From positions 109,648-173,647 of the forward strand of contig CAZULC010000001.1 in NCBI GenBank assembly GCA_964621165.1: a stretch of DNA of 64,000 bases. Reading direction: 5' to 3'. This document shows, one piece after another, positions 1 to 64,000 of the stretch; within the stretch, counting starts at the first letter, position 1, and the number at the start of each line of letters is the position of its first letter. This DNA is from an uncultured Ruminococcus sp. GTDB lineage: Bacteria; Bacillota; Clostridia; Oscillospirales; CAG-272. The translations under genes and the position numbers were made by a program. The notes beneath the pieces were generated by a model. It saw only the letters and a program-made list of their open reading frames with translations. It did not search any database and was not told the origin of the DNA.

Positions 1-459
1 CACAACGTAGCGTAGATCCCCGAAGAGCCGGATTAGGTCAGATGAGCGGGTCATCAGCATGGCTTCAAGGGACTCGGGTGTTATCTGGAGTATGCCGCCC
101 GGATTCTTCAGCGCCTTCTGCTTGTGTGAGGAAGCCACGTCCCCATGCCAGTGGAAAACCGGAATCCCTGCCTCCTCGCATAATTCGGAAATGCGTAGGA
201 ACTGGTCGTTTATTAACGATTTCAGGGGGGCAATGTAGAGCGCACCGATGGAGAGAGGCGGATTTTCGTAAAACTCGGAGAGAATCGGGAAAAACGCCGC
301 CTCAGTCTTGCCGGAAGCCGTCTGGGATGGGAGGAGAAGATTGTCGCCGGTGTTGAAAATGACGTCTGCCGCCGCAGTCTGGACGGGAGATAACGACTCC
401 CACCCGTGGGAATAGATGAACTCCCGTATGAAGGGAGAATATTTTTCAAATGTACTCAT
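1..459 (-). CDS. sngC: DEAD/DEAH-box (Lhr-like) helicase, first 153 codons; CDS continues past the left edge; third gene of the Shango-type operon
   Basis: Own translation from the ATG at 459-457 (minus strand): MSTFEKYSPFIREFIYSHGWESLSPVQTAAADVIF...LLPSQTASGKTEAAFFPIL...HWHGDV. It has a Q-motif and a Walker A GKT and stays open to position 1. It is missing from the ORF track because it is edge-truncated. Confidence 0.75.
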   Translation of the reverse strand, partial: MSTFEKYSPFIREFIYSHGWESLSPVQTAAADVIFNTGDNLLLPSQTASGKTEAAFFPILSEFYENPPLSIGALYIAPLKSLINDQFLRISELCEEAGIPVFHWHGDVASSHKQKALKNPGGILQITPESLEAMLMTRSSDLIRLFGDLRYVV

Positions 460-523
460 AACATTTCAACTTCACTTAATAAATCAAACAAAACGTAGAC
501 GAATCGCCCCAAATCTAAATTAA

Positions 524-702
524 ACTTTGTTGTAATAAAGTTTTGATCAAACTTTTCCAAAAGTTTGTAGGGGTCAAGGGGACAAAGTCCCTTGCGACTT
601 CCGCAGAAGTCGTTCCCCAAGACTTCAAAAAAGTTCCTCTTTTTGCTTCTTTGGAATTTCGAAGAAATTCGCTCCTCGCTAAAGGAGAAAAAGAAGAACT
701 AA
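524..702 (+). repeat. Family-1 (F1) structured intergenic repeat, copy 1 (full, with an extra GAATTTC-GAA-GAAATTC hairpin insert)
   Basis: Contains CAAACTTTT-CC-AAAAGTTTG, GGGAC-AAA-GTCCC, GACTTC-CGCA-GAAGTC, CTCCTCGCTAAAGGAG. Aligns with 7 other copies. Confidence 0.9.
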
Positions 703-735
703 CAGTCTGAAATCATAATATTCTAATCAAAAAAC

Positions 736-2103
736 TCAAAACTCAATATCATCCAACGAAACCTTAACCGATTCAACTTTCACCGTATCTTCCTTCGCTT
801 CACCACTGACTTCACCCGCGGGCGCAATGCTTCTCTTTACCTTGCTCATTATCTCAGCAAAACCGTACTCACGGTTCGTGTACATTAGGTCAAGCAGCGT
901 CACATAGTCCCGTATTATCTCACGGGGCGTAATCATGACCTCCGCTCCTTCACGACTCATGCTCGAGAGTAAAAACGCCTTCATGTTCTCTTCCGTCACC
1001 ATTGGCTCCCATTTGTGGTACTCTCCGTGTAACGCCGTCAATCGCATCACTAACGCAAGCATCTCCGAATCCGATAACCGCCGTAAGCGAATCACGGGCT
1101 GCATTAACGAACGTAATTCCCCTGAACCAAAACTGTCCTGTAAGCGGCTCCGTAAGGCCTCGTAGCTGAATAACCCACGCCGCGTGTCCTCGAGAAACTG
1201 CGGAGTCCCTCCGAATATTATGATCAAACCCGGCGCACGCCCCTGCATCGTGTCGTTGAACATCGATAGTATCTTCTCGTAATTGTTCTCACGGGAAATT
1301 CTGTTCGGGATTTTGTAAAGGTTCACACATTCGTCAATGTAAACGCATAACCCCGAATACCCAGCTAAACGCACAAACGCCGTGAATAACTTTAAATAAT
1401 CATACCAGTTATCGTCGTTGATTATGCTCAGCGAACGGATTCCAATGGCGTCCCGGGCCTCTGTGCGCGTGTTGTACTCCCCGCGTATCCACTTTAAACA
1501 GGCTGAAGCTAAATCGTCATTTCCGTCACACCATGCATTGTAGTACGTCCGTAATATAGAGGAAAAATCAAATCCTCCCACACCGGCCTCAAGTTCCCGT
1601 AAACAGGACATAATCTTCCTGCCAAACTCAACCCGGTATGCCTCACTTGACTCGTCTAAGCCCGAGTTTATCAGCTCACCGCCGATTTTCGTGAACCACT
1701 TGCCAAGTATCACCGATAAAGCCCCGCCGTCAGGGGATGACTTCACCGCCACGTTCTTCATAAGCTCACGGTAGGTCGCAAGCCCGCTGCTGTTCGAACC
1801 CGATAACTTCCGCTCAGGTGAGAGATCACAGTCGGCTGTGACAAATCCAAGATCCAACGCATACCCACGGGAAAGCTGGATCAGAAAGGACTTTCCCGAA
1901 CCGTATCGGCCAATGATGAACTTCGTGGCACCTTCGCCGTCAGCAACCCGGTCCAAAGCCGCAACTAACGCACCGATTTCCTCAGTACGGCCGATGGCAA
2001 TGTAAGGCGCACCCACACGGGGAACAACTCCGCCGGAGAGAGAGGAAAGAAGAGTCCCCAGAATCCGACGCGGCACTTTCGCCGTATTTTTAGTTTCAAG
2101 CAT
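736..2103 (-). CDS. sngB: P-loop ATPase, DUF2791/BrxD-like (Shango SngB-like)
   Basis: 455 aa. Walker A GRYGSGKS, Walker B CVYIDEC, GAGGA RBS. Lies between the TerB gene and the helicase gene. Confidence 0.7.
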   Translation of the reverse strand: MLETKNTAKVPRRILGTLLSSLSGGVVPRVGAPYIAIGRTEEIGALVAALDRVADGEGATKFIIGRYGSGKSFLIQLSRGYALDLGFVTADCDLSPERKLSGSNSSGLATYRELMKNVAVKSSPDGGALSVILGKWFTKIGGELINSGLDESSEAYRVEFGRKIMSCLRELEAGVGGFDFSSILRTYYNAWCDGNDDLASACLKWIRGEYNTRTEARDAIGIRSLSIINDDNWYDYLKLFTAFVRLAGYSGLCVYIDECVNLYKIPNRISRENNYEKILSMFNDTMQGRAPGLIIIFGGTPQFLEDTRRGLFSYEALRSRLQDSFGSGELRSLMQPVIRLRRLSDSEMLALVMRLTALHGEYHKWEPMVTEENMKAFLLSSMSREGAEVMITPREIIRDYVTLLDLMYTNREYGFAEIMSKVKRSIAPAGEVSGEAKEDTVKVESVKVSLDDIEF

Positions 2104-2160
2104 AAATCAATCCTCAGCTTCACAAACTTCACGTATAAGAATCACAATAAATCCCAGCTT

Positions 2161-2234
2161 CACGTATTTGTAATAAGTTTAGGTCAAGGGGACAAAGTCC
2201 CATTATCGACTTCCGCAGAAGTCGAAACACCCCC
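2161..2234 (+). repeat. F1 repeat, copy 2 (5' half only)
   Basis: CACGTATTTGTAATAAGTTTAGGTCAAGGGGACAAAGTCCC..TCGACTTCCGCAGAAGTCGAAAC, then the alignment ends. Confidence 0.85.
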
Positions 2235-2253
2235 AGCATTCTCCCCATCTCAT

Positions 2254-4401
2254 TCACCCGCCGTTTTTCTCAACCCACTCAACCGCGTCATCCCTGTAGT
2301 CCTCGATTACTTCCCCGTCTTCGATAAGCACATCCCCTATTACCTCAAGAAATACAGTGTTCACCCGGTCCGTCAGCTCACCTTCGTATATCCCCGCCTC
2401 TCGCGCATACTGCCGGAATCTCCCATCTAAAGCCGCTTTAACAGCACCAAGAATCACCCAATCTACAACATTCCCGGCATCCCCACCATCTCCGCCCGAT
2501 CCAATTGCCACCGTATCCCCACCGACTTCATCAGCCGCCATAGACAAGTCCGCATCTTCCTCAGCCACCACCAGCCGCTCCGTGTTCACCCATGACTCAC
2601 GCTCAATCGCCTCGGCCGCAGCTACATCAAACCCCGCCGTCTCTGCCTCGTAGTTCGCCATGTAGCCCTCCGGCATGTACTTCTCGTCCAAACTCTTCTT
2701 CCGCTTTGCACCTGACTTCTCCAAAACCGGAGCAAAGTATCGGTCTATCACATCCGCGTCTCGTATGTCGACCTGCTTCGCCAATAACTTCGACTTTAAC
2801 CCGTATGCCTCGCGTACCTTGTTCTCCGAATACTTTATTGCTTTGGTCATAATGTCCCGGGTGCTCTCAAGCCGGATGCAGGACGATAACTCAAGCTCAA
2901 TCCGCTTCTTCGAACGAATCGACGCAACCGCTCCTACGTAGGAATCCCGCACCATCCTGTATGTCCGGCCAAACCCAAATATCCCGCGCCGCCCCTCATA
3001 CTGGGACTTAAGTACCGCCGCCACAGCCCCCGGAATCAACTCGTCGTATTCGGACTTGTACTGAGTGTAATACCTGCTCGTCTTGTAGTCGTAATCCGAC
3101 ATGGAGTAGGTGAATACGTCGGTCAGCGAACGGTATAGCCGAACCTCGTCACCTGAATATTCCCGGAATATGCCGTCAAGATAAAACTCCTTTATCTGCG
3201 AACGCGCAACTATCTCCGGTAAATACGGTATAAGCCCCGACGGTACACTTATCTCGTGTATCAGACAGTAGTCCGCAAGCCAGTCGCTTAAATTGCACAT
3301 GAATAACGGGTACTTGTCCCGAAAATCACGCTGATACTTCAATAATAACGCGGTCAGTACCTCAGCTCGCCGGTTGTTTTCACCTGCGTCACCGTCCGGC
3401 TCGTTTATCAGCTCAAATACATATAATTGAATGTACGAAAGGTCGCACTCCGGATACTTTCCGTGAGCTATGCACTCCTTCACCCAGTCGTAATACTCTA
3501 TTTGACTGCGGGTCATGTGACTGAACTGGGGGACATAGGAGAAAAACTTCACCTCGGGTATGTCCACGGTGTATGGGTAACGGGATACCCGCTTCCGGCT
3601 CACCTCAACGTCCTCCGCAAATCGGGAGTAAAAATCCGTCTCCGATGACCAGTCCTTTATCGTGACCCCCTTGATGAACGCACCGCCCGGCTCGTATTTC
3701 ACCTCACGCTGAACCGTACTCCCGTCAGTGTTCCCGCCCCGCCTTAATCGGGATTGATCGCCGCTGTCACCGACTCCGACACGCCTCTGCTTCCTTGCAC
3801 GGGAGTATGAACCGTAGGAGTACCCCGACACCGACCTCTGCCCGTCAACCGTCCTGATAACCCTGCCGCTGCTCCCGACGTCCCTGTTATCCTCGCCTCC
3901 TATCAAAACCGTAACCGGCTTCTTCTCCTTCTTCTCGCCGGAGGATGAATCGTCTTTTGCCTTGATTGCCTCGATCTCCTTCACAAGCTTGCTCACACCA
4001 TTGTAAAGAAGAGTCTTTCCCATTTCCGGATCGTACTCGGAATCACGCTTTGGTATGGCTTCACGGGAATATACGGCCTTCTCTTCAATTTCACTTTTCC
4101 CGCCGCCCAAATCCACCTTGACGCGCTCAACATCCGCCACATCAAGGGATCCGGGTGAAAACGACGGCTTCGAGTACGTCTTCTTTCTCGGCTCGCCCAT
4201 GTCCCAGAAGTCCCCGTCGTCAAAATCCCGCCATACCTCCCGGGACGTCTTTACTTTGCCGTCTTCTGAGGGAACACGCTTTTCTTCGACGGCTACGTTT
4301 TCTTCGACTTCTTCGCTTTTTTCGATTTCTTCGTTTATAATCTGCTCAGCTTCACCGGATTTATCTCCCGCCGGAAAGTTTTTTTCATCCGCCATGTTCA
4401 T
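2254..4401 (-). CDS. sngA: TerB-N / TerB-C domain protein (Shango SngA-like)
   Basis: The central region FFSYVPQFSHMTRSQIEYYDWV..YIQLYVFELINE is TerB-N-like. The C-terminal region LDGRFRQYAREAGIYEGELTDRVNTVFLEVIGDVLIEDGEVIEDY is TerB-C-like. Start moved from 4422 to the ATG at 4401, behind GGAGTGGGAGG. Confidence 0.7.
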   Translation of the reverse strand: MNMADEKNFPAGDKSGEAEQIINEEIEKSEEVEENVAVEEKRVPSEDGKVKTSREVWRDFDDGDFWDMGEPRKKTYSKPSFSPGSLDVADVERVKVDLGGGKSEIEEKAVYSREAIPKRDSEYDPEMGKTLLYNGVSKLVKEIEAIKAKDDSSSGEKKEKKPVTVLIGGEDNRDVGSSGRVIRTVDGQRSVSGYSYGSYSRARKQRRVGVGDSGDQSRLRRGGNTDGSTVQREVKYEPGGAFIKGVTIKDWSSETDFYSRFAEDVEVSRKRVSRYPYTVDIPEVKFFSYVPQFSHMTRSQIEYYDWVKECIAHGKYPECDLSYIQLYVFELINEPDGDAGENNRRAEVLTALLLKYQRDFRDKYPLFMCNLSDWLADYCLIHEISVPSGLIPYLPEIVARSQIKEFYLDGIFREYSGDEVRLYRSLTDVFTYSMSDYDYKTSRYYTQYKSEYDELIPGAVAAVLKSQYEGRRGIFGFGRTYRMVRDSYVGAVASIRSKKRIELELSSCIRLESTRDIMTKAIKYSENKVREAYGLKSKLLAKQVDIRDADVIDRYFAPVLEKSGAKRKKSLDEKYMPEGYMANYEAETAGFDVAAAEAIERESWVNTERLVVAEEDADLSMAADEVGGDTVAIGSGGDGGDAGNVVDWVILGAVKAALDGRFRQYAREAGIYEGELTDRVNTVFLEVIGDVLIEDGEVIEDYRDDAVEWVEKNGG

Positions 4402-4439
4402 GCCTCCCACTCCTTCAAACATTAGTTCGTTAATATCTT

Positions 4440-4468
4440 ATTATATCATGAAAATTTACCCGTGTCAA
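4440..4468 (-). promoter_or_regulatory. Sigma-A type promoter for the TerB-ATPase-helicase operon
   Basis: Minus strand reads TTGACA (4468-4463), 17 nt spacer, TATAAT (4445-4440). Confidence 0.6.
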
Positions 4469-4567
4469 TACATATGGATAACGAAATAAAAATATTTTTC
4501 CGTGATTATTTGTCAAGTCCCGCCGAAAACAGGAGTCAGTCCAGTGAATTTTCATACATTTTTGCGG

Positions 4568-4596
4568 TTGACAAAACTGGCGGTTTATAATATAAT
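4568..4596 (+). promoter_or_regulatory. Sigma-A type promoter for the 4635 fusion gene
   Basis: TTGACA (4568-4573), 17 nt spacer, TATAAT (4591-4596). GGAG RBS before the ATG at 4635. Confidence 0.6.
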
Positions 4597-4634
4597 ATTT
4601 TTAATTATATTATGAGATAAATGTAGGAGAAATC

Positions 4635-7181
4635 ATGAAAATATCATTCTCAACCCTCGGCTGTCCCGACTTCGGCTGGACGGATATATATTCACTGGCA
4701 AAGGACTTCGGCTTTCACGGAATCGAAATGCGCGGACTTGGCGGCAATATCTTCTCGGTCCACGCCTCCCCCTTCAAGCCGGAAAACCTGCCCAAAACAA
4801 AAGCACAGCTTCGTAAGCTCAAGCTTGAAATCTGCTGCCTCTCCTCCGGCTGCGCACTCAGATTCAAGGACAAGCACAGCGAGACCATGGAGGAGCTGAA
4901 GGAATACATCAACCTCGCACATGAGCTTGGCACACCATACATCCGCGTCCTTGGTGACCTGACGGCTGAGCCTACGACGGACTTCCCCGACGAGAACGTA
5001 ATCGAACCCATGAAAATCCTCGCTCCCATCGCGGAAGAGGCGGGAGTTACACTGCTAATCGAGACAAACGGCGTCTATTCCGACACCAAACGCCTCGCCG
5101 ACGTACTCGCGCAGATCGGATCCGATAACGTAGCCGCACTCTGGGACTTCAACCACCCCTACCGCTTCAATGGCGAGCTTCCCGAAACCACAATCAATAA
5201 TTTAGGTGCGTACATCAAGCACGTCCACATCAAGGACTCCGTTGTAATCGACGGCAAAGTCCACTACCGCCTTGTAGGTGAGGGCGACCTTCCGCCAATG
5301 GCTGACTACATGAAGGCTCTCCGCTCACTGAACTACGAGGGCTATATATCTCTCGAATGGCTAAAGCAGTACGCACCTGAGCTGTCCGACGCGGGTATAG
5401 TCTTCCCCCACTTCGCCCACTTCATGTCAAAATACCTCGGCGAAAATCACGGCGACGGCAGACTCCAGAAGAATAACCGGGGCGACGGTGAGTACATCTG
5501 GGAGAAGAATAAACTCATAGACCTGACCTTCCCGCAGGTTCTCGACAGAATGTGCGAGGAATTCCCCGACCAGTGGGCTTTCCGCTATACCACCCTCGAC
5601 TATAACCGCACCTACAGCGAATTCCGGGACGACGTGGACACCTTCGCACGCTCTCTCATCTCCCTCGGAGTAAAACAGGGGGACCACGTTGCAATCTGGG
5701 CGACAAACGTACCCCAGTGGTATATAACATTCTGGGCAAGCGTGAAAATCGGCGCGGTCCTCGTCACGGTCAATACCGCCTATAAAATCCACGAAGCTGA
5801 ATACCTCCTTCGCCAGTCCGACACCCACACCCTCGTAATGATCGACGGCTATAAGGACTCGGACTACGTCGCAATCATGAAACAGCTCATCCCCGAGCTT
5901 GAAACAAACGGAAACTCCGTTGACACCGTAAAGCCCATCCACAGCCGCTCCCTCCCGTTCCTGCGCAACATCATAACAGTGGACTCAAGACAGAACGGCT
6001 GCCTCACATGGGACGACGCCCTCTCGCTGGCCGATAAAACCCCCGTCGAAGCCGTGTACACCAGAGCCGCAATGATAAATAAACACGACGTGTGCAACAT
6101 GCAGTACACCAGCGGCACCACCGGATTTCCCAAGGGAGTCATGCTCACCCACTATAACGTGGTAAACAACGGTAAAGCAATCGGCGACTGCATGGATCTC
6201 TCCACCGCCGACAAAATGATGATTCAGGTGCCCATGTTCCACTGCTTCGGCATGGTTCTGGCAATGACCGCCTCCATGACCCACGGAACAACAATGTGTC
6301 CGATTCCGGCGTTCTCACCAAGAAAGGGTCTTGACTGCATAAGCAGAGAACAAATCACAGCCTTCCATGGAGTCCCCACAATGTTCATAGCAATGCTTGG
6401 ACACGAGGACTTCCCCAAAACCGACTTTTCCCATATGCGCACCGGAATCATGGCCGGCTCCCCCTGCCCAATCAAAGTAATGGAAGAGGTGGTGGAGAAA
6501 ATGCACATGAGCGAAATCTGCATCACCTACGGTCAGACCGAGGCTTCCCCCGCTACCACTATGTCAAAGACCACCGACTCCCTTGAAACCAGAGTGAATA
6601 CGGTGGGAAGCGCAATCTTCGGCGTGGAGTGTAAGATAGTGAACCCCGAAACCGGCGAGGACTGCCCCGATAACGTGGACGGCGAGTTCGTGGCACGGGG
6701 ATATAATATAATGAAGGGTTACTATAAGATGCCCGAAGCTACAGCCGCCGCAATCGACGAGGACGGTTGGCTCCATACAGGTGACCTCGCAAGAAGACTG
6801 CCCGACGGTAACTATAAAATCACCGGCAGAATCAAGGATATGATTATCCGAGGCGGCGAGAATATATACCCCAAGGAAATCGAGGACTTCATCTATACCT
6901 ACCCCAAGGTGCAGGACGTTCAGGTCATCGGCGTGCCGGATAAGAGCTATGGCGAGGAAATTATGGCGTGCGTTATAAAGAAGCCCGGGGAGGAGTGTAC
7001 AGAAGAAGAGATCAAGGATTACGTCAGGACCCATATGGCAAAGCATAAGGTGCCAAGGTATGTTGTGTTCGTGGAGTCATTCCCCATGAACGCCGCGGGT
7101 AAGATCCTTAAGTATAAGATGAGAGAAGAAGCACAAAAACTCCCCCAGTTCAAAGAAGCCGCTGGAATAGTCACGGCCTAA
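4635..7181 (+). CDS. Fusion protein: xylose-isomerase-like TIM barrel (sugar-phosphate isomerase/epimerase family) + AMP-forming acyl-CoA synthetase/ligase
   Basis: 848 aa. The N-terminal ~270 aa (MKISFSTLGCPDFGW..GIEMRG..IETNG..HVHIKD) look like a TIM barrel. The C-terminal ~550 aa carry YTSGTTGFPKGVMLTH, GWLHTGDL and GRIKDMIIRGGENIYPKEIE. Confidence 0.75.
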   Translation: MKISFSTLGCPDFGWTDIYSLAKDFGFHGIEMRGLGGNIFSVHASPFKPENLPKTKAQLRKLKLEICCLSSGCALRFKDKHSETMEELKEYINLAHELGTPYIRVLGDLTAEPTTDFPDENVIEPMKILAPIAEEAGVTLLIETNGVYSDTKRLADVLAQIGSDNVAALWDFNHPYRFNGELPETTINNLGAYIKHVHIKDSVVIDGKVHYRLVGEGDLPPMADYMKALRSLNYEGYISLEWLKQYAPELSDAGIVFPHFAHFMSKYLGENHGDGRLQKNNRGDGEYIWEKNKLIDLTFPQVLDRMCEEFPDQWAFRYTTLDYNRTYSEFRDDVDTFARSLISLGVKQGDHVAIWATNVPQWYITFWASVKIGAVLVTVNTAYKIHEAEYLLRQSDTHTLVMIDGYKDSDYVAIMKQLIPELETNGNSVDTVKPIHSRSLPFLRNIITVDSRQNGCLTWDDALSLADKTPVEAVYTRAAMINKHDVCNMQYTSGTTGFPKGVMLTHYNVVNNGKAIGDCMDLSTADKMMIQVPMFHCFGMVLAMTASMTHGTTMCPIPAFSPRKGLDCISREQITAFHGVPTMFIAMLGHEDFPKTDFSHMRTGIMAGSPCPIKVMEEVVEKMHMSEICITYGQTEASPATTMSKTTDSLETRVNTVGSAIFGVECKIVNPETGEDCPDNVDGEFVARGYNIMKGYYKMPEATAAAIDEDGWLHTGDLARRLPDGNYKITGRIKDMIIRGGENIYPKEIEDFIYTYPKVQDVQVIGVPDKSYGEEIMACVIKKPGEECTEEEIKDYVRTHMAKHKVPRYVVFVESFPMNAAGKILKYKMREEAQKLPQFKEAAGIVTA

Positions 7182-7185
7182 ACTG

Positions 7186-7327
7186 CACGTTGTTGTAAAA
7201 AGTTTAGGTCAAGCCTTTTCAAAGGCTTGTAGGATTCAAAGGGACAAAGTCCCTTGTCGACGACCGCAGTCGCCGAAACATCCCAAGACTTCTAAAGAGT
7301 TCCTCTTTTGGTTCTTTGCTCCTCGAT
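7186..7327 (+). repeat. F1 repeat, copy 3 (3' end truncated)
   Basis: CAAGCCTTT-TC-AAAGGCTTG, GGGAC-AAA-GTCCC, TCGACGAC-CGCA-GTCGCCGA, AAAGAGTTCCTCTTT, ending at GCTCCTCGATA. Confidence 0.9.
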
Positions 7328-7550
7328 ATCAGGTTCGACTACGTTGAAAGGCAAATCCACCTCCCCCATAGCCTACCTCGAGGGTATCTACGTCGCCGAA
7401 GAGTATAGAAACCACGGCTGGGCAAGGGAAATGGGCTGCACCGAATTCGCAAGCGACTGCGAACACGACAACGCCGCCAGCCTGAATTTCCACCTCGCCG
7501 TAGGATCCGAGGAAGTAAAACGTCTAATCTGCTTTAAAAAAGACCTGTAA
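7328..7550 (+). pseudogene. Remnant of an AAC(6')-like GNAT acetyltransferase (C-terminal ~70 codons only)
   Basis: ..IAYLEGIYVAEEYRNHGWAREMGCTEFASDCEHDNAASLNFHLAVGSEEVKRLICFKKDL*. The N-terminal half is absent, and the A-motif to GCTEFASD spacing is shorter than I expect for the family. It abuts the truncated F1 copy. Confidence 0.55.
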
Positions 7551-7571
7551 CCATATAAAAACCCAATACAT

Positions 7572-7626
7572 AAAAAATCACCCTACCCCAACGGAAACCC
7601 CCGCCGGATTAAGGTGATTTTTTTGA
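7572..7626. terminator. Possible bidirectional terminator hairpin between the GNAT remnant and the end of the phage module
   Basis: AAAATCACC (7574-7582) pairs with GGTGATTTT (7613-7621), with A/T runs on both sides. The 30-nt loop is long for a canonical terminator. Confidence 0.35.
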
Positions 7627-7672
7627 CTCTTTCTCTTTCTCACTGCTTTATCTTATGCAAAGCATCGTTGTT

Positions 7673-8797
7673 TCATTCCCGCTTTACCTGAAAAACCGGC
7701 ACCGCTGACTTATTTCCTATGTATATCGCCGACGCCGGCTTTATTCCCCCGCTTGTGTAAACATAAACGTTCGTCTGCGTAACCGCCAATTCGGAACCGT
7801 ATACCCAGTTTGACGAACGGCCATATACGGAATTCACAGGAACCGCCCTCACTCGGTACCTGACCCTGCTCCAGCCGTGCTCGGCCATGTCCGTAAACGA
7901 AACCGACTCGCCACTGTATATCAAACCGTATGATTCTCCATCAACCGACCGCTCAAGCTCGTATACCCTGCCTGACATTTCAAGATTGTCGATTGGCACG
8001 GACCAGCTTAACTTCACCGAAGCTCCGGCCGTCGGCTCGCTGTATGTAAAATCATAGGGCGAAAATAATGTGTAGGCTGGCTGCGCAGTGAACACGGGCG
8101 TGTTGACCTCGGCTATGCCTATGTAGTCCTCCAGTCCCGCCTCGGGAGTCGAGTATAACGCCGCAACTCCACGGTAACGGCATGTGTCATCCGTGTTGAA
8201 GGCTATGGAATACGACGCGGACCCCGACGAACCCATCCTTCCGCTCTCACGCACAGTCCGTACCTCGGTCCCGTCTATCACCGAACGGTTGAGAGTCTCG
8301 TATACCATAATCAGACTGCACCACATTCCCGCGTTTTCCGATACCGAAGCCGGAACCTGCGACTGCCAGTATATCGAAACGTCGTCTCGAAGCCGCACAC
8401 CATATAAACGAAAATCAAACTCCGGCGCCGGATCAGTGTAACTCCCCTTCCACTTTATAACGTACCCGTCGGCAAAATCATCAGCGAGATACTTCACCCG
8501 ACAGCCGATTGTCAGCTCCTTCACCCCGCCGTCATACGCAAAGTCAACCCCAACTTCCGAATCAAACTTGTCCACAATGACATACTTCTTCTCGCCGTTG
8601 TACGTAACCGGAACTTCAATCGAATAGTTGTAGTAGTACCCCTTGGGAACCATCGGCTCAAGACTCACGTATAACCTTTCACCGTCAGTCTTCAGCCGAA
8701 GCTGCACGTAGGTGTTCTTGTCAATGTCCTCACCGTAACACCCGCGTAAAATCATCTCTCCGCAGGAAATATATAAAACCTTCATCTTCTCCTCCAT
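7673..8797 (-). CDS. Phage tail-fibre/host-recognition-position protein with a C-terminal Fn3-like segment
   Basis: 374 aa and the last gene of the module. C-terminal VKLSWSVP..YELERSVDGESYGLIYSG..YRVRAV resembles an Fn3 domain. An alternative start at 8785 lies behind GGAGGAG. Confidence 0.4.
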   Translation of the reverse strand: MEEKMKVLYISCGEMILRGCYGEDIDKNTYVQLRLKTDGERLYVSLEPMVPKGYYYNYSIEVPVTYNGEKKYVIVDKFDSEVGVDFAYDGGVKELTIGCRVKYLADDFADGYVIKWKGSYTDPAPEFDFRLYGVRLRDDVSIYWQSQVPASVSENAGMWCSLIMVYETLNRSVIDGTEVRTVRESGRMGSSGSASYSIAFNTDDTCRYRGVAALYSTPEAGLEDYIGIAEVNTPVFTAQPAYTLFSPYDFTYSEPTAGASVKLSWSVPIDNLEMSGRVYELERSVDGESYGLIYSGESVSFTDMAEHGWSRVRYRVRAVPVNSVYGRSSNWVYGSELAVTQTNVYVYTSGGIKPASAIYIGNKSAVPVFQVKRE

Positions 8798-8895
8798 TTT
8801 CCGCCATAGTCATTGCCGCCGCCCCATCCTCAGCTCAAATTCCCGCTGGAATATAATCCCTCTCCAGCATTCCTTCCCCACCACGCACCACTGCA

Positions 8896-9597
8896 CTACT
8901 CCGCCAAAAGAATGAAAACTTCCCCTTCCTTAAGGGTAGTCGGCATAACTGTGCCATAGGAAATGTTTCTCACCGCAGAAGCACCGGTTTCCTCAGCCGC
9001 CGCCGTCAGCTTTCCCGTCATGATCCCGCCGCTCCTCTTCAGATAAGCAGAAGCTGCAGAACCGCCGAGCATGTTCGCATTCTGAGCCAGTGCAACGGAG
9101 GACAGAGCGTCAATCGTACTCGTCACAATTCCGCATTTGCCGCCGTCAGTGCGCGTGTCCGAAATCATGGCAGACGTAACCGAATCAGACCCGGTGGGTA
9201 CACTCACCTCAGCCAGTACCAGATCCTTTATGCTGTCGCTTGTCACCGGTGAGTCCGTCGTCGCACATAAAGTGAATTCCCCCGCCGGAACGTTCAGCCG
9301 GAGAATGACATTGTACTCCCCGCCCGGACTCAGGGTCAGAGTCAGATCCTCCTTCTGCCACGCCATGTATCCGCGTACCCACGCAACACCCGCCTGTGCC
9401 TTTATTTTCATCCCGCCGCCGGGAATAATTTTGAAACTGTCCTCACCAAAAATCCCGTCGGAGTAAAAGCATGAAATCAGCTTCGCGAAAAACGCGGAAT
9501 CCACAGCCTTGTTCCCACGCGGAAATCCGCCTACAGTCTCCTCAACTGTAGTGGAATCAAATAACCCTCCGTATACCGGAGTTGAAATTGTTGCCAT
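8896..9597 (-). CDS. Phage tail fibre / receptor-binding-like structural protein
   Basis: 233 aa, MATISTPVYGGLFDSTTVEETVGGFPRGNKAVDSAFFAKL.., positioned after the tail-tip gene. GAAAGAAAGGA RBS. Confidence 0.45.
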   Translation of the reverse strand: MATISTPVYGGLFDSTTVEETVGGFPRGNKAVDSAFFAKLISCFYSDGIFGEDSFKIIPGGGMKIKAQAGVAWVRGYMAWQKEDLTLTLSPGGEYNVILRLNVPAGEFTLCATTDSPVTSDSIKDLVLAEVSVPTGSDSVTSAMISDTRTDGGKCGIVTSTIDALSSVALAQNANMLGGSAASAYLKRSGGIMTGKLTAAAEETGASAVRNISYGTVMPTTLKEGEVFILLAE

Positions 9598-9633
9598 ATG
9601 TTAATCATCCTTTCTTTCACCATAACCGCCATC

Positions 9634-10725
9634 TCACCCGATCGTCTCACGGATAACGTCGGCAAGCTTCACCGTCTCGCCAAAGCAGGGGAGAATCCTG
9701 ACTCCGCCGTACTCGCATACCACGTCAACCCCGGTGAGCCTCATGCCGGCCTGAAGCCCCGTCTCAACGTCACATACGTCGCACACGTCCCCGAGGAAAT
9801 AGTCCCGCCCGTACTCCGGAACAAGGGAACTGCCGCATTCCGCCGAAACATACACCGACGCCGGATATTTCGCGAGAAGCTCTTCCCCTCTCTGACGAAG
9901 CGCTGCCGCGTATTCATCCGTATCCCCATAATCCGCCGGACGCACATCCGAGGCCTTCTTGTAAATCTCAGCCCTCCTTGAATAGCCCGCGTCCCCTGAA
10001 CCTTCCATCGGTTCAACCTCAACCACAGTCCCGTCCGAGCCTTCGATGTACGCGTGATTCTTCATCTTCGCCGAGTTCTTCTCGTAACTCAGGGAAAATA
10101 TGTTCCCAAAGGAAGAGGAAAACACCGCCCTCTCAGCACCGGACTCAGCCGAAGCAGCAGCCCCGTCGGATGAACGGTCGGCGCCCCGCACGATCCTCAT
10201 CACTGGCCGGTTCGTTTTGTAGTCAAGCTCCACCACATAGGATGCACCAAAGGGCTTGAGTACGTTGTAGAGCCAGTCCGATAACTTGTCGTAGTTCCAC
10301 GTGAGACTGACCCCGCCGGACAGTGGAATCCTCGCGCTCCCTTCACGGTCAACCTCAACCCCAAGTGAGCGCAGGTTCTCCTCAGCCTTGTCAAGCACAG
10401 CGGAAGACAGTTCCCCCTGAGCCGAAATCCCGCCCTTGCCAAGAACCAGCCTGTCGCCGAGAACCCCCTCAAGCAGCTCGCCTCCTGCCTCAAGATCCCC
10501 GCTGATGCCGCACCGCATGTATAAAATCCGCCCGCACAGGCATTTCCCCCGCTCGTAACCGCTTCTCACATAAACCGCACGGGTCAGCTCAGCCCACCTG
10601 TACCGGGGCAGATGAAGAACAAAGCTCCCCGCCTCGTAGTACCTCTCGGAAAACACAGCCGAGGTAAAGTCCTCAACCGGCCCCGTAATCAAATCAAACT
10701 TCCCGTCAAGAAAATATAACTCCAT
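9634..10725 (-). CDS. Phage minor tail protein (ReqiPepy6 Gp37-like, tail-tip position)
   Basis: 363 aa, MELYFLDGKFDLITGPVEDFTSAVFSERYYEAGSFVLHLP.., immediately downstream of the Dit-position gene. Confidence 0.55.
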   Translation of the reverse strand: MELYFLDGKFDLITGPVEDFTSAVFSERYYEAGSFVLHLPRYRWAELTRAVYVRSGYERGKCLCGRILYMRCGISGDLEAGGELLEGVLGDRLVLGKGGISAQGELSSAVLDKAEENLRSLGVEVDREGSARIPLSGGVSLTWNYDKLSDWLYNVLKPFGASYVVELDYKTNRPVMRIVRGADRSSDGAAASAESGAERAVFSSSFGNIFSLSYEKNSAKMKNHAYIEGSDGTVVEVEPMEGSGDAGYSRRAEIYKKASDVRPADYGDTDEYAAALRQRGEELLAKYPASVYVSAECGSSLVPEYGRDYFLGDVCDVCDVETGLQAGMRLTGVDVVCEYGGVRILPCFGETVKLADVIRETIG

Positions 10726-10760
10726 AAATCAAACTTCCCCAAAAATAAAGTCCGGACGGG

Positions 10761-11624
10761 TCAGATTCCGTAGTAAATCGGCGAAAACTCAAGCTGAGCG
10801 TCAATGTACTCCCCGCCACAGTCGCATAAAACGGCAACCTCACTCACACCAGCCGGAAGGGAAAAGAACTCGCTTCCCCGGTCAAAGGAAAAATACCTCT
10901 CCCCGTCAACCAAAACCGACTTGCGCCGCTCACGTGTGTCAATCACCAGCTCATGGCCGTCTCCAAGGGTCAGTGGACACCGCACATACTTCTCTCCCAG
11001 ACGTATTCCCGGGTTCACGACCTCCCCGCCTGACGCCCTGATTCTCGCCACAATGCCGCACTCACCGTCGCCGGAGTTTGAAACCCTCGCCCGGTCCGTA
11101 GTCCTGTACATTCCGCCAACCGTACCCGCATCCGCCATGAGATTCAGGGGAAACGTCAGAATCGGAGCCGCGTCACGGAACTGCACCTTGATTCCCTCGG
11201 CTTCCTCAAAGTAAACGGAGGGAGAAATAAAGCTCACCTCAGCCTCGATGACTCCGCCAAGGGACGACTCACGCCTGAATTCAGCTTCTCCAGCCGGAAG
11301 AGCCGAAATCCTCCTTGCCTTGCCGTACATCATAACGTCAATCATAACCTCGCAGGATGGGTTCAGCATGGAGACCAGCTTCCGCCGAATCAGATCCGCG
11401 GCCTCTCCCATTCCGTCAAGCTCAAAGACAAGGGTCATTTCCCGCTCGGCAAAACGCCGCCTGACAGCATAACCGCCGACCCCTGAGGCATAGGAGCTGA
11501 CAAGAACGTCAAATCCGGTGCAGTCAAACCCCGCCATGCCGTCCTCAACCAAATGCCCCTCCCCGTCCGGAGAAATAATAAACTCATCCCCGCCGGACGA
11601 CAGAACTATTTTGTAATCCACCAT
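10761..11624 (-). CDS. Siphovirus distal tail protein (Dit-position)
   Basis: Directly after the TMP. Start moved to the ATG at 11624 (MVDYKIV..) behind GGGAGGA. Confidence 0.55.
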   Translation of the reverse strand: MVDYKIVLSSGGDEFIISPDGEGHLVEDGMAGFDCTGFDVLVSSYASGVGGYAVRRRFAEREMTLVFELDGMGEAADLIRRKLVSMLNPSCEVMIDVMMYGKARRISALPAGEAEFRRESSLGGVIEAEVSFISPSVYFEEAEGIKVQFRDAAPILTFPLNLMADAGTVGGMYRTTDRARVSNSGDGECGIVARIRASGGEVVNPGIRLGEKYVRCPLTLGDGHELVIDTRERRKSVLVDGERYFSFDRGSEFFSLPAGVSEVAVLCDCGGEYIDAQLEFSPIYYGI

Positions 11625-11764
11625 AAAATCCTCCCATAAACCCAAATTTCACCCATCCCACCCCAGATTCCCCCGCTAAATCAGCCGAGCCAACAACCCC
11701 ACCAACCACTGTAAACTCAAGCTCACCTGAACCACCCCATGCCCCACTCAGCCGCCGTCACAGC

Positions 11765-12634
11765 TTATCGCCGGAACAAATCCTCGCTTTCACGCCTGAT
11801 TTTTCTCGCGGTCTCGTATGGGGAACTGTCGCTGTCACGGAGATATATGTTCTGTACATAACTCTTTCCGCCAGCATCGAACGAAATGCCGGACCTGACG
11901 CTTCCTGTGCCGTATTCCCCCGCCGCACGCGCCTGACCCGCACCAAGGGACAACGGAGAGCCTGCGCCCGACGATGAAGCCAAGGACTCAAAAATACCGC
12001 CGGAAAGCGTGGATACAGCCTCGCCCACATATGACCCGCCGCTCAGAATGCCGTCAGCAATGCCCCGGGATATCATAACGCCGACCTCGTCACGCATGAG
12101 AGCCGACGGTGATTGAATTCTGAAAAACGACTTCACGGCAGCCTCAGCTTCCGAGGACACCTGTCGAATTGCCGCCACAATCTCAGCTCCGGCCGCGTAA
12201 ATTCCCGAGGCAATTCCAGACATCATGTTTGAGCCGATTGAAGACCAGCTTCCGCCGGAAAAAGCTGAGCCCGCATTTTGAGCAGTGCTTCCCGCCGCAC
12301 TCACTACCCCCGAACCGCCTGAGGTGAAGCCGGAAAGAAGACTGCCCGCTGCCGCCTGACCACCGGCAAACCATCCGGCCGACGTAAAGCCTGACACCGC
12401 AGAGTTCGCAAGCTCCGTCATGGCCGCACCCACGCTCTCAGAAGAAGCGCTGATGGCACCCGATATCTCGTTAAGCATTGCGGTAATGGTGTTACCAACC
12501 CCGCTGTCCCCCGTAAAGGCCAAAGTCTCATTCAAACGGGTCCCAAGGGCCACAAGCTCGCTCTCCACCATAGCCGCCGAAGCCGCAATTGAAGAAGTAT
12601 CAAGACTGACCCCGATTACAACCGAACCATCCAT
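11765..12634 (-). CDS. Tape measure protein, unusually short (289 aa)
   Basis: Ala/Gly/Ser-rich. Has the FRIQSPSALMRDEVGVMISRGIADGI motif typical of TMPs. Lies after the two chaperone-position genes. Confidence 0.6.
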   Translation of the reverse strand: MDGSVVIGVSLDTSSIAASAAMVESELVALGTRLNETLAFTGDSGVGNTITAMLNEISGAISASSESVGAAMTELANSAVSGFTSAGWFAGGQAAAGSLLSGFTSGGSGVVSAAGSTAQNAGSAFSGGSWSSIGSNMMSGIASGIYAAGAEIVAAIRQVSSEAEAAVKSFFRIQSPSALMRDEVGVMISRGIADGILSGGSYVGEAVSTLSGGIFESLASSSGAGSPLSLGAGQARAAGEYGTGSVRSGISFDAGGKSYVQNIYLRDSDSSPYETARKIRRESEDLFRR

Positions 12635-12691
12635 AAATAAACCTCCATTTTCTGTCTCCCACCCCGCCCAATCAAACCCACGAACCGCAGC

Positions 12692-13282
12692 TCACTCCCT
12701 GATCCTCACCGCCGCTTTGGCACGGCGAACCCTGCGCCGCAGCTCATCATCACGTATCCCGCCAAGGTCAGCCCGACGCAGACTCACAACCCGCATGAGA
12801 ACCGTGGACTCGGGCAGAGCAGAAAGAAGCGCACAGAATTTCCACCAATGCAGTGAAGCCGCGTCCAAGTCAATGCCGTAGGCCTCGTAAAACGAAGCGA
12901 AAATCAGCTCGCTGTCGTAAGCAAAGTCAAACTCACGCTCCTTCAGCCTGCCCAGTGACGCGGAACTCTTGTCCTTCCCCGACTCAGACCCGCCGGAACG
13001 CCTCTTCACCTTCCCGCAGGAGAGGAACCATACCGCTTCCCCCAAAAACTCATCGTAAAACCCAGCCCCAAGCCGCCTTTTGGCCTCAAGCAGAGCCGCA
13101 TTGTCCTTTACCGTAAGCCCGATTATCACCTCAGCCTTGCAGATTGGGGAAATCTCCTCCTCGAGAGCCTGCAGGACCATAATCCACCGCCGAAAGTCCG
13201 GCTCCACCGCAGTCTCAACCCCGCCAAGCACCAGACGGTCCGGAAGAGAGTCGCATATAAACGGTATCTTTCCCCGCCTCAT
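12692..13282 (-). CDS. Phage Gp15-family protein (tail assembly chaperone position)
   Basis: 196 aa, MRRGKIPFICDSLPDRLVLGG..DFRRW... ATGA start/stop overlap with the upstream gene at 13282. Confidence 0.55.
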   Translation of the reverse strand: MRRGKIPFICDSLPDRLVLGGVETAVEPDFRRWIMVLQALEEEISPICKAEVIIGLTVKDNAALLEAKRRLGAGFYDEFLGEAVWFLSCGKVKRRSGGSESGKDKSSASLGRLKEREFDFAYDSELIFASFYEAYGIDLDAASLHWWKFCALLSALPESTVLMRVVSLRRADLGGIRDDELRRRVRRAKAAVRIRE

Positions 13283-13689
13283 CAGCCGTTTGCCACGGAG
13301 TCACCGGACGTGCCGGGGATACCGATGCGGGAGCAGAACTCAGCCTTGACCCTGTCGCCGGCCGCCTTCATTTTGTTTATCTCGTCGGTTATGTAGCCAA
13401 AAAATGAAGCCAATGCCGAGGTGTAGTCGAGAATGTTTCCACCGCCTCCGCAGATGTCCATGGCCGCCTCAACTCCGAACACTGACGCGAAGAAGTCCTC
13501 GATTATCTCGCAGTTGCGCCTGAGACGACTGGCAACCTCGGCCTTGCCAACGTCCCCTCCGGCCTTCTCCTCAAGCTCACCAAGTCCGGCGAGTAATACG
13601 TCAAGAGAGTCCGCAAGGGATGAGTACCTGTCGTAGTCGAGTATGTCGCACTCGTAACCGCGTCCGCCGTAATTCCAAATGTGTTCCAT
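13282..13689 (-). CDS. Tail assembly chaperone-position protein
   Basis: 135 aa, acidic, between the major tail gene and the Gp15-like gene. GAAAGG RBS. Confidence 0.4.
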   Translation of the reverse strand: MEHIWNYGGRGYECDILDYDRYSSLADSLDVLLAGLGELEEKAGGDVGKAEVASRLRRNCEIIEDFFASVFGVEAAMDICGGGGNILDYTSALASFFGYITDEINKMKAAGDRVKAEFCSRIGIPGTSGDSVANG

Positions 13690-13837
13690 AAAAACCGCCT
13701 TTCAGCTCCCACCCGGAGCAAAATAAAATGATTGTAAATGATTAAATATAATTAATTAACGACCAGCAAAACAAAAGTCTTACTAACCCCTCAATTCAAA
13801 CAAAACAATACCCACTGCAATATATCCAATAAATAGA

Positions 13838-13885
13838 TTAGTTTGAAGTTTTTGCCAAGCTTCTTCCAAGAAGCGTCCCGCATCC
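13838..13885 (+). repeat. Family-2 (F2) repeat, solo 3' module M5 (copy J) inside the phage module
   Basis: AGTTTGAAGTTTTTGCCAAGCTTCTTCCAAGAAGCGTCCCGCATCCCC aligns with the M5 consensus TTTTAAAGTTCTTGCACAGCTTCTTTCAAGAAGCGCG. Confidence 0.6.
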
Positions 13886-13909
13886 CCCGTACCCTCGTCC
13901 CCGTCTCCC

Positions 13910-14392
13910 CTACTTCTCGGGGGTGAAGACTGAGGTGGACTTTACGAACGTGCCGGGGATTACGTCGCTCACGGACTTCATGGAACCGGTGTAACAGAGC
14001 GCGTCACTGCCTTCGCCGCATTCGTCCGGTATGACCGAATATTCACGCTTTACCGCATGATATACACCGGACGTGTCCGTTTCGTCAAATAAGTCCACCG
14101 TGATTATCTCAACCCGGGCGCCTGACCCCGTCAGCTCACGGTCAGTTATATTCCGTATTTTGTCGATTACAGGATTGCCGGAGTAAACCTCAAACTCGTA
14201 GTCAATCACCGGCGCGTATCCCGTTACGTCAGTGCGCTTCGTCACCTCGTGTATGTACCGACGCTGATAACTGACCGCGTTTTTCGACTCCGTAAAGTCC
14301 GTGAACCCTTCCCCAATCAATGCCCAGACCGGTGACTCCATCGTTCCTACATTCATGTAATGCTGCCTGTCCGCACGCTTAACTATTGCCAT
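13910..14392 (-). CDS. Major tail protein
   Basis: 160 aa, MAIVKRADRQHYMNVGTMESPVWALIGEGFTDFTESKN.., upstream of the chaperones and TMP. GAAAGAGAGG RBS. Confidence 0.6.
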   Translation of the reverse strand: MAIVKRADRQHYMNVGTMESPVWALIGEGFTDFTESKNAVSYQRRYIHEVTKRTDVTGYAPVIDYEFEVYSGNPVIDKIRNITDRELTGSGARVEIITVDLFDETDTSGVYHAVKREYSVIPDECGEGSDALCYTGSMKSVSDVIPGTFVKSTSVFTPEK

Positions 14393-14466
14393 ATCTGTTT
14401 TCTGCCTCTCTTTCTATCTTTCTATCTTTTCTGTTTCATTGTAATCAATCCACCCCTTCGCAGGGC

Positions 14467-14850
14467 TTATCTCACGCGCATGCGCATCATGTACGACGCA
14501 CGGTATTCCTCCTCGCCGCTTTCGTATATCGCTGACTTCACCGCTCCTGATATAACGCGGAACTCGTAATCCCCGCCCGCATAATCACGCATAGCCAAAG
14601 CCGCACGACGGAAATATTCCCCCGCTCTCAGCCTGTCAGCAACCGCACGCCCCGGTACACGCACACGTATCTCAAACGGCACGTCAATAACACCAGTCCC
14701 GTCCACATATTCCTTCACCTGATTGAACGCTCCCGATATCCAGAGCGAACCAACCCCATCCCGCCAGCTCTCCGGTATAACCTCAACCCCTATCCCGTTG
14801 AGTATCCCTGAAATAACCTCGGCAAAATTTACTTCACATCCGTAAATCAT
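14467..14850 (-). CDS. Head-tail joining / minor-capsid-family protein
   Basis: 127 aa, between the connector genes and the major tail gene. Confidence 0.4.
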   Translation of the reverse strand: MIYGCEVNFAEVISGILNGIGVEVIPESWRDGVGSLWISGAFNQVKEYVDGTGVIDVPFEIRVRVPGRAVADRLRAGEYFRRAALAMRDYAGGDYEFRVISGAVKSAIYESGEEEYRASYMMRMRVR

Positions 14851-14869
14851 ATTAACTCTACTCTCACCC

Positions 14870-15203
14870 TCACTTCAGCATGGCGCCGATAACCGCCTCA
14901 GTCCACTGACCCATGCACTCGTCCTTCGCGGCTTCAAACCACCTCGCACATGCCCGGGGATGTACCTTTTTGTTGAAAGTACGGCTCGCATAATAACAGT
15001 CGTGTGCATAATCCGCCGCCCATATAACACGCCCGTCCCCTGCCGCACGACCGGATTTGCATAATCTTTCCGGTCCTGTATGGCACAAACGGCTCGCATG
15101 ATGACAATACCGCCTCCTCCAGTACCCGCGACGCGTCCCTCTGACGACTGCTTAACTTCTCAGCTAACCCGCCTGCGTCAACTTTAACATTGAATTTAAC
15201 CAA
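14870..15203 (-). pseudogene. Minor-capsid/head-tail connector gene split by a 1-nt frameshift
   Basis: Frame a: MVKFNVKVDAGG..EPFVPYRTGK. Frame b continues: LCKSGRAAGDGRVIWAADYAHDCYYASRTFNKKVHPRACARWFEAAKDE... The junction is in ACCGGAAAGATTATG (plus-strand coordinates ~15061-15074). Confidence 0.6.
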
Positions 15204-15249
15204 TCAACCACTTCCTTAACCAAAACAAAACCAAATCCCTTAACCATTC

Positions 15250-15600
15250 TCACTTGAGAACCAAACGCACATGGGATAATTCTCCCGCATCTTTGTAGTA
15301 TGACGCCTCGGCTACCCGGTACTCATGCCCGCCAATCACACATAAGTCTCCCTTGGCCGCATCGGGAAATTCCGCCTCAATGTAACCGCCGCCGGATACG
15401 CACTCCTCACATATGCTCATGGAGCAGAAGAAATATACCTTGATTCCTCCGACCTCACGCCAGTCCTCCTCGAGTATCCGCCGCCCGCCAATGAATACCC
15501 CCGATAAACGGTAGTCACGGTAAAGCGCACTCCATCCCTCGCCGTCTCCTATAAACCTGCGGTAAATAACCTCGGACTTCATAATCCCATCGTAACTCAA
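15250..15600 (-). CDS. Head-tail adaptor-position protein
   Basis: 116 aa with a TTG start in the ORF track. Called on position only. Confidence 0.35.
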   Translation of the reverse strand: MSYDGIMKSEVIYRRFIGDGEGWSALYRDYRLSGVFIGGRRILEEDWREVGGIKVYFFCSMSICEECVSGGGYIEAEFPDAAKGDLCVIGGHEYRVAEASYYKDAGELSHVRLVLK

Positions 15601-15665
15601 TAATCCACCCCCAGACTAACCCAAAACCCAAATTCCCGCCCTAAATCAACCTTCATTCAGGAACA

Positions 15666-15944
15666 TCAGACCCAGCGGCATAATAATCCCGCACTTCTCA
15701 AAACAGCCGCCGCGTCCGGTGAAATAACGCCGCCGCAGACCGATATCCCCTCGCTCACATCACGGTAAACCACACTCACATCCCCCGCCTGACGGGATTT
15801 CACGTCCCGTCCGCTTGATGAATAGGCCCGCTGTAGATCCACTGCATCGTTGAACGCCCGAATCTGTTCCTCATCCATGTCACACCCCCGAAACGGGTAA
15901 ATCAAAGATAGAAGCAATGCCTCCGCACTCCTGCCTTCATCCAT
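15666..15944 (-). CDS. Small head-tail connector-position protein
   Basis: 92 aa, GAGGTGA RBS, directly downstream of the capsid gene. Confidence 0.35.
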   Translation of the reverse strand: MDEGRSAEALLLSLIYPFRGCDMDEEQIRAFNDAVDLQRAYSSSGRDVKSRQAGDVSVVYRDVSEGISVCGGVISPDAAAVLRSAGLLCRWV

Positions 15945-16129
15945 AATATCACCTCGTCAAAACCAAATTTTACCAAAATTCAACCAAATCCAAACCAAAA
16001 TTAACCAAATTCCCGTCATGACTTCACCATAGCTCAACCAAAGCTTGACTAAACTCTGACCCGAGCCGTATCCCGCCCCTCTCCCGCCGAATTGTACCCC
16101 AGCCGTAAAGTCATGCCAGCTCAGCCAAA

Positions 16130-17221
16130 TCAGCCAAGATAACGGCAGGCCAGCTCGGGGTAAACCGTCTTGAAGGCGTAAAGTACATCCATGGAAAGTA
16201 TGTCGCGCTTGTACTTCATGTCGTACCCTCTCACAACCCGCAGGGAAATGCCGTTGTAGGTGGTAACATATGACTCAACACCGGCCGGAGCGGCAAGAGG
16301 TCGGGTGATAAAGGCAAACGCGTCCGGATGGAAAATCAGGTTCGCCGCATGGGACGGAAGCGCCGTAATCACACTGGATGATGTCAGATTGGGCTTGCCG
16401 CTCAGCTTCACCGTCATGTCCTCGCCGGATATCACAGCGTCCTCGAGCACCGCATATGAACCCGCACCCTCAACAGTAATAATGTCGCCCTTCTTCAGCC
16501 CTGAACCGGAATTTTTGAATACCGCAGTTCCCGTACCCGCGGAAGTTCCGACAAGAGTCAATGTGCCGCTTGAGCCGGAAACATGATCGCAGACCGCCTG
16601 GGACATGTAGTTGTCAATGCCGAAAATGCGCCCGATGGAACCGGTTCTCAACGCAGTGGTGGACCCGCACTTGTCTGCGTTCACTATGGCCGGAACCTGC
16701 TTCAGCTTCGCGGCAGCCATTGGATTCCAGACGGCGCAACGATATCCCGCAGGAACTTTCTGGTTGTCAAGCGCCAGAGCCGCCTCGGAAAGATCGTCAA
16801 GCCCGTCGGGAGTCACACCGGCCGTACCTGCGTATGTGGGAATGTCCTTGTATAGGGATAAACCCTCGCCGTTGATCTTTTCGGCTAAAGCGGCAGCCGC
16901 AGGCTCAATGAACATGCGCATGACCGAATCAAAGTCGCAGGCGGACTCAATGGCGCCAACCTGCATGTCAACAGTGGCAAGATGGTCAAGCTTCACGTCA
17001 ATGGTGTTGTTCTGTAAGGACTGAGCCTCAATGCCCACGGACTCGTCAAACTCCGACGCCATAAGCTTCACCGGACAACGAACGGAGACAACATCCCCCT
17101 GCTTGGCAGCAGAACCGGCGATGCTTTCCTTGTAGATAAGATTCGGGAAAACTAAATTGTCAATGAGACGGGGAAGAGCCTCACGGGCAATGCGCTTAAC
17201 AGAAATATCAAATTTTGCCAT
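16130..17221 (-). CDS. Major capsid protein (P22-coat-like family)
   Basis: 363 aa, MAKFDISVKRIAREALPRLIDNLVFPNLIYKE.., follows the scaffold gene. GAAAGGAAG RBS. Confidence 0.7.
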   Translation of the reverse strand: MAKFDISVKRIAREALPRLIDNLVFPNLIYKESIAGSAAKQGDVVSVRCPVKLMASEFDESVGIEAQSLQNNTIDVKLDHLATVDMQVGAIESACDFDSVMRMFIEPAAAALAEKINGEGLSLYKDIPTYAGTAGVTPDGLDDLSEAALALDNQKVPAGYRCAVWNPMAAAKLKQVPAIVNADKCGSTTALRTGSIGRIFGIDNYMSQAVCDHVSGSSGTLTLVGTSAGTGTAVFKNSGSGLKKGDIITVEGAGSYAVLEDAVISGEDMTVKLSGKPNLTSSSVITALPSHAANLIFHPDAFAFITRPLAAPAGVESYVTTYNGISLRVVRGYDMKYKRDILSMDVLYAFKTVYPELACRYLG

Positions 17222-17281
17222 AATTAAAACTTCCTTTCAAAAATAAATAAAATGTAGACAGATATCAACACTACTAAACTG

Positions 17282-17470
17282 AATGTTGTCAGCCCAAAAG
17301 TTATAATCAACCTTTTCCAAAAGTTTGTAGGGTTCAAAGGGACAAAGTCCCTTTGTCGACTTCCGCAGAAGTCTAAATGCCAAGACTCAATAAAGAGTTC
17401 CTCTTTTGGTTCTTTTCCTCCTCGATAAAGGAGAAAAGAACAACAAATCCCCACGCACTCCCTCCCCTTC
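17282..17470 (+). repeat. F1 repeat, copy 4 (full), between the scaffold and capsid genes
   Basis: All hairpin modules are present, plus the shared 3' tail AACAACAAATCCCCACGCACTCCCTCCCC. Confidence 0.9.
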
Positions 17471-17532
17471 ATAAACTTATCCCCCACCCCAACCACCCAG
17501 ATTCAATCATACCCCCACCTCCGTCACCTGCT

Positions 17533-18042
17533 TCATATCCGCTTGACTTTCCTGTAGTACTCACCGTCGTCCAGCGAGTCCGCGTCTGCTATACCATTGC
17601 CGTGATTTAGCCCGCTCGAAAATACTACTTCCTTCTCCTCAGCCCCACTGAATAAATATGGCGCTGACTTCTTTAACTCGGTAAACTGCTCAGCTAACCC
17701 ATAAACTCCGTCCTCGCTGACCGTTACCTTGCTCATGTCTATAACCTTCGATACAATCTCACGGCTCTTCGCACCTGATCTGTCAAGCTCCCGCTCAAGA
17801 GCAGCATTGCACCTGACCTCACGTAACTTCAGCTCGTACCTGCCTTCAACTTCGCCAACGTCGCCTACCCTGACACCCGCTTCGGCCGCTTTGATTAAAA
17901 ATTCGTCGTAGGTTATGCGCCCGTCACCAAAAATCCCGCCTATCACATCCGGCTCACTCGCGCCCTGTGACATACCAGCTTCAACAGTAACTCCACCCAT
18001 AGCTTCACCGATAGAACCAACATTGACTTCATCTTCATTCAT
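17533..18042 (-). CDS. Phage scaffolding protein
   Basis: 169 aa, acidic and helical-looking, between portal and capsid. GGAGGGG RBS. Confidence 0.55.
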   Translation of the reverse strand: MNEDEVNVGSIGEAMGGVTVEAGMSQGASEPDVIGGIFGDGRITYDEFLIKAAEAGVRVGDVGEVEGRYELKLREVRCNAALERELDRSGAKSREIVSKVIDMSKVTVSEDGVYGLAEQFTELKKSAPYLFSGAEEKEVVFSSGLNHGNGIADADSLDDGEYYRKVKRI

Positions 18043-19414
18043 TTATTACCCCTCCAATCCACTTCGAACGGAACTCGTCCACCGTCATAACCCCGGCCTC
18101 TACTTCGCCAAGATCGGCTAACCGCCGACTGTCCGCGTCACTGAAATATGAGTCGTCAAAACTCATCTGTATGTCCGCACCTTCGTCTATCGCTAATCCG
18201 TAATAGTGTGCGCCGCACCATAATAACGCACGCGCTATAGATATGATAAAACTCCGCGCATTCCGCTGGTGCTTCACTAAATTCTGCCGCATGTCCTGCC
18301 GCTCTCCCATGTACTGAGTCGCAGTCAGCTTCACACGACCGTCTGTGTCAAAGGTGTAGTGATGTACGCCAAGCCCGCACCGAAAGGCTAAATAACTTAA
18401 CTGCCACTGAACAGCCGCCGCATTGTCACTTACCCTCAGGGACGGATTGTGCTCCGTTATCATCGGATTGTCCGTAAAATCCCCGTCGCCTAAGGTCACA
18501 AATAACTGCTGAGCTACGTCGTCAGGCGTTATCACATTCCCAAAATCATCTCGCTGAAGTAGGGACTGACTTAAAAATACCTTCTTCCCACCAAGCTTTA
18601 TGTCCCGACAGAAATTGTTGAAGGCTAAGTCAACTCCCTTTAAACAGTCGATAGCGTCCGCAAATACCGATACTCCCATCCCCGGACCTAACTCGCTCTC
18701 GTAATTGCTCTGTATGTTGGGCGTCAGTATGGCAAAAAATGGGATCTCGGAACCGGTGCGCATTACATCGGGGACTCCATCCAACGGAACCCGCTCCAGC
18801 CCGGCTGAGACTAAGTCTTCCTCACCGGAAAAATCAATTGAACTCGTACCGACCACTCCCGACGGCTTGTAGAGACTGTTGCGAATAACATATTGCCCGC
18901 CTTCGAGAATGTGTTCCTCACAGTAGATGTAATCCTCGCCCCGTCGGGTGAACTCAGAAATAAACCGCGCCTCAACTATTTTGCCGTTCACTACGCTGAT
19001 CGGATGAATGTGTAACGCATCAACATACTCAAACCGTATCTTCGACTTGCCACTCGCCGCTATCCTGCCGCCTTTTAGGGTAAAATTTTCAAGCCTTAAT
19101 AGTATGGCTCCCGTACCAAGCGCAAAAACACGCTCAGTTAATGTGTTCGCATTGCCCCAAAAATCGCTTTCCTCAAATACGCGGGAAATAAAAGCCGCTC
19201 CTGAATCGTCGGATATGCTTAGGGAACAACGGTCGTTGAAGATAAGCGAAGCCCAGTCCTCGCAGATTTTCTTCGCCATGTTCATGCGGTAAAGATCACG
19301 ACGGATCACACCACTGCCGCAGATGCTCTCATGGAACCGGTGGAAGGATGGATCAAACCCGCGCCACCATGAATCCCAGTATTTGATTAAATCACTACTC
19401 AAAATTACCTCCAT
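18035..19414 (-). CDS. Portal protein (SPP1 Gp6-like size and position)
   Basis: 459 aa, immediately downstream of the large terminase. Confidence 0.7.
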   Translation of the reverse strand: MEVILSSDLIKYWDSWWRGFDPSFHRFHESICGSGVIRRDLYRMNMAKKICEDWASLIFNDRCSLSISDDSGAAFISRVFEESDFWGNANTLTERVFALGTGAILLRLENFTLKGGRIAASGKSKIRFEYVDALHIHPISVVNGKIVEARFISEFTRRGEDYIYCEEHILEGGQYVIRNSLYKPSGVVGTSSIDFSGEEDLVSAGLERVPLDGVPDVMRTGSEIPFFAILTPNIQSNYESELGPGMGVSVFADAIDCLKGVDLAFNNFCRDIKLGGKKVFLSQSLLQRDDFGNVITPDDVAQQLFVTLGDGDFTDNPMITEHNPSLRVSDNAAAVQWQLSYLAFRCGLGVHHYTFDTDGRVKLTATQYMGERQDMRQNLVKHQRNARSFIISIARALLWCGAHYYGLAIDEGADIQMSFDDSYFSDADSRRLADLGEVEAGVMTVDEFRSKWIGGVINE

Positions 19415-19420
19415 AAATTA

Positions 19421-19611
19421 TGTAGAAGAATCTCCCCACCCTTAAACAAAACGTTGTCAGCCCAAAAGTTTGTAGGGTTCAAAGAGATGACGTCCCTTGT
19501 CGACTTCCGCAGAAGTCGAAATCCCCCAAGACTTCCAAAGAGTTCCTCTTTTGGTTCTTTGCTCCTCGATAAAGGAGAAAAGAACAACGAAATCCCCGCA
19601 CTCCCTCCCCC
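19421..19611 (+). repeat. F1 repeat, copy 5 (full), between the terL and portal genes
   Basis: GTAGAAGAATCTCCCCACCCTTAAACAAAACGTTGTCAGCCCAAAAGTTTGTAGGG...GGAGAAAAGAACAACGAAATCCCCGCACTCCCTCCCCC. Confidence 0.9.
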
Positions 19612-19653
19612 TTCACCAGTTCCATAAAGGCGCCCCCACCCATCCCCCTTTTT

Positions 19654-20961
19654 TCACCCCATGTACCGCTCAATCGAATACTCCATGGCGTCAAGAATAT
19701 CAATATCGCTCGTGAAATTGTCAAGCCGCTTGTCGCCTGAGGCTGACTCGTCCCATAAGGCACTGCTTAACCCGCTGATTAACTCCGTACACCCGCTTGA
19801 TACATGAAACCGACCTTGGGCCATAAGCTGATTCACAAAACTGATGCGGTCAACTATCGGCTTCTTTATGCTGTCAAGTACCTGTATCACCTCGCCATAA
19901 CGGCGTAAATGCTTCCGTAACCCGCTGATTAAATACTGCGCCTCGTTGTCCGCAAATATGTACCGGATATTCACCCCAGGGTAACTCCGCCGTAAATCAT
20001 GTATGAACTCAACCACGGCTCCGTTTATCCGCTCGGGATCTATCTCACCTTTCTCTCCGCTTACTATGCTCTCCCTGAGTATCACAAACTCAAGCTGACC
20101 GCATACCCGACGTATCCCTGTTCCGACTATCGCTGTCTTCGACCTGTTCCCGCCAAAGTCTATCCCTATGATGATAAAATCTACCCGACCTGCTTCATCT
20201 GCCGTAAATTCAGCCGGACTGTCCGCAAACCGCCGGTATATTATCCCCTCGGCCGCACATCGCTCTCCTAAAATGTCTCGCCGGTACCATATGGAACCTT
20301 TGTCGTACTGCGCCTCTATCTCGCTGAGCCGCTCTTCACTGATCACCGGATTGTCGTATATCGTGAAATGACCGTAGTTGTAAAATCCGTCCCCGACTTC
20401 TCCCTGCTCTGCCATCTCACGGTACCTGTCAATGTGATCTCTGTATATCGCGGCTTTCGGCGTGGATGGATTCAAATCCCAGAATATCCGCCGATCACGG
20501 GCCGCCAATGTCCGGTTCAACGCCTCTTCAATGAAATTTGACGCATGTAGATTTATCTCCGTGGCTATCCACATGCCGTAGGAATTTCCCCGAATGCGCT
20601 TGTATGAATCGGAATTCTTGCCGCCTGCAAATATAATGTGCTTCTCCCCCGCCGCAGTCTTCACACACATGGAATCGTTGCCGCGGTACTTCTCCCACTT
20701 GAACCGCCCCGCAAATATCCGCTCAAGCCCTAATCCGTTGCAGTCGCCTATGTTTATCTTCGCGTTGCCAAGAGTAGAGCCGGTAGCAAGATGTATCCTG
20801 TCCGGTGACTTCTCAAGCAGGGACGCAAATACAAATACATTGTCTATGGTCTTGCCCGCCCGGACGGCTCCCTCGGCTACGTTTATAACCGATGTGTACG
20901 CCCGCGCCATGTATTTCCTGTGCTTGATTCCAAAATTGTAGTCCAAACCATCATCTCCCAT
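19654..20961 (-). CDS. Terminase large subunit (PBSX/XtmB-type)
   Basis: 435 aa. Walker A in VAEGAVRAGKTID. The C-terminal half is nuclease-like. Confidence 0.85.
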   Translation of the reverse strand: MGDDGLDYNFGIKHRKYMARAYTSVINVAEGAVRAGKTIDNVFVFASLLEKSPDRIHLATGSTLGNAKINIGDCNGLGLERIFAGRFKWEKYRGNDSMCVKTAAGEKHIIFAGGKNSDSYKRIRGNSYGMWIATEINLHASNFIEEALNRTLAARDRRIFWDLNPSTPKAAIYRDHIDRYREMAEQGEVGDGFYNYGHFTIYDNPVISEERLSEIEAQYDKGSIWYRRDILGERCAAEGIIYRRFADSPAEFTADEAGRVDFIIIGIDFGGNRSKTAIVGTGIRRVCGQLEFVILRESIVSGEKGEIDPERINGAVVEFIHDLRRSYPGVNIRYIFADNEAQYLISGLRKHLRRYGEVIQVLDSIKKPIVDRISFVNQLMAQGRFHVSSGCTELISGLSSALWDESASGDKRLDNFTSDIDILDAMEYSIERYMG

Positions 20962-21170
20962 CAGAATTCCCCCGTTCCCGCCCGCCCAGATAACCCGATG
21001 GAAAACGATATAAGTTTGGAGTGTGAAGAGTGGAGCTTATATTGTTGAGTCGCAAACCGTATCCCAATGAAGTACCGCTTCATGCTTGACCTCACCTCAA
21101 TCAAATTCGCCGGAGTATCGCTTGAACTGTTCCCCATTGGTTCACTTAATCCAGACCCACGCCGAACTGC

Positions 21171-21485
21171 TCACCCTTCCCCGAATAACTCCCGCCGGAT
21201 ACCGGATACTTCCGCGTCGGCTGAATTGCTGACTGCACCGGAATCACGTCCGATTATGTCAAAGTATAACCGTATCGCTGAAACATTCCCGCTCTCGGCC
21301 GCGTCAAGTAACGCACGCCATACTAGTGGAGCTTCAAATATCCCCGCTGACCGGCATAAGCTTAACCCCACCGCACCAGCCCCTGACTTGATTAACTCCC
21401 AGTACTCACTCACGCTTAACCCAAGCGACGAGAGAACTTCATCCGAATGTAACCCCCGCACCACCGTTTCTTCTCCGCTTTCCAT
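21171..21485 (-). CDS. Small terminase-like HTH protein
   Basis: Start moved to MESGEETVV.. (ATG at 21485) behind GAAAGGAAG. Carries LGLSVSEYWELIKSG and LLDAAESGNVSAIRLYFDIIG. Confidence 0.5.
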   Translation of the reverse strand: MESGEETVVRGLHSDEVLSSLGLSVSEYWELIKSGAGAVGLSLCRSAGIFEAPLVWRALLDAAESGNVSAIRLYFDIIGRDSGAVSNSADAEVSGIRRELFGEG

Positions 21486-21753
21486 CTGACCACTTCCTTT
21501 CACCTTGCCTAAATTGTACCATATCTGCCCCCTCCCTTTCATCCCCGCCAATTCCCATCTCACATTCATATTTTAAATCCAGTAAATCCTCCCATTTTCT
21601 CAGCCATTCTTACCCATTTCCCCCTTGATTCAAAAATCTCCTCGCCATACGTAAAATAAGCCTTAATCTCCAGTCCATATTTTGTTAACATTTCTACGCC
21701 AATAAAAAAAGCAACCTCATAATAAGATTGCCTCGTTTGTATTGATTTTTACC

Positions 21754-22458
21754 TCAGCCAGTAACCTCTACCTCGATCCTCAACCGGGTCCGCTGTATTC
21801 CAAGACCGCGCAGCTCAACCAAATAGTCCGCCTCAATAACCCCGCCTGACTCCCGGCTGAATTCCACATTGACCTTCTTCGAGTAAACCGCAAGCTCCAT
21901 GCGCATGAAACTTAACCCGTACACCGATATGTGCCGCCGCCCTTCCTCCAAAACCAACGTGTTGCTGAACTCCCCAGTCCGCATTATCGTAATAATCGGC
22001 TTCTCCCCGTCACGGTTGATGATAATCTTCGTATCGACCCCTTCGTCCGACGGATAAAATATTACGTCATGCCCGCCTTCTTCATCCACATATGCCTCGC
22101 TGAACATCATGCGCCCGTCAGCTGGATCAGGAACAACGCCTTCGTCATCATCTTCAACTTCTTCATCATCACCTTCGTCGAATAATGAATCCATAACGTC
22201 AGCACTGAACTGCCCAATGGGAAACATGGATAATTTCCGCCCGCTGTCCGACCCAATGTCATCAATAGTGCGGGAACTTAACTTCACCTTCGCACGACAC
22301 ACGCCCGAACTCATACCTGACTCCATCCTCTCGGAAGTGAGCCGCTCACCGGCATCGTCCGATATCCGAACGTCAAGATTCATTCCTAACTCCTCCCAGT
22401 CAACCCGCTCGTCCTTCCGAATTCCCAAATTATCCCCCTTAACCCGTCTCCTGCTCAT
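21754..22458 (-). CDS. DUF1934 (YwiB-like) beta-barrel protein with an acidic N-terminal extension
   Basis: C-terminal IITIMRTGEFSNTLVLEEGRRHISVYGLSFMRMELAVYSKKV..GGVIEADYLVEL. Start at the ATG at 22458 behind GGTGGAGGG. Confidence 0.55.
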   Translation of the reverse strand: MSRRRVKGDNLGIRKDERVDWEELGMNLDVRISDDAGERLTSERMESGMSSGVCRAKVKLSSRTIDDIGSDSGRKLSMFPIGQFSADVMDSLFDEGDDEEVEDDDEGVVPDPADGRMMFSEAYVDEEGGHDVIFYPSDEGVDTKIIINRDGEKPIITIMRTGEFSNTLVLEEGRRHISVYGLSFMRMELAVYSKKVNVEFSRESGGVIEADYLVELRGLGIQRTRLRIEVEVTG

Positions 22459-22569
22459 AAAACCCTCCACCATAAAAAATGTATAATCCCTCAGCCAAAC
22501 CAGCCCCCAACAATGATATTCTCCATAGCCAAACCAAACTCCAAAATACCCGAAAGGCAGAACCAACTC

Positions 22570-22850
22570 CCCCACTAAGTAACTCCATAACGCAATCGAG
22601 ATCCGGCGTAGGCAGGCAAGGGTCGGAAGCTGTGCACCGGAGATAGCAAGCTATCTCCAACAAGGCGGTCCCTGACTGCCGTATTAAATTCCTCCTGATC
22701 CCTTGGTATTCAAAATTCAATCCGTACTTCTCCCTACTCAGCTGCAGAATAGGAGAAAGGAAGCACGCCCTATTCAGCTTCACACCAAAAGACCCAGTTT
22801 AAAAGTTCTTGCTCAGCTTATTTCAAGAAGCGCGTTCTCTTTAACTCACC
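22570..22850 (+). repeat. F2 modular repeat, copy A (modules M2-M5, no M1)
   Basis: GGCAGGCAAGGGTCGGAAGCTGTGCACCGGAGATAGCAAGCTATCTCCAACAAGGCGGTCCCTGACTGCCGTATTAAATTCCTCCTGATCCCTTGGTATTC...TTTAAAAGTTCTTGCTCAGCTTATTTCAAGAAGCGCG. Confidence 0.9.
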
Positions 22851-23747
22851 CCTTCGGTATCTCTCAACTTCTTCGCGCACTTCTCCTCTCTCCTTGAGAA
22901 TGTTGTAAACGCAAACCCCGCCTATAACTATGAACGCACCAATGATCGCCATCACGCCTATGCTTTCGTGAATTATAACCGCAGCTAAAATCGGATTTAA
23001 TACCGGCTCAATCATGGAAATCAAAGACGCAGTAAGCGGCGCTACCGAATTCAAGCCGTCCGCTATGCAGATGTAGGCTAAACCAAATTGAATAAAACCT
23101 ATCAGTAACACACCAACTATCACTTTTGCCGAAAAATCAACCTCGCCTGCCATAAACGGTAGCCCGATAACCGCGCCAAATACGCAGCCTATCAACACCG
23201 ACGATAACGAATCCGAACCCGGGAACTTCTTCATCATGAATACAAACGAATACGCTACCCCAGATATTATCGCTATAATGTTCCCAGCTATTCCGCCTCC
23301 CGAAAGACTGTCTATGAAAAATAATACTACCCCAAATAAAATAATAAATACAGCTCCCCCGTCAAGCTTCGTCGGCTTCTCCTTGAATATAAGCCACATG
23401 AATAATATGATAAATATCGGCGCCGTGTATTGTAATACTATCGCGTTCGCAGCTGTCGTCAACCGGTTCGCTAATATGTATAGTAACCCCTGTAACGTCA
23501 TCGCTAACCCGCAGAATACCGTGCTTTTGTCTATCACTATCCTGTGCCGCCGTATCTTCATGTATGTGAATATCTCCACAGCCGCAAGTAACGAACGCGC
23601 TCCGCATAACGACATCACTCCCCACGGCACCGACTTCACAAGAACCCCGCCTAACGAAAAACATACCGCCGATATTACAAAAAAACCAACCCCAATCCCG
23701 TGGCCTTTTGCTCCTTTTTCCTTTTCCTTTTCCGTATCCATATTCAT
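22818..23747 (-). CDS. EamA/DMT-family transporter
   Basis: 309 aa, about 10 hydrophobic segments in two similar halves. The last ~10 codons and the stop lie inside F2 copy A. Confidence 0.7.
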   Translation of the reverse strand: MNMDTEKEKEKGAKGHGIGVGFFVISAVCFSLGGVLVKSVPWGVMSLCGARSLLAAVEIFTYMKIRRHRIVIDKSTVFCGLAMTLQGLLYILANRLTTAANAIVLQYTAPIFIILFMWLIFKEKPTKLDGGAVFIILFGVVLFFIDSLSGGGIAGNIIAIISGVAYSFVFMMKKFPGSDSLSSVLIGCVFGAVIGLPFMAGEVDFSAKVIVGVLLIGFIQFGLAYICIADGLNSVAPLTASLISMIEPVLNPILAAVIIHESIGVMAIIGAFIVIGGVCVYNILKERGEVREEVERYRRGELKRTRFLK

Positions 23748-23805
23748 ACCTCTTGCTCAATAATCAAACTTCAAATTAAATCCGCACTGCCGCACCACCA
23801 CACCG

Positions 23806-24585
23806 TCACATAACCGGACGTAATATAGGGTCCGCGTTCAGCTTTAACCCAAAACGGTATACCATGTCCATCGCCTTCTCCCGCGAAGCCAAATCCGCCA
23901 CAACATCAGCCGAATGCGCGTCAGAACCAATGCAGACCTCGGCCCCAATCTCACCGCATAACCGGAAAAATTCATCATGCGGATATGGCCGGCCGTCACG
24001 TATGCCGAGTAAGTTTATCTCAAGCGGAATCCCCATTCCTTTGGCCCCTTCAATCAATCGGCAGTAGTGCTTCTCAAATATCCGTCCCTCCCCCGCAAAA
24101 TTGCATAAATCCGGATGCGCAATGTACGTGAACTTCCCCGTGGATATCCCGCATAACACTGTGTCCACATATTCGCGCAGTATCCCCTCGTCAGTCGTGC
24201 GGTTGCCCGAATATACGCCGTCCATCTCGTTCCAGATGAAATGCTGACCCAATATGAGATAGTCCACCTCGTACCGGCATATCATCTCAAGAAATCTGTC
24301 GAAAAACCGCGGATAATACTCGGCCTCGTAGCCAATCTTTATCTCAATCCGGCCACGGTATTCCTCCCGCAAAGCCTGCAGCGCAGTAACATAATCCTCC
24401 TGCAACTCTGGACGCATGCGGAAACCGGAATAATATTCCCCGTCAAACACGTATGGCGCATGATCGGCAAAACCCAGCTTGGTAATCCCGTCAGCAAGCG
24501 CCCGCTCAATATAATCCCGCTCCACTCCCGAAGCATGGTTGCACCGAAACGTATGCGTATGCAAATTAACAAAAACCTCAGACAT
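23806..24585 (-). CDS. PHP-family histidinol-phosphatase (HisJ type)
   Basis: MSEVFVNLHTHTFRCNHASG..GFADHAPY..HPD... Start trimmed from 24636, because that extension reads into repeat F3-a. Confidence 0.7.
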   Translation of the reverse strand: MSEVFVNLHTHTFRCNHASGVERDYIERALADGITKLGFADHAPYVFDGEYYSGFRMRPELQEDYVTALQALREEYRGRIEIKIGYEAEYYPRFFDRFLEMICRYEVDYLILGQHFIWNEMDGVYSGNRTTDEGILREYVDTVLCGISTGKFTYIAHPDLCNFAGEGRIFEKHYCRLIEGAKGMGIPLEINLLGIRDGRPYPHDEFFRLCGEIGAEVCIGSDAHSADVVADLASREKAMDMVYRFGLKLNADPILRPVM

Positions 24586-24597
24586 AAAAAATCCTCT

Positions 24598-24712
24598 CAG
24601 TGGTGGGTAAGTGGGGAAGCCCACACGGGCAGTCACGGCACATCTTCAGCTGAAATTTATACAGCTTCCACGACGACCGAACCCAAGCTCCCGCGGCAGC
24701 ACAGCCACCCAC
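24598..24712 (+). repeat. Family-3 (F3) repeat, copy a
   Basis: GTGGGGAAGCCCACACGGGCAGTCACGGCACATCTTCAGCTGAAA..TTCCACGACG..GCTCCCGCGGCAG. Confidence 0.8.
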
Positions 24713-24820
24713 AAAATACTTTATCACATATTATACCACATCATCCCCAAAACTACAATCCCCCGCGAAAATTTTCTTTCATCCGAACCGCAGAACCCAA
24801 AAAAATTTTTCTCCGCTCTA

Positions 24821-24849
24821 TTGACACACATCCGTTTTGGTGATATAAT
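24821..24849 (+). promoter_or_regulatory. Sigma-A type promoter upstream of the 24956 small gene
   Basis: TTGACA, 17 nt spacer, TATAAT. Confidence 0.55.
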
Positions 24850-24955
24850 AATTTCACCGAACATTTTTTCTTCTTAAATCTTCCACCCAACCATATTTTC
24901 ACCTGATTTTCCAGTTTTTAGTATAATTTTTAAAGAAAAGGGAAGATTCAATAGA

Positions 24956-25168
24956 ATGAAGCAAAAACATTTTTTCGTCAAGTGCCGCCAGTGCGGTGAA
25001 CATTTATACGAAGGAGACTCCGCCTATAAAATAAACGACAGCTATTTCTGCCCCTGCTGTATCAGATCCGCCGAAATAATTCTCCCCGACCCCGACATAA
25101 CTCCCGAGCCGGACTGCGATACCCTGCGAAGACATTGGCAGACCACGGCGTTAACATTTCCGAAATAA
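24956..25168 (+). CDS. Small zinc-ribbon-like protein
   Basis: 70 aa with CRQCGEH..(17 aa)..CPCC, i.e. two CxxC pairs. Confidence 0.45.
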   Translation: MKQKHFFVKCRQCGEHLYEGDSAYKINDSYFCPCCIRSAEIILPDPDITPEPDCDTLRRHWQTTALTFPK

Positions 25169-25228
25169 ATTTAAGCGAATTAAATAATATTGAGAATAAT
25201 ATGTTGATAACAGAAAGGAAATACTGCT

Positions 25229-25588
25229 TTGAATTCAGTCAAACTGCGCAAAAGAACCGATAGATTTCTCAAGGACCTCACCATCTACGAGGCTTATATA
25301 GATTATTACACAAAGCTAAAAAACACAGATAAACTGACCATCGAACAGACCAAAACCGTGACCTATCGACTCGAGCTGTACGCGACAATGACCCGCGCCA
25401 CCAGACGTGCAATCGAAAACCTGACCCCCACCGAACGCCGGATTGTAAACCTGCTTTACTTCACCCCCGAAACCACAGTGGACGACGTGTGCTATGAAGT
25501 CAGCATGGAGCGAAGCACAGTCTACCGATATAGAGCTTCCGCCCTCGATAAAATTTCAGCACAGATTTTCGGCAAAAAGTCCCGCTGA
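25229..25588 (+). CDS. ArpU/RinA-like (sigma-70 region-4-like) phage late transcriptional regulator
   Basis: 119 aa, TTG start behind GAAAGGAAA. C-terminal LTPTERRIVNLLYFTPETTVDDVCYEVSMERSTVYRYRASALDKISAQIF. Confidence 0.55.
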   Translation: MNSVKLRKRTDRFLKDLTIYEAYIDYYTKLKNTDKLTIEQTKTVTYRLELYATMTRATRRAIENLTPTERRIVNLLYFTPETTVDDVCYEVSMERSTVYRYRASALDKISAQIFGKKSR

Positions 25589-25621
25589 CCCCACAAAAGT
25601 ACAAAATTAACAAGTCCCCTA

Positions 25622-25651
25622 TTGACATACCGCTCCCGCCCGCGATATAAT
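25622..25651 (+). promoter_or_regulatory. Sigma-A type promoter for the 25699 gene
   Basis: TTGACA, 18 nt spacer, TATAAT. Confidence 0.55.
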
Positions 25652-25698
25652 ATAAAAAGAATATCAGTCATTCATAAAAAAGGAAAGGAAAACAAAAA

Positions 25699-26421
25699 AT
25701 GAAAAACAGACTGAAATACGCCGCCCTCCCCCTGATTCTCGCCGCCCTGACCCTCGCCTCAGTCCCAGCAGCCGCGGACGAAATCCAGCCCGCGATTGGA
25801 CCCAGAACCACCTCGCAGGAACCTCAGCCCACTGCGGCGGAAATCAAGGGAAAATACCCATCAAGGGTAACGTCCGCCCTTATCGAAAACATGGACGAAG
25901 CCGAATTCGCTCTCGACGGAAACGCCGCCACTGAGGTTGAAGTAATATTCGCCAAAGACTCAACCCACACCGTAACCGTCAGCACGGCACTGCAGTCCCC
26001 AGCCGTAATCGAATACCTCGCGGTAATGCTCAAGCTTCCGGCAGATGCGTCGGTGGAAATCAAAGCATACGCCACAAATGACCTGACCGCCCGGGAATGG
26101 ACGGAACTCAAAGTCCTCCCGCCGGAAGAACAGGAAGACCCATCCGGATTTGCCGTGTATAAGCTCGAAAAATTCGCGAGAAAATTCTCACTCTACCGCT
26201 TCGAGATAACGCTGATAGACGGCGACAGCTTCTCAATCGTGGAACTCCAGCCCTTCGGCGAAAAAACACCGGCCATGAAATACAGCATTCCCGAGGGGGA
26301 CATAGAACCCGGCACAATCCCGCCCCTTGAATTTATAGAAGAACCCGAAGAACCCAAGTCAGGCACGAGCGAGGCCGCCAGACTGTGGTGTATAAGAACA
26401 AACCTGAACTTCATCCGCTGA
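25699..26421 (+). CDS. Secreted protein with one discoidin/galactose-binding-like domain (paralog 1)
   Basis: Signal peptide MKNRLKYAALPLILAALTLASVPAAADE. Carries LDGNAATEV..YATNDLTAREW..EKFARKFSLYRF..IVELQPFGE. Confidence 0.55.
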   Translation: MKNRLKYAALPLILAALTLASVPAAADEIQPAIGPRTTSQEPQPTAAEIKGKYPSRVTSALIENMDEAEFALDGNAATEVEVIFAKDSTHTVTVSTALQSPAVIEYLAVMLKLPADASVEIKAYATNDLTAREWTELKVLPPEEQEDPSGFAVYKLEKFARKFSLYRFEITLIDGDSFSIVELQPFGEKTPAMKYSIPEGDIEPGTIPPLEFIEEPEEPKSGTSEAARLWCIRTNLNFIR

Positions 26422-26487
26422 GAAAATGCATATCGAAAAACTGAACGAAAAGACGTCCGGCTCTATATAGAATACCTGAAAAACGCC

Positions 26488-26874
26488 ATGTCAGCTGAAC
26501 CCGAACGAATGACCACCGATGATGTGGACGAGCCTGCCATACTTAGCCGAATCTCCGACTCATTCTACATAAATACAACATTCCTTCTCGCACTGACCGA
26601 TGAACCGAATCCGGAAGTAATGGGCCGAATTGAGTACCACTTCTACGTATGTATGCAGGACAGGTGCCGCATGGCCTACGCTGACTGGGTCTATACCCTG
26701 CCGAAATATAGACGTCAAGGAACGGCACAGGCCCTGTTTCAGGTAAAGGAAAAAGACTGCCGCGCCCATAAAATCAACCAGTTCTACCTGATAAGAGCCA
26801 CAAACCCCGAAGCGGAAAGATTCTATAATAAATTCAAGGATTCCGCCACCCTCATCCTCCGCAAAGAACTGTGA
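26488..26874 (+). CDS. GNAT N-acetyltransferase (possibly 5'-frameshifted)
   Basis: YTLPKYRRQGTAQALF acetyl-CoA motif. An upstream ATG at 26426 in another frame encodes MHIEKLNEK.., which would join the same reading frame after a 1-nt shift. Confidence 0.55.
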   Translation: MSAEPERMTTDDVDEPAILSRISDSFYINTTFLLALTDEPNPEVMGRIEYHFYVCMQDRCRMAYADWVYTLPKYRRQGTAQALFQVKEKDCRAHKINQFYLIRATNPEAERFYNKFKDSATLILRKEL

Positions 26875-26947
26875 CCCAAGCAAAGCCGTCATAAAAATCT
26901 CCCCTGCCATTGATTGGATGATTTCACGAAATTTAACAATTTAACCC

Positions 26948-26976
26948 TTGAATTTCCCTCTGTTTCATCCTATAAT
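26948..26976 (+). promoter_or_regulatory. Sigma-A type promoter; implies a ~200-nt leader for the 27186 gene
   Basis: TTGAAT, 17 nt spacer, TATAAT. Confidence 0.45.
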
Positions 26977-27185
26977 GAGTTCGTACATATATCCAGTGTA
27001 TCATATCAAAAGCCCCCGCTGTAGTTCCCGGAACGTATGCCCGTATGTTTAAAATCAGCAGGCAGCCCTCGTCAAACCGTACAAATGAACCGCATTTTAT
27101 GTCAAGTTCCGCGGTGATTTTGTGTAGTACGACCAGCCGGAACCGCAGGCAAAGCCATCAAAATCTTATCAAGAAAGGTAAAGCC

Positions 27186-27977
27186 ATGAAGAAACTCTTA
27201 TCCCTCATCCTCGCTTCCCTGATCCTCTCCATGTCCGCCGCAATGGTGTACGCAGACGACGCAGAAGAAGCCGCAGCCGAAGCAGAAGCCGTAACAACTG
27301 AAGAAGCCGCAGCCGAAGCAGAAATCATGCTCATCTCCGAAGAAACCGAAGAAGAAGCACCGGCAGAAGAAGCTGAAGAAACAGCAGAACCCGAAGAGCT
27401 GAAAATCCTCTCAGAAGGGGACGAAGGCTACCTCGCCGCTAAAATAGAAGGTCAGGTCACCGTTTCAATCGTAACAGTCGGCAATGACCAGAATATCGAC
27501 GCACGCCGCCTCCTCGACCATAACGAAAACACCGGTATCTCCTATACCAGCTCCCCTGACTCAAACCCGATTCTTAACCTCGCATTCGAACTCGACGAAC
27601 CCACAGTCGTAACGTCATTCGCATTCTCCTGCTCAGTTGATACAGCAGGCGCGGTTGCAGCTTTCCTCTACGCCACAAATGACCCCGACACGACAGAGTG
27701 GACATATATCTCGACAGAGACGACCGAAGCCGGAGACGGATTCTATACATGTAACTCCGTGGAGAAGTTCGTGAGAAAGTTTAAGTATTATAGGATCATG
27801 CTCGTGTTCACTCCAATCAACGAGGAGACAAATGAACCCGATATCACCGCTCCCGCAGAATTCTACCTCAATGAAGTGGAACTGTTCAAGGAAGCTCCCA
27901 TAGAAAAACCCGAAATAAAGAATAATATCCCCAGCTTCCCAATCTTCAATAGTACATTGACTAAAACAATAGGTTAA
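27186..27977 (+). CDS. Secreted protein with an acidic Ala/Glu-rich linker and one discoidin-like domain (paralog 2)
   Basis: Start at MKKLLSLILASLILSMSAAMVYADD behind GAAAGG. Carries LDHNENTGI..YATNDPDTTEW..EKFVRKFKYYRI..LNEVELF. Confidence 0.6.
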   Translation: MKKLLSLILASLILSMSAAMVYADDAEEAAAEAEAVTTEEAAAEAEIMLISEETEEEAPAEEAEETAEPEELKILSEGDEGYLAAKIEGQVTVSIVTVGNDQNIDARRLLDHNENTGISYTSSPDSNPILNLAFELDEPTVVTSFAFSCSVDTAGAVAAFLYATNDPDTTEWTYISTETTEAGDGFYTCNSVEKFVRKFKYYRIMLVFTPINEETNEPDITAPAEFYLNEVELFKEAPIEKPEIKNNIPSFPIFNSTLTKTIG

Positions 27978-28046
27978 GTGGGCGGGGAAGCCAAAACTCA
28001 AACAATCCCCACAACCATAAACGTAACCGATTCCCCACCCCAAAAC

Positions 28047-28155
28047 TTCACGTTGTTGCAAAAAGTTTAGGTCCGGTTTTTTCAAAGGCTTAAGGAGCTC
28101 CTCTTTTGGTTCTTTGCTCCTCGATAAAGGAGAAAAAAACAACTAATCCAGCACT
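28047..28155 (+). repeat. F1 repeat, copy 6 (internal deletion of the two central hairpins)
   Basis: CACGTTGTTGCAAAAAGTTTAGGTCCGG..CAAAGGCTTAAGGAGCTCCTCTTTTGGTTCTTTGCTCCTCGATAAAGGAGAAAAAAACAAC. Confidence 0.85.
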
Positions 28156-28361
28156 CTCATAATTAAAAATAGATTCACTAAAACATAAAAGAGGAACGAA
28201 CACCCCGCACTATCAAAATTAACCCAGACTCACAATAATCTACCCCCTCATAATTCCCTCCCAATAAAAAAGAAAAAGCAGCCCGCTCAAATCCAAGCTA
28301 AGCCACTCTTTCTTTAAAAGGAGGGAATGTTTTTTTCTAATAAACCTCAGCTGAGTCAAAA

Positions 28362-30011
28362 TCACTCAACGTCAACATAATCCAATCCGCTGATCAAATA
28401 AAGTACAGCCGCTAAATCATACTTGCTTAAGTTGCGGTTGGCATTGTACGTCTTCTCAGTTACCATGTTGATGGCTATGGCAACTTCCTTCGCATTGGCA
28501 TTCGACTTCACATCGGTAAAGGATATGTCGTTCTTGTTCTCAAGATATTCCAAATAATCCTTCACCATGGTGCATAACCGCTGTACGTCACAGACTACAC
28601 TCGTATCTTCTTCTTTTCCGAGTAATCCCTTGTCAATAGCCCATGTCTCACGGTCGGTGTTGTTTGATAATGTGTCATTCACATCTGCCATCTCCGCTAA
28701 TGCACATGCGGCAGTCTTCACAGTAATCGCACGGTTGCCGTAGAAGTTGTACTGCGGCTTCAATGTAGCTGTGGCACTGCCTTTCAGTATGCCAGCTTCG
28801 GTTACATACTCGATAGCGTCAAGATATTTGCTTGTCGATGTAACGTCATCATATGGACAATTCCATACAAACTCAACTTCTATCGTTGTATCTGACGTGA
28901 GCTGCGTAAGTGTGTACGTCGTAACCTTATCTACGGATTTTCCGTTTATCTTGACGGATGAAATAACGTAATTGTCAGAATTCGGTATGAACTTGAATGT
29001 AATCGAATCAGTGTACTTCGCACTAATCTTGGACGGATCCACTGACTTGCCGTTCATAACAGCTGTAATGCTTCCGCCGCCTGTGGATGAAGCCTTTACC
29101 GTGTAATTCTTGAGATCACTTATCTTCGTAAAGTATGCACGTACAGTGACATTTCCCTTTACAGTAACCGTAATCTCGTTTTCAACCTTGACCTTCTCGC
29201 CGTTTACATAAATCTCGGTGAGCGCATATCCACTTTCCGCACGGAACGTGATCTTTCGAGTGTCTCCGTATGCAGCCTTGCTGGAACCGTTAATGTAGAA
29301 GGAACCGCCGCGGGATGTGATTACATTTACATCGAATAAGAAATTGTTTTTGTAATCATAATTGTAAACGCGCTTGGTGGTCACATGGCCCGCCGCACAC
29401 TTGTAGGAAGCATATAAAGCTCCGCAGTCGTAGAAGTAATACTGGAAGCATGCCTGTTTGTTACAGCTGTCGTAAGAACAAAGCACACTGCTCGTGTCGT
29501 ATGCCGGATAATCAGGAGACCACGGATAACTCGGATACTCAACACTGCTGCCGTCGGCTGTGAAGTATTCGCCGCACTTGCTGCAGTAGAAGGTGTAAAC
29601 GTACGTGCCTTTGTCCTTGTTGTACTCACGGCTAACATACTTCACGTTTTTCGTGGACTGACAGCCGGAACACTTGGCAACAAGCCCGCTGAAATAGTTG
29701 TCGTCACCGTCTTCACTGCCAAAGGAGTATATGATGCCCTTGTCTCCGCAGGCACTGTCAAGACACTCCCAGTTGATGTTTCCGTTCGATACATAGAAGT
29801 AGGCAACACCGTCGCAGGTGGGACAGGAGCCGTACCACCTGGTGTAAATGGTGCCGCTGCCTAAATTCCAACTGTACCAAGGGTAGGAACCATACTTGCC
29901 GCTGTAAAGATTGTTGATGTCGTTGGCAGAGAGAGTTCCGGACGCGCCAACAGAAATGGCCACGGAGAGAACCATCATCACCGCCAGAATGATAGAAAGC
30001 AGTTTTTTCAT
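28362..30011 (-). CDS. Secreted Cys-rich protein with two B-repeat-like beta domains and a C-terminal SLH-like segment
   Basis: Signal peptide MKKLLSIILAVMMVLSVAISVGASG. CPTCDG / CSGCQS / CSKCGE pairs. Two ~75-aa repeats (..GGSFYINGS.., ..GGGSITAVMNG..). C-terminal YDDVTSTSKYLDAIEYVTEAGILKG. Confidence 0.5.
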   Translation of the reverse strand: MKKLLSIILAVMMVLSVAISVGASGTLSANDINNLYSGKYGSYPWYSWNLGSGTIYTRWYGSCPTCDGVAYFYVSNGNINWECLDSACGDKGIIYSFGSEDGDDNYFSGLVAKCSGCQSTKNVKYVSREYNKDKGTYVYTFYCSKCGEYFTADGSSVEYPSYPWSPDYPAYDTSSVLCSYDSCNKQACFQYYFYDCGALYASYKCAAGHVTTKRVYNYDYKNNFLFDVNVITSRGGSFYINGSSKAAYGDTRKITFRAESGYALTEIYVNGEKVKVENEITVTVKGNVTVRAYFTKISDLKNYTVKASSTGGGSITAVMNGKSVDPSKISAKYTDSITFKFIPNSDNYVISSVKINGKSVDKVTTYTLTQLTSDTTIEVEFVWNCPYDDVTSTSKYLDAIEYVTEAGILKGSATATLKPQYNFYGNRAITVKTAACALAEMADVNDTLSNNTDRETWAIDKGLLGKEEDTSVVCDVQRLCTMVKDYLEYLENKNDISFTDVKSNANAKEVAIAINMVTEKTYNANRNLSKYDLAAVLYLISGLDYVDVE

Positions 30012-30239
30012 GATTTTTTCCTTTCATAAATTGTTTTCGTATACAGGTATAGTATATCATACTCGCCGCCTGTAATTGTTACCGTTTTATTAATTTTTCG
30101 GCGAAAGTGGGATTAATTTGAGAAAAACCCAACTTAACTCACCCACATTAACTTAGACGAAAAATAAATCCAAAAGTTCCATGATTTGCAAAAAATTTAA
30201 AGATTTTCAGGTAAAAATATGTAAAATCCAATAAACTTA

Positions 30240-30248
30240 TGATATAAT
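30240..30248 (+). promoter_or_regulatory. Extended -10 promoter element (TGaTATAAT) immediately upstream of F1 copy 7 / pyk
   Basis: TGATATAAT at 30240-30248, with a weak -35 TGTAAA at 30220-30225. Confidence 0.35.
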
Positions 30249-30251
30249 ATA

Positions 30252-30437
30252 AGTAGAAGATAACTCCACCCTTAAACAAAACGAAGTCAGCCCAAAAGTT
30301 TGTATGGGTCAAGGGGATAAAGTCCCTTGTCGACTTCCGCAGAAGTCGAAACAATCCAAGACTTCCAAAGAGTTCCTCTTTTGGTTCTATGCTCCTCGAT
30401 AAAGGAGAAAAGAACAACGAAATTCCCGCACTCCCCC
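30252..30437 (+). repeat. F1 repeat, copy 7 (full), in the pyk upstream region
   Basis: GTAGAAGATAACTCCACCCTTAAACAAAACGAAGTCAGCCCAAAAGTTTGTATGGG...GGAGAAAAGAACAACGAAATTCCCGCACTCCCCCC. Confidence 0.9.
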
Positions 30438-30539
30438 CATTTCACCAAAATTTTCTTTAACCAAATTTTCCCACTCCCATTTTCCAAAATTTCCCCATCC
30501 ATCCCCCAAAATAAAATAAAAACGAAAGGACATAATACC

Positions 30540-31991
30540 ATGCTGAAAACTAAAATCGTATGTACACTCGGACCGTCCTCGAATTCCGAGGATATGATCG
30601 AAAAAATGATCACCGCCGGAATGAACGTGGCTCGCCTTAACTTCTCCCACGGTACCCATGAGGAACATAAAAAAGTCATAGATAGAATCAAAAAAGTCCG
30701 CGATAAACTTCACTCACCCTGCGCCATAATGCTCGATACTAAAGGCCCAGAAATCCGCCTCGGTAAATTCAAGGATGACTCCGCTGAACTCGAAACCGGT
30801 GCTGACTTCATAATAATGTGCGGCGAAACTGACTTCAATTCCTTCATCGGCGATAAGTCCAAAGCCGCTGTGTCCTATAATAACCTCTGGAAACAGGTCG
30901 CTACAGGGACTAAAATTCTCTTCAATGACGGCGCTATCGAACTCTCCGTTAATATGGCTGATGAGGGCGAAATCCACTGTACCGTCATCTCCGGCGGCAC
31001 TATCAAAAGCGGTAAGGGCGTCAACGTCCCCGGCGTCCACCTCGATATGCCCCACCTCTCAGATAAGGATAAGTCCGACCTCATCTTCGGTATAGAAAAC
31101 GACGTTGACTTCATCGCGGCTTCCTTCATGCGCACCGGCGACGATATCATCGGTATGCGTAAATTCGTCGACTATAACGGCGGACATAATATCAAAATCA
31201 TCTCAAAAATCGAAAACCTCGAGGGTATCGAAAACTTCGACGAAATTCTGAAATACTCCGACGGTATCATGGTGGCAAGAGGAGATATGGGCGTGGAAGT
31301 CGACTTCGAACGCCTGCCCGGTCTTCAAAAAATGTTCATAAAAAAATGCTATCAGGCCGGTAAAATGGTCATCACCGCTACACAAATGCTCGAGTCCATG
31401 ATCCAAAATCCTACCCCAACCAGAGCCGAAATCTCTGACGTGGCTAACGCAGTGTTTGACGGCACCAGCGCTGTCATGCTCTCAGGCGAAACCGCTATAG
31501 GTAAATACCCCCTCAGAGCAGTCAAAGCTATGGCAAAAATAGCCGAACAGGCCGAGTTCGACGCATTCGCCGCAGGGGTCTATGAGTCCATGTCCTACGA
31601 TATCGACTATACCGACGTAACTAACGCCCTCTGCGACGCCGCATGTACCACAGCCGCCGATATGAACGCTAAGGCAATCATCACCCTCACCACGTCCGGT
31701 AGAAGCGCAAGACGTATGTCGAAATTCCGTCCTGCTCAGCCTATCGTAGCCGCAACTCCCGAGAGAAAAACATATCACCAGCTCGCTCTCTCGTGGGGTG
31801 TGTACCCCGTTCTCGCACTTAGACAGGACACGTTGGAAAAACTGTTCAGACACGCAGTCGACTGTGCAAAGGAGATAAACCTCGTAAGCGCAGGGGATTA
31901 TGTCGTGATCTCGGCAGGCGTGCCCGTCCTCACCCCCGGAAATACAAATATACTTAAGGTGCAAAAGGTCGAAGACCTCCGCTATGTTTAA
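30540..31991 (+). CDS. pyk: Pyruvate kinase
   Basis: MLKTKIVCTLGPSS..MNVARLNFSHG..MVARGDMGVE... Start at the ATG at 30540 behind GAAAGGA; the longer ORF-track start reads through the repeat. Confidence 0.9.
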   Translation: MLKTKIVCTLGPSSNSEDMIEKMITAGMNVARLNFSHGTHEEHKKVIDRIKKVRDKLHSPCAIMLDTKGPEIRLGKFKDDSAELETGADFIIMCGETDFNSFIGDKSKAAVSYNNLWKQVATGTKILFNDGAIELSVNMADEGEIHCTVISGGTIKSGKGVNVPGVHLDMPHLSDKDKSDLIFGIENDVDFIAASFMRTGDDIIGMRKFVDYNGGHNIKIISKIENLEGIENFDEILKYSDGIMVARGDMGVEVDFERLPGLQKMFIKKCYQAGKMVITATQMLESMIQNPTPTRAEISDVANAVFDGTSAVMLSGETAIGKYPLRAVKAMAKIAEQAEFDAFAAGVYESMSYDIDYTDVTNALCDAACTTAADMNAKAIITLTTSGRSARRMSKFRPAQPIVAATPERKTYHQLALSWGVYPVLALRQDTLEKLFRHAVDCAKEINLVSAGDYVVISAGVPVLTPGNTNILKVQKVEDLRYV

Positions 31992-31996
31992 TCCCG

Positions 31997-32185
31997 CAGA
32001 AGAATCGCTCCACCCTCATCACAAAACGAAGTCAGCCCAAAAGTTGTAGGGTTCAAAGAGACAACGTCCCTTGTCGAATTCCGCAGAATTCGAAACACCC
32101 CGATACTTCCAAGAAGTTCCTCTTTTGGTTCTTTGCTCCTCGATAAATGAGAAAAGAACAGCGAACAATCCGCACTCCCTCCCCT
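31997..32185 (+). repeat. F1 repeat, copy 8 (full), 6 nt after the pyk stop
   Basis: ..TCGAATTC-CGCA-GAATTCGA.. variant of the central hairpin. Shares the 3' tail CGCACTCCCTCCCC. Confidence 0.9.
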
Positions 32186-32248
32186 CTGTTAACTAAATAA
32201 AAAAAGAGCCTTGCCTAACCCGTAAAGCTCTTTCTCTTTACCCAAAAT

Positions 32249-32467
32249 TCAATGCCCGTCTTTGCCGTCCTTCTTCTTCTCCACCCGCTCGCTAACCTTC
32301 TCCAGCAAGAGCGTCAGCCCAATAATCACCCCAATCACCACAAGAATGCATACCATCCCCACACCCATGTACTTCAGATTCTTCACAAACATCTCCGGAT
32401 GAAAGGCAAAATTGTCAAAAAACGCCGTCAAGTATATCATAACCATATCCAAAATCACCATAACCAC
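32249..32467 (-). CDS. OadG-like small membrane subunit of a Na+-translocating decarboxylase
   Basis: 72 aa with a single TM (GVGMVCILVVIGVIIGLTLLL) and a basic tail. Lies 4 nt downstream of the beta-subunit gene. Confidence 0.45.
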   Translation of the reverse strand: MVMVILDMVMIYLTAFFDNFAFHPEMFVKNLKYMGVGMVCILVVIGVIIGLTLLLEKVSERVEKKKDGKDGH

Positions 32468-32470
32468 TCC

Positions 32471-33610
32471 TCACATAAAGAAACTCAATATCAAACCGCC
32501 CGCAATAACGCTGGCAATCTGCCCCGATACGTTAACACCAATGGACTGCATCAAAAGGAAGTTTTGCGGGTCTTCCTTTAAGCCCATCTTGTGGACAATC
32601 CGCCCCGACATCGGAAACGCCGAAATCCCCGCCGCACCAATCATCGGATTGATTTTCTTCTTTAAGAATAAATTCAGAAACTTCGCAAATAAAACGCCGC
32701 CCGCCGTGTCAAATATGAACGCCACAAGACCCAAAAGTAGAATCAAAATCGTGTCAAATGTCAAAAACTTCTCCGCGTTCATCTGGGAAGCTATTGTAAT
32801 CCCAAGGAATATCGTAATCAGGTTAGCGAGCACTTTCTGCGCCGTCTCCGAGAGCGAATTCAAAACCCCGCACTCCCGAATCAGGTTGCCGAACATCAAA
32901 AATCCAATGAGCGATACCGACGCCGGAGCAATAAGCCCCGCCACAACCGTAATAATAATCGGGAATAATACCTTCGTCATCTTCGAAACCTCGCGCCCAT
33001 TGTAGTCCATCCGAATCATCCGCTCCTTCTTCGTGGTCAGAAGCCGAATCACCGGCGGCTGAATAATTGGCACTAACGCCATGTAAGAGTACGCCGCCAC
33101 CATAATAGGCGCAAGATAGGACGAGTGCAGCTTGTTCGCCACAACGACAGAAGTAGGTCCGTCAGCCGCACCGATAATCGCAATTGAAGCCGCGTCGTTC
33201 TGGTCAAAGAATATGGAAGCCAAACATAAAGTGAAAAATATGCCAAACTGAGCCGCCGCACCGAATATCATCAGCTTAGGGTTCGAAAGCAGGGGACCAA
33301 AGTCAATCATAGCCCCAATGCCGATAAATAAAATGAGCGGAAATAACTCGTTGGCAATCCCCATGTCAAATAGCGTAGATAAAGCCCCGCTCTCAACCTC
33401 CCCGGCAGCGTTAACCTGATCAATAGCCCCCGAGTTCGGTAGATTGACAAGAATAGCGCCAAACCCAATGGGAAGGAGTAAAGTAGGCTCCATGTCCTTC
33501 TTTATGGCAAGGTAAATCAAAACCCCACCGATAATCCACATTATGACATACCGGAAGTCCATGTCAAGAAGGTTTTCGTAAAGAATTTCCAAATTCAAAC
33601 ATCCTTTCAA
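32471..33610 (-). CDS. Na+-translocating decarboxylase beta subunit (OadB/GcdB/MmdB family)
   Basis: 379 aa polytopic membrane protein. ..LIYLAIKKDMEPTLLLPIGFGAILVNLP.. is typical of the family. Confidence 0.8.
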   Translation of the reverse strand: MKGCLNLEILYENLLDMDFRYVIMWIIGGVLIYLAIKKDMEPTLLLPIGFGAILVNLPNSGAIDQVNAAGEVESGALSTLFDMGIANELFPLILFIGIGAMIDFGPLLSNPKLMIFGAAAQFGIFFTLCLASIFFDQNDAASIAIIGAADGPTSVVVANKLHSSYLAPIMVAAYSYMALVPIIQPPVIRLLTTKKERMIRMDYNGREVSKMTKVLFPIIITVVAGLIAPASVSLIGFLMFGNLIRECGVLNSLSETAQKVLANLITIFLGITIASQMNAEKFLTFDTILILLLGLVAFIFDTAGGVLFAKFLNLFLKKKINPMIGAAGISAFPMSGRIVHKMGLKEDPQNFLLMQSIGVNVSGQIASVIAGGLILSFFM

Positions 33611-33992
33611 ATAAAATGCCGCGCAATTTCATCCCCTATATTTTACTATACCAGCTTGGATTTGTCAACATTTTTCCCCGATTTTACATACAATTTAAAT
33701 GAAACCCACACCGCAAAAAAATAACCCCGTCCTCCCATAAAAAACTAACCCTCACCCCTGTCACGTCACATACCTGAGCCGTATAATCCCCCTCCTGAAC
33801 CCAGCCTTCTCCTCCTTCACCTAAACTGCCTCAACCTGTTCCTCCGAAAAAATCTTCCTTATTTATTATATAACCATAAAAGCCGGATGTCAATCCACCG
33901 TGCCTCATAAATCATTTGATGAAATTTGGGCTGCCGGTTGAATACCCGCTAAAAATATCCCGCCCCGCTTCACTAAAAATTCCACAATAATC

Positions 33993-34021
33993 TTGATTTT
34001 TCCCTATTAATGCTGTATAAT
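33993..34021 (+). promoter_or_regulatory. Sigma-A type promoter for rbsK-ruvX
   Basis: TTGATT, 17 nt spacer, TATAAT. Confidence 0.5.
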
Positions 34022-34084
34022 ATAAAATAGAATAAATATTGGCTCATGATGTGCCATATTACGTAAAGAAATGCGGTACTGTTT

Positions 34085-35089
34085 ATGAAATCCCAGCGAA
34101 TCCTTGTCGTATCCAGCGCAAACATAGACTTCGTCCAGAAAATGCGCCGTATGCCCTACTCCGGGGAAACGGTGTGCGAAAACGAACTCACCTACTCCTA
34201 TATCCCCGGCGGAAAAGGAGGTAACTCAGCCGTCGCCTTCGCACGTATGGGCGCTGACTGCGTGTTCCTCTGTAAACTCGGACGGGACTCAAACGCTAAA
34301 CGCCTGACTAATTTCTATCGGGATGAGGGCATCGATACCCGCTATATCAGAACCGACGAGGAACTCCATACTGGCCTCGCTTCAATTCTCGTGGAAGAAA
34401 ACGGGAAAAATAGAATAATAGTGTACCCCGGAGCTAACTCCACCCTCAATGACAACGATGTCGAGGAAGGCTTCACCTGCTACCCCGACGCCGTCTACCT
34501 CCAGCTGGAGATCCCCGACGACGCGGTAATCGAATCCTGCCGTAGAGCCAATGAGGACGGCATTCCGGTGTTCATAGACGGAGGCCCCGCAAGACTCGAC
34601 TTTCCGCTCCATAAACTCGGACACGTGGAAATCTTCTCGCCTAACGAAAGCGAAGCAAGGATCTTCACCGGAATCACCCCCTCGTCTGAAGAAAACTGCC
34701 TCAGAGCCGCCATAAAGCTCTCTACAATGGTCGACGCAAAGTATATCGTTCTTAAACTCGGCGAAAGAGGCGCTTTCATCTACGACGGACGCGAATATTA
34801 CGTCATCCCCGCCGAAAAAGTCGGAGCCGTCGATACCACAGCCGCCGGTGACGTCTTCACAGCAGTCATGACTTACGTCTACCTCAGTAACCATAATATA
34901 GTCTCGGCAGTAAAATACGCAACCTGCGCCGCCGCTATATCCGTGACAAAAGACGGAGCCGCTCCCTCAATCCCCACAAGAGCCGAGGTAATCAAATACG
35001 CACGTGCTAAAGTGGCCCAGTCCAACCGCGAACATAACGAGGATACCAAAACAAACGCAGAAGCCGTAACCGAAGAGGAAGACGAATAA
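34085..35089 (+). CDS. rbsK: Ribokinase (PfkB family) with an acidic C-terminal tail
   Basis: GGKGGNSAVAFARMG and DTTAAGDVFTA motifs. Confidence 0.75.
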   Translation: MKSQRILVVSSANIDFVQKMRRMPYSGETVCENELTYSYIPGGKGGNSAVAFARMGADCVFLCKLGRDSNAKRLTNFYRDEGIDTRYIRTDEELHTGLASILVEENGKNRIIVYPGANSTLNDNDVEEGFTCYPDAVYLQLEIPDDAVIESCRRANEDGIPVFIDGGPARLDFPLHKLGHVEIFSPNESEARIFTGITPSSEENCLRAAIKLSTMVDAKYIVLKLGERGAFIYDGREYYVIPAEKVGAVDTTAAGDVFTAVMTYVYLSNHNIVSAVKYATCAAAISVTKDGAAPSIPTRAEVIKYARAKVAQSNREHNEDTKTNAEAVTEEEDE

Positions 35090-35121
35090 TCCCCGTTTTC
35101 CCGCCGCTTGAAGGAGAAAAT

Positions 35122-35559
35122 ATGATAATCGTAGGTATAGACTACGGAGACGTAAGAACCGGCATCGCAGTGTGCGATAAATCCGAACTCATGGCCCATG
35201 AAGTGGGTACAATCAGAGCTAAATCCTATAAACAGGCCGTGGAATTGGTGGGCGAAAAAATAAAAGAACTCAAAGCCGAGCTGATAGTGGTGGGAAACCC
35301 CATGAATATGAGCGGAACTGAGGGTAAAAGAAGCGAAATCTGTAAAAACTTCGCACATGACCTCAGCGAGTATACCGGCGTCCCCAGCGACCTCTACGAC
35401 GAACGCCTGACCTCAGTCTACGCCAAAAAAATCCTGCTGGAAAATAATACACAAAAGAAAAAAAGAAATAATAAATCCGGACTGATAGACGCTATCTCCG
35501 CCACATTGATTTTAGAAGACTACCTGACCAAACGCAAAAACACCCCACCAACAGAATAA
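35122..35559 (+). CDS. ruvX: Holliday-junction resolvase-like nuclease RuvX/YqgF
   Basis: MIIVGIDYGDVRTGIAVCD.., 145 aa. Confidence 0.8.
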   Translation: MIIVGIDYGDVRTGIAVCDKSELMAHEVGTIRAKSYKQAVELVGEKIKELKAELIVVGNPMNMSGTEGKRSEICKNFAHDLSEYTGVPSDLYDERLTSVYAKKILLENNTQKKKRNNKSGLIDAISATLILEDYLTKRKNTPPTE

Positions 35560-35562
35560 CTT

Positions 35563-35967
35563 CCTCCACCCCACACTGATATAACTGCTGTAGGCCAAAC
35601 GTTATCACTGCTAAATCAAGCAATCGCCCAACGTCCCGCAATTCTCCACTGCAAGCACTAACAACCACACTGATATAACTGCTGTAATAAGCACATGATC
35701 AATTCGTTATCCCGCTGTGCATATACTACTGTGGCAGGCAGGGGTCTGAAGCTGTGCATCGGAGATAGAAAGCTATCTCCAACAAGGCGGTCCCTGACTG
35801 CCGTCTCAACTACTCCTGATCCCTTGGTATTCAAAATCTCATCCGCATCCTCCCTACTAAGCTAAAGAATAGCTCGGAGTGAGCATTCCCTGCTCAACTA
35901 AACCAAAAGGAGAATGAGTTTTAAAGTTCTTGCATAGCTTCTTTCAAGAAGCGCGTTCTCCTTCACT
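35563..35967 (+). repeat. F2 repeat, copy B (M1 duplicated, then M2-M5)
   Basis: CCACACTGATATAACTGCTGTA occurs twice (35569 and 35667). Followed by GGCAGGCAGGGGTCTGAAGCTGTGCATCGGAGATAGAAAGCTATCTCC...TTTTAAAGTTCTTGCATAGCTTCTTTCAAGAAGCGCG. Confidence 0.9.
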
Positions 35968-36073
35968 CAACTTTTAGTATCTCCAACCTTCTTTGCATTC
36001 CCCATACCCATATAACCTTCCCCCAACAATAATAAATAAACATTATATAAAAATCAAAGGAGACTTTATTAAA

Positions 36074-37414
36074 ATGGAACTCAATAAGCAAACCATGACA
36101 AAAGTCGAAGAGTACGCAGAAAAAGATGTAGTGCGCCGCGCACTCACCGGAGTCTTTTCAAAGACAAATATGCGCGATATGGCATTCAAAACCTCGGCGG
36201 CAAAGGAGAACCAGTTCATCTTCTCGACAGACATCAAAACCATGAGCGCAACTAACCAAAACTCAAGCGGTAGATGCTGGCTCTTCGCCGCCACTAACGT
36301 TGTCAGAGAAATCATCGCGAAAAAAATCAACGTAGAATCCTTCGAACTCTCCCAGTCCTACCTCGCTTTCTGGGATAAATTCGAAAGAATTAACTACTAT
36401 ATCGAATCCATCATCGAAACCGCTGATCAACCCCGCGACTCACGTATCGTCGACTATATCGTGGGCACGGGCGTACATGACGGCGGTCAGTGGGATATGT
36501 TCGCCAATATCGTCATAAAATATGGCCTCGTCCCTAAATGCTGCTTCCCCGAAACTTTCCAGTCCTCAAATACCGGCTCAGTCAACGGATTCATTAACCA
36601 CTACCTTAAAGCTAAAACCCCTCTCCTTAGAAAACTCGCTCAAAATAACGATACCGCATCTCTCAACTCTCTCCGGGAAGAAATGCTCGAGAAAACTTAT
36701 TCCTTCCTCTGCGCGGCTTACGATACCCCGCCGAAATCCTTCGACTTCGAATATAAGGATAAGGACGGTAAAGTTGTCTTCGATAGAAACCTCAACCCCA
36801 TCACATTCCGCGATAAGTATCTCGGCAGCTCCCTCAATGACTATGTCTCAATCATCAACGCTCCTACAGAAGATAAACCTTTCGACAAAGTCTATACCGT
36901 AAAATACCTCGGTAACGTAGTCGGCGGTAATGAGGTCTGCTACCTTAACCTTAAAATGGACGAATTCAAGGAAATCGTGGCTAAACAAATCAAGGACGGC
37001 GATATCGTTTGGTTCGGAAGCGACTGCGGTAAGTACGGCGACAGCGCAAAAGCCGCTTGGGATCCCGATCAGTTCGACGAAACAGCCCTCACTGGGCTCG
37101 ACTCCGATATGACGAAGGAGGATAACCTTAACTACCACGTGAGCCAGATGAACCACGCTATGTGCATCACCGGCCTTAATGAAGACGAAAACGGTAAAAT
37201 CAACCGCTGGAAAATCGAAAACAGCTGGGGCAACAGTGGAGCCAACGCCGGATACCACTCCGCCAGCGATAAATGGTTCGACACCTACGTATATCAGGCA
37301 GTAGTAAACAAAAAATACTTAGGCGAAAAAGCTGAAATACTCTGCGAGGAAAAAGTAGTCCTCAATCCGTGGGACCCCATGGGAAGTCTCGCGTCGGGAA
37401 ACCCCGACAGGTAA
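36074..37414 (+). CDS. pepC: Aminopeptidase C (C1B cysteine peptidase, bleomycin-hydrolase type)
   Basis: MELNKQ.. start behind AAAGGAG. Active-site context NQNSSGRCWLFAATN. The last 5 codons and the stop lie in repeat F3-b. Confidence 0.85.
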   Translation: MELNKQTMTKVEEYAEKDVVRRALTGVFSKTNMRDMAFKTSAAKENQFIFSTDIKTMSATNQNSSGRCWLFAATNVVREIIAKKINVESFELSQSYLAFWDKFERINYYIESIIETADQPRDSRIVDYIVGTGVHDGGQWDMFANIVIKYGLVPKCCFPETFQSSNTGSVNGFINHYLKAKTPLLRKLAQNNDTASLNSLREEMLEKTYSFLCAAYDTPPKSFDFEYKDKDGKVVFDRNLNPITFRDKYLGSSLNDYVSIINAPTEDKPFDKVYTVKYLGNVVGGNEVCYLNLKMDEFKEIVAKQIKDGDIVWFGSDCGKYGDSAKAAWDPDQFDETALTGLDSDMTKEDNLNYHVSQMNHAMCITGLNEDENGKINRWKIENSWGNSGANAGYHSASDKWFDTYVYQAVVNKKYLGEKAEILCEEKVVLNPWDPMGSLASGNPDR

Positions 37415-37552
37415 TCTCGGCATAGCTTCAGCTGAGATTTAAAGCAATCCCACGACTCTTCACAGTAGCTCCCGCATACAGGGAAGCCCCTGCTGGCATA
37501 CTCGGCATAGCTTCAGCTGAGATTTAAAGCCAACCCACGGCTATACCGCCCC
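37396..37552 (+). repeat. F3 repeat, locus b: two tandem units (period 86 bp)
   Basis: CTCGGCATAGCTTCAGCTGAGATTTAAAGC occurs at 37415 and 37501. GGGAAACCCCGACAGG and GGGAAGCCCCTGCTGG are the unit heads. Confidence 0.85.
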
Positions 37553-37675
37553 ATAACAGGACATAAATACAACCACCCCATCCAAATACACCACATAATA
37601 AAAGTCCCCCTATAATACCCAAATACTGTAGAGGGACTTTTGTCAACTCCACATCAATCAAGGAGCATCATCATC

Positions 37676-38548
37676 ATGCCAGCATATAAAGGAAACCTCC
37701 ATACCCATACCACCGCATCCGACGGAAAACTCACACCCGACCAAATCGCTGACCTCTATAAATTCAATGGCTATGACTTCCTCATAATCACCGACCATTG
37801 GAAACTGTCCAAAACCGAATACCATAAAAATGGCCTCCTGCTCATTTCCGGTATAGAGTATAACTTCGGCCAAAACGTACAAGAGGGCGTGTTCCATGTA
37901 GTCGGAATCGGTATGAAATGCGACCCAAATGTAAATAGAAACGATACCCCTGAGTCCGCTGTTGAAAAAATCCATTCAGTTGAAGGACTCGCCGATATCG
38001 CTCACCCGGCGTGGTCAATGAATACAGTGGAACAGCTTAAACGTATGAAAAACGCTGACTTCACCGAAATCTATAATAGCGTCTCCGACCTGCCGGCAAA
38101 CTGTAGACCTTACTCCGGCGACGTCCTCGATAAACTCGCAGCTGATGAAAACGGCAAATTATTCCCCCTCGCCGCAGTGGATGACAGCCATTGGTGTAAC
38201 GGCGAAGAATGTAAAAGCTTCATATACGTCCAAGCAGAATACTGTACCCCCGAAAACATATTGGAAAACATCAAAAAAGGAAACTTCCTCGCATCCCAAG
38301 GCCCCACGCTAAACGTAACGCAAACCGAAGACGGAATCATAATAACCTGTCCACCGGAGGATAAAATCGTAACCCTGATATACTTCACCGACGCAGTCTG
38401 GACTCCAAACCGCACCACCATAGCTCCCCCTGGTGAATATATAACCAAGTCCGTATTCCACCCCACCGGAACCGAATCCTACGTAAGAATAGAAGCCACC
38501 TCCGCCTCAGGCAAAAAAGCATGGAGCCAGTATATTAAGCTGAAATAA
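37676..38548 (+). CDS. PHP-domain metal-dependent phosphoesterase
   Basis: MPAYKGNLHTHTTASDGKLTP..ITDHW..; AAGGAG RBS. Confidence 0.7.
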   Translation: MPAYKGNLHTHTTASDGKLTPDQIADLYKFNGYDFLIITDHWKLSKTEYHKNGLLLISGIEYNFGQNVQEGVFHVVGIGMKCDPNVNRNDTPESAVEKIHSVEGLADIAHPAWSMNTVEQLKRMKNADFTEIYNSVSDLPANCRPYSGDVLDKLAADENGKLFPLAAVDDSHWCNGEECKSFIYVQAEYCTPENILENIKKGNFLASQGPTLNVTQTEDGIIITCPPEDKIVTLIYFTDAVWTPNRTTIAPPGEYITKSVFHPTGTESYVRIEATSASGKKAWSQYIKLK

Positions 38549-38556
38549 TGAATAAA

Positions 38557-38598
38557 AAATCTCTTATGTATAAAAACATAGGAGATTTCTTTTATTTG
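38557..38598 (+). terminator. Rho-independent terminator
   Basis: AAATCTCTTATGT-ATAAAA-ACATAGGAGATTT (13-bp stem with one G-U pair) followed by CTTTTATTT. Confidence 0.7.
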
Positions 38599-38606
38599 TA
38601 TGATTT

Positions 38607-38945
38607 TCTCCACCCCCAGCACTAACACCAGCACTGATATAACCGCTGTAGAGAAAACGTGATCACTTCATCATCAAGCGATCGGAATCAGGCGTGAGCA
38701 GGCAGGTGTCGGAAGCTGTGCATCGGAGATAGAAAGCTATCTCCAACAAGGCGGTCCCTGACTGCCGTATTAAATTACTCCTGATCCCTTGGTATTCTAT
38801 ATTTTATAGTCATGGACTTTTCACTACTCAGATACAGAAACGCGGCCGCACCCGCTCCCCTGCTCAGCTTCACCACATTGCAACTTCTTTTTTAAAGTTC
38901 TTGCACAGCTTCTTCCAAGAAGCGCGCTCCCCTTTCACTCCACCC
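38607..38945 (+). repeat. F2 repeat, copy C (full M1-M5)
   Basis: CTCCACCCCCAGCACTAACACCAGCACTGATATAACCGCTGTA...GGAGATAGAAAGCTATCTCC...TTTAAAGTTCTTGCACAGCTTCTTCCAAGAAGCGCG. Confidence 0.9.
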
Positions 38946-38966
38946 CACGTATCCTTTCCCCTCTCT

Positions 38967-41234
38967 TCACTCCCACTCCATAACTTCACCTAACTTCGCC
39001 ACATCAACCCTGGCACGAACCTTTAACTCGCCTGCTTTGGAACGTAACTCGCACGCTGTCTCTCCTCGCCGACTTAATATGCCGCTCGCCATGGAATAAA
39101 CCTTGCCGCCTAAATCACCAACACCATCGCCGCCCACGTCAATCACATAGCCTTGACCAAGCTCTCGCATGAATGACATGACTTTCGGGTCGTAGGATAG
39201 GCCTATCACCGGAACCGCTACCGTGGACGCGTATATTATCGAGTGAAGCCGCATGCCTATCGCAAATTCAGCATAACTTAATACACCCGCTAACTCGCCC
39301 GCCGTCATGGGATTGTATATCCCGCACCTCACACCTCCCTCGGCTAATTTGTCACATAATACCTCCGAAATGTGGCTGTCCTTCGACTTTTGCATTGGTA
39401 TTACCATCACCGCTAAACCATACTCGCGGGATATCTTCTCCATGGCTGAGGCGGTACCTGCAACTACCTCCTCGTCACGGCTGGTCATAACCCCCGTCGT
39501 CACATCCATCAACCGCAAAGATACCGCCGCAAATTTCACGCCGCTTAACCCGCACTTCTCTATGGCTGAACCCGCTGAACCGTAATCCGCTTCCGTCAAA
39601 AACGCGGGATCCGCTGTCACTTCAACTTTTCCGCCAAACCCTATCCGCTTTATCTCTTCCGCTGACTCTGCGTCCCTCACCGTAATCACGTCTGCCTTCG
39701 ATAACGCTTTCGCCGCGCGACGCCGGTTCTCCTCACGTGTTATCGGACCAATCCCGTTCGCGTATACATATACCTTCGCACCTGCACGCTTCGCAAGTCC
39801 CATCACTCCGGCGTAATACCCGAGACTCCTGCTGCTCGTCTTGTCCTGCAATAACGAACCTCCGCCCGATAATAATACCTTCGCACGACGCGCGTTCAAC
39901 CATATCACTGGAAAATTCACCCGCGATATGCACTCAAGCCCCAGCCGCTTCCGGTCCGACCGCGGATTCTTCGTCAACGCGCGTATCTTCACACCCGGAT
40001 ATGCACGCGCCGCACTTGCCGATATCACCTCAAGCAAACTCTCGTCACCTAAATTCCCGAATCCGTAATACCCGCTTATCAACACGTCCGCCGCCCCTTT
40101 GAACCTCACCGGAGAATCTATTGCGTCGTTGTACATCTGTAGATAATCCTCGGCCATGCGGGATACGGCATAATGCTCACGAATGAACGCACGGTTGAAC
40201 TCGCCAAGCCGCCGGCGCAGATCATCGTCATCCAGTAATACGCCGATCTCATCCGCAAGCTCCCCCGCATCCGCACAGGCATAACCGCGGCAGCAGAAGT
40301 TCGTCTCGTAAGCCGCTTTGGCCTTGCTCTCGTCAAATATCCCCATGGAACCCTGACCGCCTGCTAAAATCACAGCCTTTCCGCAGGCCATAGCCTCAAG
40401 CGCAGACCTGCTCACCCCAACAAATACGTCCGCACAGGCACAGTATTCGCTCACATTCGATACCCCGCCGACACAATATATTACCTTCCCCACATCACTG
40501 TTGACCGCCGCCGCCATCTCTTCAACCCGTCCCCTGCATCCGCCGTCACCGACTATAACCAAATCCACGTCCGGATAACGATCGTGTATAACCGGCATGG
40601 CCTTAATTAACTCGTACGCCGGAGCCACACGGTCCTCGTCAAGCCTGCTCATGTAAACCACACGCCGACGGGCAGGATTTAACCCGTGCTTCCCGAGTAC
40701 AGACTCAAACCTGACCATCGGCGAAAACTTCTTCTCGTCAATCCCGTTGATCGTGGTATAAATCTTTCCCGCCGGATAATCGTACTCGCGAATCAAATAT
40801 TCACGTATGTCGTCCGACACAGCCATGACCCGCTCACCCCAGCAGGATATCCTGCGCCATAACGGATTCAACGCGAAATCAAGATGCGCACTTGTCACAA
40901 ACCGGAACTTCACCCCATCCTTGACTAAAAACCGGTTCATCATCCCTAGAACGAAGCTGGGAATCCGCGCATGGGAATGCACAATGTCAAAATTTTCCTC
41001 CCGAATCAGCCTGTACAATCCCCGCCACGACTGAATCACGCTGACCGGGTCTTTTTTGTGAAGCGGAAGAGTTGCCAGAACAGCACCCGCACGCTCAGCC
41101 TCAAGAGCATAAACCCCGCCGTGAGACGCCAAAGTTACCTCATGCCCCCGCGCCAGGAGCTCCCGGCAAAGCTCAAGAATATGAGTCTCCGCCCCGCCAA
41201 TCTCCATAGACATAGTAACCATCAAAATTTTCAT
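38967..41234 (-). CDS. Fusion: GT4 glycosyltransferase + polysaccharide pyruvyl transferase (CsaB-like)
   Basis: N-terminal MKILMVTMSMEIGGAETHILELCRELLARGHEV. The C-terminal half carries VLISGYYGFGNLGDESLLEVI. Start at the ATG at 41234. Confidence 0.7.
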   Translation of the reverse strand: MKILMVTMSMEIGGAETHILELCRELLARGHEVTLASHGGVYALEAERAGAVLATLPLHKKDPVSVIQSWRGLYRLIREENFDIVHSHARIPSFVLGMMNRFLVKDGVKFRFVTSAHLDFALNPLWRRISCWGERVMAVSDDIREYLIREYDYPAGKIYTTINGIDEKKFSPMVRFESVLGKHGLNPARRRVVYMSRLDEDRVAPAYELIKAMPVIHDRYPDVDLVIVGDGGCRGRVEEMAAAVNSDVGKVIYCVGGVSNVSEYCACADVFVGVSRSALEAMACGKAVILAGGQGSMGIFDESKAKAAYETNFCCRGYACADAGELADEIGVLLDDDDLRRRLGEFNRAFIREHYAVSRMAEDYLQMYNDAIDSPVRFKGAADVLISGYYGFGNLGDESLLEVISASAARAYPGVKIRALTKNPRSDRKRLGLECISRVNFPVIWLNARRAKVLLSGGGSLLQDKTSSRSLGYYAGVMGLAKRAGAKVYVYANGIGPITREENRRRAAKALSKADVITVRDAESAEEIKRIGFGGKVEVTADPAFLTEADYGSAGSAIEKCGLSGVKFAAVSLRLMDVTTGVMTSRDEEVVAGTASAMEKISREYGLAVMVIPMQKSKDSHISEVLCDKLAEGGVRCGIYNPMTAGELAGVLSYAEFAIGMRLHSIIYASTVAVPVIGLSYDPKVMSFMRELGQGYVIDVGGDGVGDLGGKVYSMASGILSRRGETACELRSKAGELKVRARVDVAKLGEVMEWE

Positions 41235-41292
41235 AACAAATCTCCCGCAGTAAAATTCTACTATATTATACCACACTTAATCCTCAAAAGCA

Positions 41293-41325
41293 ATAAAAAA
41301 CCCCCGGGAATCGGCTCCGGAGGTT
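41293..41325 (-). terminator. Rho-independent terminator after the S-layer gene
   Basis: Minus strand reads CCUCCGG-agccgauuc-CCGGGGG followed by UUUUUUAUU. Confidence 0.65.
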
Positions 41326-41367
41326 TCTTATTAATTTTTTATAAGGTCAACTTATAAAGATGAAAAG

Positions 41368-44300
41368 TTAGTTGATGTCGTCAACATCTACTATTGCGAT
41401 TACTTCGTCGGATACAGCCTGCCCATCAGCTGCGAATTCTACAACGAGCTCACCATCTTCGTCTACGGAGAGAACAAGAGTGTGTGTGATCGCTTTAGCA
41501 GTATCTTCGCCATACTTCAGTGTAGCTTTGAATGTTACAGTAACACCGTCTTTGTTTGTGCTGCTTACAGTGATAGCCTTTGTAGCTCCATCGTAGAGTA
41601 CGTCAGAAGGATCAAAGCTGAACGACTGAACGAGCTTGCATGTCTCTGTATCATTGGTGTCAGTAACATCTTCGTGATATGTGTAAATCTCGAAGTCGAT
41701 ATCGGTTTCGTAGAGCTTGCCTGCATCACCAGCATCAACAGTCAGAGTAGCATCCCAGTTGCCAAGAGTAGAGCATCTGTCGATTTCATCGAAGTATGCA
41801 TTATTGTCAGCCAGTGTCTTGTGGTCGTTCTTGGTGTAGCTTCCGAAGAGGTTGAATCCAATAGAAGTGATTGTGTAGTCGTAAACAGTTACTTCTTCGC
41901 CGTCTTTAGTTGATTCGGTAATTGTCTTTTCAGCTGCTACTGTAGCTCCTGTAGCGAGATCATCTTTCCACTGTAAAGCGTTTGTAGATTCAACAGAAAC
42001 CGGATCATCCTCAACTGTCACGTAAATGCAGTCATCAGGATCAATGTAGATAACAGCAGCATATGTGCCGTCGCCATTGCTCTTGAGAATGAGGTCGCCC
42101 TTGATTACAGTGTTATCAGTGTCGTAACCGGAGATAAGGCTATTGTAAGCAGACTTGTTAACAGCTTCAACAGATGTAACGTTTCCACCTACGCCGTCCT
42201 TAACGAGCTTAACAACCTTAACGCTGGAAACCAGTCCTGTAACATCAACTTTGAGACCCAGTAAACCAGATACAACATCTTCAGAGAGAGCATCTTCATC
42301 GCCATCGCAGTAATCAACAGTTACATCGATACCCTGTTTGAACTTGTACCATCTGCCTGATGCATCGCCACCTACAGCAACAGCATCACTGTCGAGGTCT
42401 GTGTATGTGTCAAGGAATTCAGCCCAGAGAGCATCCCAAGTCTGATCAGAAACAACTCCTGTGAGAACGCCGTCAACCATTCTGTAGACTTTTCCAGTCT
42501 TGATAGAAGTGTTCAGTGCGCTTGCAGCATATTCAAATTCACCAGTGTAGAAGTTGAATACGAGTGTTTCAGCGGTTTCAGTAGCACCGTTGAGATACCA
42601 TTCATCAGGATCAAGACCAGCGCCGTTGTAGAATTTCTCCATAATGGTCTTCTTTACAACGAGTGCGAGACCAGAGTTCTGCCAAGATTCGTTAGACTTG
42701 AAGCCGGTGATATCAGCGTTTGTAATAATGAATGTCTTTGAACTTGCATCGCATCCAATAGCATAACCGGAAACTGCCCAAGTGTCATCAGTAACCTTTC
42801 CTTCATATACTATGATAGGCATGTAGTTCAATGTAGGTGAGTAGTCAGGAATGAGAATGTACTTATCGGAAGAAGTGGTCTTCTTGGGGGTATCATCATC
42901 CCAGAGTCTGTAGCCTGAGCTGAAGGTGATATCAACATATGTTCCAGTGTTGCTATAATCGAAGGATGTACCATCTTCAGATAATTCTCCAAGAGTTTCA
43001 ACATAGTAAACGTCAGAATCCTTGTCGTAAGAAACTACCTTGTAAACCTGACCCTTGATGAATTCATCAGTAACCTGGTTGCCATACCAGAAGAAGTCGC
43101 CCTCATCCCAGTAGTTGTAAGAACCGATTCTGAATCTGTCATACTTGAGGTCAGTTGTGGAGTAACCGTTAACAACGATGTATCCATCAGAAGAAATGCC
43201 TGCATAAGAATCAACTACGATGTAGCCGTTGTAGCCAGCGTTAGCAGCTTCAAGAGCAACAACTTCGCCATCAAGTAAGTAGTATGTTACGAACTGAGCG
43301 AACAGAGGCTCGAGCTTGCTGGTGAGGTATGCCTTATAAGCGCCATTCTTGTAGTCACTGCTGTCAGTGCTGTACTTGAATGTGCCGTAGTTCTGGCTGA
43401 GAGGATATGTTGTGCTGCCGATAGTAACTGTAGCCTTGGTGAGAGAATATGCGTTCAGAACGCCTGTAGCATAGTATGTATCAGCATCAGTCAGATCATC
43501 AGAGTAAGCTTCGATTGTCTTGATAACCTTGAATTCCTTTGTAGCCTTGTTGTAGCCATAGATTACATATGCACTTACAACGTTGCCATCCTTGTCGAGG
43601 ACAGGAGCATAAGCATCCTGATACCATGCGCCGTCGGAAATTTCAGCAACACGTGTGCCGTTGATCTTGAGGAATACGTGGTTAGCGCTGTGATCGCTGC
43701 ACCATTCAGTTGCCTGCTTCAGTAAACCGAATCCGTAGCTCTCATAGATACCGCGGAGACCAGCTTCGGTCTTGTAAGTATCAAGGTTTGCATGAAGAGT
43801 TGTGCTTCCATCGTATGCAACATATACAAGCTTGTCAGTGCCGATCTTGCATGCGTCGTCGATAACTGCCTTGATTTCATCAAGTTCATCATCATCCATC
43901 TTCAGTACGCCGATAACGTTGCCGTCGTTGGTGTACTTAACGCTGAAGTAGTAGCCTTCGATAGGATTGTAGTAGTACTCTACATGATATGAAGTGTAGT
44001 TGTACTTGGTGCCGCCGCTCACGAAGGTGTAAGCACTGCCGTCAGTAACTGCTGTTGTCAGATAGTTGCCGTCGTCATCTGTGTCAGCAAGAAGAATGTT
44101 GCCATTTGACCAGTCGTAAGCATAAGGAGACTTGTTGTAGTCGAATGTGAGGTATTCTGTTACCTTGCCAGCTGTTGTGATGATGATTTCTGTATCATCT
44201 TTAGCAGCGTTTGCAAGGATCTTTCCAGAGTACTTGTCAACGATTGTCAGAGGCTTCAGATATGTGCCGATAGGATCGGTGTCTTCGTAAGCCTTGCCGT

Positions 44301-45291
44301 CGTTGTCAGTGATACCCTGGTTCTTAATTGAGCTTACATCGTACTTGTCGTAATTAATGATAGAAACGAGGTTGTCGTCGCTGTCGATGCCGAAGAGTAC
44401 AGAGTAAGGTGTGCCGAGAGCGAGTTCATCAGCATGACTGTCATCAGTCAGGTAGATACCGAGCTCAGAAGCTTTTGCGTAATAAATTGTGCTGTCAAGT
44501 GAGCCGTCATCTTCAACAACCTGGAAAGCAACATAGCCGGCAGGTGTCTTATAGCTTGCAGTTGTGTACTTTGCTGTTTCAGTAGCAGTGATAACAATGT
44601 CGGACCAGCCGAACGCTGTGCCAAAGCTCTGAAGAGCAAGCTTGGAGTTGTCTGCAAAGAGTGTGTTGTAGATAATCTGGCAAACTACGCCACGGTTGCA
44701 GGGATCGGTGTAGGCTACGCCTTCGATACCGTCTGTGAGACCGAGGTTAACAGCCTTCTCGATGTATCCCCAAGGCCATTCAAGACCCTGATAACCGAGA
44801 GAACGAACTGCCATTGTAAGAGCTTCACGATAGGAAACAGTCTGTTCCGGCTTGAAAATGCCGTTGCCGTAACCTTCGATAACGCCCTTCTGGCTTACAT
44901 AGGAAATAGCGCCGTAAACATTTTCAGCACCAGTTCCCTTGAGGTCAGTAAATCCGGAATCATTTGCGCCGTAATCTTCCCATGAAAGGTCATCAACCCA
45001 GCCGGTCATTATACGACCAGTAAAGAGCGCCATTTCATAACGCTTTACTGCGTCTTCAGCATGGAGAAGTCCGTCTTCCTTACCGTGTATAATATCATAT
45101 GCAACGAGAAACTCGATAGCACGGTCGTAAGGAGTAGCGGCCTCAGCGGTTGTTTCGTCTACTGCTTCTTCAACAGCCTCTGATGTAGCAACAGGCTCAT
45201 CAGCAATTGCAGCATCATCGGCTGCAAAAATGGTTGAAGCGCAGGAAACGGTCATGAGAAGAGCAAGAATCAGAGAAAGAGTCTTTTTCAT
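41368..45291 (-). CDS. S-layer / cell-surface protein with N-terminal SLH domains
   Basis: 1307 aa. Signal peptide MKKTLSLILALLMTVSCASTIFA. SLH-like units: YDRAIEFLVAYDIIHG, FTDLKGTGAENVYGAISYVSQKGVIEGYGNG, WPWGYIEKAVNLGLTDG. Confidence 0.8.
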   Translation of the reverse strand: MKKTLSLILALLMTVSCASTIFAADDAAIADEPVATSEAVEEAVDETTAEAATPYDRAIEFLVAYDIIHGKEDGLLHAEDAVKRYEMALFTGRIMTGWVDDLSWEDYGANDSGFTDLKGTGAENVYGAISYVSQKGVIEGYGNGIFKPEQTVSYREALTMAVRSLGYQGLEWPWGYIEKAVNLGLTDGIEGVAYTDPCNRGVVCQIIYNTLFADNSKLALQSFGTAFGWSDIVITATETAKYTTASYKTPAGYVAFQVVEDDGSLDSTIYYAKASELGIYLTDDSHADELALGTPYSVLFGIDSDDNLVSIINYDKYDVSSIKNQGITDNDGKAYEDTDPIGTYLKPLTIVDKYSGKILANAAKDDTEIIITTAGKVTEYLTFDYNKSPYAYDWSNGNILLADTDDDGNYLTTAVTDGSAYTFVSGGTKYNYTSYHVEYYYNPIEGYYFSVKYTNDGNVIGVLKMDDDELDEIKAVIDDACKIGTDKLVYVAYDGSTTLHANLDTYKTEAGLRGIYESYGFGLLKQATEWCSDHSANHVFLKINGTRVAEISDGAWYQDAYAPVLDKDGNVVSAYVIYGYNKATKEFKVIKTIEAYSDDLTDADTYYATGVLNAYSLTKATVTIGSTTYPLSQNYGTFKYSTDSSDYKNGAYKAYLTSKLEPLFAQFVTYYLLDGEVVALEAANAGYNGYIVVDSYAGISSDGYIVVNGYSTTDLKYDRFRIGSYNYWDEGDFFWYGNQVTDEFIKGQVYKVVSYDKDSDVYYVETLGELSEDGTSFDYSNTGTYVDITFSSGYRLWDDDTPKKTTSSDKYILIPDYSPTLNYMPIIVYEGKVTDDTWAVSGYAIGCDASSKTFIITNADITGFKSNESWQNSGLALVVKKTIMEKFYNGAGLDPDEWYLNGATETAETLVFNFYTGEFEYAASALNTSIKTGKVYRMVDGVLTGVVSDQTWDALWAEFLDTYTDLDSDAVAVGGDASGRWYKFKQGIDVTVDYCDGDEDALSEDVVSGLLGLKVDVTGLVSSVKVVKLVKDGVGGNVTSVEAVNKSAYNSLISGYDTDNTVIKGDLILKSNGDGTYAAVIYIDPDDCIYVTVEDDPVSVESTNALQWKDDLATGATVAAEKTITESTKDGEEVTVYDYTITSIGFNLFGSYTKNDHKTLADNNAYFDEIDRCSTLGNWDATLTVDAGDAGKLYETDIDFEIYTYHEDVTDTNDTETCKLVQSFSFDPSDVLYDGATKAITVSSTNKDGVTVTFKATLKYGEDTAKAITHTLVLSVDEDGELVVEFAADGQAVSDEVIAIVDVDDIN

Positions 45292-45364
45292 CTTTGTCTG
45301 TGCTCCTTATAAAAATAAATTTTTTTACTGAGGGAAAAGCCGATTCTTTTTTCCCCGCACACAT

Positions 45365-45393
45365 ATATTACCACAATTCCCGAAATATTTCAA
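45365..45393 (-). promoter_or_regulatory. Candidate promoter of the S-layer gene
   Basis: Minus strand reads TTGAAA (45393-45388), 17 nt spacer, TGgTAATAT (-10 at 45370-45365). Confidence 0.4.
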
Positions 45394-45520
45394 GTAGTTT
45401 TCACCAAGTGTAACGAAACTGAAATATTAAACCCAATTAATAAATTCCGCTCTCCAAAAAAACGTTAATATTTTATAAAATATCTTCCAATCCCAAAAAT
45501 ATTTTACACAAAATAAATTT

Positions 45521-45747
45521 CCCGCACACCCGCTCGCGCTGAAATAACTGCTGTAATACATACGTGAGTATTAAATTCCTCCTGATCCCTTGGTATTCTA
45601 AATTTTAGTCGATTTGGTATTCCCAAAATTTAAACCTAAAGAATATAAAGATAGGACGCATATCCTGCTCAGCTTCACTTAATTATGACCCAGCTTTAAA
45701 GTTCTTGCGCAGCTTCTTTCAAGAAGCGCGTCTCCCGCACTCACTCA
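45521..45747 (+). repeat. F2 repeat, copy D (M1, M3, M4, M5; M2 deleted)
   Basis: GCGCTGAAATAACTGCTGTAATACATACGTGA joins directly to GTATTAAATTCCTCCTGATCCCTTGGTATTC...GCTTTAAAGTTCTTGCGCAGCTTCTTTCAAGAAGCGCG. Confidence 0.85.
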
Positions 45748-45819
45748 CCTTTCACCCAAAAAAGCTGCCGCCCCGTACCACAGAGCAGTAACTCTTCCTT
45801 ATATATATGAACCCGCATA

Positions 45820-47820
45820 TCATAAATCCGCGTCTTTCATGTAGCGCCAGCCGTTTTCGGCAATGTAGGACTTGCGGCCGGATAGATTGTCGCCAAGCAT
45901 TAAGTCAAACATGCGCGCGGTTTCGTCGGCGTCTGAGGGCATTACCCGTATCAATCTGCGGCTCACCGGATTCATCGTCGTCTTCGACATCATCTCGGAC
46001 GTGTTCTCGCCAAGCCCCTTCGAACGCTGGAGCGTGTACTTCATCCCCTTCGCATCTAACCCTGTCACTACCTCGGACTTCTCAGCCTCGCTGTATACAA
46101 ATATCGTGTCCCCCTTCGACGGCGTTATCTCGTATAATGGCGACTCCGCAATGTATACCTTCCCCTCACGTAAAAGCGTCGGCAGTAACCGGTAAAATAA
46201 CGTCAATAATAACGTCCGTATCTGGAAACCGTCCTCGTCAGCGTCCGTGCAGATGATGATCTTCGCCCACTTTAACTGCGCCATGTCAAATGGTACCATG
46301 TCAGCCTTGTGCTTCGCCTGTATCTCAACCCCGCACCCTATCACTCGTAACAAATCGCATATGACGTCACTCTTGAATATCCTGTCGTACCCCGCTTTCA
46401 TGCAGTTCAATGTCTTGCCCCGTACCGGTATTATCGCCTGAAACTCAGCGTTTCTCGCAAGCTTGCACGACGTCATGGCTGAGTCCCCTTCTACAATGTA
46501 TACCTCGCGCTTAGTCGGATCCTTCGAACGGCACGACACAAACTTCTCTACCCGGTGCGATACGTCCACCGCCGAACCTAACTTCTTCTTTAAGTCAAGC
46601 CGCGTACTCTCAGCCTGCTCACGGGACCGCTTGTTCACGAGTACCTGCTGACAAAACCTGTCCCCGTCAGCCGGATTCTCCGCAAAATAATACTCCAGCT
46701 GCTGCTTCAAAAACTCGTTCATCGCCTCGGCTATAAATGAATTCGTTATCGCTTTCTTCGTCTGGTTCGCATAGGATGTCTGCGTGGAAAAACTGTTCGT
46801 CACTAAAATCAAGCAGTCCTCGATGTCCGCAAACGTAATCTTGCTCTCGTTCTTGTTGTATTTGCCCAGCGCCTTCAAACGCTTGTCCACAGCCGACACA
46901 AAGGATAACCGCACAGCCTTCTCAGGAGAACCCCCGTGTTCCAGCCAGCTTGAGTTGTGGTAGTACTCGATCACGTTCACCGTCTTCGATACCACCCACG
47001 CCACGTCCGCCTCAAGCTTGTAGTCCTTCATGTCGTCACGGTCCCGCCCCTTTGTCTCAAGATGGAACTTTGCCACCTTCGTCTCAGCCGTCTCACCCGC
47101 AAGCTCGCTGACGTAATCCACAATCCCACCAGCGTAATGGAATTCCTCCTCGTCAAAGCCCCCGTCCTCGTTCTCCCACCTGAAAACAAACTTTATCCCC
47201 GCGTTGACCACCGCCTGACGCTTTAGCATGTCGCAGTAATATTCCCGGGGTATGTCAATCTCCGTAAACACGTCCAAATCCGGCTTCCAGCGCTGTATGG
47301 TTCCCGTGCGGCGGTCCTTCTTCGGCAGAGCCTTGACTTTAAGTTCTCCCACAGCCTCGCCCTTTTTGAACGACATCTCGGACACGTTAACCCCGTCGTA
47401 GGACTTCACCCAGAAATACTCGCTGGAATACTGAGTAGCGCAGGCACCCAGTCCGTTCAGACCCAGCGAATACTCGTAAGCCCCGCCGTCGTTGTTGTCG
47501 TACTTTCCACCGGCGTACAGCTCGCAGTAAATGAGGTCCCAGTTCCATCTCTGCTCCCCCTCGTTCCATCCCAGCGGCACCCCTCGCCCGAAGTCTTCTA
47601 CCTGAATGGACTTATCCCTATAAGCCGTAATAACAATGTTGTCGCCAAATCCTTCCTTGGCCTCGTCTACGGAATTTGACAAAATCTCGAACACCGAATG
47701 CTCGCACCCCTCCAGTCCGTCCGACCCAAAAATGACCGCCGGCCTTTTCCGAACCCTATCCGCCCCCTTAAGCGACGTAATAGACTGATTAGTATAACTA
47801 TTCTGTTGTTGTTTCTTCAT
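45820..47820 (-). CDS. Type IIA topoisomerase B subunit (ParE/GyrB-like)
   Basis: Start MKKQQQNSYTNQSITSLKGADRVRKRPAVIFGS... GHKL ATPase and Toprim (EGDSA) regions. The 34-codon upstream extension in the ORF track is repeat-derived. Confidence 0.8.
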   Translation of the reverse strand: MKKQQQNSYTNQSITSLKGADRVRKRPAVIFGSDGLEGCEHSVFEILSNSVDEAKEGFGDNIVITAYRDKSIQVEDFGRGVPLGWNEGEQRWNWDLIYCELYAGGKYDNNDGGAYEYSLGLNGLGACATQYSSEYFWVKSYDGVNVSEMSFKKGEAVGELKVKALPKKDRRTGTIQRWKPDLDVFTEIDIPREYYCDMLKRQAVVNAGIKFVFRWENEDGGFDEEEFHYAGGIVDYVSELAGETAETKVAKFHLETKGRDRDDMKDYKLEADVAWVVSKTVNVIEYYHNSSWLEHGGSPEKAVRLSFVSAVDKRLKALGKYNKNESKITFADIEDCLILVTNSFSTQTSYANQTKKAITNSFIAEAMNEFLKQQLEYYFAENPADGDRFCQQVLVNKRSREQAESTRLDLKKKLGSAVDVSHRVEKFVSCRSKDPTKREVYIVEGDSAMTSCKLARNAEFQAIIPVRGKTLNCMKAGYDRIFKSDVICDLLRVIGCGVEIQAKHKADMVPFDMAQLKWAKIIICTDADEDGFQIRTLLLTLFYRLLPTLLREGKVYIAESPLYEITPSKGDTIFVYSEAEKSEVVTGLDAKGMKYTLQRSKGLGENTSEMMSKTTMNPVSRRLIRVMPSDADETARMFDLMLGDNLSGRKSYIAENGWRYMKDADL

Positions 47821-47849
47821 TAAAATACCTGCTATAATGTAATATAAAG

Positions 47850-47995
47850 TTGAGTGAGTCCCTCTGGTGGAGTGGATGCGGGAGGGACGAGGGAGACGCG
47901 CTTCCTGAAAGAAGCTGTGCAAGAACTTTAAAACTGGGTCATAATGACGTTCAGTCGACAGCAGTTATATCACCGCGAGCAAAGTGCTAACAGTG
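47850..47995 (-). repeat. F2 repeat, copy E (inverted orientation; M1 + M5 only)
   Basis: Reverse complement reads CACTGTTAGCACTTTGCTCGCGGTGATATAACTGCTGTCGA..GACCCAGTTTTAAAGTTCTTGCACAGCTTCTTTCAGGAAGCGCGTCTCC. Confidence 0.85.
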
Positions 47996-48276
47996 TAGAA
48001 AATCAAGACGGTACCTGAACCAAACAATCACGTGCAGAACAGTTGAGAACATCAAAACATACGCCACTCCAACAATCCCGCAGTGATAACGTCCACTCTA
48101 CAGCCATATCATCCCCCGCGAACAAGCCATCCACACCATATGCGTCAGCCCATAGAAGGACATTTGTCCAAAAAACTGATGTATACTTATAATGTTTTCG
48201 ATATATCACCCAATTTTTCAGCCAAACCAAACTATTTCACAATACTAAATCAAGCACCCTCTCCACGTCCTGCTTT

Positions 48277-48605
48277 TCTCCACCCCCCCAGCACTAACGC
48301 TTGCGCTGATATAACTGCTGTAGTATACACGTGATCACTGCCCCATCCCGCAATCTGTTCACGGCGTGGGCAGACAGGGGTCGGAAGCTGTGCATCGGAG
48401 ATAGAAAGCCATCTCCAACAAGACGGTCCCTGACTGCCGTATTATATTCCTCCTGATCCCTTGGTATTCAAGATTTCATAGTCACGGACTTTTCACTGCT
48501 CAGCTACAGAACCGCACCCGCTCCCCTACTCAGCTTCAACTAACTGCAGCATCTTTTAAAAGTTCTTGCACAGCTTCTTTCAAGAAGCGCGTCTCCCCTC
48601 CCTAA
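48277..48605 (+). repeat. F2 repeat, copy F (full M1-M5)
   Basis: CTCCACCCCCCCAGCACTAACGCTTGCGCTGATATAACTGCTGTAG...GGAGATAGAAAGCCATCTCC...TTTTAAAAGTTCTTGCACAGCTTCTTTCAAGAAGCGCG. Confidence 0.9.
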
Positions 48606-48635
48606 CCCCTTGAACTGGCTCCAATCCCCAAGGCT

Positions 48636-49337
48636 TCACCGGCTGGGGATAATAGGCATACCGCCGTTTACGTTCGTTATTTCAGCTACAAGAAGGGCGG
48701 CTTTCGCACTCATCTGCTGAACTAACATGGGACAGTTTTTCTTGAATTCGTCAGCCACATCAATGGTGCGCCAGTCGATTTCGTTTTTCGTGCCGGGATT
48801 GAAGACAAGCATTACCGCAAAGGAAACCGATAATACAAAGGGTCCTTCCGGATCAAAACGGAGAGTGCGGTTGTAGGTCACTTTCACTCCTGCCTGAGGT
48901 ATAACCTGAGCTACAATCGTGTCTTTCACACCAAGCTTGAACTGACCCTGACCCTGCGCCGGACGAGTGGTCTCGTAACTCACGTTCTCAAGCATGATCC
49001 TCCGCTCAGCCAAAAAGTACCGGTTGAACTCAAACCCCTCGGGAGTAACATACTTCGGCCGTTTTAACTGTATCTCGCCCCCCTGTCCAGCCTGACTTCC
49101 CTGTCCGACGGAAGCTTCACCTGAATCGCCGGAATCACCAGCACCGGCCGCACCGCTTTCTCCTTCTGTCGGAATAAAATGCTCGCCTGATGACTCCTTT
49201 GAATCCTTCGACTCCTTTGCTCCCTCTTCCATAGCCGCAGAAGCCGAAGAAGCCGCTGAGCCGGTCACTTTTTCATTCTCTTCCCTCTTGTCGTTCTTCT
49301 CGTTCTTGTCACTGCTTTTCTTTCCAAATAATGGCAT
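48636..49337 (-). CDS. Hypothetical protein: low-complexity N-terminal half and a structured C-terminal ~140 aa (weak SecB-like resemblance)
   Basis: 233 aa. N-terminal K/E/S/G-rich region. The C-terminal ..FEFNRYFLAERRIMLENVSYE..FAVMLVF..NCPMLVQQMSAKAALLVAEIT.. is only impressionistically SecB-like. Confidence 0.35.
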   Translation of the reverse strand: MPLFGKKSSDKNEKNDKREENEKVTGSAASSASAAMEEGAKESKDSKESSGEHFIPTEGESGAAGAGDSGDSGEASVGQGSQAGQGGEIQLKRPKYVTPEGFEFNRYFLAERRIMLENVSYETTRPAQGQGQFKLGVKDTIVAQVIPQAGVKVTYNRTLRFDPEGPFVLSVSFAVMLVFNPGTKNEIDWRTIDVADEFKKNCPMLVQQMSAKAALLVAEITNVNGGMPIIPSR

Positions 49338-49431
49338 TTTTTCAAACCTGAACCTTTCAAATCAATTTTTCTGAATCTTTTTCTCCATTAATATAATAAT
49401 AACGCAAAGCCAAACCCCGCCGAAGCAGGCC

Positions 49432-51120
49432 TCAGCCCATCACCTTGAATACGCTCCACCCGTTTTCTTCCCGGTAGGCACATACCAAACCGCCGGAGCA
49501 GGTCTGAATCCGGTCGTAGGTGAACGGAAGCACTATCCCGCCGTTCCGGTCAATCAAGCCGTATCGCATGCCGCTTCCGTCATCAAATCCGGCAACGGAT
49601 AAACCGCCCACATATGGACTGATTGAATCAAATATGGGCTGGACAATCCAGCTTCCCTCAACCGTCATGACGCCATACTTGCCGCCGTAGCCCGAACCCT
49701 TCAGTATAATGCAGCCCTCGGAATACCCCTCAAGCTCATACCCCGCAGGAAGAGAATACTCCGTGCCGTCAGTGCGCAATAAAACATCCTCCTCGCTGTC
49801 AACAGTGACGATGCGCCGCACTGTATAGTTGTAGTAGTCAATCACCTGCCGCCGTACCCGAAGCAAACCATTATCGTAGTATAAATGTCCCATGCTCTCA
49901 ATTCCCGTGGTAATCGGAGGCATGTAGTATACTGTCTCGTACCGCCCGTGCTCGTTCATGTAAGTCTCGGTAGTGGAAAAAGCCTCACGCCCGTTTTCGT
50001 CGATAATAATAAGCTCTCCCCGACCGCTGGCCGATACAGCAACACCACGGTTTTCACGGAAGGCATAGGCATGGGCATACTTAACCTCTGTCAGCTTCCC
50101 AGTAGGAGTCACATACCCGAATAAAATCTCCTCCGACAAAGACGCGTTTGCAGAGACAGGATCCGAATCGTCAGTCCCGTCCCCATCTTTTTCATCCGAT
50201 TCCGGTAAATTTGAAACCACCTTCACCGATGTTGAGTCGGAGTCAAACCAACCCTCGGGATAGTCAAAGCTCAGGCCCACGTAATCCACGTCCGGATTGT
50301 AGTCCGACTGAATGAACTTCTTCCCGTCCTCGGAGAGCGCATAGTACCGCGTAACTCCGTCAACCTCACGGGAAAATAAAGGCCGCCCCTCGCTGTCACG
50401 AGCATAAGCCGCCGCATACCGCCCGTACTCGAATCGGGACAGAGGCACACCATCGCCGGAGACAATAATCACGTCATCTCCGCTGTCAACCAAAATATAC
50501 CCCATGTAAAGTTCCACTGCAGGCCTGTATTCAGCCGTGTCCTTCACATAAAGATATGGATCCCCGTCATCTTCCGGAGTTATCACAATCTGCTGTTTGT
50601 ATATACGACGGCTGTAGTGGGCACTTTCCGGAAGCTTGAATGAAAATACCATTTTGCCAAGAGCTGACTCGTCCCCGTACTCGCCGACATAATCGAAGCC
50701 CTCACTCAAAAGCTCACTGCACAAAGGAATCTCAGACAACTCGTCAGGCAGACGGGACACGTCATATACCCGCCGCAGATTAACAATAACCTCGCCCGCG
50801 TCCCCTTCCCCATCGGATGAACCGGAACCTGAGCCGGAGCCGGATAGATCTTCCACCGCAGCATAATCAGCAGCGCCATCCTCGTCTCCGTATAGGGAGT
50901 TTTCGGGAATGGACGGCATGTCCGACGAAAAATCATCCTCAGCCCTGACGGAAACCGGTGACGGCTGATAGTCCGAACCAAAAAGCTCGGACCGGTCAAT
51001 GAACGAGATGTCGTAGTACCCGAGGAGATACCCCATGACAAGAGCCGCCGCACCGAAAACCAGACCGGCCTGCCCCAAATGAATAACCCCCCGCTTTAAA
51101 TTCTGCTTGTAATTCTTCAT
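49432..51120 (-). CDS. Membrane-anchored WG-repeat (KWG-like) protein
   Basis: Start MKNYKQNLKRG.. at 51120, followed by a TM segment. C-terminal repeats such as YGLIDRNGGIVLPFTYDRI and GWSVFKV. The ORF-track N-terminal extension runs into the F3 array. Confidence 0.6.
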   Translation of the reverse strand: MKNYKQNLKRGVIHLGQAGLVFGAAALVMGYLLGYYDISFIDRSELFGSDYQPSPVSVRAEDDFSSDMPSIPENSLYGDEDGAADYAAVEDLSGSGSGSGSSDGEGDAGEVIVNLRRVYDVSRLPDELSEIPLCSELLSEGFDYVGEYGDESALGKMVFSFKLPESAHYSRRIYKQQIVITPEDDGDPYLYVKDTAEYRPAVELYMGYILVDSGDDVIIVSGDGVPLSRFEYGRYAAAYARDSEGRPLFSREVDGVTRYYALSEDGKKFIQSDYNPDVDYVGLSFDYPEGWFDSDSTSVKVVSNLPESDEKDGDGTDDSDPVSANASLSEEILFGYVTPTGKLTEVKYAHAYAFRENRGVAVSASGRGELIIIDENGREAFSTTETYMNEHGRYETVYYMPPITTGIESMGHLYYDNGLLRVRRQVIDYYNYTVRRIVTVDSEEDVLLRTDGTEYSLPAGYELEGYSEGCIILKGSGYGGKYGVMTVEGSWIVQPIFDSISPYVGGLSVAGFDDGSGMRYGLIDRNGGIVLPFTYDRIQTCSGGLVCAYREENGWSVFKVMG

Positions 51121-51233
51121 TATAAAATAAAATCCCTGATAAAAATACATCCGAGCCAAATTCGCCCAGAATACCCGCCCGGGTAAAAATCCGCCCCAAT
51201 CCAACCCCAAAATAAATCCCGCACAAAAGCCAA

Positions 51234-51465
51234 CCCCACCCCACTGCGGGAGCAAAAGAATCGTCACCGTGGGACCGCTCCCCTACTCAGCTCAATAAAT
51301 GCCGAACTTGCCCGTGGGGGCTTCCCCACCCCACTGCGGGAGCAAAAGAATCGTCACCGCGGGACCGCTCTCCTACTCAGCTCAAGAAATGCCGAGCTTG
51401 CCCGTGGGGGCTTCCCCACCCCACTGCGGGAGCAAAAGAATCGTCACCGTGGGACCGCTCTCCTG
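51234..51465 (-). repeat. F3 repeat, locus c: tandem array, 90-bp period, about 2.6 units
   Basis: CCCCACCCCACTGCGGGAGCAAAAGAATCGTCACCGTGGGACCGCTC..CTACTCAGCTCAA.AAATGCCGA.CTTGCCCGTGGGGGCTT starts at 51234, 51324 and 51414. Confidence 0.95.
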
Positions 51466-51499
51466 TTAAGTAAACGCTGATTTAAGGTTAAAATCGCCT

Positions 51500-51538
51500 A
51501 AAATCGCCATATATTCGAGCATTTTCGGCGATTTTTTC
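51500..51538. terminator. Hairpin with flanking T/A runs downstream of rlmH (possible terminator), nested inside a 15-bp inverted repeat
   Basis: AAAATCGCC (51500-51508) pairs with GGCGATTTT (51527-51535). The loop is 18 nt. The outer inverted repeat is at 51466-51480 / 51546-51560. Confidence 0.35.
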
Positions 51539-51620
51539 AAGTTATTCAGCGTTAACTTAAGCTTAAGAAGAGCCGTATAAGCAGAACAGCTTGTCTGTCC
51601 ATCGGTGCTGCCGACCCCCG

Positions 51621-52103
51621 CTACTTGTGATACTTGCTTCCGGCGGCGATTTCTCCGGCACGGTATAGCTGCTCAAGAAACATCACTCGGAATAACTCGT
51701 GGGGGAACGTCATACGCGAGACCGAAACCAACGCGTCCGCACTCGACTTCACTCCCGCAGATAAACCGTAGGACGAACCTATGATAACCGCAAGCTCCCC
51801 AGGACTTTCACGGTAACGCTCAAGCATCGACGCAAATTCATCCGACGAATACTCCCGCCCCTCAACTGCACATACAATAACTGCCGCACGGGAGGGAACC
51901 TCACCCAGTATCCGCTTCTCCTCAGCTGACAGCGCCCTCTCAATCTCACCCGACGAAGGCGCGGACGAAAGCCTCTCAGGCTTCACTTCAGCCACGGAAA
52001 CCTCGTAGAACCGCTCCATCCGCTTTAAGTATTCCCCCGCCGCCTCACGGTAAAACCCCTCAGTAAGCTTCCCCACAGCTATAATCTTTAACCTGAACAT
52101 CAC
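51621..52103 (-). CDS. rlmH: 23S rRNA (pseudouridine1915-N3)-methyltransferase RlmH
   Basis: 160 aa SPOUT fold: KIIAVGKL..YLKR.., ..IGSSYGLS..MTFPHELFRVMFLEQLYRA. Confidence 0.85.
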   Translation of the reverse strand: MMFRLKIIAVGKLTEGFYREAAGEYLKRMERFYEVSVAEVKPERLSSAPSSGEIERALSAEEKRILGEVPSRAAVIVCAVEGREYSSDEFASMLERYRESPGELAVIIGSSYGLSAGVKSSADALVSVSRMTFPHELFRVMFLEQLYRAGEIAAGSKYHK

Positions 52104-52531
52104 TCGATAAACGTAAGCTCAATGTAACTGATTATAAGCGTCACCACCATTGGCAGTATCACGTAAATCAGCCGCCGCGCTTTTTCCTTGTTCTCATGCT
52201 GAACAGCCAGAAACTCCATCTTCTTCGCGTCGGACCACTTCTCCGGCAATTCGTCCAGTACCTTCTCAGCACGGTCAAAGGTGAACCCGTTCAGTATGAA
52301 GAACGCCACAAAACACCCCGCTCCAAATAACATGTAGAGCAGCGTTCCCGCATAGTAAATCCAGACCATGCCCGTCCTCTCAGCCAGCGTGATAATCAGC
52401 CGCAGCAGTACATATAACAGCACAAAATTGATGAATAAAATCCCCGCCTTGCGCCAGACCACTGACTGCTGATTCCCGCTCCCGCCTGAGGACACGGACA
52501 AACTCTCGCTCTTCTTCTTTTTCTTCTTCAT
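52100..52531 (-). CDS. Small membrane protein (hypothetical)
   Basis: Start MKKKKKKSE.., with 3-4 hydrophobic segments. Stop overlaps the rlmH start. Confidence 0.45.
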   Translation of the reverse strand: MKKKKKKSESLSVSSGGSGNQQSVVWRKAGILFINFVLLYVLLRLIITLAERTGMVWIYYAGTLLYMLFGAGCFVAFFILNGFTFDRAEKVLDELPEKWSDAKKMEFLAVQHENKEKARRLIYVILPMVVTLIISYIELTFIE

Positions 52532-52654
52532 AATAAGCCCCCGCACTCGTACATCATATAATATAACGGGACTCCGACACAGCCGAACCGGCAAACCCGG
52601 CCCCATAAGCCTCAACGGCGGCTCATCGGATAAAATCAAAGCCCCGCCCAAATA

Positions 52655-53956
52655 TTACTTTATCTCGCAGGCTCCAGCAGGACGAACGCTGAGCACATGA
52701 CAGCTTCCCTCTCCGAAAATGTAGTTCATGTGAGCGGCGTACTCGTCGACGGAATCAAGAGGTATGAACGCCTGAATCGTACCCGCAAATCCGCCGCCGT
52801 GAACCCGGCACGCACCCGGTCTGCACTTCAAAAACTCCTCGGTTATGCACAGCGCCAGAGAAAGTCCCTGCTCGCGCACATTCTTCACCGTGTAAACGTT
52901 CTGTAAATACTTGAAGGAAGAGTTTCCCGAAGCCCATACGCCGTTGAGGAACCCGTCAGCGTCACCGGACTTCAACGCGGCCACCTGAGCCTCAACCCTC
53001 TCGTTCTCGCTGAAAAAGTGATATGCCCGCATGATTGCACGGTCCCCAAGTTCCTCGCGTACGCCCTTCTTCGTGGCAATAAGCTCGTTCAAGGCCTCAC
53101 GGGTCGTCTCCCGAAGCACATTCACACCTAAAGCATGGGCCACAGCCTTCATTTCAGCCGGAACGGAAGCATAATCCTCGTTCAGATCCGCATGATTTCC
53201 GCCGGTGTTTACAATGCATAAAGCATAACCCGCGCTGGTCAAATCAAAGTCCATCTTCTCGATTATTGGACTCGTGGGATCCGCAAAATCAATGGTAATG
53301 AATCCGCCAACCGCACAGGCCGTCTGGTCCATAAGTCCGCTGGGCTTGCCGAAATAAACGTTCTCCGCAAACTGAGCCATCTTCGCAATCTCAACGTTCG
53401 ATATCTCACCGCCGTTGAAAAGATGATTCATTATGTTGCCCACCATTACCTCAAACGCTGCGGAGGAAGAAACTCCCGAGCCTTTCAGGACGTTTGACGT
53501 GGTGTAGGCCTCAAATCCGCCCACCTTGTACCCCGCGTTCAGGAAAGCCTTCTCCATTCCCGCAATAATGGCCGCCGAGGCAAAATACCGTGACTCGTCC
53601 GGGGACTCAATCCACTCAGCTGGAACAACGTCCTCCGGGAACCCCTCGCTCTTTATGCGAACTTCCCCGCCGTCCACAGGCTTAGCGACCGCAAATACGT
53701 CAAGATTCACCGCCGCCGCGATAACACAGCCATGGTTGTGGTCAGTGTGGTTGCCGCTGATCTCGCTTCTTCCGCCAACGGAGAAAATGCGGACGTCCCC
53801 ACCGCCGTAAATTTCATCAAAGGAATCAATGGCGCGGGCATACCTCTCCCGCTCAGCCGTGATCCGCACTTCCGGAACAGCCAAAGAATTGAGCATAACC
53901 GAGTCAAACCGACCGGCCAGTACAGCGGATTTCATTTCACTTGTTTTCATAAGCAA
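52655..53956 (-). CDS. galK: Galactokinase-family GHMP kinase
   Basis: GGRSEISGNHTDHNHG (galactokinase signature variant) and GSGVSSSAAFEV (GHMP ATP motif). Confidence 0.7.
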   Translation of the reverse strand: MLMKTSEMKSAVLAGRFDSVMLNSLAVPEVRITAERERYARAIDSFDEIYGGGDVRIFSVGGRSEISGNHTDHNHGCVIAAAVNLDVFAVAKPVDGGEVRIKSEGFPEDVVPAEWIESPDESRYFASAAIIAGMEKAFLNAGYKVGGFEAYTTSNVLKGSGVSSSAAFEVMVGNIMNHLFNGGEISNVEIAKMAQFAENVYFGKPSGLMDQTACAVGGFITIDFADPTSPIIEKMDFDLTSAGYALCIVNTGGNHADLNEDYASVPAEMKAVAHALGVNVLRETTREALNELIATKKGVREELGDRAIMRAYHFFSENERVEAQVAALKSGDADGFLNGVWASGNSSFKYLQNVYTVKNVREQGLSLALCITEEFLKCRPGACRVHGGGFAGTIQAFIPLDSVDEYAAHMNYIFGEGSCHVLSVRPAGACEIK

Positions 53957-54169
53957 TACCTCTCAAAATGTATTAAAATTGTAACGCCGCCCTGCCTCCT
54001 GAGCAAAGCCGCCGAATATTAAACTCCATTCTATATTATACTATGATTTCAAGGATATTTCAATAAACTTTCATAAATAAAAAGTTAAATCATATTTTTT
54101 CCCGTCAGACCCCGCACTTCTTTTAAGAAAGCCGCAATCCCGCCCGAGGGAAACCCCCTGCTCCACACT

Positions 54170-55045
54170 TCAGCCCCCGCTCTTTCTCAACCTCTTTCCC
54201 AGAGCCGTAATCCCCAGCCCAACCACAAACACCCCCGCCGAACATAAACCAATAATCCACCCGCCGCGCCGGATAAAATCAAGAAACGGTAAAAGTATCA
54301 GCTCCACTGTGGACTTCGCAAGCCCCATGTCTGCCGCAAAGTACCCCAAATTCCACCGAATCAGAAAATCCCCGACGATAAAAACAATCCCGCCCGATAT
54401 CCCAGCCGTCCCAAGAAGCATGCACAGCCAGCCAAAACGAAGCCGCAGCACCAAAAATAATACCAAAGCCAGCCCCAAAACAGCCGAAGCCGCCAAAGCC
54501 AGCGTTCCGCCGGATAAAATAATCCTCAGCGGCTCAAAAATATGGGCAATCCGCGCGTTGTCAATGGATTCCAATACCCCGGAAATGGGTGAAGCAAATA
54601 ACCCCCGCACGTCCCCCCAGTAGGCAAAGTACTCGTATAAATCCCGACTCATCCCGTCGACTATAATGTCCGCCAAAGCATATGCGTCCCAGACAGGGAC
54701 CGCGCCGCCGTCAAATAACCACCCCCGCCAGTCCTCCAGCATGACAGCAAGCACGTCGTCAATGGAATACATGCGCACCAAATTGTCAATGTTGCTCCTG
54801 TCAATGATAACCCCCTCCAGAGCCAGACCCTCCTCCGCCATCTCAGCCAATGACACAGTCCGCCCGCTCCCGTCAATAAACTCAATCTCCCCAAAATCAA
54901 CCCGCTCCAAAACACCGGAAATAAACTCCGACGAATAAACCTCGCGAATGGAATACCCCGCAAAAACATAAACCATACCCAGACAAATCCCCAAACAGAG
55001 AATAAAGGAAATGATCCCGCAGATAACCTTACCAACAATTTTCAT
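54170..55045 (-). CDS. Hypothetical polytopic membrane protein
   Basis: 291 aa, with an N-terminal TM and C-terminal multi-TM region. No recognisable motif. Confidence 0.4.
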   Translation of the reverse strand: MKIVGKVICGIISFILCLGICLGMVYVFAGYSIREVYSSEFISGVLERVDFGEIEFIDGSGRTVSLAEMAEEGLALEGVIIDRSNIDNLVRMYSIDDVLAVMLEDWRGWLFDGGAVPVWDAYALADIIVDGMSRDLYEYFAYWGDVRGLFASPISGVLESIDNARIAHIFEPLRIILSGGTLALAASAVLGLALVLFLVLRLRFGWLCMLLGTAGISGGIVFIVGDFLIRWNLGYFAADMGLAKSTVELILLPFLDFIRRGGWIIGLCSAGVFVVGLGITALGKRLRKSGG

Positions 55046-55145
55046 AAAAAATATCTCTTAAAAATAAATCATATACCCCATTATATCAAATTTCCCCGCC
55101 CCTGTCAATTTTTTTCCAATAAATATACCAATTTTATAGATTTTA

Positions 55146-55154
55146 TGTTATAAT
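55146..55154 (+). promoter_or_regulatory. Extended -10 element (TGtTATAAT) upstream of F3-d / dapF
   Basis: TGTTATAAT at 55146-55154. No good -35. Confidence 0.3.
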
Positions 55155-55162
55155 AATGCGTA

Positions 55163-55280
55163 GGCTTTCCCACCACTGCGGGAACTGTAGTGTAGACTGG
55201 TTAACAATCTCCGGTCATCGTGGGATCTCCTCCTAATCAGCTGAAAAAACGCCGTATATGCCCGCGGGGGCTTCCCCGCC
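55163..55280 (-). repeat. F3 repeat, copy d (inverted orientation)
   Basis: Reverse complement reads GGGGAAGCCCCCGCGGGCATATACGGCG..TCAGCTGATTAGGAGGAGATCCCACGATG...GTTCCCGCAGTGGTGGG. Confidence 0.85.
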
Positions 55281-55309
55281 AAAATCCACACTTATCGAAA
55301 GGCAACACC

Positions 55310-56179
55310 ATGACACAAATCCCCTTCACTAAAATGCAGGGCTGCGCCAATGACTATATCTACCTCGACTGCCTTGACTCAATCACCGGCGACGCACCTG
55401 AAAATATCGCACAACTCGCCCGGGAAATGTCACCCCGCCACTTCTCAGTAGGAGCCGACGGCGTCGTCTGTATCTGCAGACCCACTTCCCCTGACGCCGA
55501 CGCAAGAATGAGAATGTTCAACGCCGACGGAAGCGAGGGAAAAATGTGCGGCAACGCTGTCCGATGCGTGGGAAAATACCTCGCCGACCATGGACTCGTT
55601 AAAGATGAAGCAAAAATCGAAACCCTCTCAGGTATAAAAACACTTAAACTCATATACGAAAATAATACCTGCACCGGAGCCACAGTAAATATGGGAAAGG
55701 CCGATACAAAAACCAAAAATATCCCAGTAATCTCCCCCACGGAAACCATGATTGACTCACCACTTAAAGTCGATAACAAGATATATAACATAACCGCAGT
55801 CTCCATGGGTAACCCCCACGCGGTAGTCTTCATGACCTCCTCCCCTGACTCCCTCGACCTCGAGAAAATAGGCCCAAAATTCGAATACCACCCCGCCTTC
55901 CCCGAACGTACCAATACAGAATTCGCATATGTAATCGACCCTTACAATATAGAAATGCGCGTGTGGGAGAGGGGATCAGGGGAGACCTACGCATGCGGAA
56001 CAGGAGCCTGCGCCACCGCCATAGCCGCATACCTCAATAACCTCTCCCCCGCCAATACCCCCATAAAAATCCGCCTGAAAGGCGGCACCCTCAAAATAAC
56101 AGTAAGAGAAACGCTTGAAGTAATAATGGAAGGCCCCGCCAAAACCCTGTACTCCGGCATATACTTCACGGAAGAGTGA
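55310..56179 (+). CDS. dapF: Diaminopimelate epimerase
   Basis: MTQIPFTKMQGCANDYIYLDC..MCGNAVRCV..ACGTGACA. Start behind GAAAGG. Confidence 0.85.
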   Translation: MTQIPFTKMQGCANDYIYLDCLDSITGDAPENIAQLAREMSPRHFSVGADGVVCICRPTSPDADARMRMFNADGSEGKMCGNAVRCVGKYLADHGLVKDEAKIETLSGIKTLKLIYENNTCTGATVNMGKADTKTKNIPVISPTETMIDSPLKVDNKIYNITAVSMGNPHAVVFMTSSPDSLDLEKIGPKFEYHPAFPERTNTEFAYVIDPYNIEMRVWERGSGETYACGTGACATAIAAYLNNLSPANTPIKIRLKGGTLKITVRETLEVIMEGPAKTLYSGIYFTEE

Positions 56180-56189
56180 AGTTTGGAGT

Positions 56190-56250
56190 TCGGGAAGCCC
56201 CGACAGGCTGTCTCGGCATAACTCCAGCTGAATAGGAAAGACATCCCACA
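56190..56250 (+). repeat. F3 repeat, copy e (5' two-thirds)
   Basis: CGGGAAGCCCCGACAGGCTGTCTCGGCATAACTCCAGCTGAATAGGAAAGACATCCCACAAC. Confidence 0.75.
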
Positions 56251-56280
56251 ACAATAAAATTTCCTAACTCCATATAAAGC

Positions 56281-56375
56281 GATCACTCCCCTCCTGATTT
56301 TCTCCACCTGCTCAGCTTCACCCCATTGCGACATCTTTTTAAAGTTCTTGCACAGCTTCTTTCAAGAAGCGCATC
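56281..56375 (+). repeat. F2 repeat, copy G (M3 remnant, M4 tail, M5)
   Basis: CCTCCTGAT..CTGCTCAGCTTCACCCCATTGCGACATCTTTTTAAAGTTCTTGCACAGCTTCTTTCAAGAAGCGC. Confidence 0.8.
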
Positions 56376-56452
56376 ACTCATCGCTCCACTACTTAAACTC
56401 ATCAAATCACTGTCTCCCAAATCACTATAAAAAACGAAAGGCCATAACACAT

Positions 56453-57652
56453 ATGAAAATTTCACTCAATTCCAACTATAATAACCTCGTGAAATCATAC
56501 CTTTTTTCTGAAACCGGAAGACGTATACGTGAGTATTCAGCCGCACACCCGGATAAAAAAGTCATAAAGCTTAGTATCGGCGACGTGACTTTGCCGCTCA
56601 CTAAAACCACCACCGAAGCTCTCATTAAAGCCGCGAGGGAAATGGGTAAGGCTGAAACGTTCCATGGTTACCCGCCGGAATATGGGTATGACTTCCTTAA
56701 AAACGCTGTAGCTGAACATTATAAATCCATCAGCGGAATCAATGTCCCTGCAGACGAAATATTCATCAGCGACGGGGCTAAATCAGACCTCGGAAATATT
56801 ACCGACGTGCTCGGCTGCAACCCCACACTCATCCCTGACCCCGTCTACCCTGTGTACGTCGACTCAAATATCATGAATAATAACCCCGTTACATTCATAC
56901 CCTCAACTAAAGCTAACTCCTTCACCCCTTCCCCTGACGATATACCAGCACCCGCTAAAAATATACCCGCCGTAATCTACCTCTGCTCTCCTAATAACCC
57001 CACCGGCGCCGCTTATAAACGCGAACAGCTCATAAAATGGGTGAACTACGCTAATTCCACCGGCTCGCTCATCATATTCGACTCGGCCTACGAAGCATAC
57101 GTCTCTGACCCCGACACGCCTCACTCGGTCTACCAAATACCCAACGCCGACTCGTGCACAATCGAAGTCTGCTCCCTCTCGAAATCCTCCGGCTTCACCG
57201 GTACAAGATGCGGCTGGACCGTAATCCCTAAAAAACTTGCCTCCGATAATATGTCACTTAACGAAATGTGGGCAAGACGTCAGGCTACAAAATTCAATGG
57301 AGTCTCCTACCCCACCCAAAGAGCCGCAGAAGCCGCACTCTCCCCTCAGGGACGCCGCGAATCCCTTGAGCTTGTTCACTACTATATGGAAAACGCAAAA
57401 ATGATAGCCTCCACCCTCGAGAAAAAGGATATCCCCTTCTCCGGCGGCAAAAACTCTCCTTATATATGGATGGAAATCCCCGATAATATGCCCTCGTGGA
57501 AATTCTTCGACTACCTTCTCGAAACCGCACAAATAGCAGGCACCCCCGGAGCAGGATTCGGTGTAAACGGAGAAGGCTACTTCCGCCTGACAGCATTCGG
57601 CACCCACGAAAACACCAAAGAAGCCTGCGAAAGACTGGAGAAAATCCTGTAG
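56453..57652 (+). CDS. dapL: LL-diaminopimelate aminotransferase
   Basis: MKISLNSNYNNLVKSYLFSETGRRIREYSAAHPDKKVIKLSIGDVTLPL.. with the PLP-lysine context SLSKSSGFTG. The upstream MHSFFQEA.. extension is repeat-derived. Confidence 0.8.
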   Translation: MKISLNSNYNNLVKSYLFSETGRRIREYSAAHPDKKVIKLSIGDVTLPLTKTTTEALIKAAREMGKAETFHGYPPEYGYDFLKNAVAEHYKSISGINVPADEIFISDGAKSDLGNITDVLGCNPTLIPDPVYPVYVDSNIMNNNPVTFIPSTKANSFTPSPDDIPAPAKNIPAVIYLCSPNNPTGAAYKREQLIKWVNYANSTGSLIIFDSAYEAYVSDPDTPHSVYQIPNADSCTIEVCSLSKSSGFTGTRCGWTVIPKKLASDNMSLNEMWARRQATKFNGVSYPTQRAAEAALSPQGRRESLELVHYYMENAKMIASTLEKKDIPFSGGKNSPYIWMEIPDNMPSWKFFDYLLETAQIAGTPGAGFGVNGEGYFRLTAFGTHENTKEACERLEKIL

Positions 57653-57775
57653 CGGGGAAGGTGGGGAAGCCCCCACGGGCAAACTCCGGCACTTTTTCAG
57701 CTAAGTAGGTTCTCAATCCCACGGTTCTATAGAATAGCTGCCGCAACAGGGAAGCCCACGGTATTCTCCACGGCT
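57652..57775 (+). repeat. F3 repeat, locus f (one unit plus a partial second unit), starting at the dapL stop
   Basis: GGTGGGGAAGCCCCCACGGGCAAACTCCGGCACTTTTTCAGCTAAGTAGG..TCCCACGG..GCTGCCGCAACAGGGAAGCCCACGG. Confidence 0.85.
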
Positions 57776-57804
57776 CAACCGAAATCGCAAGTGTCCGAAA
57801 GGCA

Positions 57805-58095
57805 GTATCACTCCACCATTAAGAAACGTCATCCCGCAATCTGAATCCGGCGTGTGCGGGCAGGGGTCGGGAGCTGTGTACCGGAGATAGCTAGCTATCT
57901 CCAACAAGGCGGTCCCTGACTGCCGTCTCAACTACTCCTGATCCCTTGAACCAACTAACCCGCTGGTAGATTTGCACCTGCTTTGCCCAAAGAATAGCTC
58001 GGAGTGAGCATTTTCTGCTAAGCTGAACCAAAAAAAGAATGGGTTTTAAAGTTCCTGCACAGCTTCTTTCAAGAAGCGCGTTTCTCCTTACCCCA
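57805..58095 (+). repeat. F2 repeat, copy H (M2-M5)
   Basis: CATCCCGCAATCTGAATCCGGCGTGTGCGGGCAGGGGTCGGGAGCTGTGTACCGGAGATAGCTAGCTATCTCC...GTTTTAAAGTTCCTGCACAGCTTCTTTCAAGAAGCGCG. Confidence 0.9.
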
Positions 58096-58131
58096 CCTTT
58101 GCACTAACTTAACTTTTTTTCCACCACCCCA

Positions 58132-58160
58132 TTGACAAATCCGCTTTCTCGCTGTATAAT
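58132..58160 (+). promoter_or_regulatory. Sigma-A type promoter of pyrG
   Basis: TTGACA, 17 nt spacer, TATAAT. Confidence 0.6.
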
Positions 58161-58178
58161 ATAATAAACAAGGATGTT

Positions 58179-58235
58179 TGCCAGCCGCTGGAGTGCGGTT
58201 TTGTCAGGCACCCTTTTTTATTTTTTGTTTTTTAA
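58179..58235 (+). promoter_or_regulatory. pyrG leader hairpin plus long T tract (candidate attenuator)
   Basis: TGCC/GGCA and CCGC/GCGG pairings (58179-58210), followed by CCCTTTTTTATTTTTTGTTTTTT, then AAGGAG and the ATG at 58247. Confidence 0.35.
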
Positions 58236-58246
58236 GGAGTATCATC

Positions 58247-59863
58247 ATGCCAACTAAATATATCTTCGTAACCGGCGGAGTCGTGTCCGGTCTCGGGAAA
58301 GGTATCACCGCCGCTTCTCTCGGCAGACTGCTTAAGGCAAGAGGTCTTAAGGTCGCAGCTCAAAAACTCGACCCCTATATTAACGTGGACCCAGGAACTA
58401 TGTCTCCGTACCAGCATGGGGAAGTGTTCGTCACCGAAGATGGAGCCGAAACTGACCTCGACCTCGGCCACTACGAACGCTTCATCGACGAAAACCTCAA
58501 TAAATTCTCTAACCTAACCTCCGGTAAAGTCTATTGGAACGTGCTTAACCGCGAAAGACGGGGCGATTACCTCGGCCAAACCGTGCAGGTTATACCTCAT
58601 ATCACCGGAGAGATCAAAAACTTCATATACTCCGTTGCCGAAAAAACCGCCGCTGACGTCGTAATCACAGAAATCGGCGGAACTACAGGCGATATCGAAT
58701 CCCAGCCCTTCCTCGAAGCTATACGACAGGTATCACTCGAAGTCGGACGCGAAAACTCACTCTTCATCCACGTCACTCTCGTGCCTTACCTCTCCGGCTC
58801 CAATGAACATAAAACCAAACCTACACAACACTCCGTCAAGGAACTCCAAGGGATGGGGATCACACCAAATATCATTGTCCTTAGATGCGATCGCCATCTT
58901 GAACCCGCTATATTTAAAAAAATCGCTCTATTCTGTAATACTAAACCCGACTGCGTTGTGGAAAATATGACCGTTCCCGAACTCTATGAGGCTCCCGTCA
59001 TGCTCGAAAGAAGTAACTTCTCAGGAATCGTCTGCCGTGAATTAAATATCAACGCGCCTCAGCCCGACCTCTCCGATTGGAACGCTATGCTCGATAAAAT
59101 CAAATCCCGTAATAAAGATGTAACAATTGCTCTCGTAGGTAAATATACCTCACTCCATGACGCTTACCTGTCTGTCGCCGAATCCCTCCGCCACGCCGGC
59201 TATTATAATTCCGCCGTGGTCCATATCGATTGGATTGACTCAGAAAAAATCACTCCTGATAACGTCAAATCTGTGCTTCAAAACGTCGACGGCATCATTG
59301 TCCCCGGAGGCTTCGGAAGCCGCGGTATTGATGGTATGATTATAACGGCGGACTATTGTAGAAGAAACGACATCCCCTACCTCGGTATCTGCCTCGGAAT
59401 GCAAACCGCTGTCATCTCCTTCGCAAGAAACGTATGCGGCCTGCCCGACGCTGACTCAGGCGAATTTAACCCCGACTCAAATAATAAAGTCATTGATTTT
59501 CTCCCCGACCAGTCCGATGACGTTAAAAAAGGCGGTACCCTCCGGCTCGGCGCTTACCCCTGCGTACTCGATGAAAATAGTAAAATCCATGAATGCTATA
59601 ATAAAACCCAAATCTCCGAACGCCACCGCCATAGATATGAATTCAATAACGACTATAGAGATGTATTGCAGTCCCACGGTCTGTCCCTCGCAGGTAAATC
59701 CCCCGATAACCATATAGTGGAAACCGTGGAAATTCCCGGCCACCCCTTTTATATAGGAGTCCAGTTCCATCCCGAATTCAAAAGCCGCCCCAATAACCCC
59801 CACCCCCTCTTCATGGGCCTAGTAAAATCCGCCCTTGAATATAAAGAAAAAAATCAGCAATAA
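58247..59863 (+). CDS. pyrG: CTP synthase
   Basis: [26 protein letters not shown]... GATase region GICLGMQ and HRHRYE. Confidence 0.95.
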
Positions 59864-59872
59864 TAAGATGTA

Positions 59873-60090
59873 CTCCACCCCCCAGCACAAACACTCGCGC
59901 TGATATAACTGCTGTAATATGCACGTGATCACTGCTTCATCCCGCAATTTGAAACCGGCGTGGGCAGGCAGGGGTCGGAAGCTGTGCATCGGAGATAGCA
60001 AGCTGTCTCCAACAAGGCGGTCCCTGACTGCAGCCTTTTTTAAAGTTCTTGCACAGCTTCTTTCAAGAAGCGCGTTCTCCTTTTCACTCC
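59873..60090 (+). repeat. F2 repeat, copy I (M1, M2, M5; M3-M4 deleted)
   Basis: CTCCACCCCCCAGCACAAACACTCGCGCTGATATAACTGCTGTA...GGAGATAGCAAGCTGTCTCC..CCCTGACTGCAGCC joins directly to TTTTTTAAAGTTCTTGCACAGCTTCTTTCAAGAAGCGCG. Confidence 0.9.
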
Positions 60091-60213
60091 ATCATATGTA
60101 TCTCCAAATGTCTTCTTCGTCACCCATCGTCACCCATTAAGTAAACCACACTTCACCCAAACTGTAACCAGAGGTTGCGATTGTAACATTTTTGTAAACA
60201 TTTATTAAAATCA

Positions 60214-60243
60214 TTGACAAAGGAGAAAAGTCCATTGTATAAT
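60214..60243 (+). promoter_or_regulatory. Sigma-A type promoter of the solute-binding protein gene
   Basis: TTGACA, 18 nt spacer, TATAAT. Confidence 0.55.
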
Positions 60244-60307
60244 ATGCTTGATAGTTGACCCGATCAATTTAATCATTGTGTAATACACAAGAAAGGAAGA
60301 CTTGCAC

Positions 60308-61801
60308 ATGTACAAGCGAATATTGGCAGCAATACTCTGCACAGCAATGCTTGCCCCCTTGTTCACCGCATGCTCAGGAGGAAATGACGAAACCCCCTCC
60401 AGCAGCGGCGAGACGACCTCGACAAGCGATAATACCCAGGGAACGGAGGAAGAGACAGAGGTAACAAGAGCAAACATGCCCGATAACCTTCCCTCAGACC
60501 TCGATTTTGACGGAACCACAATCAACATCTATCACTTCGGCTCGGATGAAACAGTTGACTATGACTGTATCGGCGAAATGGGGGGTGACGTGGTTCTAGA
60601 CGCAGTGTACTCACGCAACACATCAGTTGAGGATAGACTGGACGTAAAACTCAACTGGATCGCTGGCGACTCAACATGGGACGGATTCCCCAGCGATGTT
60701 TCGACATATCTTGCAACAGGCTCCTCTGATTACGACGTAATAATGGAGGAATCATCAAGATTATGGCAGCAGTCAATTCAGGGCTATTACCTTAACCTCA
60801 AGGACGCTCAGTACCTCGACCTCGATCAGCCCTGGTGGTACGGCGCAATGATGGAAGAATCCGCTATTGATAACTCAAGAAGATACTTCCTCAACGGCGA
60901 TATCTGCCTGACTGTAATGCTCTACGCTTCCGCCATGTACTTCAACAAACCACTCTTCATCGATAACTTCGGCGATGTAAACGCGCTCTATACCGCAGTT
61001 ACAGACGGCACATGGACTTATGACGTGTTCGCTGACTACTGCCAGAAGGTTTATAATGATACCAATGGTAATGGTCAGGTTGATGATAACGACATCATGG
61101 GCTTCCGTTATGAACAGTGGGGTATTCCAAACTACTTCTCAATGTCCAACGGTCTGACCTACATCACCCGTGACGAAGACGGCTACCCTGTACTCGACAT
61201 TCTATCCGAACAGGGCATCCAGTGGGCCGAGACTCTTTACAAGCTCCTCTACACAAACAACATCTCAGCTGAAGGATCCAAGGAGGATACCTTTATCGCA
61301 GGCACATCCCTCTTCTACCCCGGACAATTCGTCACAGCTCACGCTCTCCGCGACGTAGACTTTGAGTACGGTATGCTTCCTTATCCGAAGCTTGATGAGT
61401 CCCTCGACTATATGTCCGGCGCAGGAACAGCTAACGGCAACGGTGTAGCAGTACCCGCTTCAGTTGATCAGTCCAAGCTCAACGCAATTTACGCAACTCT
61501 CGAAGCACTCTGCGCAGAAGCTTACCGCAAGGTAACACCTTCATGGTACGATACAGCGCTTAAAGTAAAATACTCCTCAGGCCAGGAAGACTCCAAGATG
61601 GTAGATATTATTTATGAACACATTAACTGCCCGTTCATCATGATGGCAGATAAGGAACTCAATATCGGATCAGTATTCACCAATGGCGTTTATGGTTCAT
61701 CCTCCGAAGGCGCATTCGTGTCATACTACGAAGGTCAGAGCAAAGTATTTAATAAGGCTCTCGAAAACGCAATCGAAAAATATAGCGCAATCGAACACTG
61801 A
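60308..61801 (+). CDS. ABC-transporter extracellular solute-binding lipoprotein (sugar-type), with no permease genes adjacent
   Basis: MYKRILAAILCTAMLAPLFTAC lipobox, then an S/T/E-rich linker. About 498 aa. Confidence 0.6.
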   Translation: MYKRILAAILCTAMLAPLFTACSGGNDETPSSSGETTSTSDNTQGTEEETEVTRANMPDNLPSDLDFDGTTINIYHFGSDETVDYDCIGEMGGDVVLDAVYSRNTSVEDRLDVKLNWIAGDSTWDGFPSDVSTYLATGSSDYDVIMEESSRLWQQSIQGYYLNLKDAQYLDLDQPWWYGAMMEESAIDNSRRYFLNGDICLTVMLYASAMYFNKPLFIDNFGDVNALYTAVTDGTWTYDVFADYCQKVYNDTNGNGQVDDNDIMGFRYEQWGIPNYFSMSNGLTYITRDEDGYPVLDILSEQGIQWAETLYKLLYTNNISAEGSKEDTFIAGTSLFYPGQFVTAHALRDVDFEYGMLPYPKLDESLDYMSGAGTANGNGVAVPASVDQSKLNAIYATLEALCAEAYRKVTPSWYDTALKVKYSSGQEDSKMVDIIYEHINCPFIMMADKELNIGSVFTNGVYGSSSEGAFVSYYEGQSKVFNKALENAIEKYSAIEH

Positions 61802-61939
61802 GTCGGAAGCTCCGATATGCGAACCCCGGATTTCTGTAGCCGAATATAATATCAGTTCCATTGTTCTGCATTATGTCTGCTATAGACGTGGAATCACCCA
61901 ATCCGTCGCGTTTTACAAATGACATAAAAAACAAAATAA

Positions 61940-61983
61940 AGAAGTCCTGAAGCTAATTTAAAGCTAAAGGACTTTTTGTTTTC
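61940..61983. terminator. Bidirectional terminator between convergent genes
   Basis: AGTCCT..AGCT-aatttaa-AGCT..AGGACT, followed by TTTTTGTTTT on the plus strand and preceded by an A-rich run (so T-rich on the minus strand). Confidence 0.55.
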
Positions 61984-62030
61984 CGGCAAAACCGATAACA
62001 GTATCTCAAATCTTCACCAAAGGACCCTCA

Positions 62031-62723
62031 TCAAACCCCGCCGCCAACGATCTCTTCTACAATGGACGATAACTCATCTGCGGTGACTCCTATTATCTCT
62101 ATCGCTGATAAAAAACCCCGGCTGCTCATGCCGCGTGGAAGACCAATGCGAACGGAAACAGAATCCCGAAGACTTGCAGAATTTTCGCCGCCCGTCAACC
62201 CCAAACCGTATAAATCAGCCGCACTGACAGGCTTTTCGAACGGCGATTCTGTCGTATATCCAGATTTCTCTGACTTGCCATAACATTCCAGCTTTTCCGC
62301 TTCCCCTGACATACGCAAATCTGCTCCAGCTTTGTCGAATAACTCCGGGTGAACCTGAGAGAATTTTTCAAATATTCGGCTTAATGTGCCGTTATCTATG
62401 CCTTCGACGCCTAAATATCCCTCAGCTGACGGCTTGTCCTTGCGCCTCTCCTTGCCGCGTATCTGCGGGACGTATAAATCATATACTTTGATGCCGTTCA
62501 GTATGGTTTTCAGCCTGGAACGGATTATGCGCCCCCCTCCGTCACTGTCGCTTAAAATTATGATCCCCCGCGAACCCAGCCGCCGGATTAACGCACGCTT
62601 CTCATCGTTGCTGAATACACTGAATCCGCCCGACTCAATGATGCACCCGTCAATGACCCCGCTCAACCGCGCCTTGTCATACTTCCCCTCAACAATAACC
62701 GGTATGTTAACACGTAATTTCAT
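62031..62723 (-). CDS. Toprim-domain protein (RNase M5 / DUF4093-like)
   Basis: IPVIVEGKYDKARL..GIIILSDSDGGGRIIRSRL.. (Toprim E and DxD motifs). Confidence 0.6.
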   Translation of the reverse strand: MKLRVNIPVIVEGKYDKARLSGVIDGCIIESGGFSVFSNDEKRALIRRLGSRGIIILSDSDGGGRIIRSRLKTILNGIKVYDLYVPQIRGKERRKDKPSAEGYLGVEGIDNGTLSRIFEKFSQVHPELFDKAGADLRMSGEAEKLECYGKSEKSGYTTESPFEKPVSAADLYGLGLTGGENSASLRDSVSVRIGLPRGMSSRGFLSAIEIIGVTADELSSIVEEIVGGGV

Positions 62724-62814
62724 AAAAAAGCTCCATAAAATAGAATATCCCCCTCGACACGCTCAACGCCTCCGCCGGAATGATGTAATACTGCACAAAT
62801 ACATCGCTGGTTTT

Positions 62815-63075
62815 ATGGTAAAATCCACAGTATTTTCGAAAAGGCTGACAAAATTTCCGTGCCAACCTCATAAATAAGGTACAAACGCTCTGCCTAAACA
62901 AAGATGTCAACTTACCAACCGTAACATTTTTTAAGCTTATGTCCCGCCATTTTTCGTCATACCACACAAATGCAACGTTAATTTTATAGTGAACTTCACA
63001 GTATTTTTGTAAAGGATAACAAAATTTCCTTTCCACCCTCATGAATACCGCACAAACGCAGCATAGTTTTTCTGT
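62815..63075. repeat. Two degenerate ~85-bp direct repeats (about 70% identical) in the holA-Toprim spacer
   Basis: 62815-62900 and 62985-63075 both read A..G..A..TCACAGTATTTT.G.AAAGG.T.ACAAAATTTCC.T.CCA.CCTCAT.AATA...ACAAACGC. A third partial CACAATATTTTCG is at ~63082. Confidence 0.7.
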
Positions 63076-63134
63076 CAAACCCCACAATATTTTCGTGATG
63101 TACGCCGCCTGCACTTGAATCCATCACGTCCCCG

Positions 63135-64000
63135 TCACCGCGCCATAAGGCCTATCAGTTTTTCTATTTCACCGTAGCCGCGGGAGGTTGAGGTAGTCTT
63201 CATGGAAACGTCCGCTCGCCTGCAATAGTCCGCCAGCCTGACGTAGTATTCCAATCCGCCGGCTTTTGCGTTGCGGTATATTATCCCCGCACGATAACTG
63301 TTTATCTTCATGTCCCGAGCAAATTCCGCCGCGCCATATCCTTCCGCCGCATATACTGCCGCTGAAGCCAAATCGCACGCTTCACGTTCTATCTGTCCCA
63401 TCAGCATGTATGGATCAGCCCGCAAGCGCTTCTTTATCCCCAGACAGTGGTACGCTAACGCCGCGTTCCCCTCAGCTATGGCGTTGACCAGCACAAAAGC
63501 TTCGTCTTCGTCGGTTGTCGAACAGCATAAACGTATGTCCTCCGCCGTCACTTCACCCCTGCCGCAGGAACCTACGTACGCCGATACCTTCGCAGCTTCG
63601 CCGGATAACTTGTACATCCCCCGCCCGCATAACCGTATCATCATTATGGCCGACTCCTGACTTAACTTCACTCCCCACGCCCCGCAGTGCTTCATCAGCC
63701 ACCCCGCTAGCCTCTGCTCCGTCTGATAATCAAACCGTATCGGCTCGCATACCTTCGATATCGCTTTCAAAAATCCCGACGGCTGACGCTCACTCCCCCA
63801 GCGGAAATTCTCCCCCGCTTTGATTATCAGAATCTGCCCCGACATGCCCGAATTCTCGCTGACTAACTCAATCAGCCGCTCGCGTATTTTGTCCTTTATG
63901 GAGTCAAGCGATGAAAATGATATGATGATTACTTTCCGCTCACTCATAAACGGCGGGGCTGATAAGGCTTTCTCTATCTCCTCAAGATCACACTCGCCTT
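63135..64000 (-). CDS. holA: DNA polymerase III delta subunit (HolA), N-terminus beyond the right edge
   Basis: The frame stays open upstream of the ORF-track Met (..GECDLEEIEKALSAPPFMSERKVIII..). The C-terminal region has HolA-like helical domains. Confidence 0.65.
   Translation of the reverse strand, partial: GECDLEEIEKALSAPPFMSERKVIIISFSSLDSIKDKIRERLIELVSENSGMSGQILIIKAGENFRWGSERQPSGFLKAISKVCEPIRFDYQTEQRLAGWLMKHCGAWGVKLSQESAIMMIRLCGRGMYKLSGEAAKVSAYVGSCGRGEVTAEDIRLCCSTTDEDEAFVLVNAIAEGNAALAYHCLGIKKRLRADPYMLMGQIEREACDLASAAVYAAEGYGAAEFARDMKINSYRAGIIYRNAKAGGLEYYVRLADYCRRADVSMKTTSTSRGYGEIEKLIGLMAR

Follow-up and report, generated by a model that had tools for sequence, protein, structure and literature searches.

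A 64,000-nt stretch of the genome of an uncultured Ruminococcus sp. (contig CAZULC010000001.1; hereafter the window) contains eight copies of a short, multi-hairpin repeat, F1, which is a previously unnamed member of a familiar class, the MITE/BOX/REP-like interspersed repeats (MITE, miniature inverted-repeat transposable element). With somewhat better than even confidence, we read F1 as a small, non-coding, non-autonomous family of this kind that is moved in trans, probably by a DDE-type enzyme. The F1 core was found with the same module order in the rumen MAGs RUG12348, RUG12770, RUG10688, SIG615, RGIG6935 and RGIG7980, and homologues were also recovered from relatives of the window genome (L035, L036, L061, L064, L068 and L069) and from one human-gut bacterium. 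Searches of Rfam returned no matching family and searches of plasmid and phage collections no match, in line with the first-pass annotation, which had recognised no named family in this non-coding, modular, multi-hairpin element.

Covariance model R1, run on both strands with filters off, recovered eight copies, all on the plus strand (E values 1e-10 to 1e-45), and none in the 32.2–64 kb interval. An nhmmer profile recovered the same eight, and the minus-strand R1 matches are only palindromic echoes of the F1 hairpins. Alignment, direct-repeat families and R1 agree with the first-pass annotation on the number, places and single strand of the copies and on their confinement to the left 32 kb; its start points required correction, since the copies begin further left, with a head (A)CGTAGAAGAATCnCCCCACCCTTAAAC. 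A 24-base pattern from the 3′ part of F1 gave six matches vs 0.00 expected from shuffles, and a 17-mer from hairpin C gave 11 vs 0.12 expected (five exact on the plus strand, one with two mismatches, and five palindromic echoes). Together with the profile and covariance searches, these counts exclude a chance origin. The possibility of an assembly artefact, raised at first reading, is ruled out because the independent Logan contig L034, which breaks inside copies 7 and 8, is 100% identical over 30394–32100, and because three further assemblies (L035, L036, and L061) carry orthologous copies. Identity among the window copies is 74–86%, and they show no ORF constraint and carry indels of 19–23 nt. 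As first described, they have neither terminal inverted repeats (inverted-repeat search) nor a consistent target duplication, TA or other. At this level of divergence, the window copies are old.

The F1 core is an ordered chain of five hairpins, A–E, spanning roughly 150 nt and joined by conserved single-stranded linkers (e.g., AGTTCCTCTTTTGG), while the heads and tails around it are lineage-specific. Four of these hairpins had been described correctly; the fifth, hairpin A (CAAnCTTTTC-C-AAAAGnTTG), had been missed, and is present in copies 1, 3, and 4, deleted in copies 2, 5, 7, and 8, and half-deleted in copy 6. When copies were aligned with MAFFT (alignment A2), 96% of cells pair vs 47–62% for slid controls, with changes on both sides at 13 pairs; the model-fitted alignment A4, which leans towards structure, gives 96.7% pairing and both-side changes at 34 of 42 pairs. 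Covariation is strong in hairpins A–C. On the reported strand, G·U pairs number 72 vs 18 A·C mismatches, a bias that points to this strand as the one that would fold. Compensatory changes in DNA palindromes can come about without selection, via templated correction between arms. Modules are also shuffled: hairpins D and E come after other hairpins in L037, A–C are followed by other hairpins at the human-gut locus, and 5′ modules have been replaced there between strains that are 97–98% identical. In our reading, compensatory changes keep the stems intact, and turnover among copies (gain, loss, and exchange) affects entire hairpins.

All eight copies are described here on the plus strand. Copy 1 (493–720; R1 match 537–699, 103 bits) consists of a head (GTAGACGAATCGCCCC, from 495), hairpins A–E, and, nested in E, an additional GGAATTTCG..GAAATTC hairpin, and lies between two minus-strand genes, an ORF starting at 459 and a BrxC/D-family gene with its stop at 736. 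Copy 2 (2132–2249; R1 match 2155–2249, 36.5 bits) retains a head and just two hairpins, B and C, lacking A, D, and E, and occupies the whole spacer from the BrxC/D-family gene start (2103) to the TerB_N gene stop (2254). Copy 3 (7182–7328; R1 match 7199–7357, 120.7 bits) abuts the TAA stop (7179–7181) of an AP_endonuc_2/AMP-binding gene and retains hairpins A–D and the 5′ arm of E, its 3′ end being truncated against a GNAT acetyltransferase-like gene remnant (about 7330–7550). The next two copies fall within a conserved phage-like gene cluster. Copy 4 (17253–17474; R1 match 17297–17444, 143 bits), the most complete, carries hairpins A (17308–17327), B (17335–17355), C (17356–17375), D (17392–17406), and E (17409–17441), with inverted-repeat arms at 17335–17343/17347–17355 and 17404–17417/17433–17446, and sits antisense to both neighbours in the scaffold–coat spacer (scaffold gene stop, 17533; coat gene start, 17221). 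Copy 5 (19421–19615; R1 match 19450–19588, 126.8 bits), with a long head, hairpins B–E, and a C-rich tail (CGCACTCCCTCCCCCTTCA), is likewise antisense to the genes on either side of it, terminase (stop at 19654) and portal (start at about 19402–19414). Copy 6 (28022–28162; R1 match 28062–28143, 58.8 bits) runs from a head through half of hairpin A straight to D and E, with B and C missing; it begins ~45 nt past the stop of a plus-strand gene (27045–27977) that converges with an SLH-domain gene. The module-loss variants reported initially, copy 2 with the 5′ half only and copy 6 without the two central hairpins, are confirmed. Copies 7 and 8 flank the pyruvate kinase gene. Copy 7 (30252–30444; R1 match 30277–30418, 122.6 bits) lies upstream of its ATG (30540), with an extended −10-like element, TGATATAAT (about 30240–30248), read by eye on its 5′ side and absent from the promoter scan output. 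Copy 8 (31995–32190; R1 match 32022–32162, 118.5 bits) begins 3 nt past its stop (31989–31991) and is followed by a terminator-like inverted repeat with a T-rich tail (about 32203–32240; arms 32203–32212/32224–32233 in the inverted-repeat search), which is absent from the terminator scan output.

Comparison with relatives revealed empty orthologous sites. The copy 2 site is empty in L066, where the BrxD-like gene overlaps the TerB_N gene; after the AMP-binding stop that precedes copy 3, both L066 and L064 show a terminator but no F1. The scaffold–coat spacer measures 311 nt with copy 4 vs 50–115 nt in related clusters (51 nt in L064), and the terminase–portal spacer 239 nt with copy 5 vs 38 nt in L064; in L037 and L038, pyruvate kinase is found without F1. 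Therefore, the F1 family moves or has moved. Mobile-DNA behaviour, as the first-pass annotation had supposed, is borne out further by copies that are ~99% identical at many loci of a single MAG, RUG12348, with sharp ends (TATAGCAAT...ATTGCTATA) and TA on either side. In RUG12348 and RUG12770, the homologues end in imperfect terminal inverted repeats of 27 nt, bordered on each side by TA; both ends are retained by the internal-deletion derivatives L022 and L027, and the sequences on either side of the L011 copy make up a palindrome that is interrupted at TA. None of the examined loci provides an empty site at nucleotide resolution, and the TA flanks are indistinguishable from part of the inverted repeat.

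These inverted ends and TA in sister genomes would be the mark of cut-and-paste transposition by a TA-targeting DDE transposase, acting in trans and presumably encoded outside the window. Window copies show neither inverted ends nor duplication, and this mechanism is therefore read across to them from the homologues; in this reading they are old and diverged derivatives that lack such ends and that arrived once the lineage had split from the relatives with empty spacers. Neither a partner insertion sequence with matching ends nor a transposase was found for F1. The inverted ends in homologues could instead reflect capture of the F1 core by another element. Cut-and-paste movement of a MITE leaves unaccounted for the placement of all eight F1 copies, and of all nine copies of a second family, F2, on one strand.

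Classical TA-duplicating bacterial MITEs include Correia elements as well as RUP and other IS630-type derivatives. F1 resembles these in RUG12348 and RUG12770, where the core within its inverted ends and TA totals about 186–225 bp, in its many near-identical copies, and in deletion derivatives that keep both ends. It differs in the bare ends of the window copies, in having no known partner insertion sequence, and in internal hairpins that are conserved across genomes with differing ends; MITEs have no need of such hairpins, and cut-and-paste movement gives no reason for them. The small interspersed repeats of pneumococcus, BOX (boxA-boxB-boxC), RUP, and SPRITE (PMC3049150), are a second point of comparison. 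Like them, F1 is short, non-coding, intergenic, and highly base-paired, occurs in Firmicutes, would often be co-transcribed as a UTR in which stem-loops may affect transcript stability, and has a mobilising enzyme that is uncertain or in trans. As in BOX (PMC3049150), whole modules are gained or lost. F1 has no sequence similarity to these repeats, however, and consists of five different hairpins in fixed order rather than the A and C ends around repeated B boxes of BOX; inverted ends are missing from its window copies, which lie on one strand, and its hosts are uncultured Oscillospiraceae.

The first-pass annotation had favoured single-strand mobilisation, with F1 as a palindrome-associated IS200/IS605 derivative or a REP/REPIN-like RAYT substrate whose orientation is fixed by ssDNA excision and insertion at the fork. 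We regard this as unlikely. The single orientation in the window's extremely GC-skewed lineage is real: as first reported, the window copies all share one direction regardless of how the neighbouring genes run, F2 likewise lies on the plus strand (9/9), and the region has a uniform, very strong GC skew. IS200/IS605 members show replication-biased insertion orientation, and they and their derivatives are like the window copies in being free of inverted ends and duplication and in relying on hairpins (PMC5027513). REP hairpins carry a 5′ GTAG (PMC3333891), and in the window copies of F1 GTAG is found at two places, the head and 5′ of hairpin B; REP, BIME, and REPIN elements are also intergenic hairpin repeats with clustered modules downstream of genes (PMC3333891), and the inverted ends of the MAG copies might be taken for a long stem of REPIN type. 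Against this, one 90-kb contig of GCA_965324205.1 carries two F1 copies opposite in orientation with the same GC-skew sign, each following the stop codon of a gene that runs in its own direction; this related genome has both orientations in a single skew domain. Elsewhere, orientation tracks the neighbouring gene and not the strand: 16 of the 19 copies outside the window lineage lie just past the stop codon of a co-oriented gene; such a gene stands 5′ of the element at 12 of 15 MAG loci (often ending 0–4 nt before it) and in L064, L068, and both L069 copies. The hairpins, initially described as subterminal, fill the whole element, and the ends in the window lineage are unstructured and C-rich. 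The GTAG positions read GTGG, GCGG, or GCAG in homologues, the left ends of window copies have no conserved tetra- or pentanucleotide beside them, and the better-folding strand is the leading-strand template in the window, not the single-stranded lagging-strand template. The 27-nt ends with TA, kept by deletion derivatives, likewise weigh against this mechanism. Unlike REPs, which are single 30–40-nt palindromes in inverse pairs, F1 is an ordered chain, and unlike BIMEs it forms no head-to-head pairs; unlike IS200/IS605, it has no TnpA or TnpB nearby and no Rfam RNA family match. No Y1 or other transposase gene was present among the 30 window ORFs scanned with Pfam, as had been stated, and 515 kb from F1-bearing genomes yielded no RAYT or Y1 gene in a rough tblastn and motif search.

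It is quite unlikely that F1 is mainly a functional structured RNA (a 3′- or 5′-UTR protection, processing, or termination module, or a multi-copy small RNA) whose spread is secondary and which here would belong only to lagging-strand (head-on) transcripts. The covariation in hairpins A–C, the conserved linkers, the G·U bias, and the sense placement of 16 of 19 copies past stop codons would fit such a role, as would copy 8 with the pyruvate kinase stop on one side and a terminator-like repeat on the other, copy 7 probably in the 5′ UTR, and the two intrinsic terminators that, read by eye, flank the gut homologue on both sides. The C-rich heads and tails resemble C-rich Firmicute small RNA motifs, at chance level in Rfam (about 19–20 bits vs a gathering score of 79–80). 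However, 4 of the 8 window copies are antisense within minus-strand operons, promoter and terminator scans found no consistent signal in or beside the copies, no Rfam family matches, and loss of whole modules is tolerated; in its ~99%-identical bursts bounded by inverted ends and TA, and in its presence at sites that are empty in relatives, F1 behaves like mobile DNA.

Least probable is that F1 and F2 in the window lineage no longer transpose and are spread or homogenised by template switching or gene conversion between C-rich spacers, with orientation limited to one because homology guides the copying and all spacers are C-rich on one and the same strand: the skewed spacers (intergenic GC skew −0.29, C-runs five times as common as G-runs), the C-run heads and tails (CCCCACCC, CTCCCTCCCC), a similar C-rich stretch after the AMP-binding stop at the empty L066 site, the fuzzy ends without duplication, the replacement of copies at orthologous positions by other variants (L035/L036 copies upstream of pyruvate kinase are nearer copy 3, 83–86%, than copy 7, 74%), the module replacement at the gut locus, and the absence of an orientation lock in weak-skew relatives are consistent with it, but the microhomologies are just 8–12 nt, conversion tracts are not directly evidenced, the arrival of the first copies is left unexplained, and a third family, F3, occurs in the same spacers both ways round.

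As a mobile, non-autonomous repeat, F1 has spread through the intergenic spacers of uncultured rumen and gut Clostridia (Oscillospiraceae MAGs), where it colonises short spacers beside gene ends. L061 has an orthologue of copy 5 beside a portal gene that is 80% identical, L035 and L036 carry orthologous copies 3′ of the pyruvate kinase stop, as copy 8, and the positions of copies 7 and 8 around this gene are kept in three genomes. The family-wide site is usually 0–130 nt downstream of the stop of a co-oriented gene, a position from which F1 would be transcribed into that gene's 3′ UTR; copy 7 would lie in sense in the pyruvate kinase 5′ UTR if the putative TGATATAAT promoter is used.

Eight copies of F1, a non-coding intergenic repeat built as a chain of hairpins, occupy the places in the left 32 kb of the window where a first-pass annotation had put them, all on the plus strand, as confirmed by alignment A1 and by repeat families D3, D6, D8, D9 and D12. 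An unfiltered search of the 64 kb, on both strands, with a covariance model of the family (R1) recovered exactly these eight (c1–c8; E-values 1e-10 to 1e-45) and none to the right of 32.2 kb, with its minus-strand matches being palindromic echoes only; an nhmmer profile retrieved the same eight and no others in the window. Patterns drawn from the repeat are likewise far above chance, with six matches to a 24-base 3′-module pattern, where shuffled sequence predicts 0.00, and 11 matches to a hairpin-C 17-mer against 0.12 expected. The four hairpins originally described and the account of variants losing whole modules are correct; a further hairpin, A, which c1, c3 and c4 contain, had been overlooked and brings the number to five, and several left ends had been set too far right. 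The window copies measure 120–230 nt, open with the head (A)CGTAGAAGAATCnCCCCACCCTTAAAC and close with the C-rich tail CGCACTCCCTCCCC(T)TTCA. Neither a search for inverted repeats at their ends nor one for a target duplication consistent among them gave a result, as the annotation had said. An apparent inverted head to the right of c3 is coding sequence of a GNAT-like gene remnant, and a TCCATAAA repeat near c5 was rejected as a target duplication since it does not occur at other copies. Translation of about 7330–7550 (plus strand), judged by eye, resembles part of a GNAT-type acetyltransferase (...IYVAEEYRNHGWAREM...), which adjoins the truncated 3′ end of c3; this arrangement suggests that the repeat may have lost its end, and the gene its start, in a single deletion.

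The copies carry no coding constraint, in agreement with the earlier statement that they hold no ORF. In some copies one frame of the reverse complement stays open throughout; indel lengths, however, are not divisible by three, and F1 as a gene is ruled out by indels of 19–23 nt and by stem covariation. Nor are the copies assembly artefacts, a possibility raised at first pass, given an independent Logan contig (L034; identical over 30394–32100, its ends falling inside c7 and c8) and orthologous copies in three other assemblies. F1 copies do break several metagenome assemblies. Mutual identity among the window copies is only 74–86%, with lower values for pairs involving the partial copy c2, and they are therefore old.

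When 17 F1 copies from several genomes are aligned plainly with MAFFT, 96% of cells pair under the five-hairpin structure, compared with 47–62% when partners are slid, and 13 pairs show changes on both sides (covariation score 0.30 versus at most 0.10). Double changes occur in 34 of 42 pairs in a model-fitted alignment of 39 copies, an alignment that itself favours the structure. Covariation is strong in hairpins A, B and C, and the stem of hairpin C alone occurs as CTTC/GAAG, CGAC/GTCG, ATTC/GAAT, GAGG/CCTC and GCAC/GTGC. Hairpin D shows a single type of change, from A-U to G-U, while hairpin E is largely conserved, with swaps at the stem base. DNA palindromes may gain matched changes through templated correction without selection, a caveat that applies to this covariation. 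G.U pairs number 72 against 18 A.C mismatches, and the strand on which F1 is reported is therefore the best-folding one.

Homologues were sought by scanning one genome per species for the F1 3′ module, which was found only in rumen metagenome-assembled genomes (MAGs) labelled as uncultured Ruminococcus, Oscillospiraceae or Clostridia, with many matches located at contig ends. These MAGs have approximately 60% G+C and little skew, and their elements contain identical modules in identical order. The MAG RUG12348 contains at least 17 matching stretches, compared with eight copies in the window; its element is 225 bp long, is bounded by TATAGCAATACTCAGAATTAGCTGCAC ... GTGCGAGTATTTGAGCGGATTGCTATA, and occurs in copies about 99% identical, while that of RUG12770 is bounded by ATACTGATTTCACTCTAAACCATGTCA and an imperfect complement. 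Homologues in RUG12348, RUG12770, RUG10688 and SIG615 have inverted ends of 27 nt, of which the nine terminal base pairs are perfect, and TA is present at every MAG element end examined (eight left and at least 13 right). One copy (in contig L011) splits a palindrome at TA, and internal-deletion derivatives retain both ends. Together, the inverted ends, TA flanks, end-keeping deletions and split palindrome give the RUG12348 and RUG12770 elements the anatomy of a TA-duplicating MITE. An all-against-all comparison of loci yielded no empty site at the nucleotide resolution that would separate TA duplication from element end. F1 is MITE-like in being small, non-coding, multi-copy and insertion-polymorphic; the terminal inverted repeats of a MITE are present in the MAG homologues and missing from the window copies, and contigs L068, L064 and L069 also contain the core without inverted ends.

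Beyond these genomes the hairpins occur in other combinations. A human-gut bacterium has modules A–C followed, by reading, by other hairpins and a putative terminator; L037, from a relative whose pyruvate kinase is 81% identical, has modules D–E behind different hairpins; and F2, another repeat family of the window, shares an A-like module with F1. In view of these three cases, the hairpins behave as modules that can be exchanged. At the single F1-like gut locus seen in L053 (3429–3650) and L054–L060, the 5′ modules are wholly different among strains 97–98% identical genome-wide, which points to a rapid replacement of modules there. The family is widespread among uncultured rumen and gut Oscillospiraceae. 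BLAST of c4 against plasmid and phage collections in distant mode returned no match, and two F1 patterns gave zero matches in IMG/VR, apart from one isolated match (L065) that R1 does not support; F1 is thus seemingly not phage-borne.

At orthologous sites, L064, L066 and L037 lack the insertion. In L064, whose pyruvate kinase is 78% identical, the terminase–portal spacer is 38 nt long versus 239 nt in the window, the scaffold–coat spacer 51 nt versus 311 nt, and the AMP-binding gene is followed by a terminator without F1; spacers of this gene cluster are likewise short in related IMG/VR contigs. L064 also carries a copy of its own where the window site is empty. No F1 was found anywhere in L066 (AMP-binding protein 90% identical), where the BrxD-like and TerB_N genes overlap at the position of c2. 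Pyruvate kinase is flanked by F1 on both sides in two relatives at 94% identity (L035 and L036) and on neither side in those at 81%. The terminase–portal spacer of a further relative, L062 (8768–9316), is 549 nt long and full of unrelated GC-rich hairpins, and therefore this spacer has been invaded by distinct repeat families in distinct genomes.

The window is chromosomal DNA of an uncultured Oscillospiraceae/Eubacteriales bacterium, with genes for pyruvate kinase, a GyrB/ParE-family topoisomerase subunit, CTP synthase, RuvX, DapF and SLH-domain proteins. F1 copies are separated by 1.6–10 kb of housekeeping or phage-like genes. Copies c3, c6 and c8 lie downstream of plus-strand genes, c3 beginning at the stop codon and c8 3 nt past it, while c1, c2, c4 and c5 occupy spacers between minus-strand genes and are thus antisense to their neighbours. 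Copy c7 sits between a putative extended −10 promoter element, identified by reading, and the pyruvate kinase start codon. F1 is probably present in both the 5′ UTR (30236–30540) and the 3′ UTR (31989–32240) of the pyruvate kinase transcript; both positions are filled in three related genomes, with another variant upstream in the relatives. No consistent site emerged from promoter and terminator scans around six copies.

Copies c4 and c5 fall within a phage-like morphogenesis cluster encoding terminase, portal, scaffold and a P22-type coat protein. This cluster spans approximately 13 kb (about 7673–21569, minus strand; 2362–14719 in L064), also encodes a possible small terminase, connectors and a Sipho_Gp37-like protein, and is flanked by the same host genes (DUF1934; AP_endonuc_2/AMP-binding) in both genomes. 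Neither an integrase nor a long tape-measure gene was seen in it, and it may be a domesticated element of GTA- or PBSX-like type. On the minus strand at 736–4422, a gene for an ATPase of the BrxC/BrxD family (Pfam E-value 2e-145) adjoins a gene for a 722-aa TerB_N-domain protein; the two look like a defence-island pair, which is kept, with the genes overlapping, in L066.

The plus strand is the lagging-strand sequence along the whole window; GC skew lies between −0.1 and −0.35 in each 2-kb bin and is −0.29 in intergenic sequence. On the sense strand, third-codon-position skew is −0.46 for plus-strand genes and +0.12 for minus-strand genes; C-runs of three or more are five times commoner than G-runs, and the G-quadruplex-type motifs, seven in number, are confined to the minus (leading) strand, with five in the phage-like cluster's spacers. 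Against this background, F1 keeps to one strand whatever the direction of the neighbouring genes (8/8), as had been reported, and its G.U-paired strand is the leading-strand template. The C-rich strand carries every F1 copy examined in this lineage: the eight window copies, plus three in L035, two in L036 and one in L061. Several of the L035, L036 and L061 copies are orthologous to window copies. The tail contains GGGGAGGG (leading strand), which was considered as a polar motif of KOPS/SRS-like type and set aside because, with this base skew, any G-rich octamer would be polar.

Two further families bear on this strand lock. F2 is a modular hairpin repeat of roughly 250–340 nt without a match in Rfam, whose 3′ module TTTAAAGTTCTTGCACAGCTTCTTTCAAGAAGCG resembles hairpin A of F1; its copies (13842, 22586–22854, 35640–35975, 38604–38946, 45521–45750, 48276–48611, 56282–56393, 57830–58100 and 59870–60119) are on the plus strand in 9/9 cases. 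F3 (GGGAAGCCCC..CTCGGCAT..CAGCTGAG) lies on the plus strand at 24614, 37396, 37481, 56192, 57664 and 57749 and on the minus strand at 51317, 51407 (both in a 3 × 90-nt tandem at 51234–51503) and 55267, its orientation seeming mostly to track the upstream gene. Because F3 occurs both ways, neither the assembly nor a behaviour common to all repeats accounts for the lock.

Outside the window lineage, orientation is linked to genes. The gene 5′ of F1 is co-oriented with it in 12 of 15 MAG loci, often ending 0–4 nt before the element; L064, L068 and the two copies in L069 follow suit. In GCA_965324205.1, L064 and L068 are parts of one 90-kb contig and share the same skew sign, with F1 copies opposed. 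Since opposed copies share a skew sign and orientation elsewhere follows genes, F1 orientation does not appear to be tied to replication across the family; in the MAG loci, skew is near zero and its comparison with orientation is uninformative. Weak-skew relatives show no lock, which in this extremely skewed lineage could be the sole F1 feature beyond the ordinary. The lock and the extreme skew might have a common cause, and it is conceivable, if rather unlikely, that the confinement of F1 and F2 to lagging-strand sequence marks a replication-coupled process acting on structured repeats. Such a lock could arise through single-strand mobilisation by some enzyme, or through selection favouring polar elements whose effect is limited to head-on (lagging-strand) transcripts or to fork passage.

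These observations are best accounted for by F1 being a modular, non-autonomous interspersed repeat that would settle just downstream of genes and be moved in trans. Judging from the element ends, the likeliest agent in the sister genomes would be a TA-targeting cut-and-paste enzyme, and the window copies would then be old derivatives lacking inverted ends. In the loci examined, the inverted ends of the MAG elements (TATAGCAATACTCAG..., ATACTGATTTCAC...) occur only on small elements, and no partner insertion sequence bearing them was found. An RNA-level role in sense 3′ UTRs would agree with the G.U bias and the placement, although it leaves the four antisense window copies unexplained. By conjecture, homology-guided copying between uniformly C-rich spacers would explain why orientation is locked, why ends are fuzzy and why variants are swapped.

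Single-strand mobilisation by an HUH/Y1 enzyme, with F1 derived from IS200/IS605 or serving as a REP/RAYT substrate, had been proposed at first pass and is weakened, though still conceivable. IS200/IS605 elements are expected to show replication-biased orientation (PMC5027513), RAYTs act on hairpin repeats (PMC3333891), and the window copies indeed lack inverted ends and duplications. However, the homologues carry inverted ends and TA flanks, opposed copies occur inside one skew domain, and orientation is gene-linked in other lineages. The hairpins fill the interior rather than subterminal positions, the ends being unstructured and C-rich; homologues may have GTGG, GCGG or GCAG in place of the GTAG that precedes hairpin B; and in place of a conserved target the left flanks are merely A-rich (TAAA, AAAA, ATTA, ATCC, AGCA). 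As the annotation had noted, no such transposase was seen in the window (no Y1/HUH among 30 window ORFs scanned with Pfam), and none was detected in 515 kb from F1-bearing genomes by tblastn with an approximate query and motif regexes, a rough test and weak negative. An integron attC array is rejected on the absence of an integrase in the scanned ORFs and on wrong spacing, and reading of the F1 heads and tails revealed no RYYYAAC...GTTRRRY core sites.

Small interspersed repeats shape bacterial genomes, entering operons and UTRs, and can alter transcript stability. The Rfam comparison suggested earlier gave zero window matches at gathering thresholds, and only chance-level matches at E-values up to 10 for c4/c5, c7/c8 and one MAG copy. 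The closest analogues of F1 are TA-duplicating MITEs, REP/BIME repeats and pneumococcal BOX elements, which are modular, highly base-paired and transcribed into UTRs (PMC3049150). No description of F1 was found in the literature on MITEs and intergenic repeats in Ruminococcaceae and Clostridia, and the family appears undescribed so far. R1 would allow annotators to mask F1 and the idea of a 3′-UTR RNA module to be tested, and the strand lock in a skewed lineage, set against gene-linked orientation in its relatives, offers a natural comparison for the study of repeat polarity.

Follow-up and report, generated by a model that had tools for sequence, protein, structure and literature searches.

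The window, i.e., the whole stretch of 64,000 nucleotides that was analysed, carries on its minus strand, between 7673 and 21485, 17 collinear phage genes, which run from a small terminase to two fibre-like proteins and were assigned by Pfam and PHROG scans (Table 1). The initial annotation had described about 17 co-linear structural genes on this strand, and the scans bear it out. The same holds for its account of the surroundings. Family scans of the cluster and its flanks detected neither an integrase nor a repressor, nor any gene for replication or lysis. A tRNA was not found in the window, and a repeat search revealed no bracketing or att-like direct repeats of the cluster. The flanks are ordinary chromosomal genes: on one side lie a GNAT remnant and an AMP-ligase, on the other DUF1934, EamA and PHP genes. 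Integrase, lysogeny and lysis genes were also looked for just beyond the boundaries, and none adjoins the cluster, whether in the window or in those congeners of which the flanks were inspected. The description of the module as structural-only needs amending: the element is not strictly so, since a phage-type regulator pair 3.4 kb away is part of it (see below). All genomes examined for the element are metagenome-assembled genomes of uncultured bacteria.

Table 1. Features of the element and of the host repeats lying within it (window coordinates).
Feature	Position	Strand	Basis or remark
Small-terminase-position gene (104 aa, ATG at 21485)	21171-21485	-	conserved in relatives; phrog_24579 weak match
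Large terminase, terL	19654-20961	-	Terminase_3, phrog_2
Host dispersed intergenic repeat, portal-terL spacer	19415-19653	-	20 genome matches including itself
Portal	18035-19414	-	SPP1_portal, phrog_533, E=3e-74
Scaffold	17533-18042	-	Pfam/PHROG scans
Second host repeat copy	17224-17496	-	source of spurious 90-codon ORF
Major capsid protein, P22-coat-like	16130-17221	-	E=2e-38
Connector 1 (head-tail adaptor-like)	15666-15944	-	phrog_541, E=8.5e-4; conserved in relatives
Connector 2	15250-15600	-	conserved in relatives
Connector 3 (c3), Minor_capsid_2-like, frameshifted	14870-15203	-	single ORF in most relatives
Connector 4	14467-14850	-	conserved in relatives
Tail tube protein	13910-14392	-	PDB 11ok_A 'phage tail tube protein', E=1e-16
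DUF6673-like, tail-assembly-chaperone position	13282-13689	-	family scans
Phage_Gp15, tail-assembly-chaperone position	12692-13282	-	family scans
Tape measure protein (289 aa)	11765-12634	-	tape-measure PHROG profiles
Distal tail protein Dit	10761-11645	-	family scans
Sipho_Gp37-like tail-tip protein	9634-10725	-	family scans
Two distal tail/fibre proteins (233 aa, 374 aa)	7673-9597	-	PHROG/Pfam scans
Candidate late promoter, structural operon	21513-21542	-	promoter scan
Regulator-operon promoter	24821-24870	+	TTGACA (24821-24826), TG-extended TATAAT (24844-24849), LexA-type box
Zinc-ribbon protein, CxxC...CxxC, 70 aa	24956-25168	+	first gene of regulator operon
ArpU/RinA-type late-gene activator, 119 aa	25229-25588	+	TIGR01637, DUF1492, phrog_36

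Among the head and packaging genes, terL is 54-69% identical across ~45 genomes, and its match to PBSX-type Terminase_3 is weak. The four connector-position genes together span 14467-15944. The call of the first gene as a small terminase is weak, being based on position, conservation and one weak PHROG match (phrog_24579, terminase small subunit, E=0.0025); the predicted structure, an all-helical model with a pLDDT of 72, received no clear assignment in a fold search.

The tail is short and non-contractile, with no sheath gene in family scans, and the model of its tube protein (pLDDT 83) matched in fold the tail tubes of NF5, 80alpha, lambda and SPP1. In a metatranscriptome, RNA contigs of relatives span the tube-to-chaperone genes, an observation that is weak as evidence of expression. 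The tape measure protein, only 289 aa long, aligns to ~90-220 positions, internal to C-terminal, of PHROG profiles that have 1001-1681 positions. Its length is ~260-290 aa in most congeners; the 289-aa form is ancestral to the group, and on at least three occasions it was shortened or lost. Several lineages have lost it while keeping their head and packaging genes intact, and these losses could mean that the tail is decaying rather than adapting. The most variable gene of all encodes the second distal protein, fib2, which shows 22-38% identity between congeners and is the candidate receptor-binding protein.

The regulator operon, which consists of the zinc-ribbon gene and the activator (24956-25588), belongs to the element. 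Homologues of the zinc-ribbon protein adjoin the cluster in relatives, and the protein itself weakly matches phage families to which no function has been assigned. The activator matches TIGR01637 (phage_arpU) with E=9e-7, under the model cut-off, as well as Pfam DUF1492 and phrog_36 (E=8e-13), and in deeper clades it immediately precedes terS, both genes being on one strand. The operon promoter reached 12/12 in the promoter scan, i.e., perfect consensus, and is followed after the -10 by a putative LexA-type box, GAACATTTTTTC at 24859-24870, with one mismatch to GAAC-N4-GTTC. At the same position after the -10, the perfect GAAC-N4-GTTC was observed in five relatives (L034, L044, L047, L065 and L070), and a one-mismatch box at this promoter position in three others (L062, L059 and L058). 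A perfect 8-base palindrome is present in 9/16 upstream regions against an expectation of ~0.002 per region; a one-mismatch box, taken alone, would arise by chance in roughly one of ten such regions. Relatives share the position of this predicted LexA-type operator within the regulator promoter, which would bear on host control of expression, and the genome has its own lexA, with one-mismatch boxes at both recA and lexA. Upstream of the structural operon, the candidate late promoter comprises a -35 ATGAAA, an 18-nt spacer and a TG-extended -10 TACAAT, with TGGGA repeats before it, a layout that agrees with that of the terS promoter conserved among relatives. In about half of these, the spacer of the promoter contains a LexA box, which the terS promoter of the window has lost. 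A terminator lies between DUF1934 and terS.

Host repeats have indeed been inserted into the module, as the initial annotation had noticed. The copy in the portal-terL spacer has 20 matches in the genome including itself, and the other copies listed are 81-89% identical. The 90-codon ORF at 17224-17496 was rejected as a gene, being a host repeat without a homologue in relatives. That all but one ORF are intact was likewise confirmed: the broken one is c3, split by a one-base frameshift near 15061-15074, and the other 16 cluster genes are full length. The frameshift falls at a short A-rich run and, as the sequence is a metagenome assembly, could have arisen during assembly; no DNA sequencing run containing the sequence was found. 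A 209-nt spacer between terS and terL is unique to this copy. With the c3 frameshift and the one-mismatch LexA box, the window copy may be weakened or newly inactivated.

No phage-type lysis cassette, holin or endolysin was found in the genome, the lysin families covered being Amidase_3 and Amidase_2. Amidase_2 is absent altogether. In four of the five Amidase_3 genes present, a membrane or signal segment is predicted and the neighbours are ordinary host genes; the fifth (C16, 187 aa), which lacks such a segment, is a possible lysin. No lysis gene was found in the genus of the window species, and in the sister genus an Amidase_3 gene is located at the end of the cluster.

The capsid gene was found, always single-copy, in 19 of the 24 sampled congeners. 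One further genome has part of terL at the edge of a contig, which raises the cluster to 20/24. As a control, the essential pyrG was recovered in only 11 of the same 24 genomes. Real losses in the genus are the in-situ deletion remnant of the cluster that another congener (G009/L075) retains and the lack of the cluster in two others (G004 and G014). Within the genus the element is not sporadic but near-universal; across the family the capsid gene occurs in only 3/97 genera. The whole cluster is collinear in ~45 species-level genomes, with nine congeners examined in full. The locus is fixed as well, the same host neighbours recurring in many of the congeners examined: uvrA on one side in several (10 kb from the last cluster gene in the window genome) and PHP/EamA/DUF1934 or pyruvate kinase on the other side in many. 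Differences between the flanks are confined to rearrangements of host type, one of which is an inversion that took the regulator pair along.

The capsid tree agrees with that of the unlinked housekeeping protein PyrG, the species-to-species divergence of the cluster is as deep as that of host genes, and its GC3 is host-like. Synonymous divergence is saturated overall; dN/dS amounts to 0.12-0.35 in each of the 15 genes that had pairs with dS <1, with the head, portal and terminase genes among the most constrained (0.12-0.19). Purifying selection is therefore seen in all tested genes, and the long residence under such selection proposed initially is supported by prevalence, synteny, capsid-PyrG congruence and dN/dS together. 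The nearest non-domesticated relatives, with capsids 51-54% identical, are true prophages with replication genes. Upstream they carry a DNA polymerase, VapE-type primase, helicase or methylase; they also possess an extra Phage_min_cap2 gene that is missing in the window cluster, and have tape measures of >430 aa.

Taken together, the prevalence, the fixed locus, the co-divergence with the host and the purifying selection support the domestication reading of the initial annotation. The element is probably a domesticated tailed-phage remnant (viriform or like a gene transfer agent, GTA), vertically inherited and kept under selection, and not a prophage. Of the features that define a GTA or viriform, a chromosomal head, tail and packaging cluster without integration, lysogeny or replication genes was found, as were vertical inheritance and purifying selection; the genome yielded no phage-type cassette for lysis, the release function that GTAs often encode at another site. 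Its fixed chromosomal place in the host and sister species makes the locus a strong candidate for a new GTA lineage. An intact temperate prophage was ruled out, as there is no contiguous integrase or recombinase, repressor, replication module, lysis cassette or att repeat, and so was a phage satellite (PICI or capsid-forming PICI), in view of the tail genes and the lack of integrase and replication genes. In the mechanism that we propose, DNA damage would inactivate LexA, and its loss would free the strong promoter of the zinc-ribbon and activator operon. The ArpU-type activator would then switch on the weak late promoter before terS, the cell would build small capsids with a ~40-nm tail, and the terminase would fill them with cellular DNA by a headful mechanism. 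The particles would be released by a lysis function, for which no gene was found in the genus.

Three other explanations were weighed against domestication as a GTA-like element. The element might be functional across the lineage and decaying in the window genome, where it would be an inactive remnant. The frameshift in c3, the imperfect LexA box together with the box-free terS promoter, the unique terS-terL spacer, the repeat insertions and the real losses within the genus all point that way. Nevertheless, we regard this as unlikely, for the remaining 16 genes are full length, the regulator promoter is of perfect consensus and the frameshift itself could stem from assembly. It is quite unlikely, too, that the locus encodes a PBSX-like killer particle (phibacin), which would be SOS-induced and package some DNA but mainly kill or compete with related strains. 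The SOS-type wiring is like that of PBSX, the fastest divergence falls on fib2, as expected for strain-specific targeting, and the same alternative was left open for FpGTA by its authors (PMC12946183). A short, non-contractile tail without a sheath gene nevertheless fits poorly with such a particle; the strong constraint on head, portal and terminase genes would be unexpected if only the tail mattered, and lineages devoid of the tape measure retain their head and packaging genes.

The last explanation, in which the cluster is the structural half of a still-mobile element, i.e., a split temperate phage, a satellite helper or a recent site-specific prophage remnant, appears highly improbable. 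Homologous head modules do occur in true prophages of other Clostridia, and relatives are found on four IMG/VR 'viral' contigs. On the other hand, the genome, which is 96% complete, contains no second phage-like region, and its only two tyrosine recombinases are both on other contigs, with none linked to the cluster. The lack of att repeats, a gene tree that follows the host tree, divergence as deep as that of host genes and flanks altered only by host-type rearrangements, the inversion with the regulator pair included, also oppose mobility.

According to recent work, short random bacterial DNA is commonly packed in gut virus-like capsids, above all in Oscillospirales (PMC12946183). The genes for such packaging have so far been identified only in Faecalibacterium. 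FpGTA of Faecalibacterium prausnitzii was proposed as the source of such host DNA in gut virus-like particles (Borodovich et al., Nat Commun 2026, PMC12946183). Like the window element, FpGTA has a phage-derived operon of TerS, TerL, portal, scaffold and capsid and resides in gut Oscillospirales; both are near-ubiquitous in their own genus and devoid of integration and replication genes. However, FpGTA is podovirus-like and divided into two operons 125 kb apart, the second of which carries baseplate, fibre, holin and endolysin, whereas the window element is contiguous and siphovirus-type, with tube, chaperones, tape measure, Dit and an ArpU-type activator; no lysis gene was found in its genus. 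As a single contiguous siphovirus-type cluster, it is set apart from FpGTA as described, and no Faecalibacterium was present among the best 80 terL relatives.

With the RcGTA type of Alphaproteobacteria, the element shares a head-tail cluster of ~14-15 kb, a short tail, the absence of lysis genes from the cluster, vertical inheritance and purifying selection. It differs in being an independent domestication, with a P22-coat-like capsid and a host of the phylum Bacillota, and in its predicted control by a LexA-type operator and an ArpU-type activator instead of CtrA/GafA; packaging and transfer, demonstrated for RcGTA, are putative for the window element. PBSX of Bacillus subtilis is similar as a defective phage-like element of a Gram-positive and through the weak Terminase_3 match, and it is induced by DNA damage, which is only predicted here. 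PBSX, however, combines a contractile tail and a repressor of its own with a contiguous lysis cassette and bacteriocin action, all lacking in the window element. A PBSX-like defective prophage, defined by a contractile tail of sheath and tube, an Xre-type repressor and contiguous holin-lysin genes, was rejected, since family scans matched neither a sheath nor a repressor or lysin and the tube is siphovirus-type. The candidate GTA of Coprocola from mouse-gut Clostridia, with a 14-kb core and a 3.6-kb lysis cluster (bioRxiv 10.64898/2026.07.08.737213), resembles the window element in its structural and terminase cluster of ~14 kb, its gut clostridial host and the lack of integration or replication genes. 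Compared by description only, it differs in host family (Anaerotignaceae) and in having a separate lysis cluster on the same contig.

We tentatively propose, as a possibility that we put somewhat short of even, that an independent siphovirus domestication gave rise to an SOS-triggered, ArpU-activated GTA, distinct from PBSX, FpGTA and the RcGTA type. Its fixation would date back to the common ancestor of an uncultured rumen and hindgut Oscillospirales radiation (at least three genera and ~45 species). This GTA could supply part of the genetic basis of the GTA-type packaging of short host DNA reported from gut viromes, and its tape measure/tube module would have been shortened or lost at least three times independently. 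The locus is a concrete, testable candidate for another host-DNA-packaging system in abundant uncultured bacteria of herbivore and human guts, and it comes with a predicted trigger, DNA damage via LexA, and a predicted switch, the ArpU-type activator. If the proposal is true, the tape-measure and tube losses would show a domesticated particle evolving from long-tailed to short-tailed. Sister species with full, shortened and missing tape measures form a natural series, which could reveal the changes that a domesticated phage particle undergoes once its reproduction no longer needs infection.

The collinear minus-strand phage morphogenesis genes proposed in the initial annotation were confirmed by Pfam and PHROG scans and are listed in the table together with a regulator pair lying 3.4 kb away. 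The gene after the connectors is firmly predicted to encode a tail tube. A profile of 17 orthologues matches PDB entry 11ok_A, "phage tail tube protein" (E = 1e-16), and the structural model (pLDDT 83) resembled the tubes of NF5, 80alpha, lambda and SPP1 in a fold search. The assignment of the small terminase, TerS, is weaker than that of the tube; the candidate is conserved in relatives and has one PHROG match (E = 0.0025), and its fold search returned no significant match, the best being 2ao9, a Bacillus phage protein (E = 1.2). No sequence relative of the portal was found in the PDB. Within tape-measure profiles of 1001–1681 positions, the tape measure matches only internal-to-C-terminal stretches of ~90–220 positions. 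The 209-nt terS–terL spacer (20962–21170) is unique in the genome and missing in relatives, in which terS and terL abut.

Morphogenesis genes of the cluster (7673–21485) and the nearby regulator pair
Feature	Coordinates	Strand	Basis
Small-terminase-position gene (candidate terS)	21171–21485	-	position, conservation, weak PHROG
Large terminase (terL)	19654–20961	-	Pfam/PHROG
Portal	18035–19414	-	Pfam/PHROG
Scaffold	17533–18042	-	Pfam/PHROG
P22-coat-like capsid protein	16130–17221	-	Pfam/PHROG
Four small connector-position genes	14467–15944	-	
Tail tube protein (predicted)	13910–14392	-	profile against PDB and fold
Two chaperone-position genes, DUF6673-like and Phage_Gp15	12692–13689	-	
Tape measure, only 289 aa	11765–12634	-	
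Distal tail protein (Dit)	10761–11645	-	
Sipho_Gp37 tip protein	9634–10725	-	
Two distal proteins	7673–9597	-	
70-aa zinc-ribbon gene and 119-aa ArpU-type activator	24956–25588	+	

It had been claimed that all but one of the reading frames are intact, and this holds, the broken gene being the third connector gene, c3 (14870–15203). As read from the assembly alone, c3 carries a one-base frameshift after ...PYRTGK, and most relatives have a single ORF at this position. The frameshift may be a mutation or an assembly error; among the DNA sequencing runs searched for the cluster none had a match, and one metatranscriptome yielded contigs of relatives only. The cluster copy in this genome may be impaired. 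Host intergenic repeats within the cluster were likewise verified, two copies being inserted between its genes. A 90-codon ORF (17224–17496) was rejected as a gene, as it is a copy of this dispersed repeat, which also occupies the portal–terL spacer and has 20 matches in the genome, itself included. The ~200-nt repeat is found at 7220–7328, 17252–17452 and 19420–19596, and the listed copies are 79–89% identical.

The ordinary chromosomal flanks reported for the cluster, a GNAT remnant on the left and DUF1934 on the right, were borne out, as was the lack of tRNA in the window and of att-type direct repeats bracketing the cluster. Beyond the GNAT remnant lie an AMP-ligase fusion and a TerB/BrxD-like/DEAD operon; on the right DUF1934, EamA and PHP are followed by the regulator pair, unrelated host genes and pyruvate kinase. 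A secreted 240-aa protein encoded after the activator (25699–26421) was rejected as part of the element, since it is not conserved with it. The genome is 96% complete and its only two tyrosine recombinases sit on other contigs; a search of it with 885 ORFs from related prophages revealed no second phage-like region. With a GC content of 52.8% (genome mean 49.9%) and GC3 within the host range, the cluster is not marked as foreign by base composition. Of these left-flank genes, the minus-strand operon at 1–4422, between uvrA and the cluster, consists of three, for a TerB_N protein, a BrxC/BrxD-type ATPase and a DEAD helicase; it resembles Shango-like defence systems and adjoins uvrA in several congeners. 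The AMP-ligase fusion is a single 848-aa ORF at 4635–7181, in which a xylose-isomerase-like TIM barrel (AP_endonuc_2) is joined to an AMP-forming ligase; the relatives examined lack it at the corresponding position.

Of the 24 species sampled in the genus, 19 have the capsid gene as a single copy, with 55–79% identity, and the apparent absences carry little weight because the essential pyrG was detected with the same tool in just 11 of these 24 genomes (and in 9 of 16 genomes of other families). Among the five genomes negative for the capsid gene, one has terL at the edge of a contig. In another (G009), as in the relative's locus L075, terL is truncated at residue 351 beside pyruvate kinase, and in L075 it directly abuts fib2, the second distal protein gene; these cases therefore reflect deletion in situ. 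Two congeners (G004 and G014) have uvrA and its neighbours and no cluster. Scanning species-representative genomes turned up the collinear cluster in ~45 of them, from goat, sheep, deer, buffalo, horse, mouse and human gut, and the capsid gene occurs in only 3 of the 97 genera of the family.

The position of the cluster is fixed, as domestication had been expected to entail: several congeners have uvrA past the last tail gene, and many have PHP/EamA/DUF1934 or pyruvate kinase beyond terS. In the genome studied here accessory genes separate the cluster from uvrA, which lies 10 kb to the left. Vertical inheritance found support in the supported splits that the capsid tree has in common with the tree of the unlinked PyrG, and purifying selection in median pairwise dN/dS values of 0.12–0.35 for each of 15 genes, calculated from species pairs with dS below 1 only (c3 and fib2 had no such pairs). 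Overall dS is saturated, a distance across which neutral decay would have destroyed the reading frames.

The element had been described as structural only. This description has to be amended, as the regulator pair also belongs to it; the part concerning lysis genes stood. In deeper clades the pair is immediately upstream of terS and in the same orientation, the usual position of a phage late activator, and one inversion of the activator-to-DUF1934 segment would explain the layout in the present clade. The promoter of the pair is a perfect consensus in a promoter scan and is followed by GAACATTTTTTC (24859–24870), a candidate operator that differs at one position from the LexA box of Gram-positive bacteria. 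Searching the window for strict CGAAC-N4-GTTCG gave nothing relevant, and the candidate became visible only in a comparison with relatives' promoters. Eight relatives have a perfect or one-mismatch GAAC-N4-GTTC equally placed after the -10, frequently accompanied by another box in the spacer, and a perfect box occurs in 9 of 16 upstream regions (~0.002 expected per region). The genome encodes its own lexA at C19:27161–27775, and one-mismatch boxes are found at recA and lexA. The terS promoter is kept in most relatives as two TGGGAAAA repeats, a GGGAYGACA -35 and a TG-extended -10, and about half of those having it carry a LexA box in the -35/-10 spacer. The direct TGGGAAAA repeats, just upstream of the -35 in eight loci of relatives (L040, L045, L047, L049, L054, L057, L062 and L066) whose terS promoters lie ~430–590 nt upstream of terL, may be binding sites of the ArpU-type activator. 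In the window the terS promoter (21542–21513) retains the frame and TGGGA repeats and is missing the LexA box. A predicted terminator after DUF1934 would isolate the operon from upstream transcription.

No phage-type lysis cassette was found in the genome among the Amidase_3, Amidase_2 and LexA-box lists examined. For four of its five Amidase_3 genes a membrane or signal segment is predicted, and none of the five is part of a holin–lysin cassette; Amidase_2 was not found, and the genome-wide list of LexA-type boxes recovered recA and lexA and no lysis candidate. The stand-alone 187-aa Amidase_3 on another contig (C16:29243–29806), without signal peptide and beside trmD/rimM-like genes, is a possible cytoplasmic lysin, for which no link to the element was seen. 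The sister genus has a compact element of ~11 kb, without tape measure and chaperones, whose last gene encodes a 299–345-aa Amidase_3 without signal peptide (L068:12036–12932 and L070:19173–20207). This protein is a candidate endolysin, and no orthologue was found in the window's genome.

Capsid–Dit spacing falls into three classes: 3.4–5.2 kb, with tube, chaperones and, in most, a tape measure of ~260–290 aa; ~3 kb, with the tape measure much shortened or undetected; and 1.2–2 kb, with no tape measure. On the terL+portal+capsid tree, tape-measure states require at least five changes, with reduction or loss at least three times, and every other gene is intact in these lineages.

Across the lineage the pattern fits a domesticated particle locus maintained by the host and supports the initial reading of such an element rather than a prophage. 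An intact prophage and a phage satellite were both rejected on their defining features and on this pattern, which also rules out a recently spread remnant; membership in PBSX was rejected on defining features. The strong constraint on terminase, portal and capsid suggests that selection retains DNA-filled heads, which would point to a role like that of a gene transfer agent (GTA) over a tail-only bacteriocin. The predicted particle would have a small head and a flexible tail of ~40 nm. GTA-type packaging is common in gut Oscillospirales, for which the identified locus is so far only the podovirus-like FpGTA of Faecalibacterium prausnitzii (PMC12946183), and similar 14-kb clusters were proposed in mouse-gut Clostridia in a 2026 preprint (bioRxiv 10.64898/2026.07.08.737213). 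The present element is siphovirus-type and would represent a different lineage.

No close capsid relative was found among GenBank phages (best 38% identity over 74% of the length), and IMG/VR gave only four relatives. The nearest non-domesticated relatives, with capsids 51–54% identical, are prophages of Mogibacterium, a Peptostreptococcaceae genome and a Firmicutes genome. The genes just upstream of their terL are DNA polymerase A, a VapE-type primase, an SNF2 helicase or a methylase. Their tape measures reach at least 386–474 aa, the frame still being open at the edge of the locus examined, and a 515–618-aa Phage_min_cap2 gene, which the window's cluster is without, lies between portal and scaffold. 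In the Peptostreptococcaceae prophage this head protein (L077:13108–14652) bears a C-terminal Ntox50 toxin domain.

Follow-up and report, generated by a model that had tools for sequence, protein, structure and literature searches.

The 64,000-nucleotide stretch of DNA from an uncultured gut Clostridia member analysed here (the window) carries ten intergenic sequences, designated F2, in which the same parts recur in changing combinations. This locus raises the question of whether these sequences form a single family and, if so, what its conserved parts might do.

Identification and Module Composition of the F2 Repeats

A BLAST census, in which the full copies C (38590-38960) and F (48260-48620) were used as queries against the window, recovered all ten loci listed by a preceding sequence-only reading, spanning 13842 to 60102 and having a common collinear non-coding sequence of up to ~340 bp. 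Copies C and F are 84.6% identical over 337 nt (E = 3e-89), and the E values of the remaining copies lie between 1e-60 and 1e-6. Aligning all ten loci revealed a constant order and orientation of modules in every copy, and F2 is confirmed as a genuine family of non-coding, modular, mosaic intergenic repeats built from a fixed-order series of short modules, M0 to M6. As that reading had noted, nine of the ten copies lie on the plus strand, with copy E being the sole minus copy, no terminal inverted repeats were found when checked, and there is no ORF, none longer than 41 aa being present within copy F; the Rfam search that it proposed gave no match of F2 to any described family. Altogether, 39% of the intergenic DNA of the window is repeat.

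The module contents that it gave for copies A, B, D, E, H, I and J proved right. Copy F (48271-48611, plus strand) is full length with a C-rich tail to 48611, and its modules are located at 48262-48274 (M0), 48275-48343 (M1), 48344-48438 (M2), 48439-48469 (M3), 48470-48553 (M4) and 48554-48589 (M5). The full-length copy C (38601-38946, plus; M1-M5) is flanked by the terminator hairpin (38557-38588) of the plus-strand gene 37640-38548 and by the stop of the minus-strand gene 38967-41276. Copy B (35558-35975, plus) is a tandem of a truncated copy (35558-35626; M1 and the first ~20 nt of M2) followed by a full copy (35631-35975; M0-M1-M2-M3-M4-M5), the BLAST matches of the two covering 35568-35626 and 35631-35971. 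The tandem abuts the ruvX stop (35559) on its 5' side, and 18 nt separate its 3' end from the earliest potential start codon (TTG, 35993) of a pepC-like ORF. Copies A (22585-22854, plus, with an M6 extension to ~22900) and H (57829-58105, plus, with a partial M3 and the M5 box mutated to TTCCT) retain short remnants of the M1 start (CTCCCCCACTAAG, CACTCCACCATTAAG) followed by M2-M3-M4-M5; the antisense strand of M5/M6 in copy A provides the stop and the final ~26 codons of an EamA-family ORF (22818-23747, minus), and copy H is preceded by the stop of an aminotransferase gene (57652) and followed by the pyrG promoter, a consensus one (58132-58160). In copy D (45521-45750, plus), which lacks M2, M1 is directly joined to M3, followed by M4 and M5, and the copy has the terminator of parE (45788-45768, minus) on one side and a promoter-like site of an SLH-protein gene (45393-45365) on the other. 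Copy I (59864-60102, plus) follows the pyrG stop (59863) directly and consists of M1-M2 joined at ACTGC to M5, with no M3-M4, the consensus promoter of the next gene being at 60214-60243. Copy E (47881-48010, minus), head-to-head with copy F at a distance of ~260 nt, has M1 joined at CTGCT to the M4 end, then M5. Copy G (56282-56399, plus), between the dapF stop (56179) and an aminotransferase start (ATG 56454), had been read as M3'-M5; it is in fact the M1 start TTTTCTCCAC joined to the M4 end CTGCTCAGCTTCACC, then M5, the part of it matched by BLAST being 56302-56399. Copy J (13842-13902, plus) is M5 alone, of a divergent subtype (box TTTTT, arms CTTCTT/AAGAAG) with a C-rich, GTCCC-type tail resembling that in other species, and it is located 35 nt from the stop of ORF 13910-14392 (minus) within a phage-like gene cluster.

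Reconstruction of the junctions, also proposed by the sequence-only reading, placed those of copy I (ACTGC/AGC, M2 end to M4 end), copy E (CTGCT) and copy G (CTCCAC/CTGCTC) at microhomologies of 5-6 nt, as expected of deletions. The copies were thinned by internal deletion at such microhomologies, and partial tandem duplication occurred as well. For M2, the apical hairpin GGAGATAG/CTATCTCC of the stem drawn in that reading was predicted in five of the six folded copies (in a 6-pair version in copy F), and the long outer stem, present in some folds, is weakly supported; the fold z-scores of M2 are modest (-1.1 to -2.4).

M5 is the Only Deeply Conserved Module

That reading, which is partly supported overall, had identified a real mosaic and treated its modules as equivalent, but M5 is independent of the others and far more widespread. 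M1-M4 were not found elsewhere among the 174 fetched loci searched, with the M4 end (CTCCCCTRCTCAGCT) being common to F2 and F3, a third family of the window, and the M2 stem base (CAGGG...GGCGGTCCCTG) also occurring in the repeat of another species at a similar distance from M5 (131-133 nt, and 140-147 nt in five F2 copies). M5 was detected without M1-M4 at 52 loci in the genomes of about 16 other Clostridia species, where it always forms the 3' terminus of a different repeat specific to the lineage. Metagenome contigs from many habitats abound in a T-rich variant, and M5 or M5-like hairpins are also carried by F1, the other repeat family of the window. M5 is the only deeply conserved module of F2; in two orthologous pheS leaders it is nearly identical, and the neighbouring spacer has diverged.

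Geometry of M5

The conserved M5 string had been noticed from the letters alone, and what was missed is its box/arm/arm symmetry, the geometry of a triple helix. The layout is 5'-AAAG-[pyrimidine box]-G-linker-[pyrimidine 5' arm]-xC-[purine 3' arm]. In copy F, the core (48563-48586, plus) comprises the box TTCTT (48563-48567), the linker GCACAGC (48568-48574), the 5' arm TTCTT (48575-48579), the loop TC and the purine arm AAGAA (48582-48586); further cores of this kind start at 35927, 38898, 45702, 56345 and 60046, all on the plus strand. Across 258 modules, the box that follows AAAG mirrors the 5' arm of the hairpin and is complementary, in parallel orientation, to the purine arm on the 3' side, and its C position and T-run length follow those of the arm. 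These modules fall into 22 classes, and the seven asymmetric ones, such as TCTTTT with AGAAAA, TTCTTT with AAGAAA and TTTTTC with AAAAAG, match in the parallel register only, none matching in the antiparallel. Among the 66 unique modules not forced by the search patterns, 61 show the parallel match, compared with a mean of 33 and a maximum of 42 in 2000 box permutations, and T-runs of 4, 5, 6 and 7 match A-runs of the same lengths. Perfect class IV (pyrimidine-motif) arrangements number six on the plus strand of the window and none on the minus, with 0.27 expected, and the 3' module of F1 carries nine consecutive triads (TCCTCTTTT with AGGAGAAAA). The relation of box, mirror and arm is maintained through three-way covariation across many variants, whose classes are not phylogenetically independent; perhaps three to four independent events underlie the covariation of the C position.

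Box and arms are arranged as in an intrastrand triplex, of class IV when read on one strand and of class II on the other, and M5 is inferred to form such a structure. Several observations weigh against it. The canonical M5 gives five triads, below the 6-nt minimum of ITxF, and one of them is a C+.G-C that needs protonation on the pyrimidine strand. Variants like AAAGTTTTTTG-CTTCTTTTTT-tc-AAAAAAGAAG have a 1-nt linker and four outer base pairs beyond the triads, so the full hairpin and the triplex are mutually exclusive there. The hairpin alone is of unremarkable stability in ViennaRNA, which cannot model triplexes, and a simple triplex does not account for the conservation of AAAG, of the G that follows the box or of the C in the loop.

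Position Relative to Genes

F2 is located in spacers that contain a gene 3' end: repeats cover 47% of such spacers in the window and ~4% of divergent ones. The fully flanked M5 sites of other species (n = 45) comprise 17 convergent, 24 tandem and four divergent spacers. The gene on the 3' side of M5 is convergent at 38 of the 61 sites with a called downstream gene, its stop usually lying within a few tens of nucleotides, and no orientation preference of M5 relative to genes was observed. The downstream genes are unrelated housekeeping genes, including pheS, thrS, der, hisA, ilvN, hrcA, pyrG, pepC and a tRNA. M5-like modules are distributed 12:1 in favour of the plus strand in this one window, where the GC skew is uniform; crude proxies show no such bias in other species.

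Proposed Mode of Action and Alternative Explanations

The favoured reading, with a probability of about one half, is that F2 is a lineage-specific interspersed repeat of the BIME/BOX kind, anchored on a triplex-forming M5 and acting at the DNA level. The upstream box would add a third strand to the hairpin by Hoogsteen pairing with its purine arm, giving a class IV triplex on the M5 strand and a purine-motif (class II) triplex on the opposite one, an object of the same type as the E. coli BoxC/PIT/TMECO motif. Such a structure may arise in single-stranded or torsionally stressed DNA during replication or transcription, where it could be both an obstacle to polymerases and a recombination-prone site, which would also account for the surrounding mosaic of deletions and duplications; M1-M4 would be lineage-specific passengers attached 5' of the anchor. 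Action in DNA appears most likely from the lack of orientation preference, from stem mismatches of G.T and A.C in a ratio of 25:26, from the 12:1 strand excess under uniform skew and from the place of copy D between a terminator and the next promoter. Intergenic intrastrand triplex repeats have been linked to genome instability (PMC4666352), but a beneficial function would explain the strong conservation of orthologous sites better than a destabilising role does, and some termite-gut-type contigs, in which M5 immediately precedes a canonical terminator, hint at a role in RNA.

That F2 and the repeats related to it belong to the non-autonomous transposable elements of the MITE, PATE or REPIN sort, with M5 as an end structure read in single-stranded DNA by a transposase encoded elsewhere, e.g. 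an IS200/IS605- or RAYT-type HUH/Y1 enzyme, and the mosaic as decay plus nested insertion, is a real though minor possibility. Many copies per genome, contigs of the MAG JBJFHS breaking within the repeat, inverted head-to-head pairs (E/F in the window, and the loci L016 and L045), the overwriting of the EamA 3' end by copy A, the position of M5 at one end of differing lineage-specific units and a strand bias as single-strand transposition predicts are all consistent with it; the want of terminal inverted repeats and target site duplications is shared with IS200/IS605 derivatives, and the conserved AAAG 5' of the hairpin we take to resemble guide or tag tetranucleotides. Against it, the window contains no transposase or recombinase ORF, no recurrent ORF was found beside the motif (52 + 120 loci), no conserved target sequence was seen in the flanks and viral contigs gave no match. 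Moreover, an M5-type hairpin occurs at a single end, M1 having none comparable, orthologous copies are near-identical and retained across species, and a mirror repeat is not a requirement of any known transposase. Action as RNA is unlikely: here the AAAG-sense transcript would form a U.A-U/C+.G-C triple-helix hairpin in 3' UTRs or intercistronic spacers that blocks 3' exonucleases, aids termination or insulates neighbours, M1-M4 being further structured 3' UTR RNA. Class IV triplexes can form in RNA (PMC4666352), copies H and I lie past stop codons and ahead of perfect sigma-70 promoters, and canonical terminators are few in the window, being present at two of the 11 gene ends that have F2 behind them. 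The junction of copy I brings a short G+C-rich hairpin from the 3' end of M2 (60017-60031) in front of a T6 run (AGCCTTTTTT), terminator-like by scan, which resembles a pyrG terminator; at one locus (L019), M5 lies within the pheS leader downstream of a T-box and so would be transcribed in sense; several metagenome contigs have the motif directly before a hairpin and U-run; and M2 and M5 of the window copies share 11 nt of perfect complementarity with wobble-type substitutions. At the 38 convergent sites, however, M5 is antisense to the 3'-side gene, whose mRNA would carry the purine version, which forms no RNA triplex (PMC4666352). G.U pairs are not in excess over A.C, whole-element folds are no more stable than shuffles (z = -0.65 and -1.17), copy D lies beyond a strong terminator and Rfam offers no match.

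A protein-binding operator or promoter element of three TTCTT half-sites, with the F2 copies as shared regulatory regions of a regulon, is very improbable. The near-perfect 7+7 palindrome with a 2-bp centre, the third half-site one helical turn upstream, the frequent location 45-70 nt upstream of start codons and the high conservation of orthologous sites would suit it. The downstream genes, on the other hand, are functionally unrelated, ~60% of M5 sites face a stop codon rather than a start, pyrG and the gene next to it each possess a consensus promoter on the downstream side of M5, and inspection revealed no consistent -35/-10 spacing in either orientation; the T-run length of box and arms (4 to 7) and the outer stem vary within one genome, which a sequence-specific protein would not tolerate. 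Hardly credible is the view that no element exists and the modules are independent short repeats sharing repeat-rich spacers by chance, an outcome for which the sequence-only reading had allowed. M5 alone in copy J and in other species, the M4 end in F3, M5-like hairpins in F1 and the high repeat content of the spacers speak for it, but it is contradicted by the same order and orientation at ten loci, the collinearity of C and F, the microhomologies within the full-length sequence at short-copy junctions and the conserved M2-M5 distance.

Comparison with Known Systems

As in the ENE and MALAT1 RNA triple helices, a U-rich strand of M5 would clamp an A-rich strand Watson-Crick paired to a second U-rich strand, with one C+.G-C among U.A-U triples and a 3' end location. 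Those helices are eukaryotic or viral, and their U-rich strands are both sides of an internal loop capturing a 3' A-tract, whereas M5 would be a fold-back 'paperclip', antisense to the adjacent gene as often as sense. Like MITEs (Correia/NEMIS, ERIC, RUP), IS200/IS605-derived PATEs and REPINs, F2 is small, non-coding, dispersed and hairpin-forming, can overlap gene ends (copy A) and occurs as inverted doublets; unlike MITEs it has neither terminal inverted repeats nor target site duplications, unlike PATEs its hairpin is at one end only, and no cognate transposase was found in the 64-kb window. The likeness to BOX of Streptococcus pneumoniae (boxA-boxB-boxC) drawn in the sequence-only reading is apt as a description, F2 being a mosaic of the BOX/BIME type: it is modular, intergenic, ORF-free and in a Firmicute, and its copies keep the modules in one order and differ in which of them they contain and how often. 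In BOX, the two ends, boxA and boxC, show partial complementarity, and boxB is repeated in tandem; the ends of F2 are not complementary, none of its modules is reiterated except in one tandem partial duplication, and we know of no sequence relationship between the two. With the enterobacterial REP/BIME (bacterial interspersed mosaic elements), F2 shares extragenic palindromic units joined with other short motifs into mosaic clusters, found after gene 3' ends or between operon genes and rarely in divergent promoter spacers. It differs in lacking the GTAG tag, in that no RAYT was seen, in having all modules co-oriented instead of alternating inverted REPs, in the mirror-repeat third strand of its conserved unit and in its longer (about 340 bp), collinear full form.

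The closest parallel to M5 is the intrastrand triplex motif of E. coli (BoxC/PIT element/TMECO; Hoyne and Maher, 2000; Holder et al., 2015, PMC4666352). Both are short, highly conserved, multi-copy and strictly intergenic, occur singly and as inverted pairs, consist of three consecutive tracts obeying triplex pairing rules on a single strand, and are flanked by functionally unrelated genes with no transposase association; the M5 complement, made of a pyrimidine arm, a purine arm and a third strand of purines, likewise belongs to class II. The two have no sequence similarity, TMECO (CCCTCNCCC-N3-6-GGGNGAGGG-N3-GGGNGAGGG) being G/C-rich with nine triads and M5 being A/T-rich with one C/G and five to seven triads; conserved in M5 are further AAAG, the C of the loop and a G behind the box. 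It is also the terminal module of longer mosaic repeats and shows three-way covariation over many variants and habitats, of which we found no report for TMECO. Whereas TMECO is found in Proteobacteria or Cyanobacteria, M5 occurs in Clostridia and other phyla, and a triplex-type hairpin recurs in many bacteria beyond the uncultured gut Clostridia host of F2.

Module Composition of the F2 Family

BLAST of both full-length copies (C and F) against the window recovered exactly the ten loci of the mosaic intergenic repeat F2 (about 340 bp, copies A to J) listed in the sequence-only reading, and placed nine copies on the plus strand and one, copy E, on the minus strand, as had been claimed. The two full copies share 84.6% identity over 337 nt (E = 3e-89), and independent repeat finding in the window yields the same families. 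In the MAFFT alignment, the modules present keep one order and orientation in every copy. The module lists proposed earlier held for nine copies, whereas copy G proved to be the start of M1 fused to the end of M4 and followed by M5. The refined map begins with M0 (CCACGTCCTGC), which is present in F, E and B2, the full copy that follows the truncated B1 at locus B, and continues with M1 (TTCTCCAC...GCGCTGATATAACTGCTGTA...ACGTGATCACTGC), M2, M3 and M4, of which the first part is variable and the end is conserved (CCCTGCTCAGCTTCA). M5 is followed directly by a C-rich tail and then by M6 (CACTC..GTATCTCCAA..CTTCTT), which is present in A, B and I. The consensus of M5, the conserved 3′ module, is AAAG-TTCTT-G-C-NN-A-GCTTCTT-tC-AAGAAGC, comprising AAAG, a pyrimidine box, a linker, a pyrimidine 5′ arm, a loop and a purine 3′ arm; its single-string form is AAAGTTCTTGCNNAGCTTCTTTCAAGAAGC and its full sequence is AAAGTTCTTGCACAGCTTCTTTCAAGAAGCG.

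In agreement with the earlier description, no ORF above 41 aa was found inside F and no terminal inverted repeats were found in C or F; duplicated flanks around the F2 copies were also absent in the alignment. The long M2 stem drawn previously was retained in part, with the apical hairpin GGAGATAG/CTATCTCC predicted in five of the six folded copies (a 6-pair version in F) and the long outer stem predicted only sometimes. The fold energies of M2 are just 1–2.4 sd below those of shuffles, and whole-element folds of F2 are not significant on either strand. No Rfam family fits F2, whether in the window at gathering threshold or in E-value scans of 45.4–48.7 kb and 26 other loci, and even at E values as high as 10 the stretch 45400–48700 gave no relevant match. 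Overall, the observation of a modular family was borne out, and its interpretation is supported in part.

Genomic Setting and the F1 and F3 Families

The host of the window is an uncultured member of the Clostridia/Eubacteriales, and the genes of the window, which has a G+C content of about 50%, include those for SLH-domain proteins, a CsaB-GT4 fusion, ParE/GyrB, PepC, PyrG, DapF and pyruvate kinase. Rfam 15 at gathering threshold returned 0 matches over the whole window, and ARAGORN found no tRNA or tmRNA in it. A strong, uniform and negative GC skew was observed on the plus strand (−0.1 to −0.35 per 2 kb, positions 1–64000), which looks replication-linked and not transcription-linked because it persists where genes run on the plus strand. 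A siphovirus-like cluster of tail, capsid and packaging genes occupies 7673–20961 on the minus strand, with Gp37-like and Dit-like tail proteins, Gp15, a P22-type coat, a scaffold, an SPP1-type portal and a large terminase. Host-type repeats are located between these phage-like genes (F1 at 17252–17447 and 19420–19608, F2 copy J at 13842–13902), suggesting that the cluster is an ancient or domesticated prophage or else a unit of the GTA type. Positions 1–4422, which harbor a DEAD-box helicase fragment, a BREX BrxC/BrxD ATPase (736–2103, E = 2e-145) and a TerB_N-domain protein (2254–4422), are likely a defence-island fragment, and its spacers hold F1 repeats.

Like F2, the F1 family is a mosaic whose module content varies between copies, and it lies entirely on the plus strand, at 514–593, 2152–2227, 7177–7370, 17252–17447, 19420–19608, 28040–28146, 30250–30438 and 32010–32182. 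It forms a chain of hairpins, consisting of an M5-like AAAGTT-box hairpin, GGGGACAAAGTCCC, CGACTTCCGCAGAAGTCG and a 3′ module. Its start has the design of M5 with another stem (AAAG-TTTT-GAT-CAAACTTTT-cc-AAAAGTTTG, and AAGCCTTT/AAAGGCTT in another copy), and its CGACTTCCGCAGAAGTCG hairpin shows the compensatory variants CGACGACC/GTCGCCG and CGAATTCC/GAATTCG. The F3 family contains three tandem 90-mers at 51234–51503, with single copies in both orientations at 24614–24675, 37396–37542, 55230–55280, 56192–56253 and 57655–57720. The string CTCCCCTRCTCAGCT is common to F3 and the end of F2 M4, suggesting that the families exchange or share sub-modules.

On a simple ORF map of the window, the three repeat families cover 47% of the spacers with a gene 3′ end (tandem or convergent) versus about 4% of the divergent spacers. 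Copies H and I have an upstream stop codon on one side and, on the other, perfect consensus sigma-70 promoters (TTGACA-17/18-TATAAT) at 58132–58246 and 60214–60308. The former is the pyrG promoter and is followed by an attenuator-like leader with a hairpin and a T-run, which we take to resemble the pyrG attenuator of other Firmicutes. Copy D is flanked by the parE terminator and by the next promoter-like site. Few of the window genes are followed by a canonical terminator, and only 2 of the 11 gene ends preceding F2 have one; in copy I, right after pyrG, a short G+C-rich hairpin (the 3′ end of M2) before a T6 run was flagged as terminator-like by the scan.

The M5 Module in Other Species

The scan for the M5 core in one genome per species detected 52 loci from about 16 MAG species of uncultured gut Clostridia, none of which comes from the window's own genome. 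The match is limited to M5 (30–60 nt), M1–M4 being absent at these loci, and at all of them M5 is the 3′ end of differing lineage-specific repeats. In the MAG JBJFHS (Eubacteriales PUUB42_bin.021), M5 ends a unit of about 240 nt with about 14 copies, which forms head-to-head inverted pairs of about 650 nt (L016, 2950–3600; L045, 4900–5550). Most other copies of this unit are <400 nt from a contig end, so that the repeat fragments the assembly; in practice, such repeats break up MAG assemblies, one MAG having contigs that terminate within them. M5 is preceded by a GTGAAATTGAAG...hairpin unit in JAZQGP and by a GACTTGCACAAAC unit in UMGS1696/CAKRZR, and several species carry a short form composed of the mini-hairpin GGC-GACA-GCC, M5 and GACCGTACC. 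The JBJFHS units contain GCAGGGT..GGCGGTCCCTGC at 131–133 nt upstream of M5, which is the motif of the M2 3′ arm in the window (140–147 nt upstream of M5), and some copies have an extra apical hairpin there, like the window M2. Given this common motif, spacing and apical hairpin, the base of M2 may be homologous across species. The M2 core was not found in the metagenome scan.

The 45 fully flanked M5 sites comprise 17 convergent, 24 tandem and four divergent ones. The 3′ side of M5 is mostly about 20–60 nt from a convergent stop or about 40–70 nt upstream of a start, and the downstream genes are unrelated housekeeping genes. In two species, the short form lies between a T-box leader and the start of pheS (L019, 6581–7068, T-box at 90.8 bits in Rfam; L048, about 3880–4341), where M5 is nearly identical in both and as conserved as the T-box; divergence and an indel are seen in the spacer immediately upstream. 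Rfam matches in the other loci were to T-boxes and tRNAs alone, M5 was not found in the viral scan, and literature searches with sequence strings gave no relevant match.

About 30 non-canonical variants were obtained from the fetched loci by a scan for AAAG, a pyrimidine box and a palindrome, and a loose-pattern metagenome scan yielded at least 120 contigs from very different samples by name, human gut included. Among the contigs listed, nearly all are of the T-type (AAAGTTTTTG...CTTTTT-tc-AAAAAG...), with outer stems that vary freely and keep their complementarity. A two-hairpin unit, an M5-like T-type hairpin and then a G-rich hairpin, recurs in L064, L090, L115, L121, L141, L148 and similar metagenome loci. 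The G-rich hairpin co-varies (GGGGAC/GTCCCC, GAGGGC/GCCCTC, GGGGC/GCCCC) and often has GGTCTT or a U-run completing a canonical terminator behind it; this layout is that of the start of F1. The T-type motif was also observed as tail-to-tail inverted pairs of about 75 nt (AAAGTTTTTGCTTCTTTTTTCAAAAAGAAG...CTTCTTTTTTGAAAAAAGAAGCAAAAACTTT; L061, L067, L074, L113, L120, L125, L163 and L173), which look like miniature palindromic elements.

Triplex Geometry of M5

When the purine 3′ arm of M5 is read outward from the loop, the box equals its complement and not its reverse complement. Boxes of 4, 5, 6 and 7 T pair with runs of 4, 5, 6 and 7 A, and further box/arm pairs are TTCTT/AAGAA, TTCTTT/AAGAAA, TTCTTTT/AAGAAAA, TCTTTT/AGAAAA, TCTTTTT/AGAAAAA and TTTTTC/AAAAAG. 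The parallel register is matched by 250 of the 258 strict modules, in 22 variant classes that are not independent lineages; seven asymmetric classes (22 modules) match in parallel only, with none matching in antiparallel, and five modules match neither register. When only the 66 unique modules that the search patterns did not constrain are counted, 61 match in parallel, versus a mean of 33 and a maximum of 42 in 2000 permutations of the boxes, and 58 also have box and arm of equal length (mean 22.5, maximum 30). An antiparallel helix between the box and the 3′ arm, as an RNA switch, fits the symmetric variants and fails every asymmetric one. Covariation within the M5 hairpin itself is uninformative among pattern-selected copies because the search pattern fixed the stem.

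A pyrimidine-motif triple helix has its third strand parallel to the purine strand and contains T.A-T and C+.G-C triads. As the box mirrors the Watson-Crick pyrimidine arm, M5 has the arrangement that such a helix requires. To our knowledge, replication-based processes yield direct or inverted repeats and not mirror repeats, and we know of no requirement, apart from a triple-helix-type constraint, for a third strand to track the purine arm in parallel register. Three-way covariation supplies comparative support for the triplex geometry. The same symmetry is found in an unrelated sequence, TCTTTC..CTTTCT..AGAAAG (L022, L003), which co-varies to TCTTTT..TTTTCT..AGAAAA in L012.

An intrastrand triplex is defined by three consecutive tracts on one strand, of which the second must be able to pair with the purine tract as its reverse complement and the first or third must obey Hoogsteen or reverse-Hoogsteen pairing. 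M5 follows this rule as class IV, with its complement as class II. In the Hoyne/Maher classification, class IV reads 5′-Hoogsteen Y, Watson-Crick Y, R-3′, and its complement, class II, is of the purine motif (PMC4666352). ITxF requires 6 or more triads in the stem, tolerating one mismatch once there are 7, together with loops of 1–6 nt (PMC4666352). Canonical M5 stays below this threshold with its 5 triads and, with two outer G-C pairs counted, a first loop of 7 nt; the variants TTCTTT, TCTTTT, T6 and T7 have 6–7 triads. An ITxF-like scan of the window revealed 6 perfect 5-triad class IV motifs, all on the plus strand, versus 0.27 expected. In the F1 3′ module (AAAGAG-TTCCTCTTTT-GG-TTCTTTGCTCCT-CGATAA-AGGAGAAAAGAAC), the box TCCTCTTTT mirrors the arm over nine consecutive triplex-type triads, and three of its copies pass at n = 7 with ≤1 mismatch versus 0 expected, only with loops of 7–8 nt allowed (the F1 scan accepted loops up to 8 nt).

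Neither the conserved AAAG nor the loop C nor the G that follows the box is explained by a simple triplex; when box and purine arm are set in parallel, the G that precedes the box lines up with the loop C, and the one that follows it lines up with the G closing the purine run. Some variants of the T-type have a gap of one nt between box and 5′ arm, yet possess four outer base pairs outside the triads, so that the full hairpin and the triplex cannot coexist there. Alternatively, the mirror repeat of box and 5′ arm might form H-DNA in duplex. With a probability of about 0.4, we suggest that selection in many bacterial phyla maintains modules of the M5 type (AAAG, Y-box, G, xC-loop hairpin) as natural intramolecular triple helices, with box, 5′ arm and 3′ arm co-varying at each position; these would act genome-structurally at gene ends, for example as replication or transcription barriers or recombination sites, with mosaics like F2 growing around them. 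If true, M5 would be the first triplex motif backed by cross-phylum three-way covariation, beyond pattern matching alone. Interspersed repeats (REP, BIME, BOX, BoxC) are common in bacteria and poorly understood, and evidence for a role of intrastrand triplexes in vivo is thin; the comparative data go beyond pattern searches in that the third strand tracks the purine arm across dozens of variants. Confirmation would provide a widespread natural triplex motif open to testing, a handle on the placement of repeats at gene ends and, in structure-induced replication slippage, a plausible cause of deletion/duplication mosaics.

Level of Action and Origin of the Mosaic

One main rival of action at the DNA level, an RNA 3′-end element, finds support in the sense-oriented M5 of the pheS leader, in the arrangement of motif and terminator in some metagenome contigs, and in 11 nt of the M2 internal loop (GAAGCTGTGCA) that are perfectly complementary to the linker and 5′ arm of M5 (TGCACAGCTTC) in copies C, F and I (38712–38722/38902–38912, 48384–48394/48567–48577 and 59984–59994/60050–60060, respectively). 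This complementarity, which shows wobble-type changes in B and H and is absent in the other species, could be a long-range pairing or equally the remnant of an M5 fragment lying inverted within M2. Action at the DNA level is favored by the orientation of M5, which is indifferent to genes and antisense to the 3′-side gene at most sites, so that the mRNA of that gene would carry the purine version, which forms no RNA triplexes (PMC4666352). Copy D is outside predicted transcripts, and stem mismatches show no excess of G.U over A.C (25:26); an early lean to the AAAG-sense strand by wobble pairs vanished in this larger set. M5-like modules also lie 12:1 on the plus strand of a window with uniform GC skew, so that the class II version falls on the G-rich strand, presumably the template for lagging-strand synthesis. 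In the other-species loci, M5 orientation correlated with neither gene strand nor local GC skew, and no replication-strand bias was detectable by these proxies. A promoter reading of M5 (TTGAAA-N17/18-TTAAAA or TTTCAA-N17-NAYACA) was rejected, as neither the spacing nor the −10 box is consistent from one subfamily to another, and real consensus promoters lie downstream.

Judged by their junctions, the short F2 copies look like deletion derivatives. In copy I, the junction runs from the M2 end ...CTGACTGC into ...AGC-TTTTTT; copy F carries ACTGC twice, at the ends of M2 and M4 (TAACTGCAGCATC); copy E is joined at CTGCT, found in M1 (AACTGCTG) and at the M4 end (CCCTGCTC); and copy G joins TTCTCCAC to CTGCTCAG at CTCC(A/C)C. 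No clear microhomology was seen where ACGTGA meets GTATTA in copy D, and locus B consists of M1 plus 20 nt of M2 and then a complete copy. Structure formed in the DNA at gene ends would promote stalling and slippage, a mechanism that we infer at about even odds. The other main rival is a trans-mobilised element. Copy A overruns an EamA-family ORF (22818–23747, minus strand), whose last ~26 codons and stop are antisense M6/M5 (reading ...ERGEVREEVERYRRGELKRTRFLK and stop) and whose Pfam domain ends at residue 281 of 309. Pfam searches of 50 window ORFs detected no transposase, integrase or recombinase, and ORF clustering found no recurrent family around the motif. No same-species DNA was obtained for empty and filled F2 sites, the window pyrG protein being on no other record, and the closest pyrG relatives (L053, L054) have neither synteny with the window nor F2.

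Comparison with Known Repeat Systems

The architecture of F2 resembles that of BIMEs, and its earlier likening to pneumococcal BOX (boxA-boxB(n)-boxC) is, as we take it, one of architecture alone. F2 shares with REP/BIME the extragenic position at gene 3′ ends and the imperfect palindrome (20–40 bp in REP/BIME, stems of 7–17 bp here). However, the REP tag GTAG (or CGTC) 5′ of the palindrome is replaced in M5 by AAAG and then a pyrimidine box; no Y1 transposase occurs within the window, unlike the cognate RAYT flanked by REPs; and the F2 modules are co-oriented with one head-to-head pair (E/F), in contrast to the alternating REP clusters with short linker motifs in BIMEs. The TIR and target-site duplication of MITEs are absent from F2. 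PATEs, which derive from IS200/IS605, carry a subterminal hairpin at each end, both on one strand, and a conserved sequence of four or five nucleotides at the left junction, and their host genomes encode TnpA or TnpB. F2 has a hairpin at the M5 end only, its left flank is not conserved in the alignment, and no transposase was found within the 64-kb window.

The nearest described object is BoxC/PIT/TMECO of E. coli, an intrastrand triplex motif that is conserved, present in multiple copies and confined to intergenic DNA, and that shows neither a strand bias nor an association with gene function; it sometimes occurs in inverted pairs, its folding has been demonstrated in vitro, and statistics link it to genome rearrangement (PMC4666352). 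From its sequence, M5 would be of the same kind but not of the same family, as the TMECO consensus CCCTCNCCC-N3-6-GGGNGAGGG-N3-GGGNGAGGG bears no resemblance to M5. The two differ in sequence, composition, length and host range, and M5 anchors longer mosaics. F2 represents a new mosaic repeat family that is restricted to its lineage and whose general kind is known, and M5 belongs to a widespread and apparently undescribed family of triplex-geometry hairpins.
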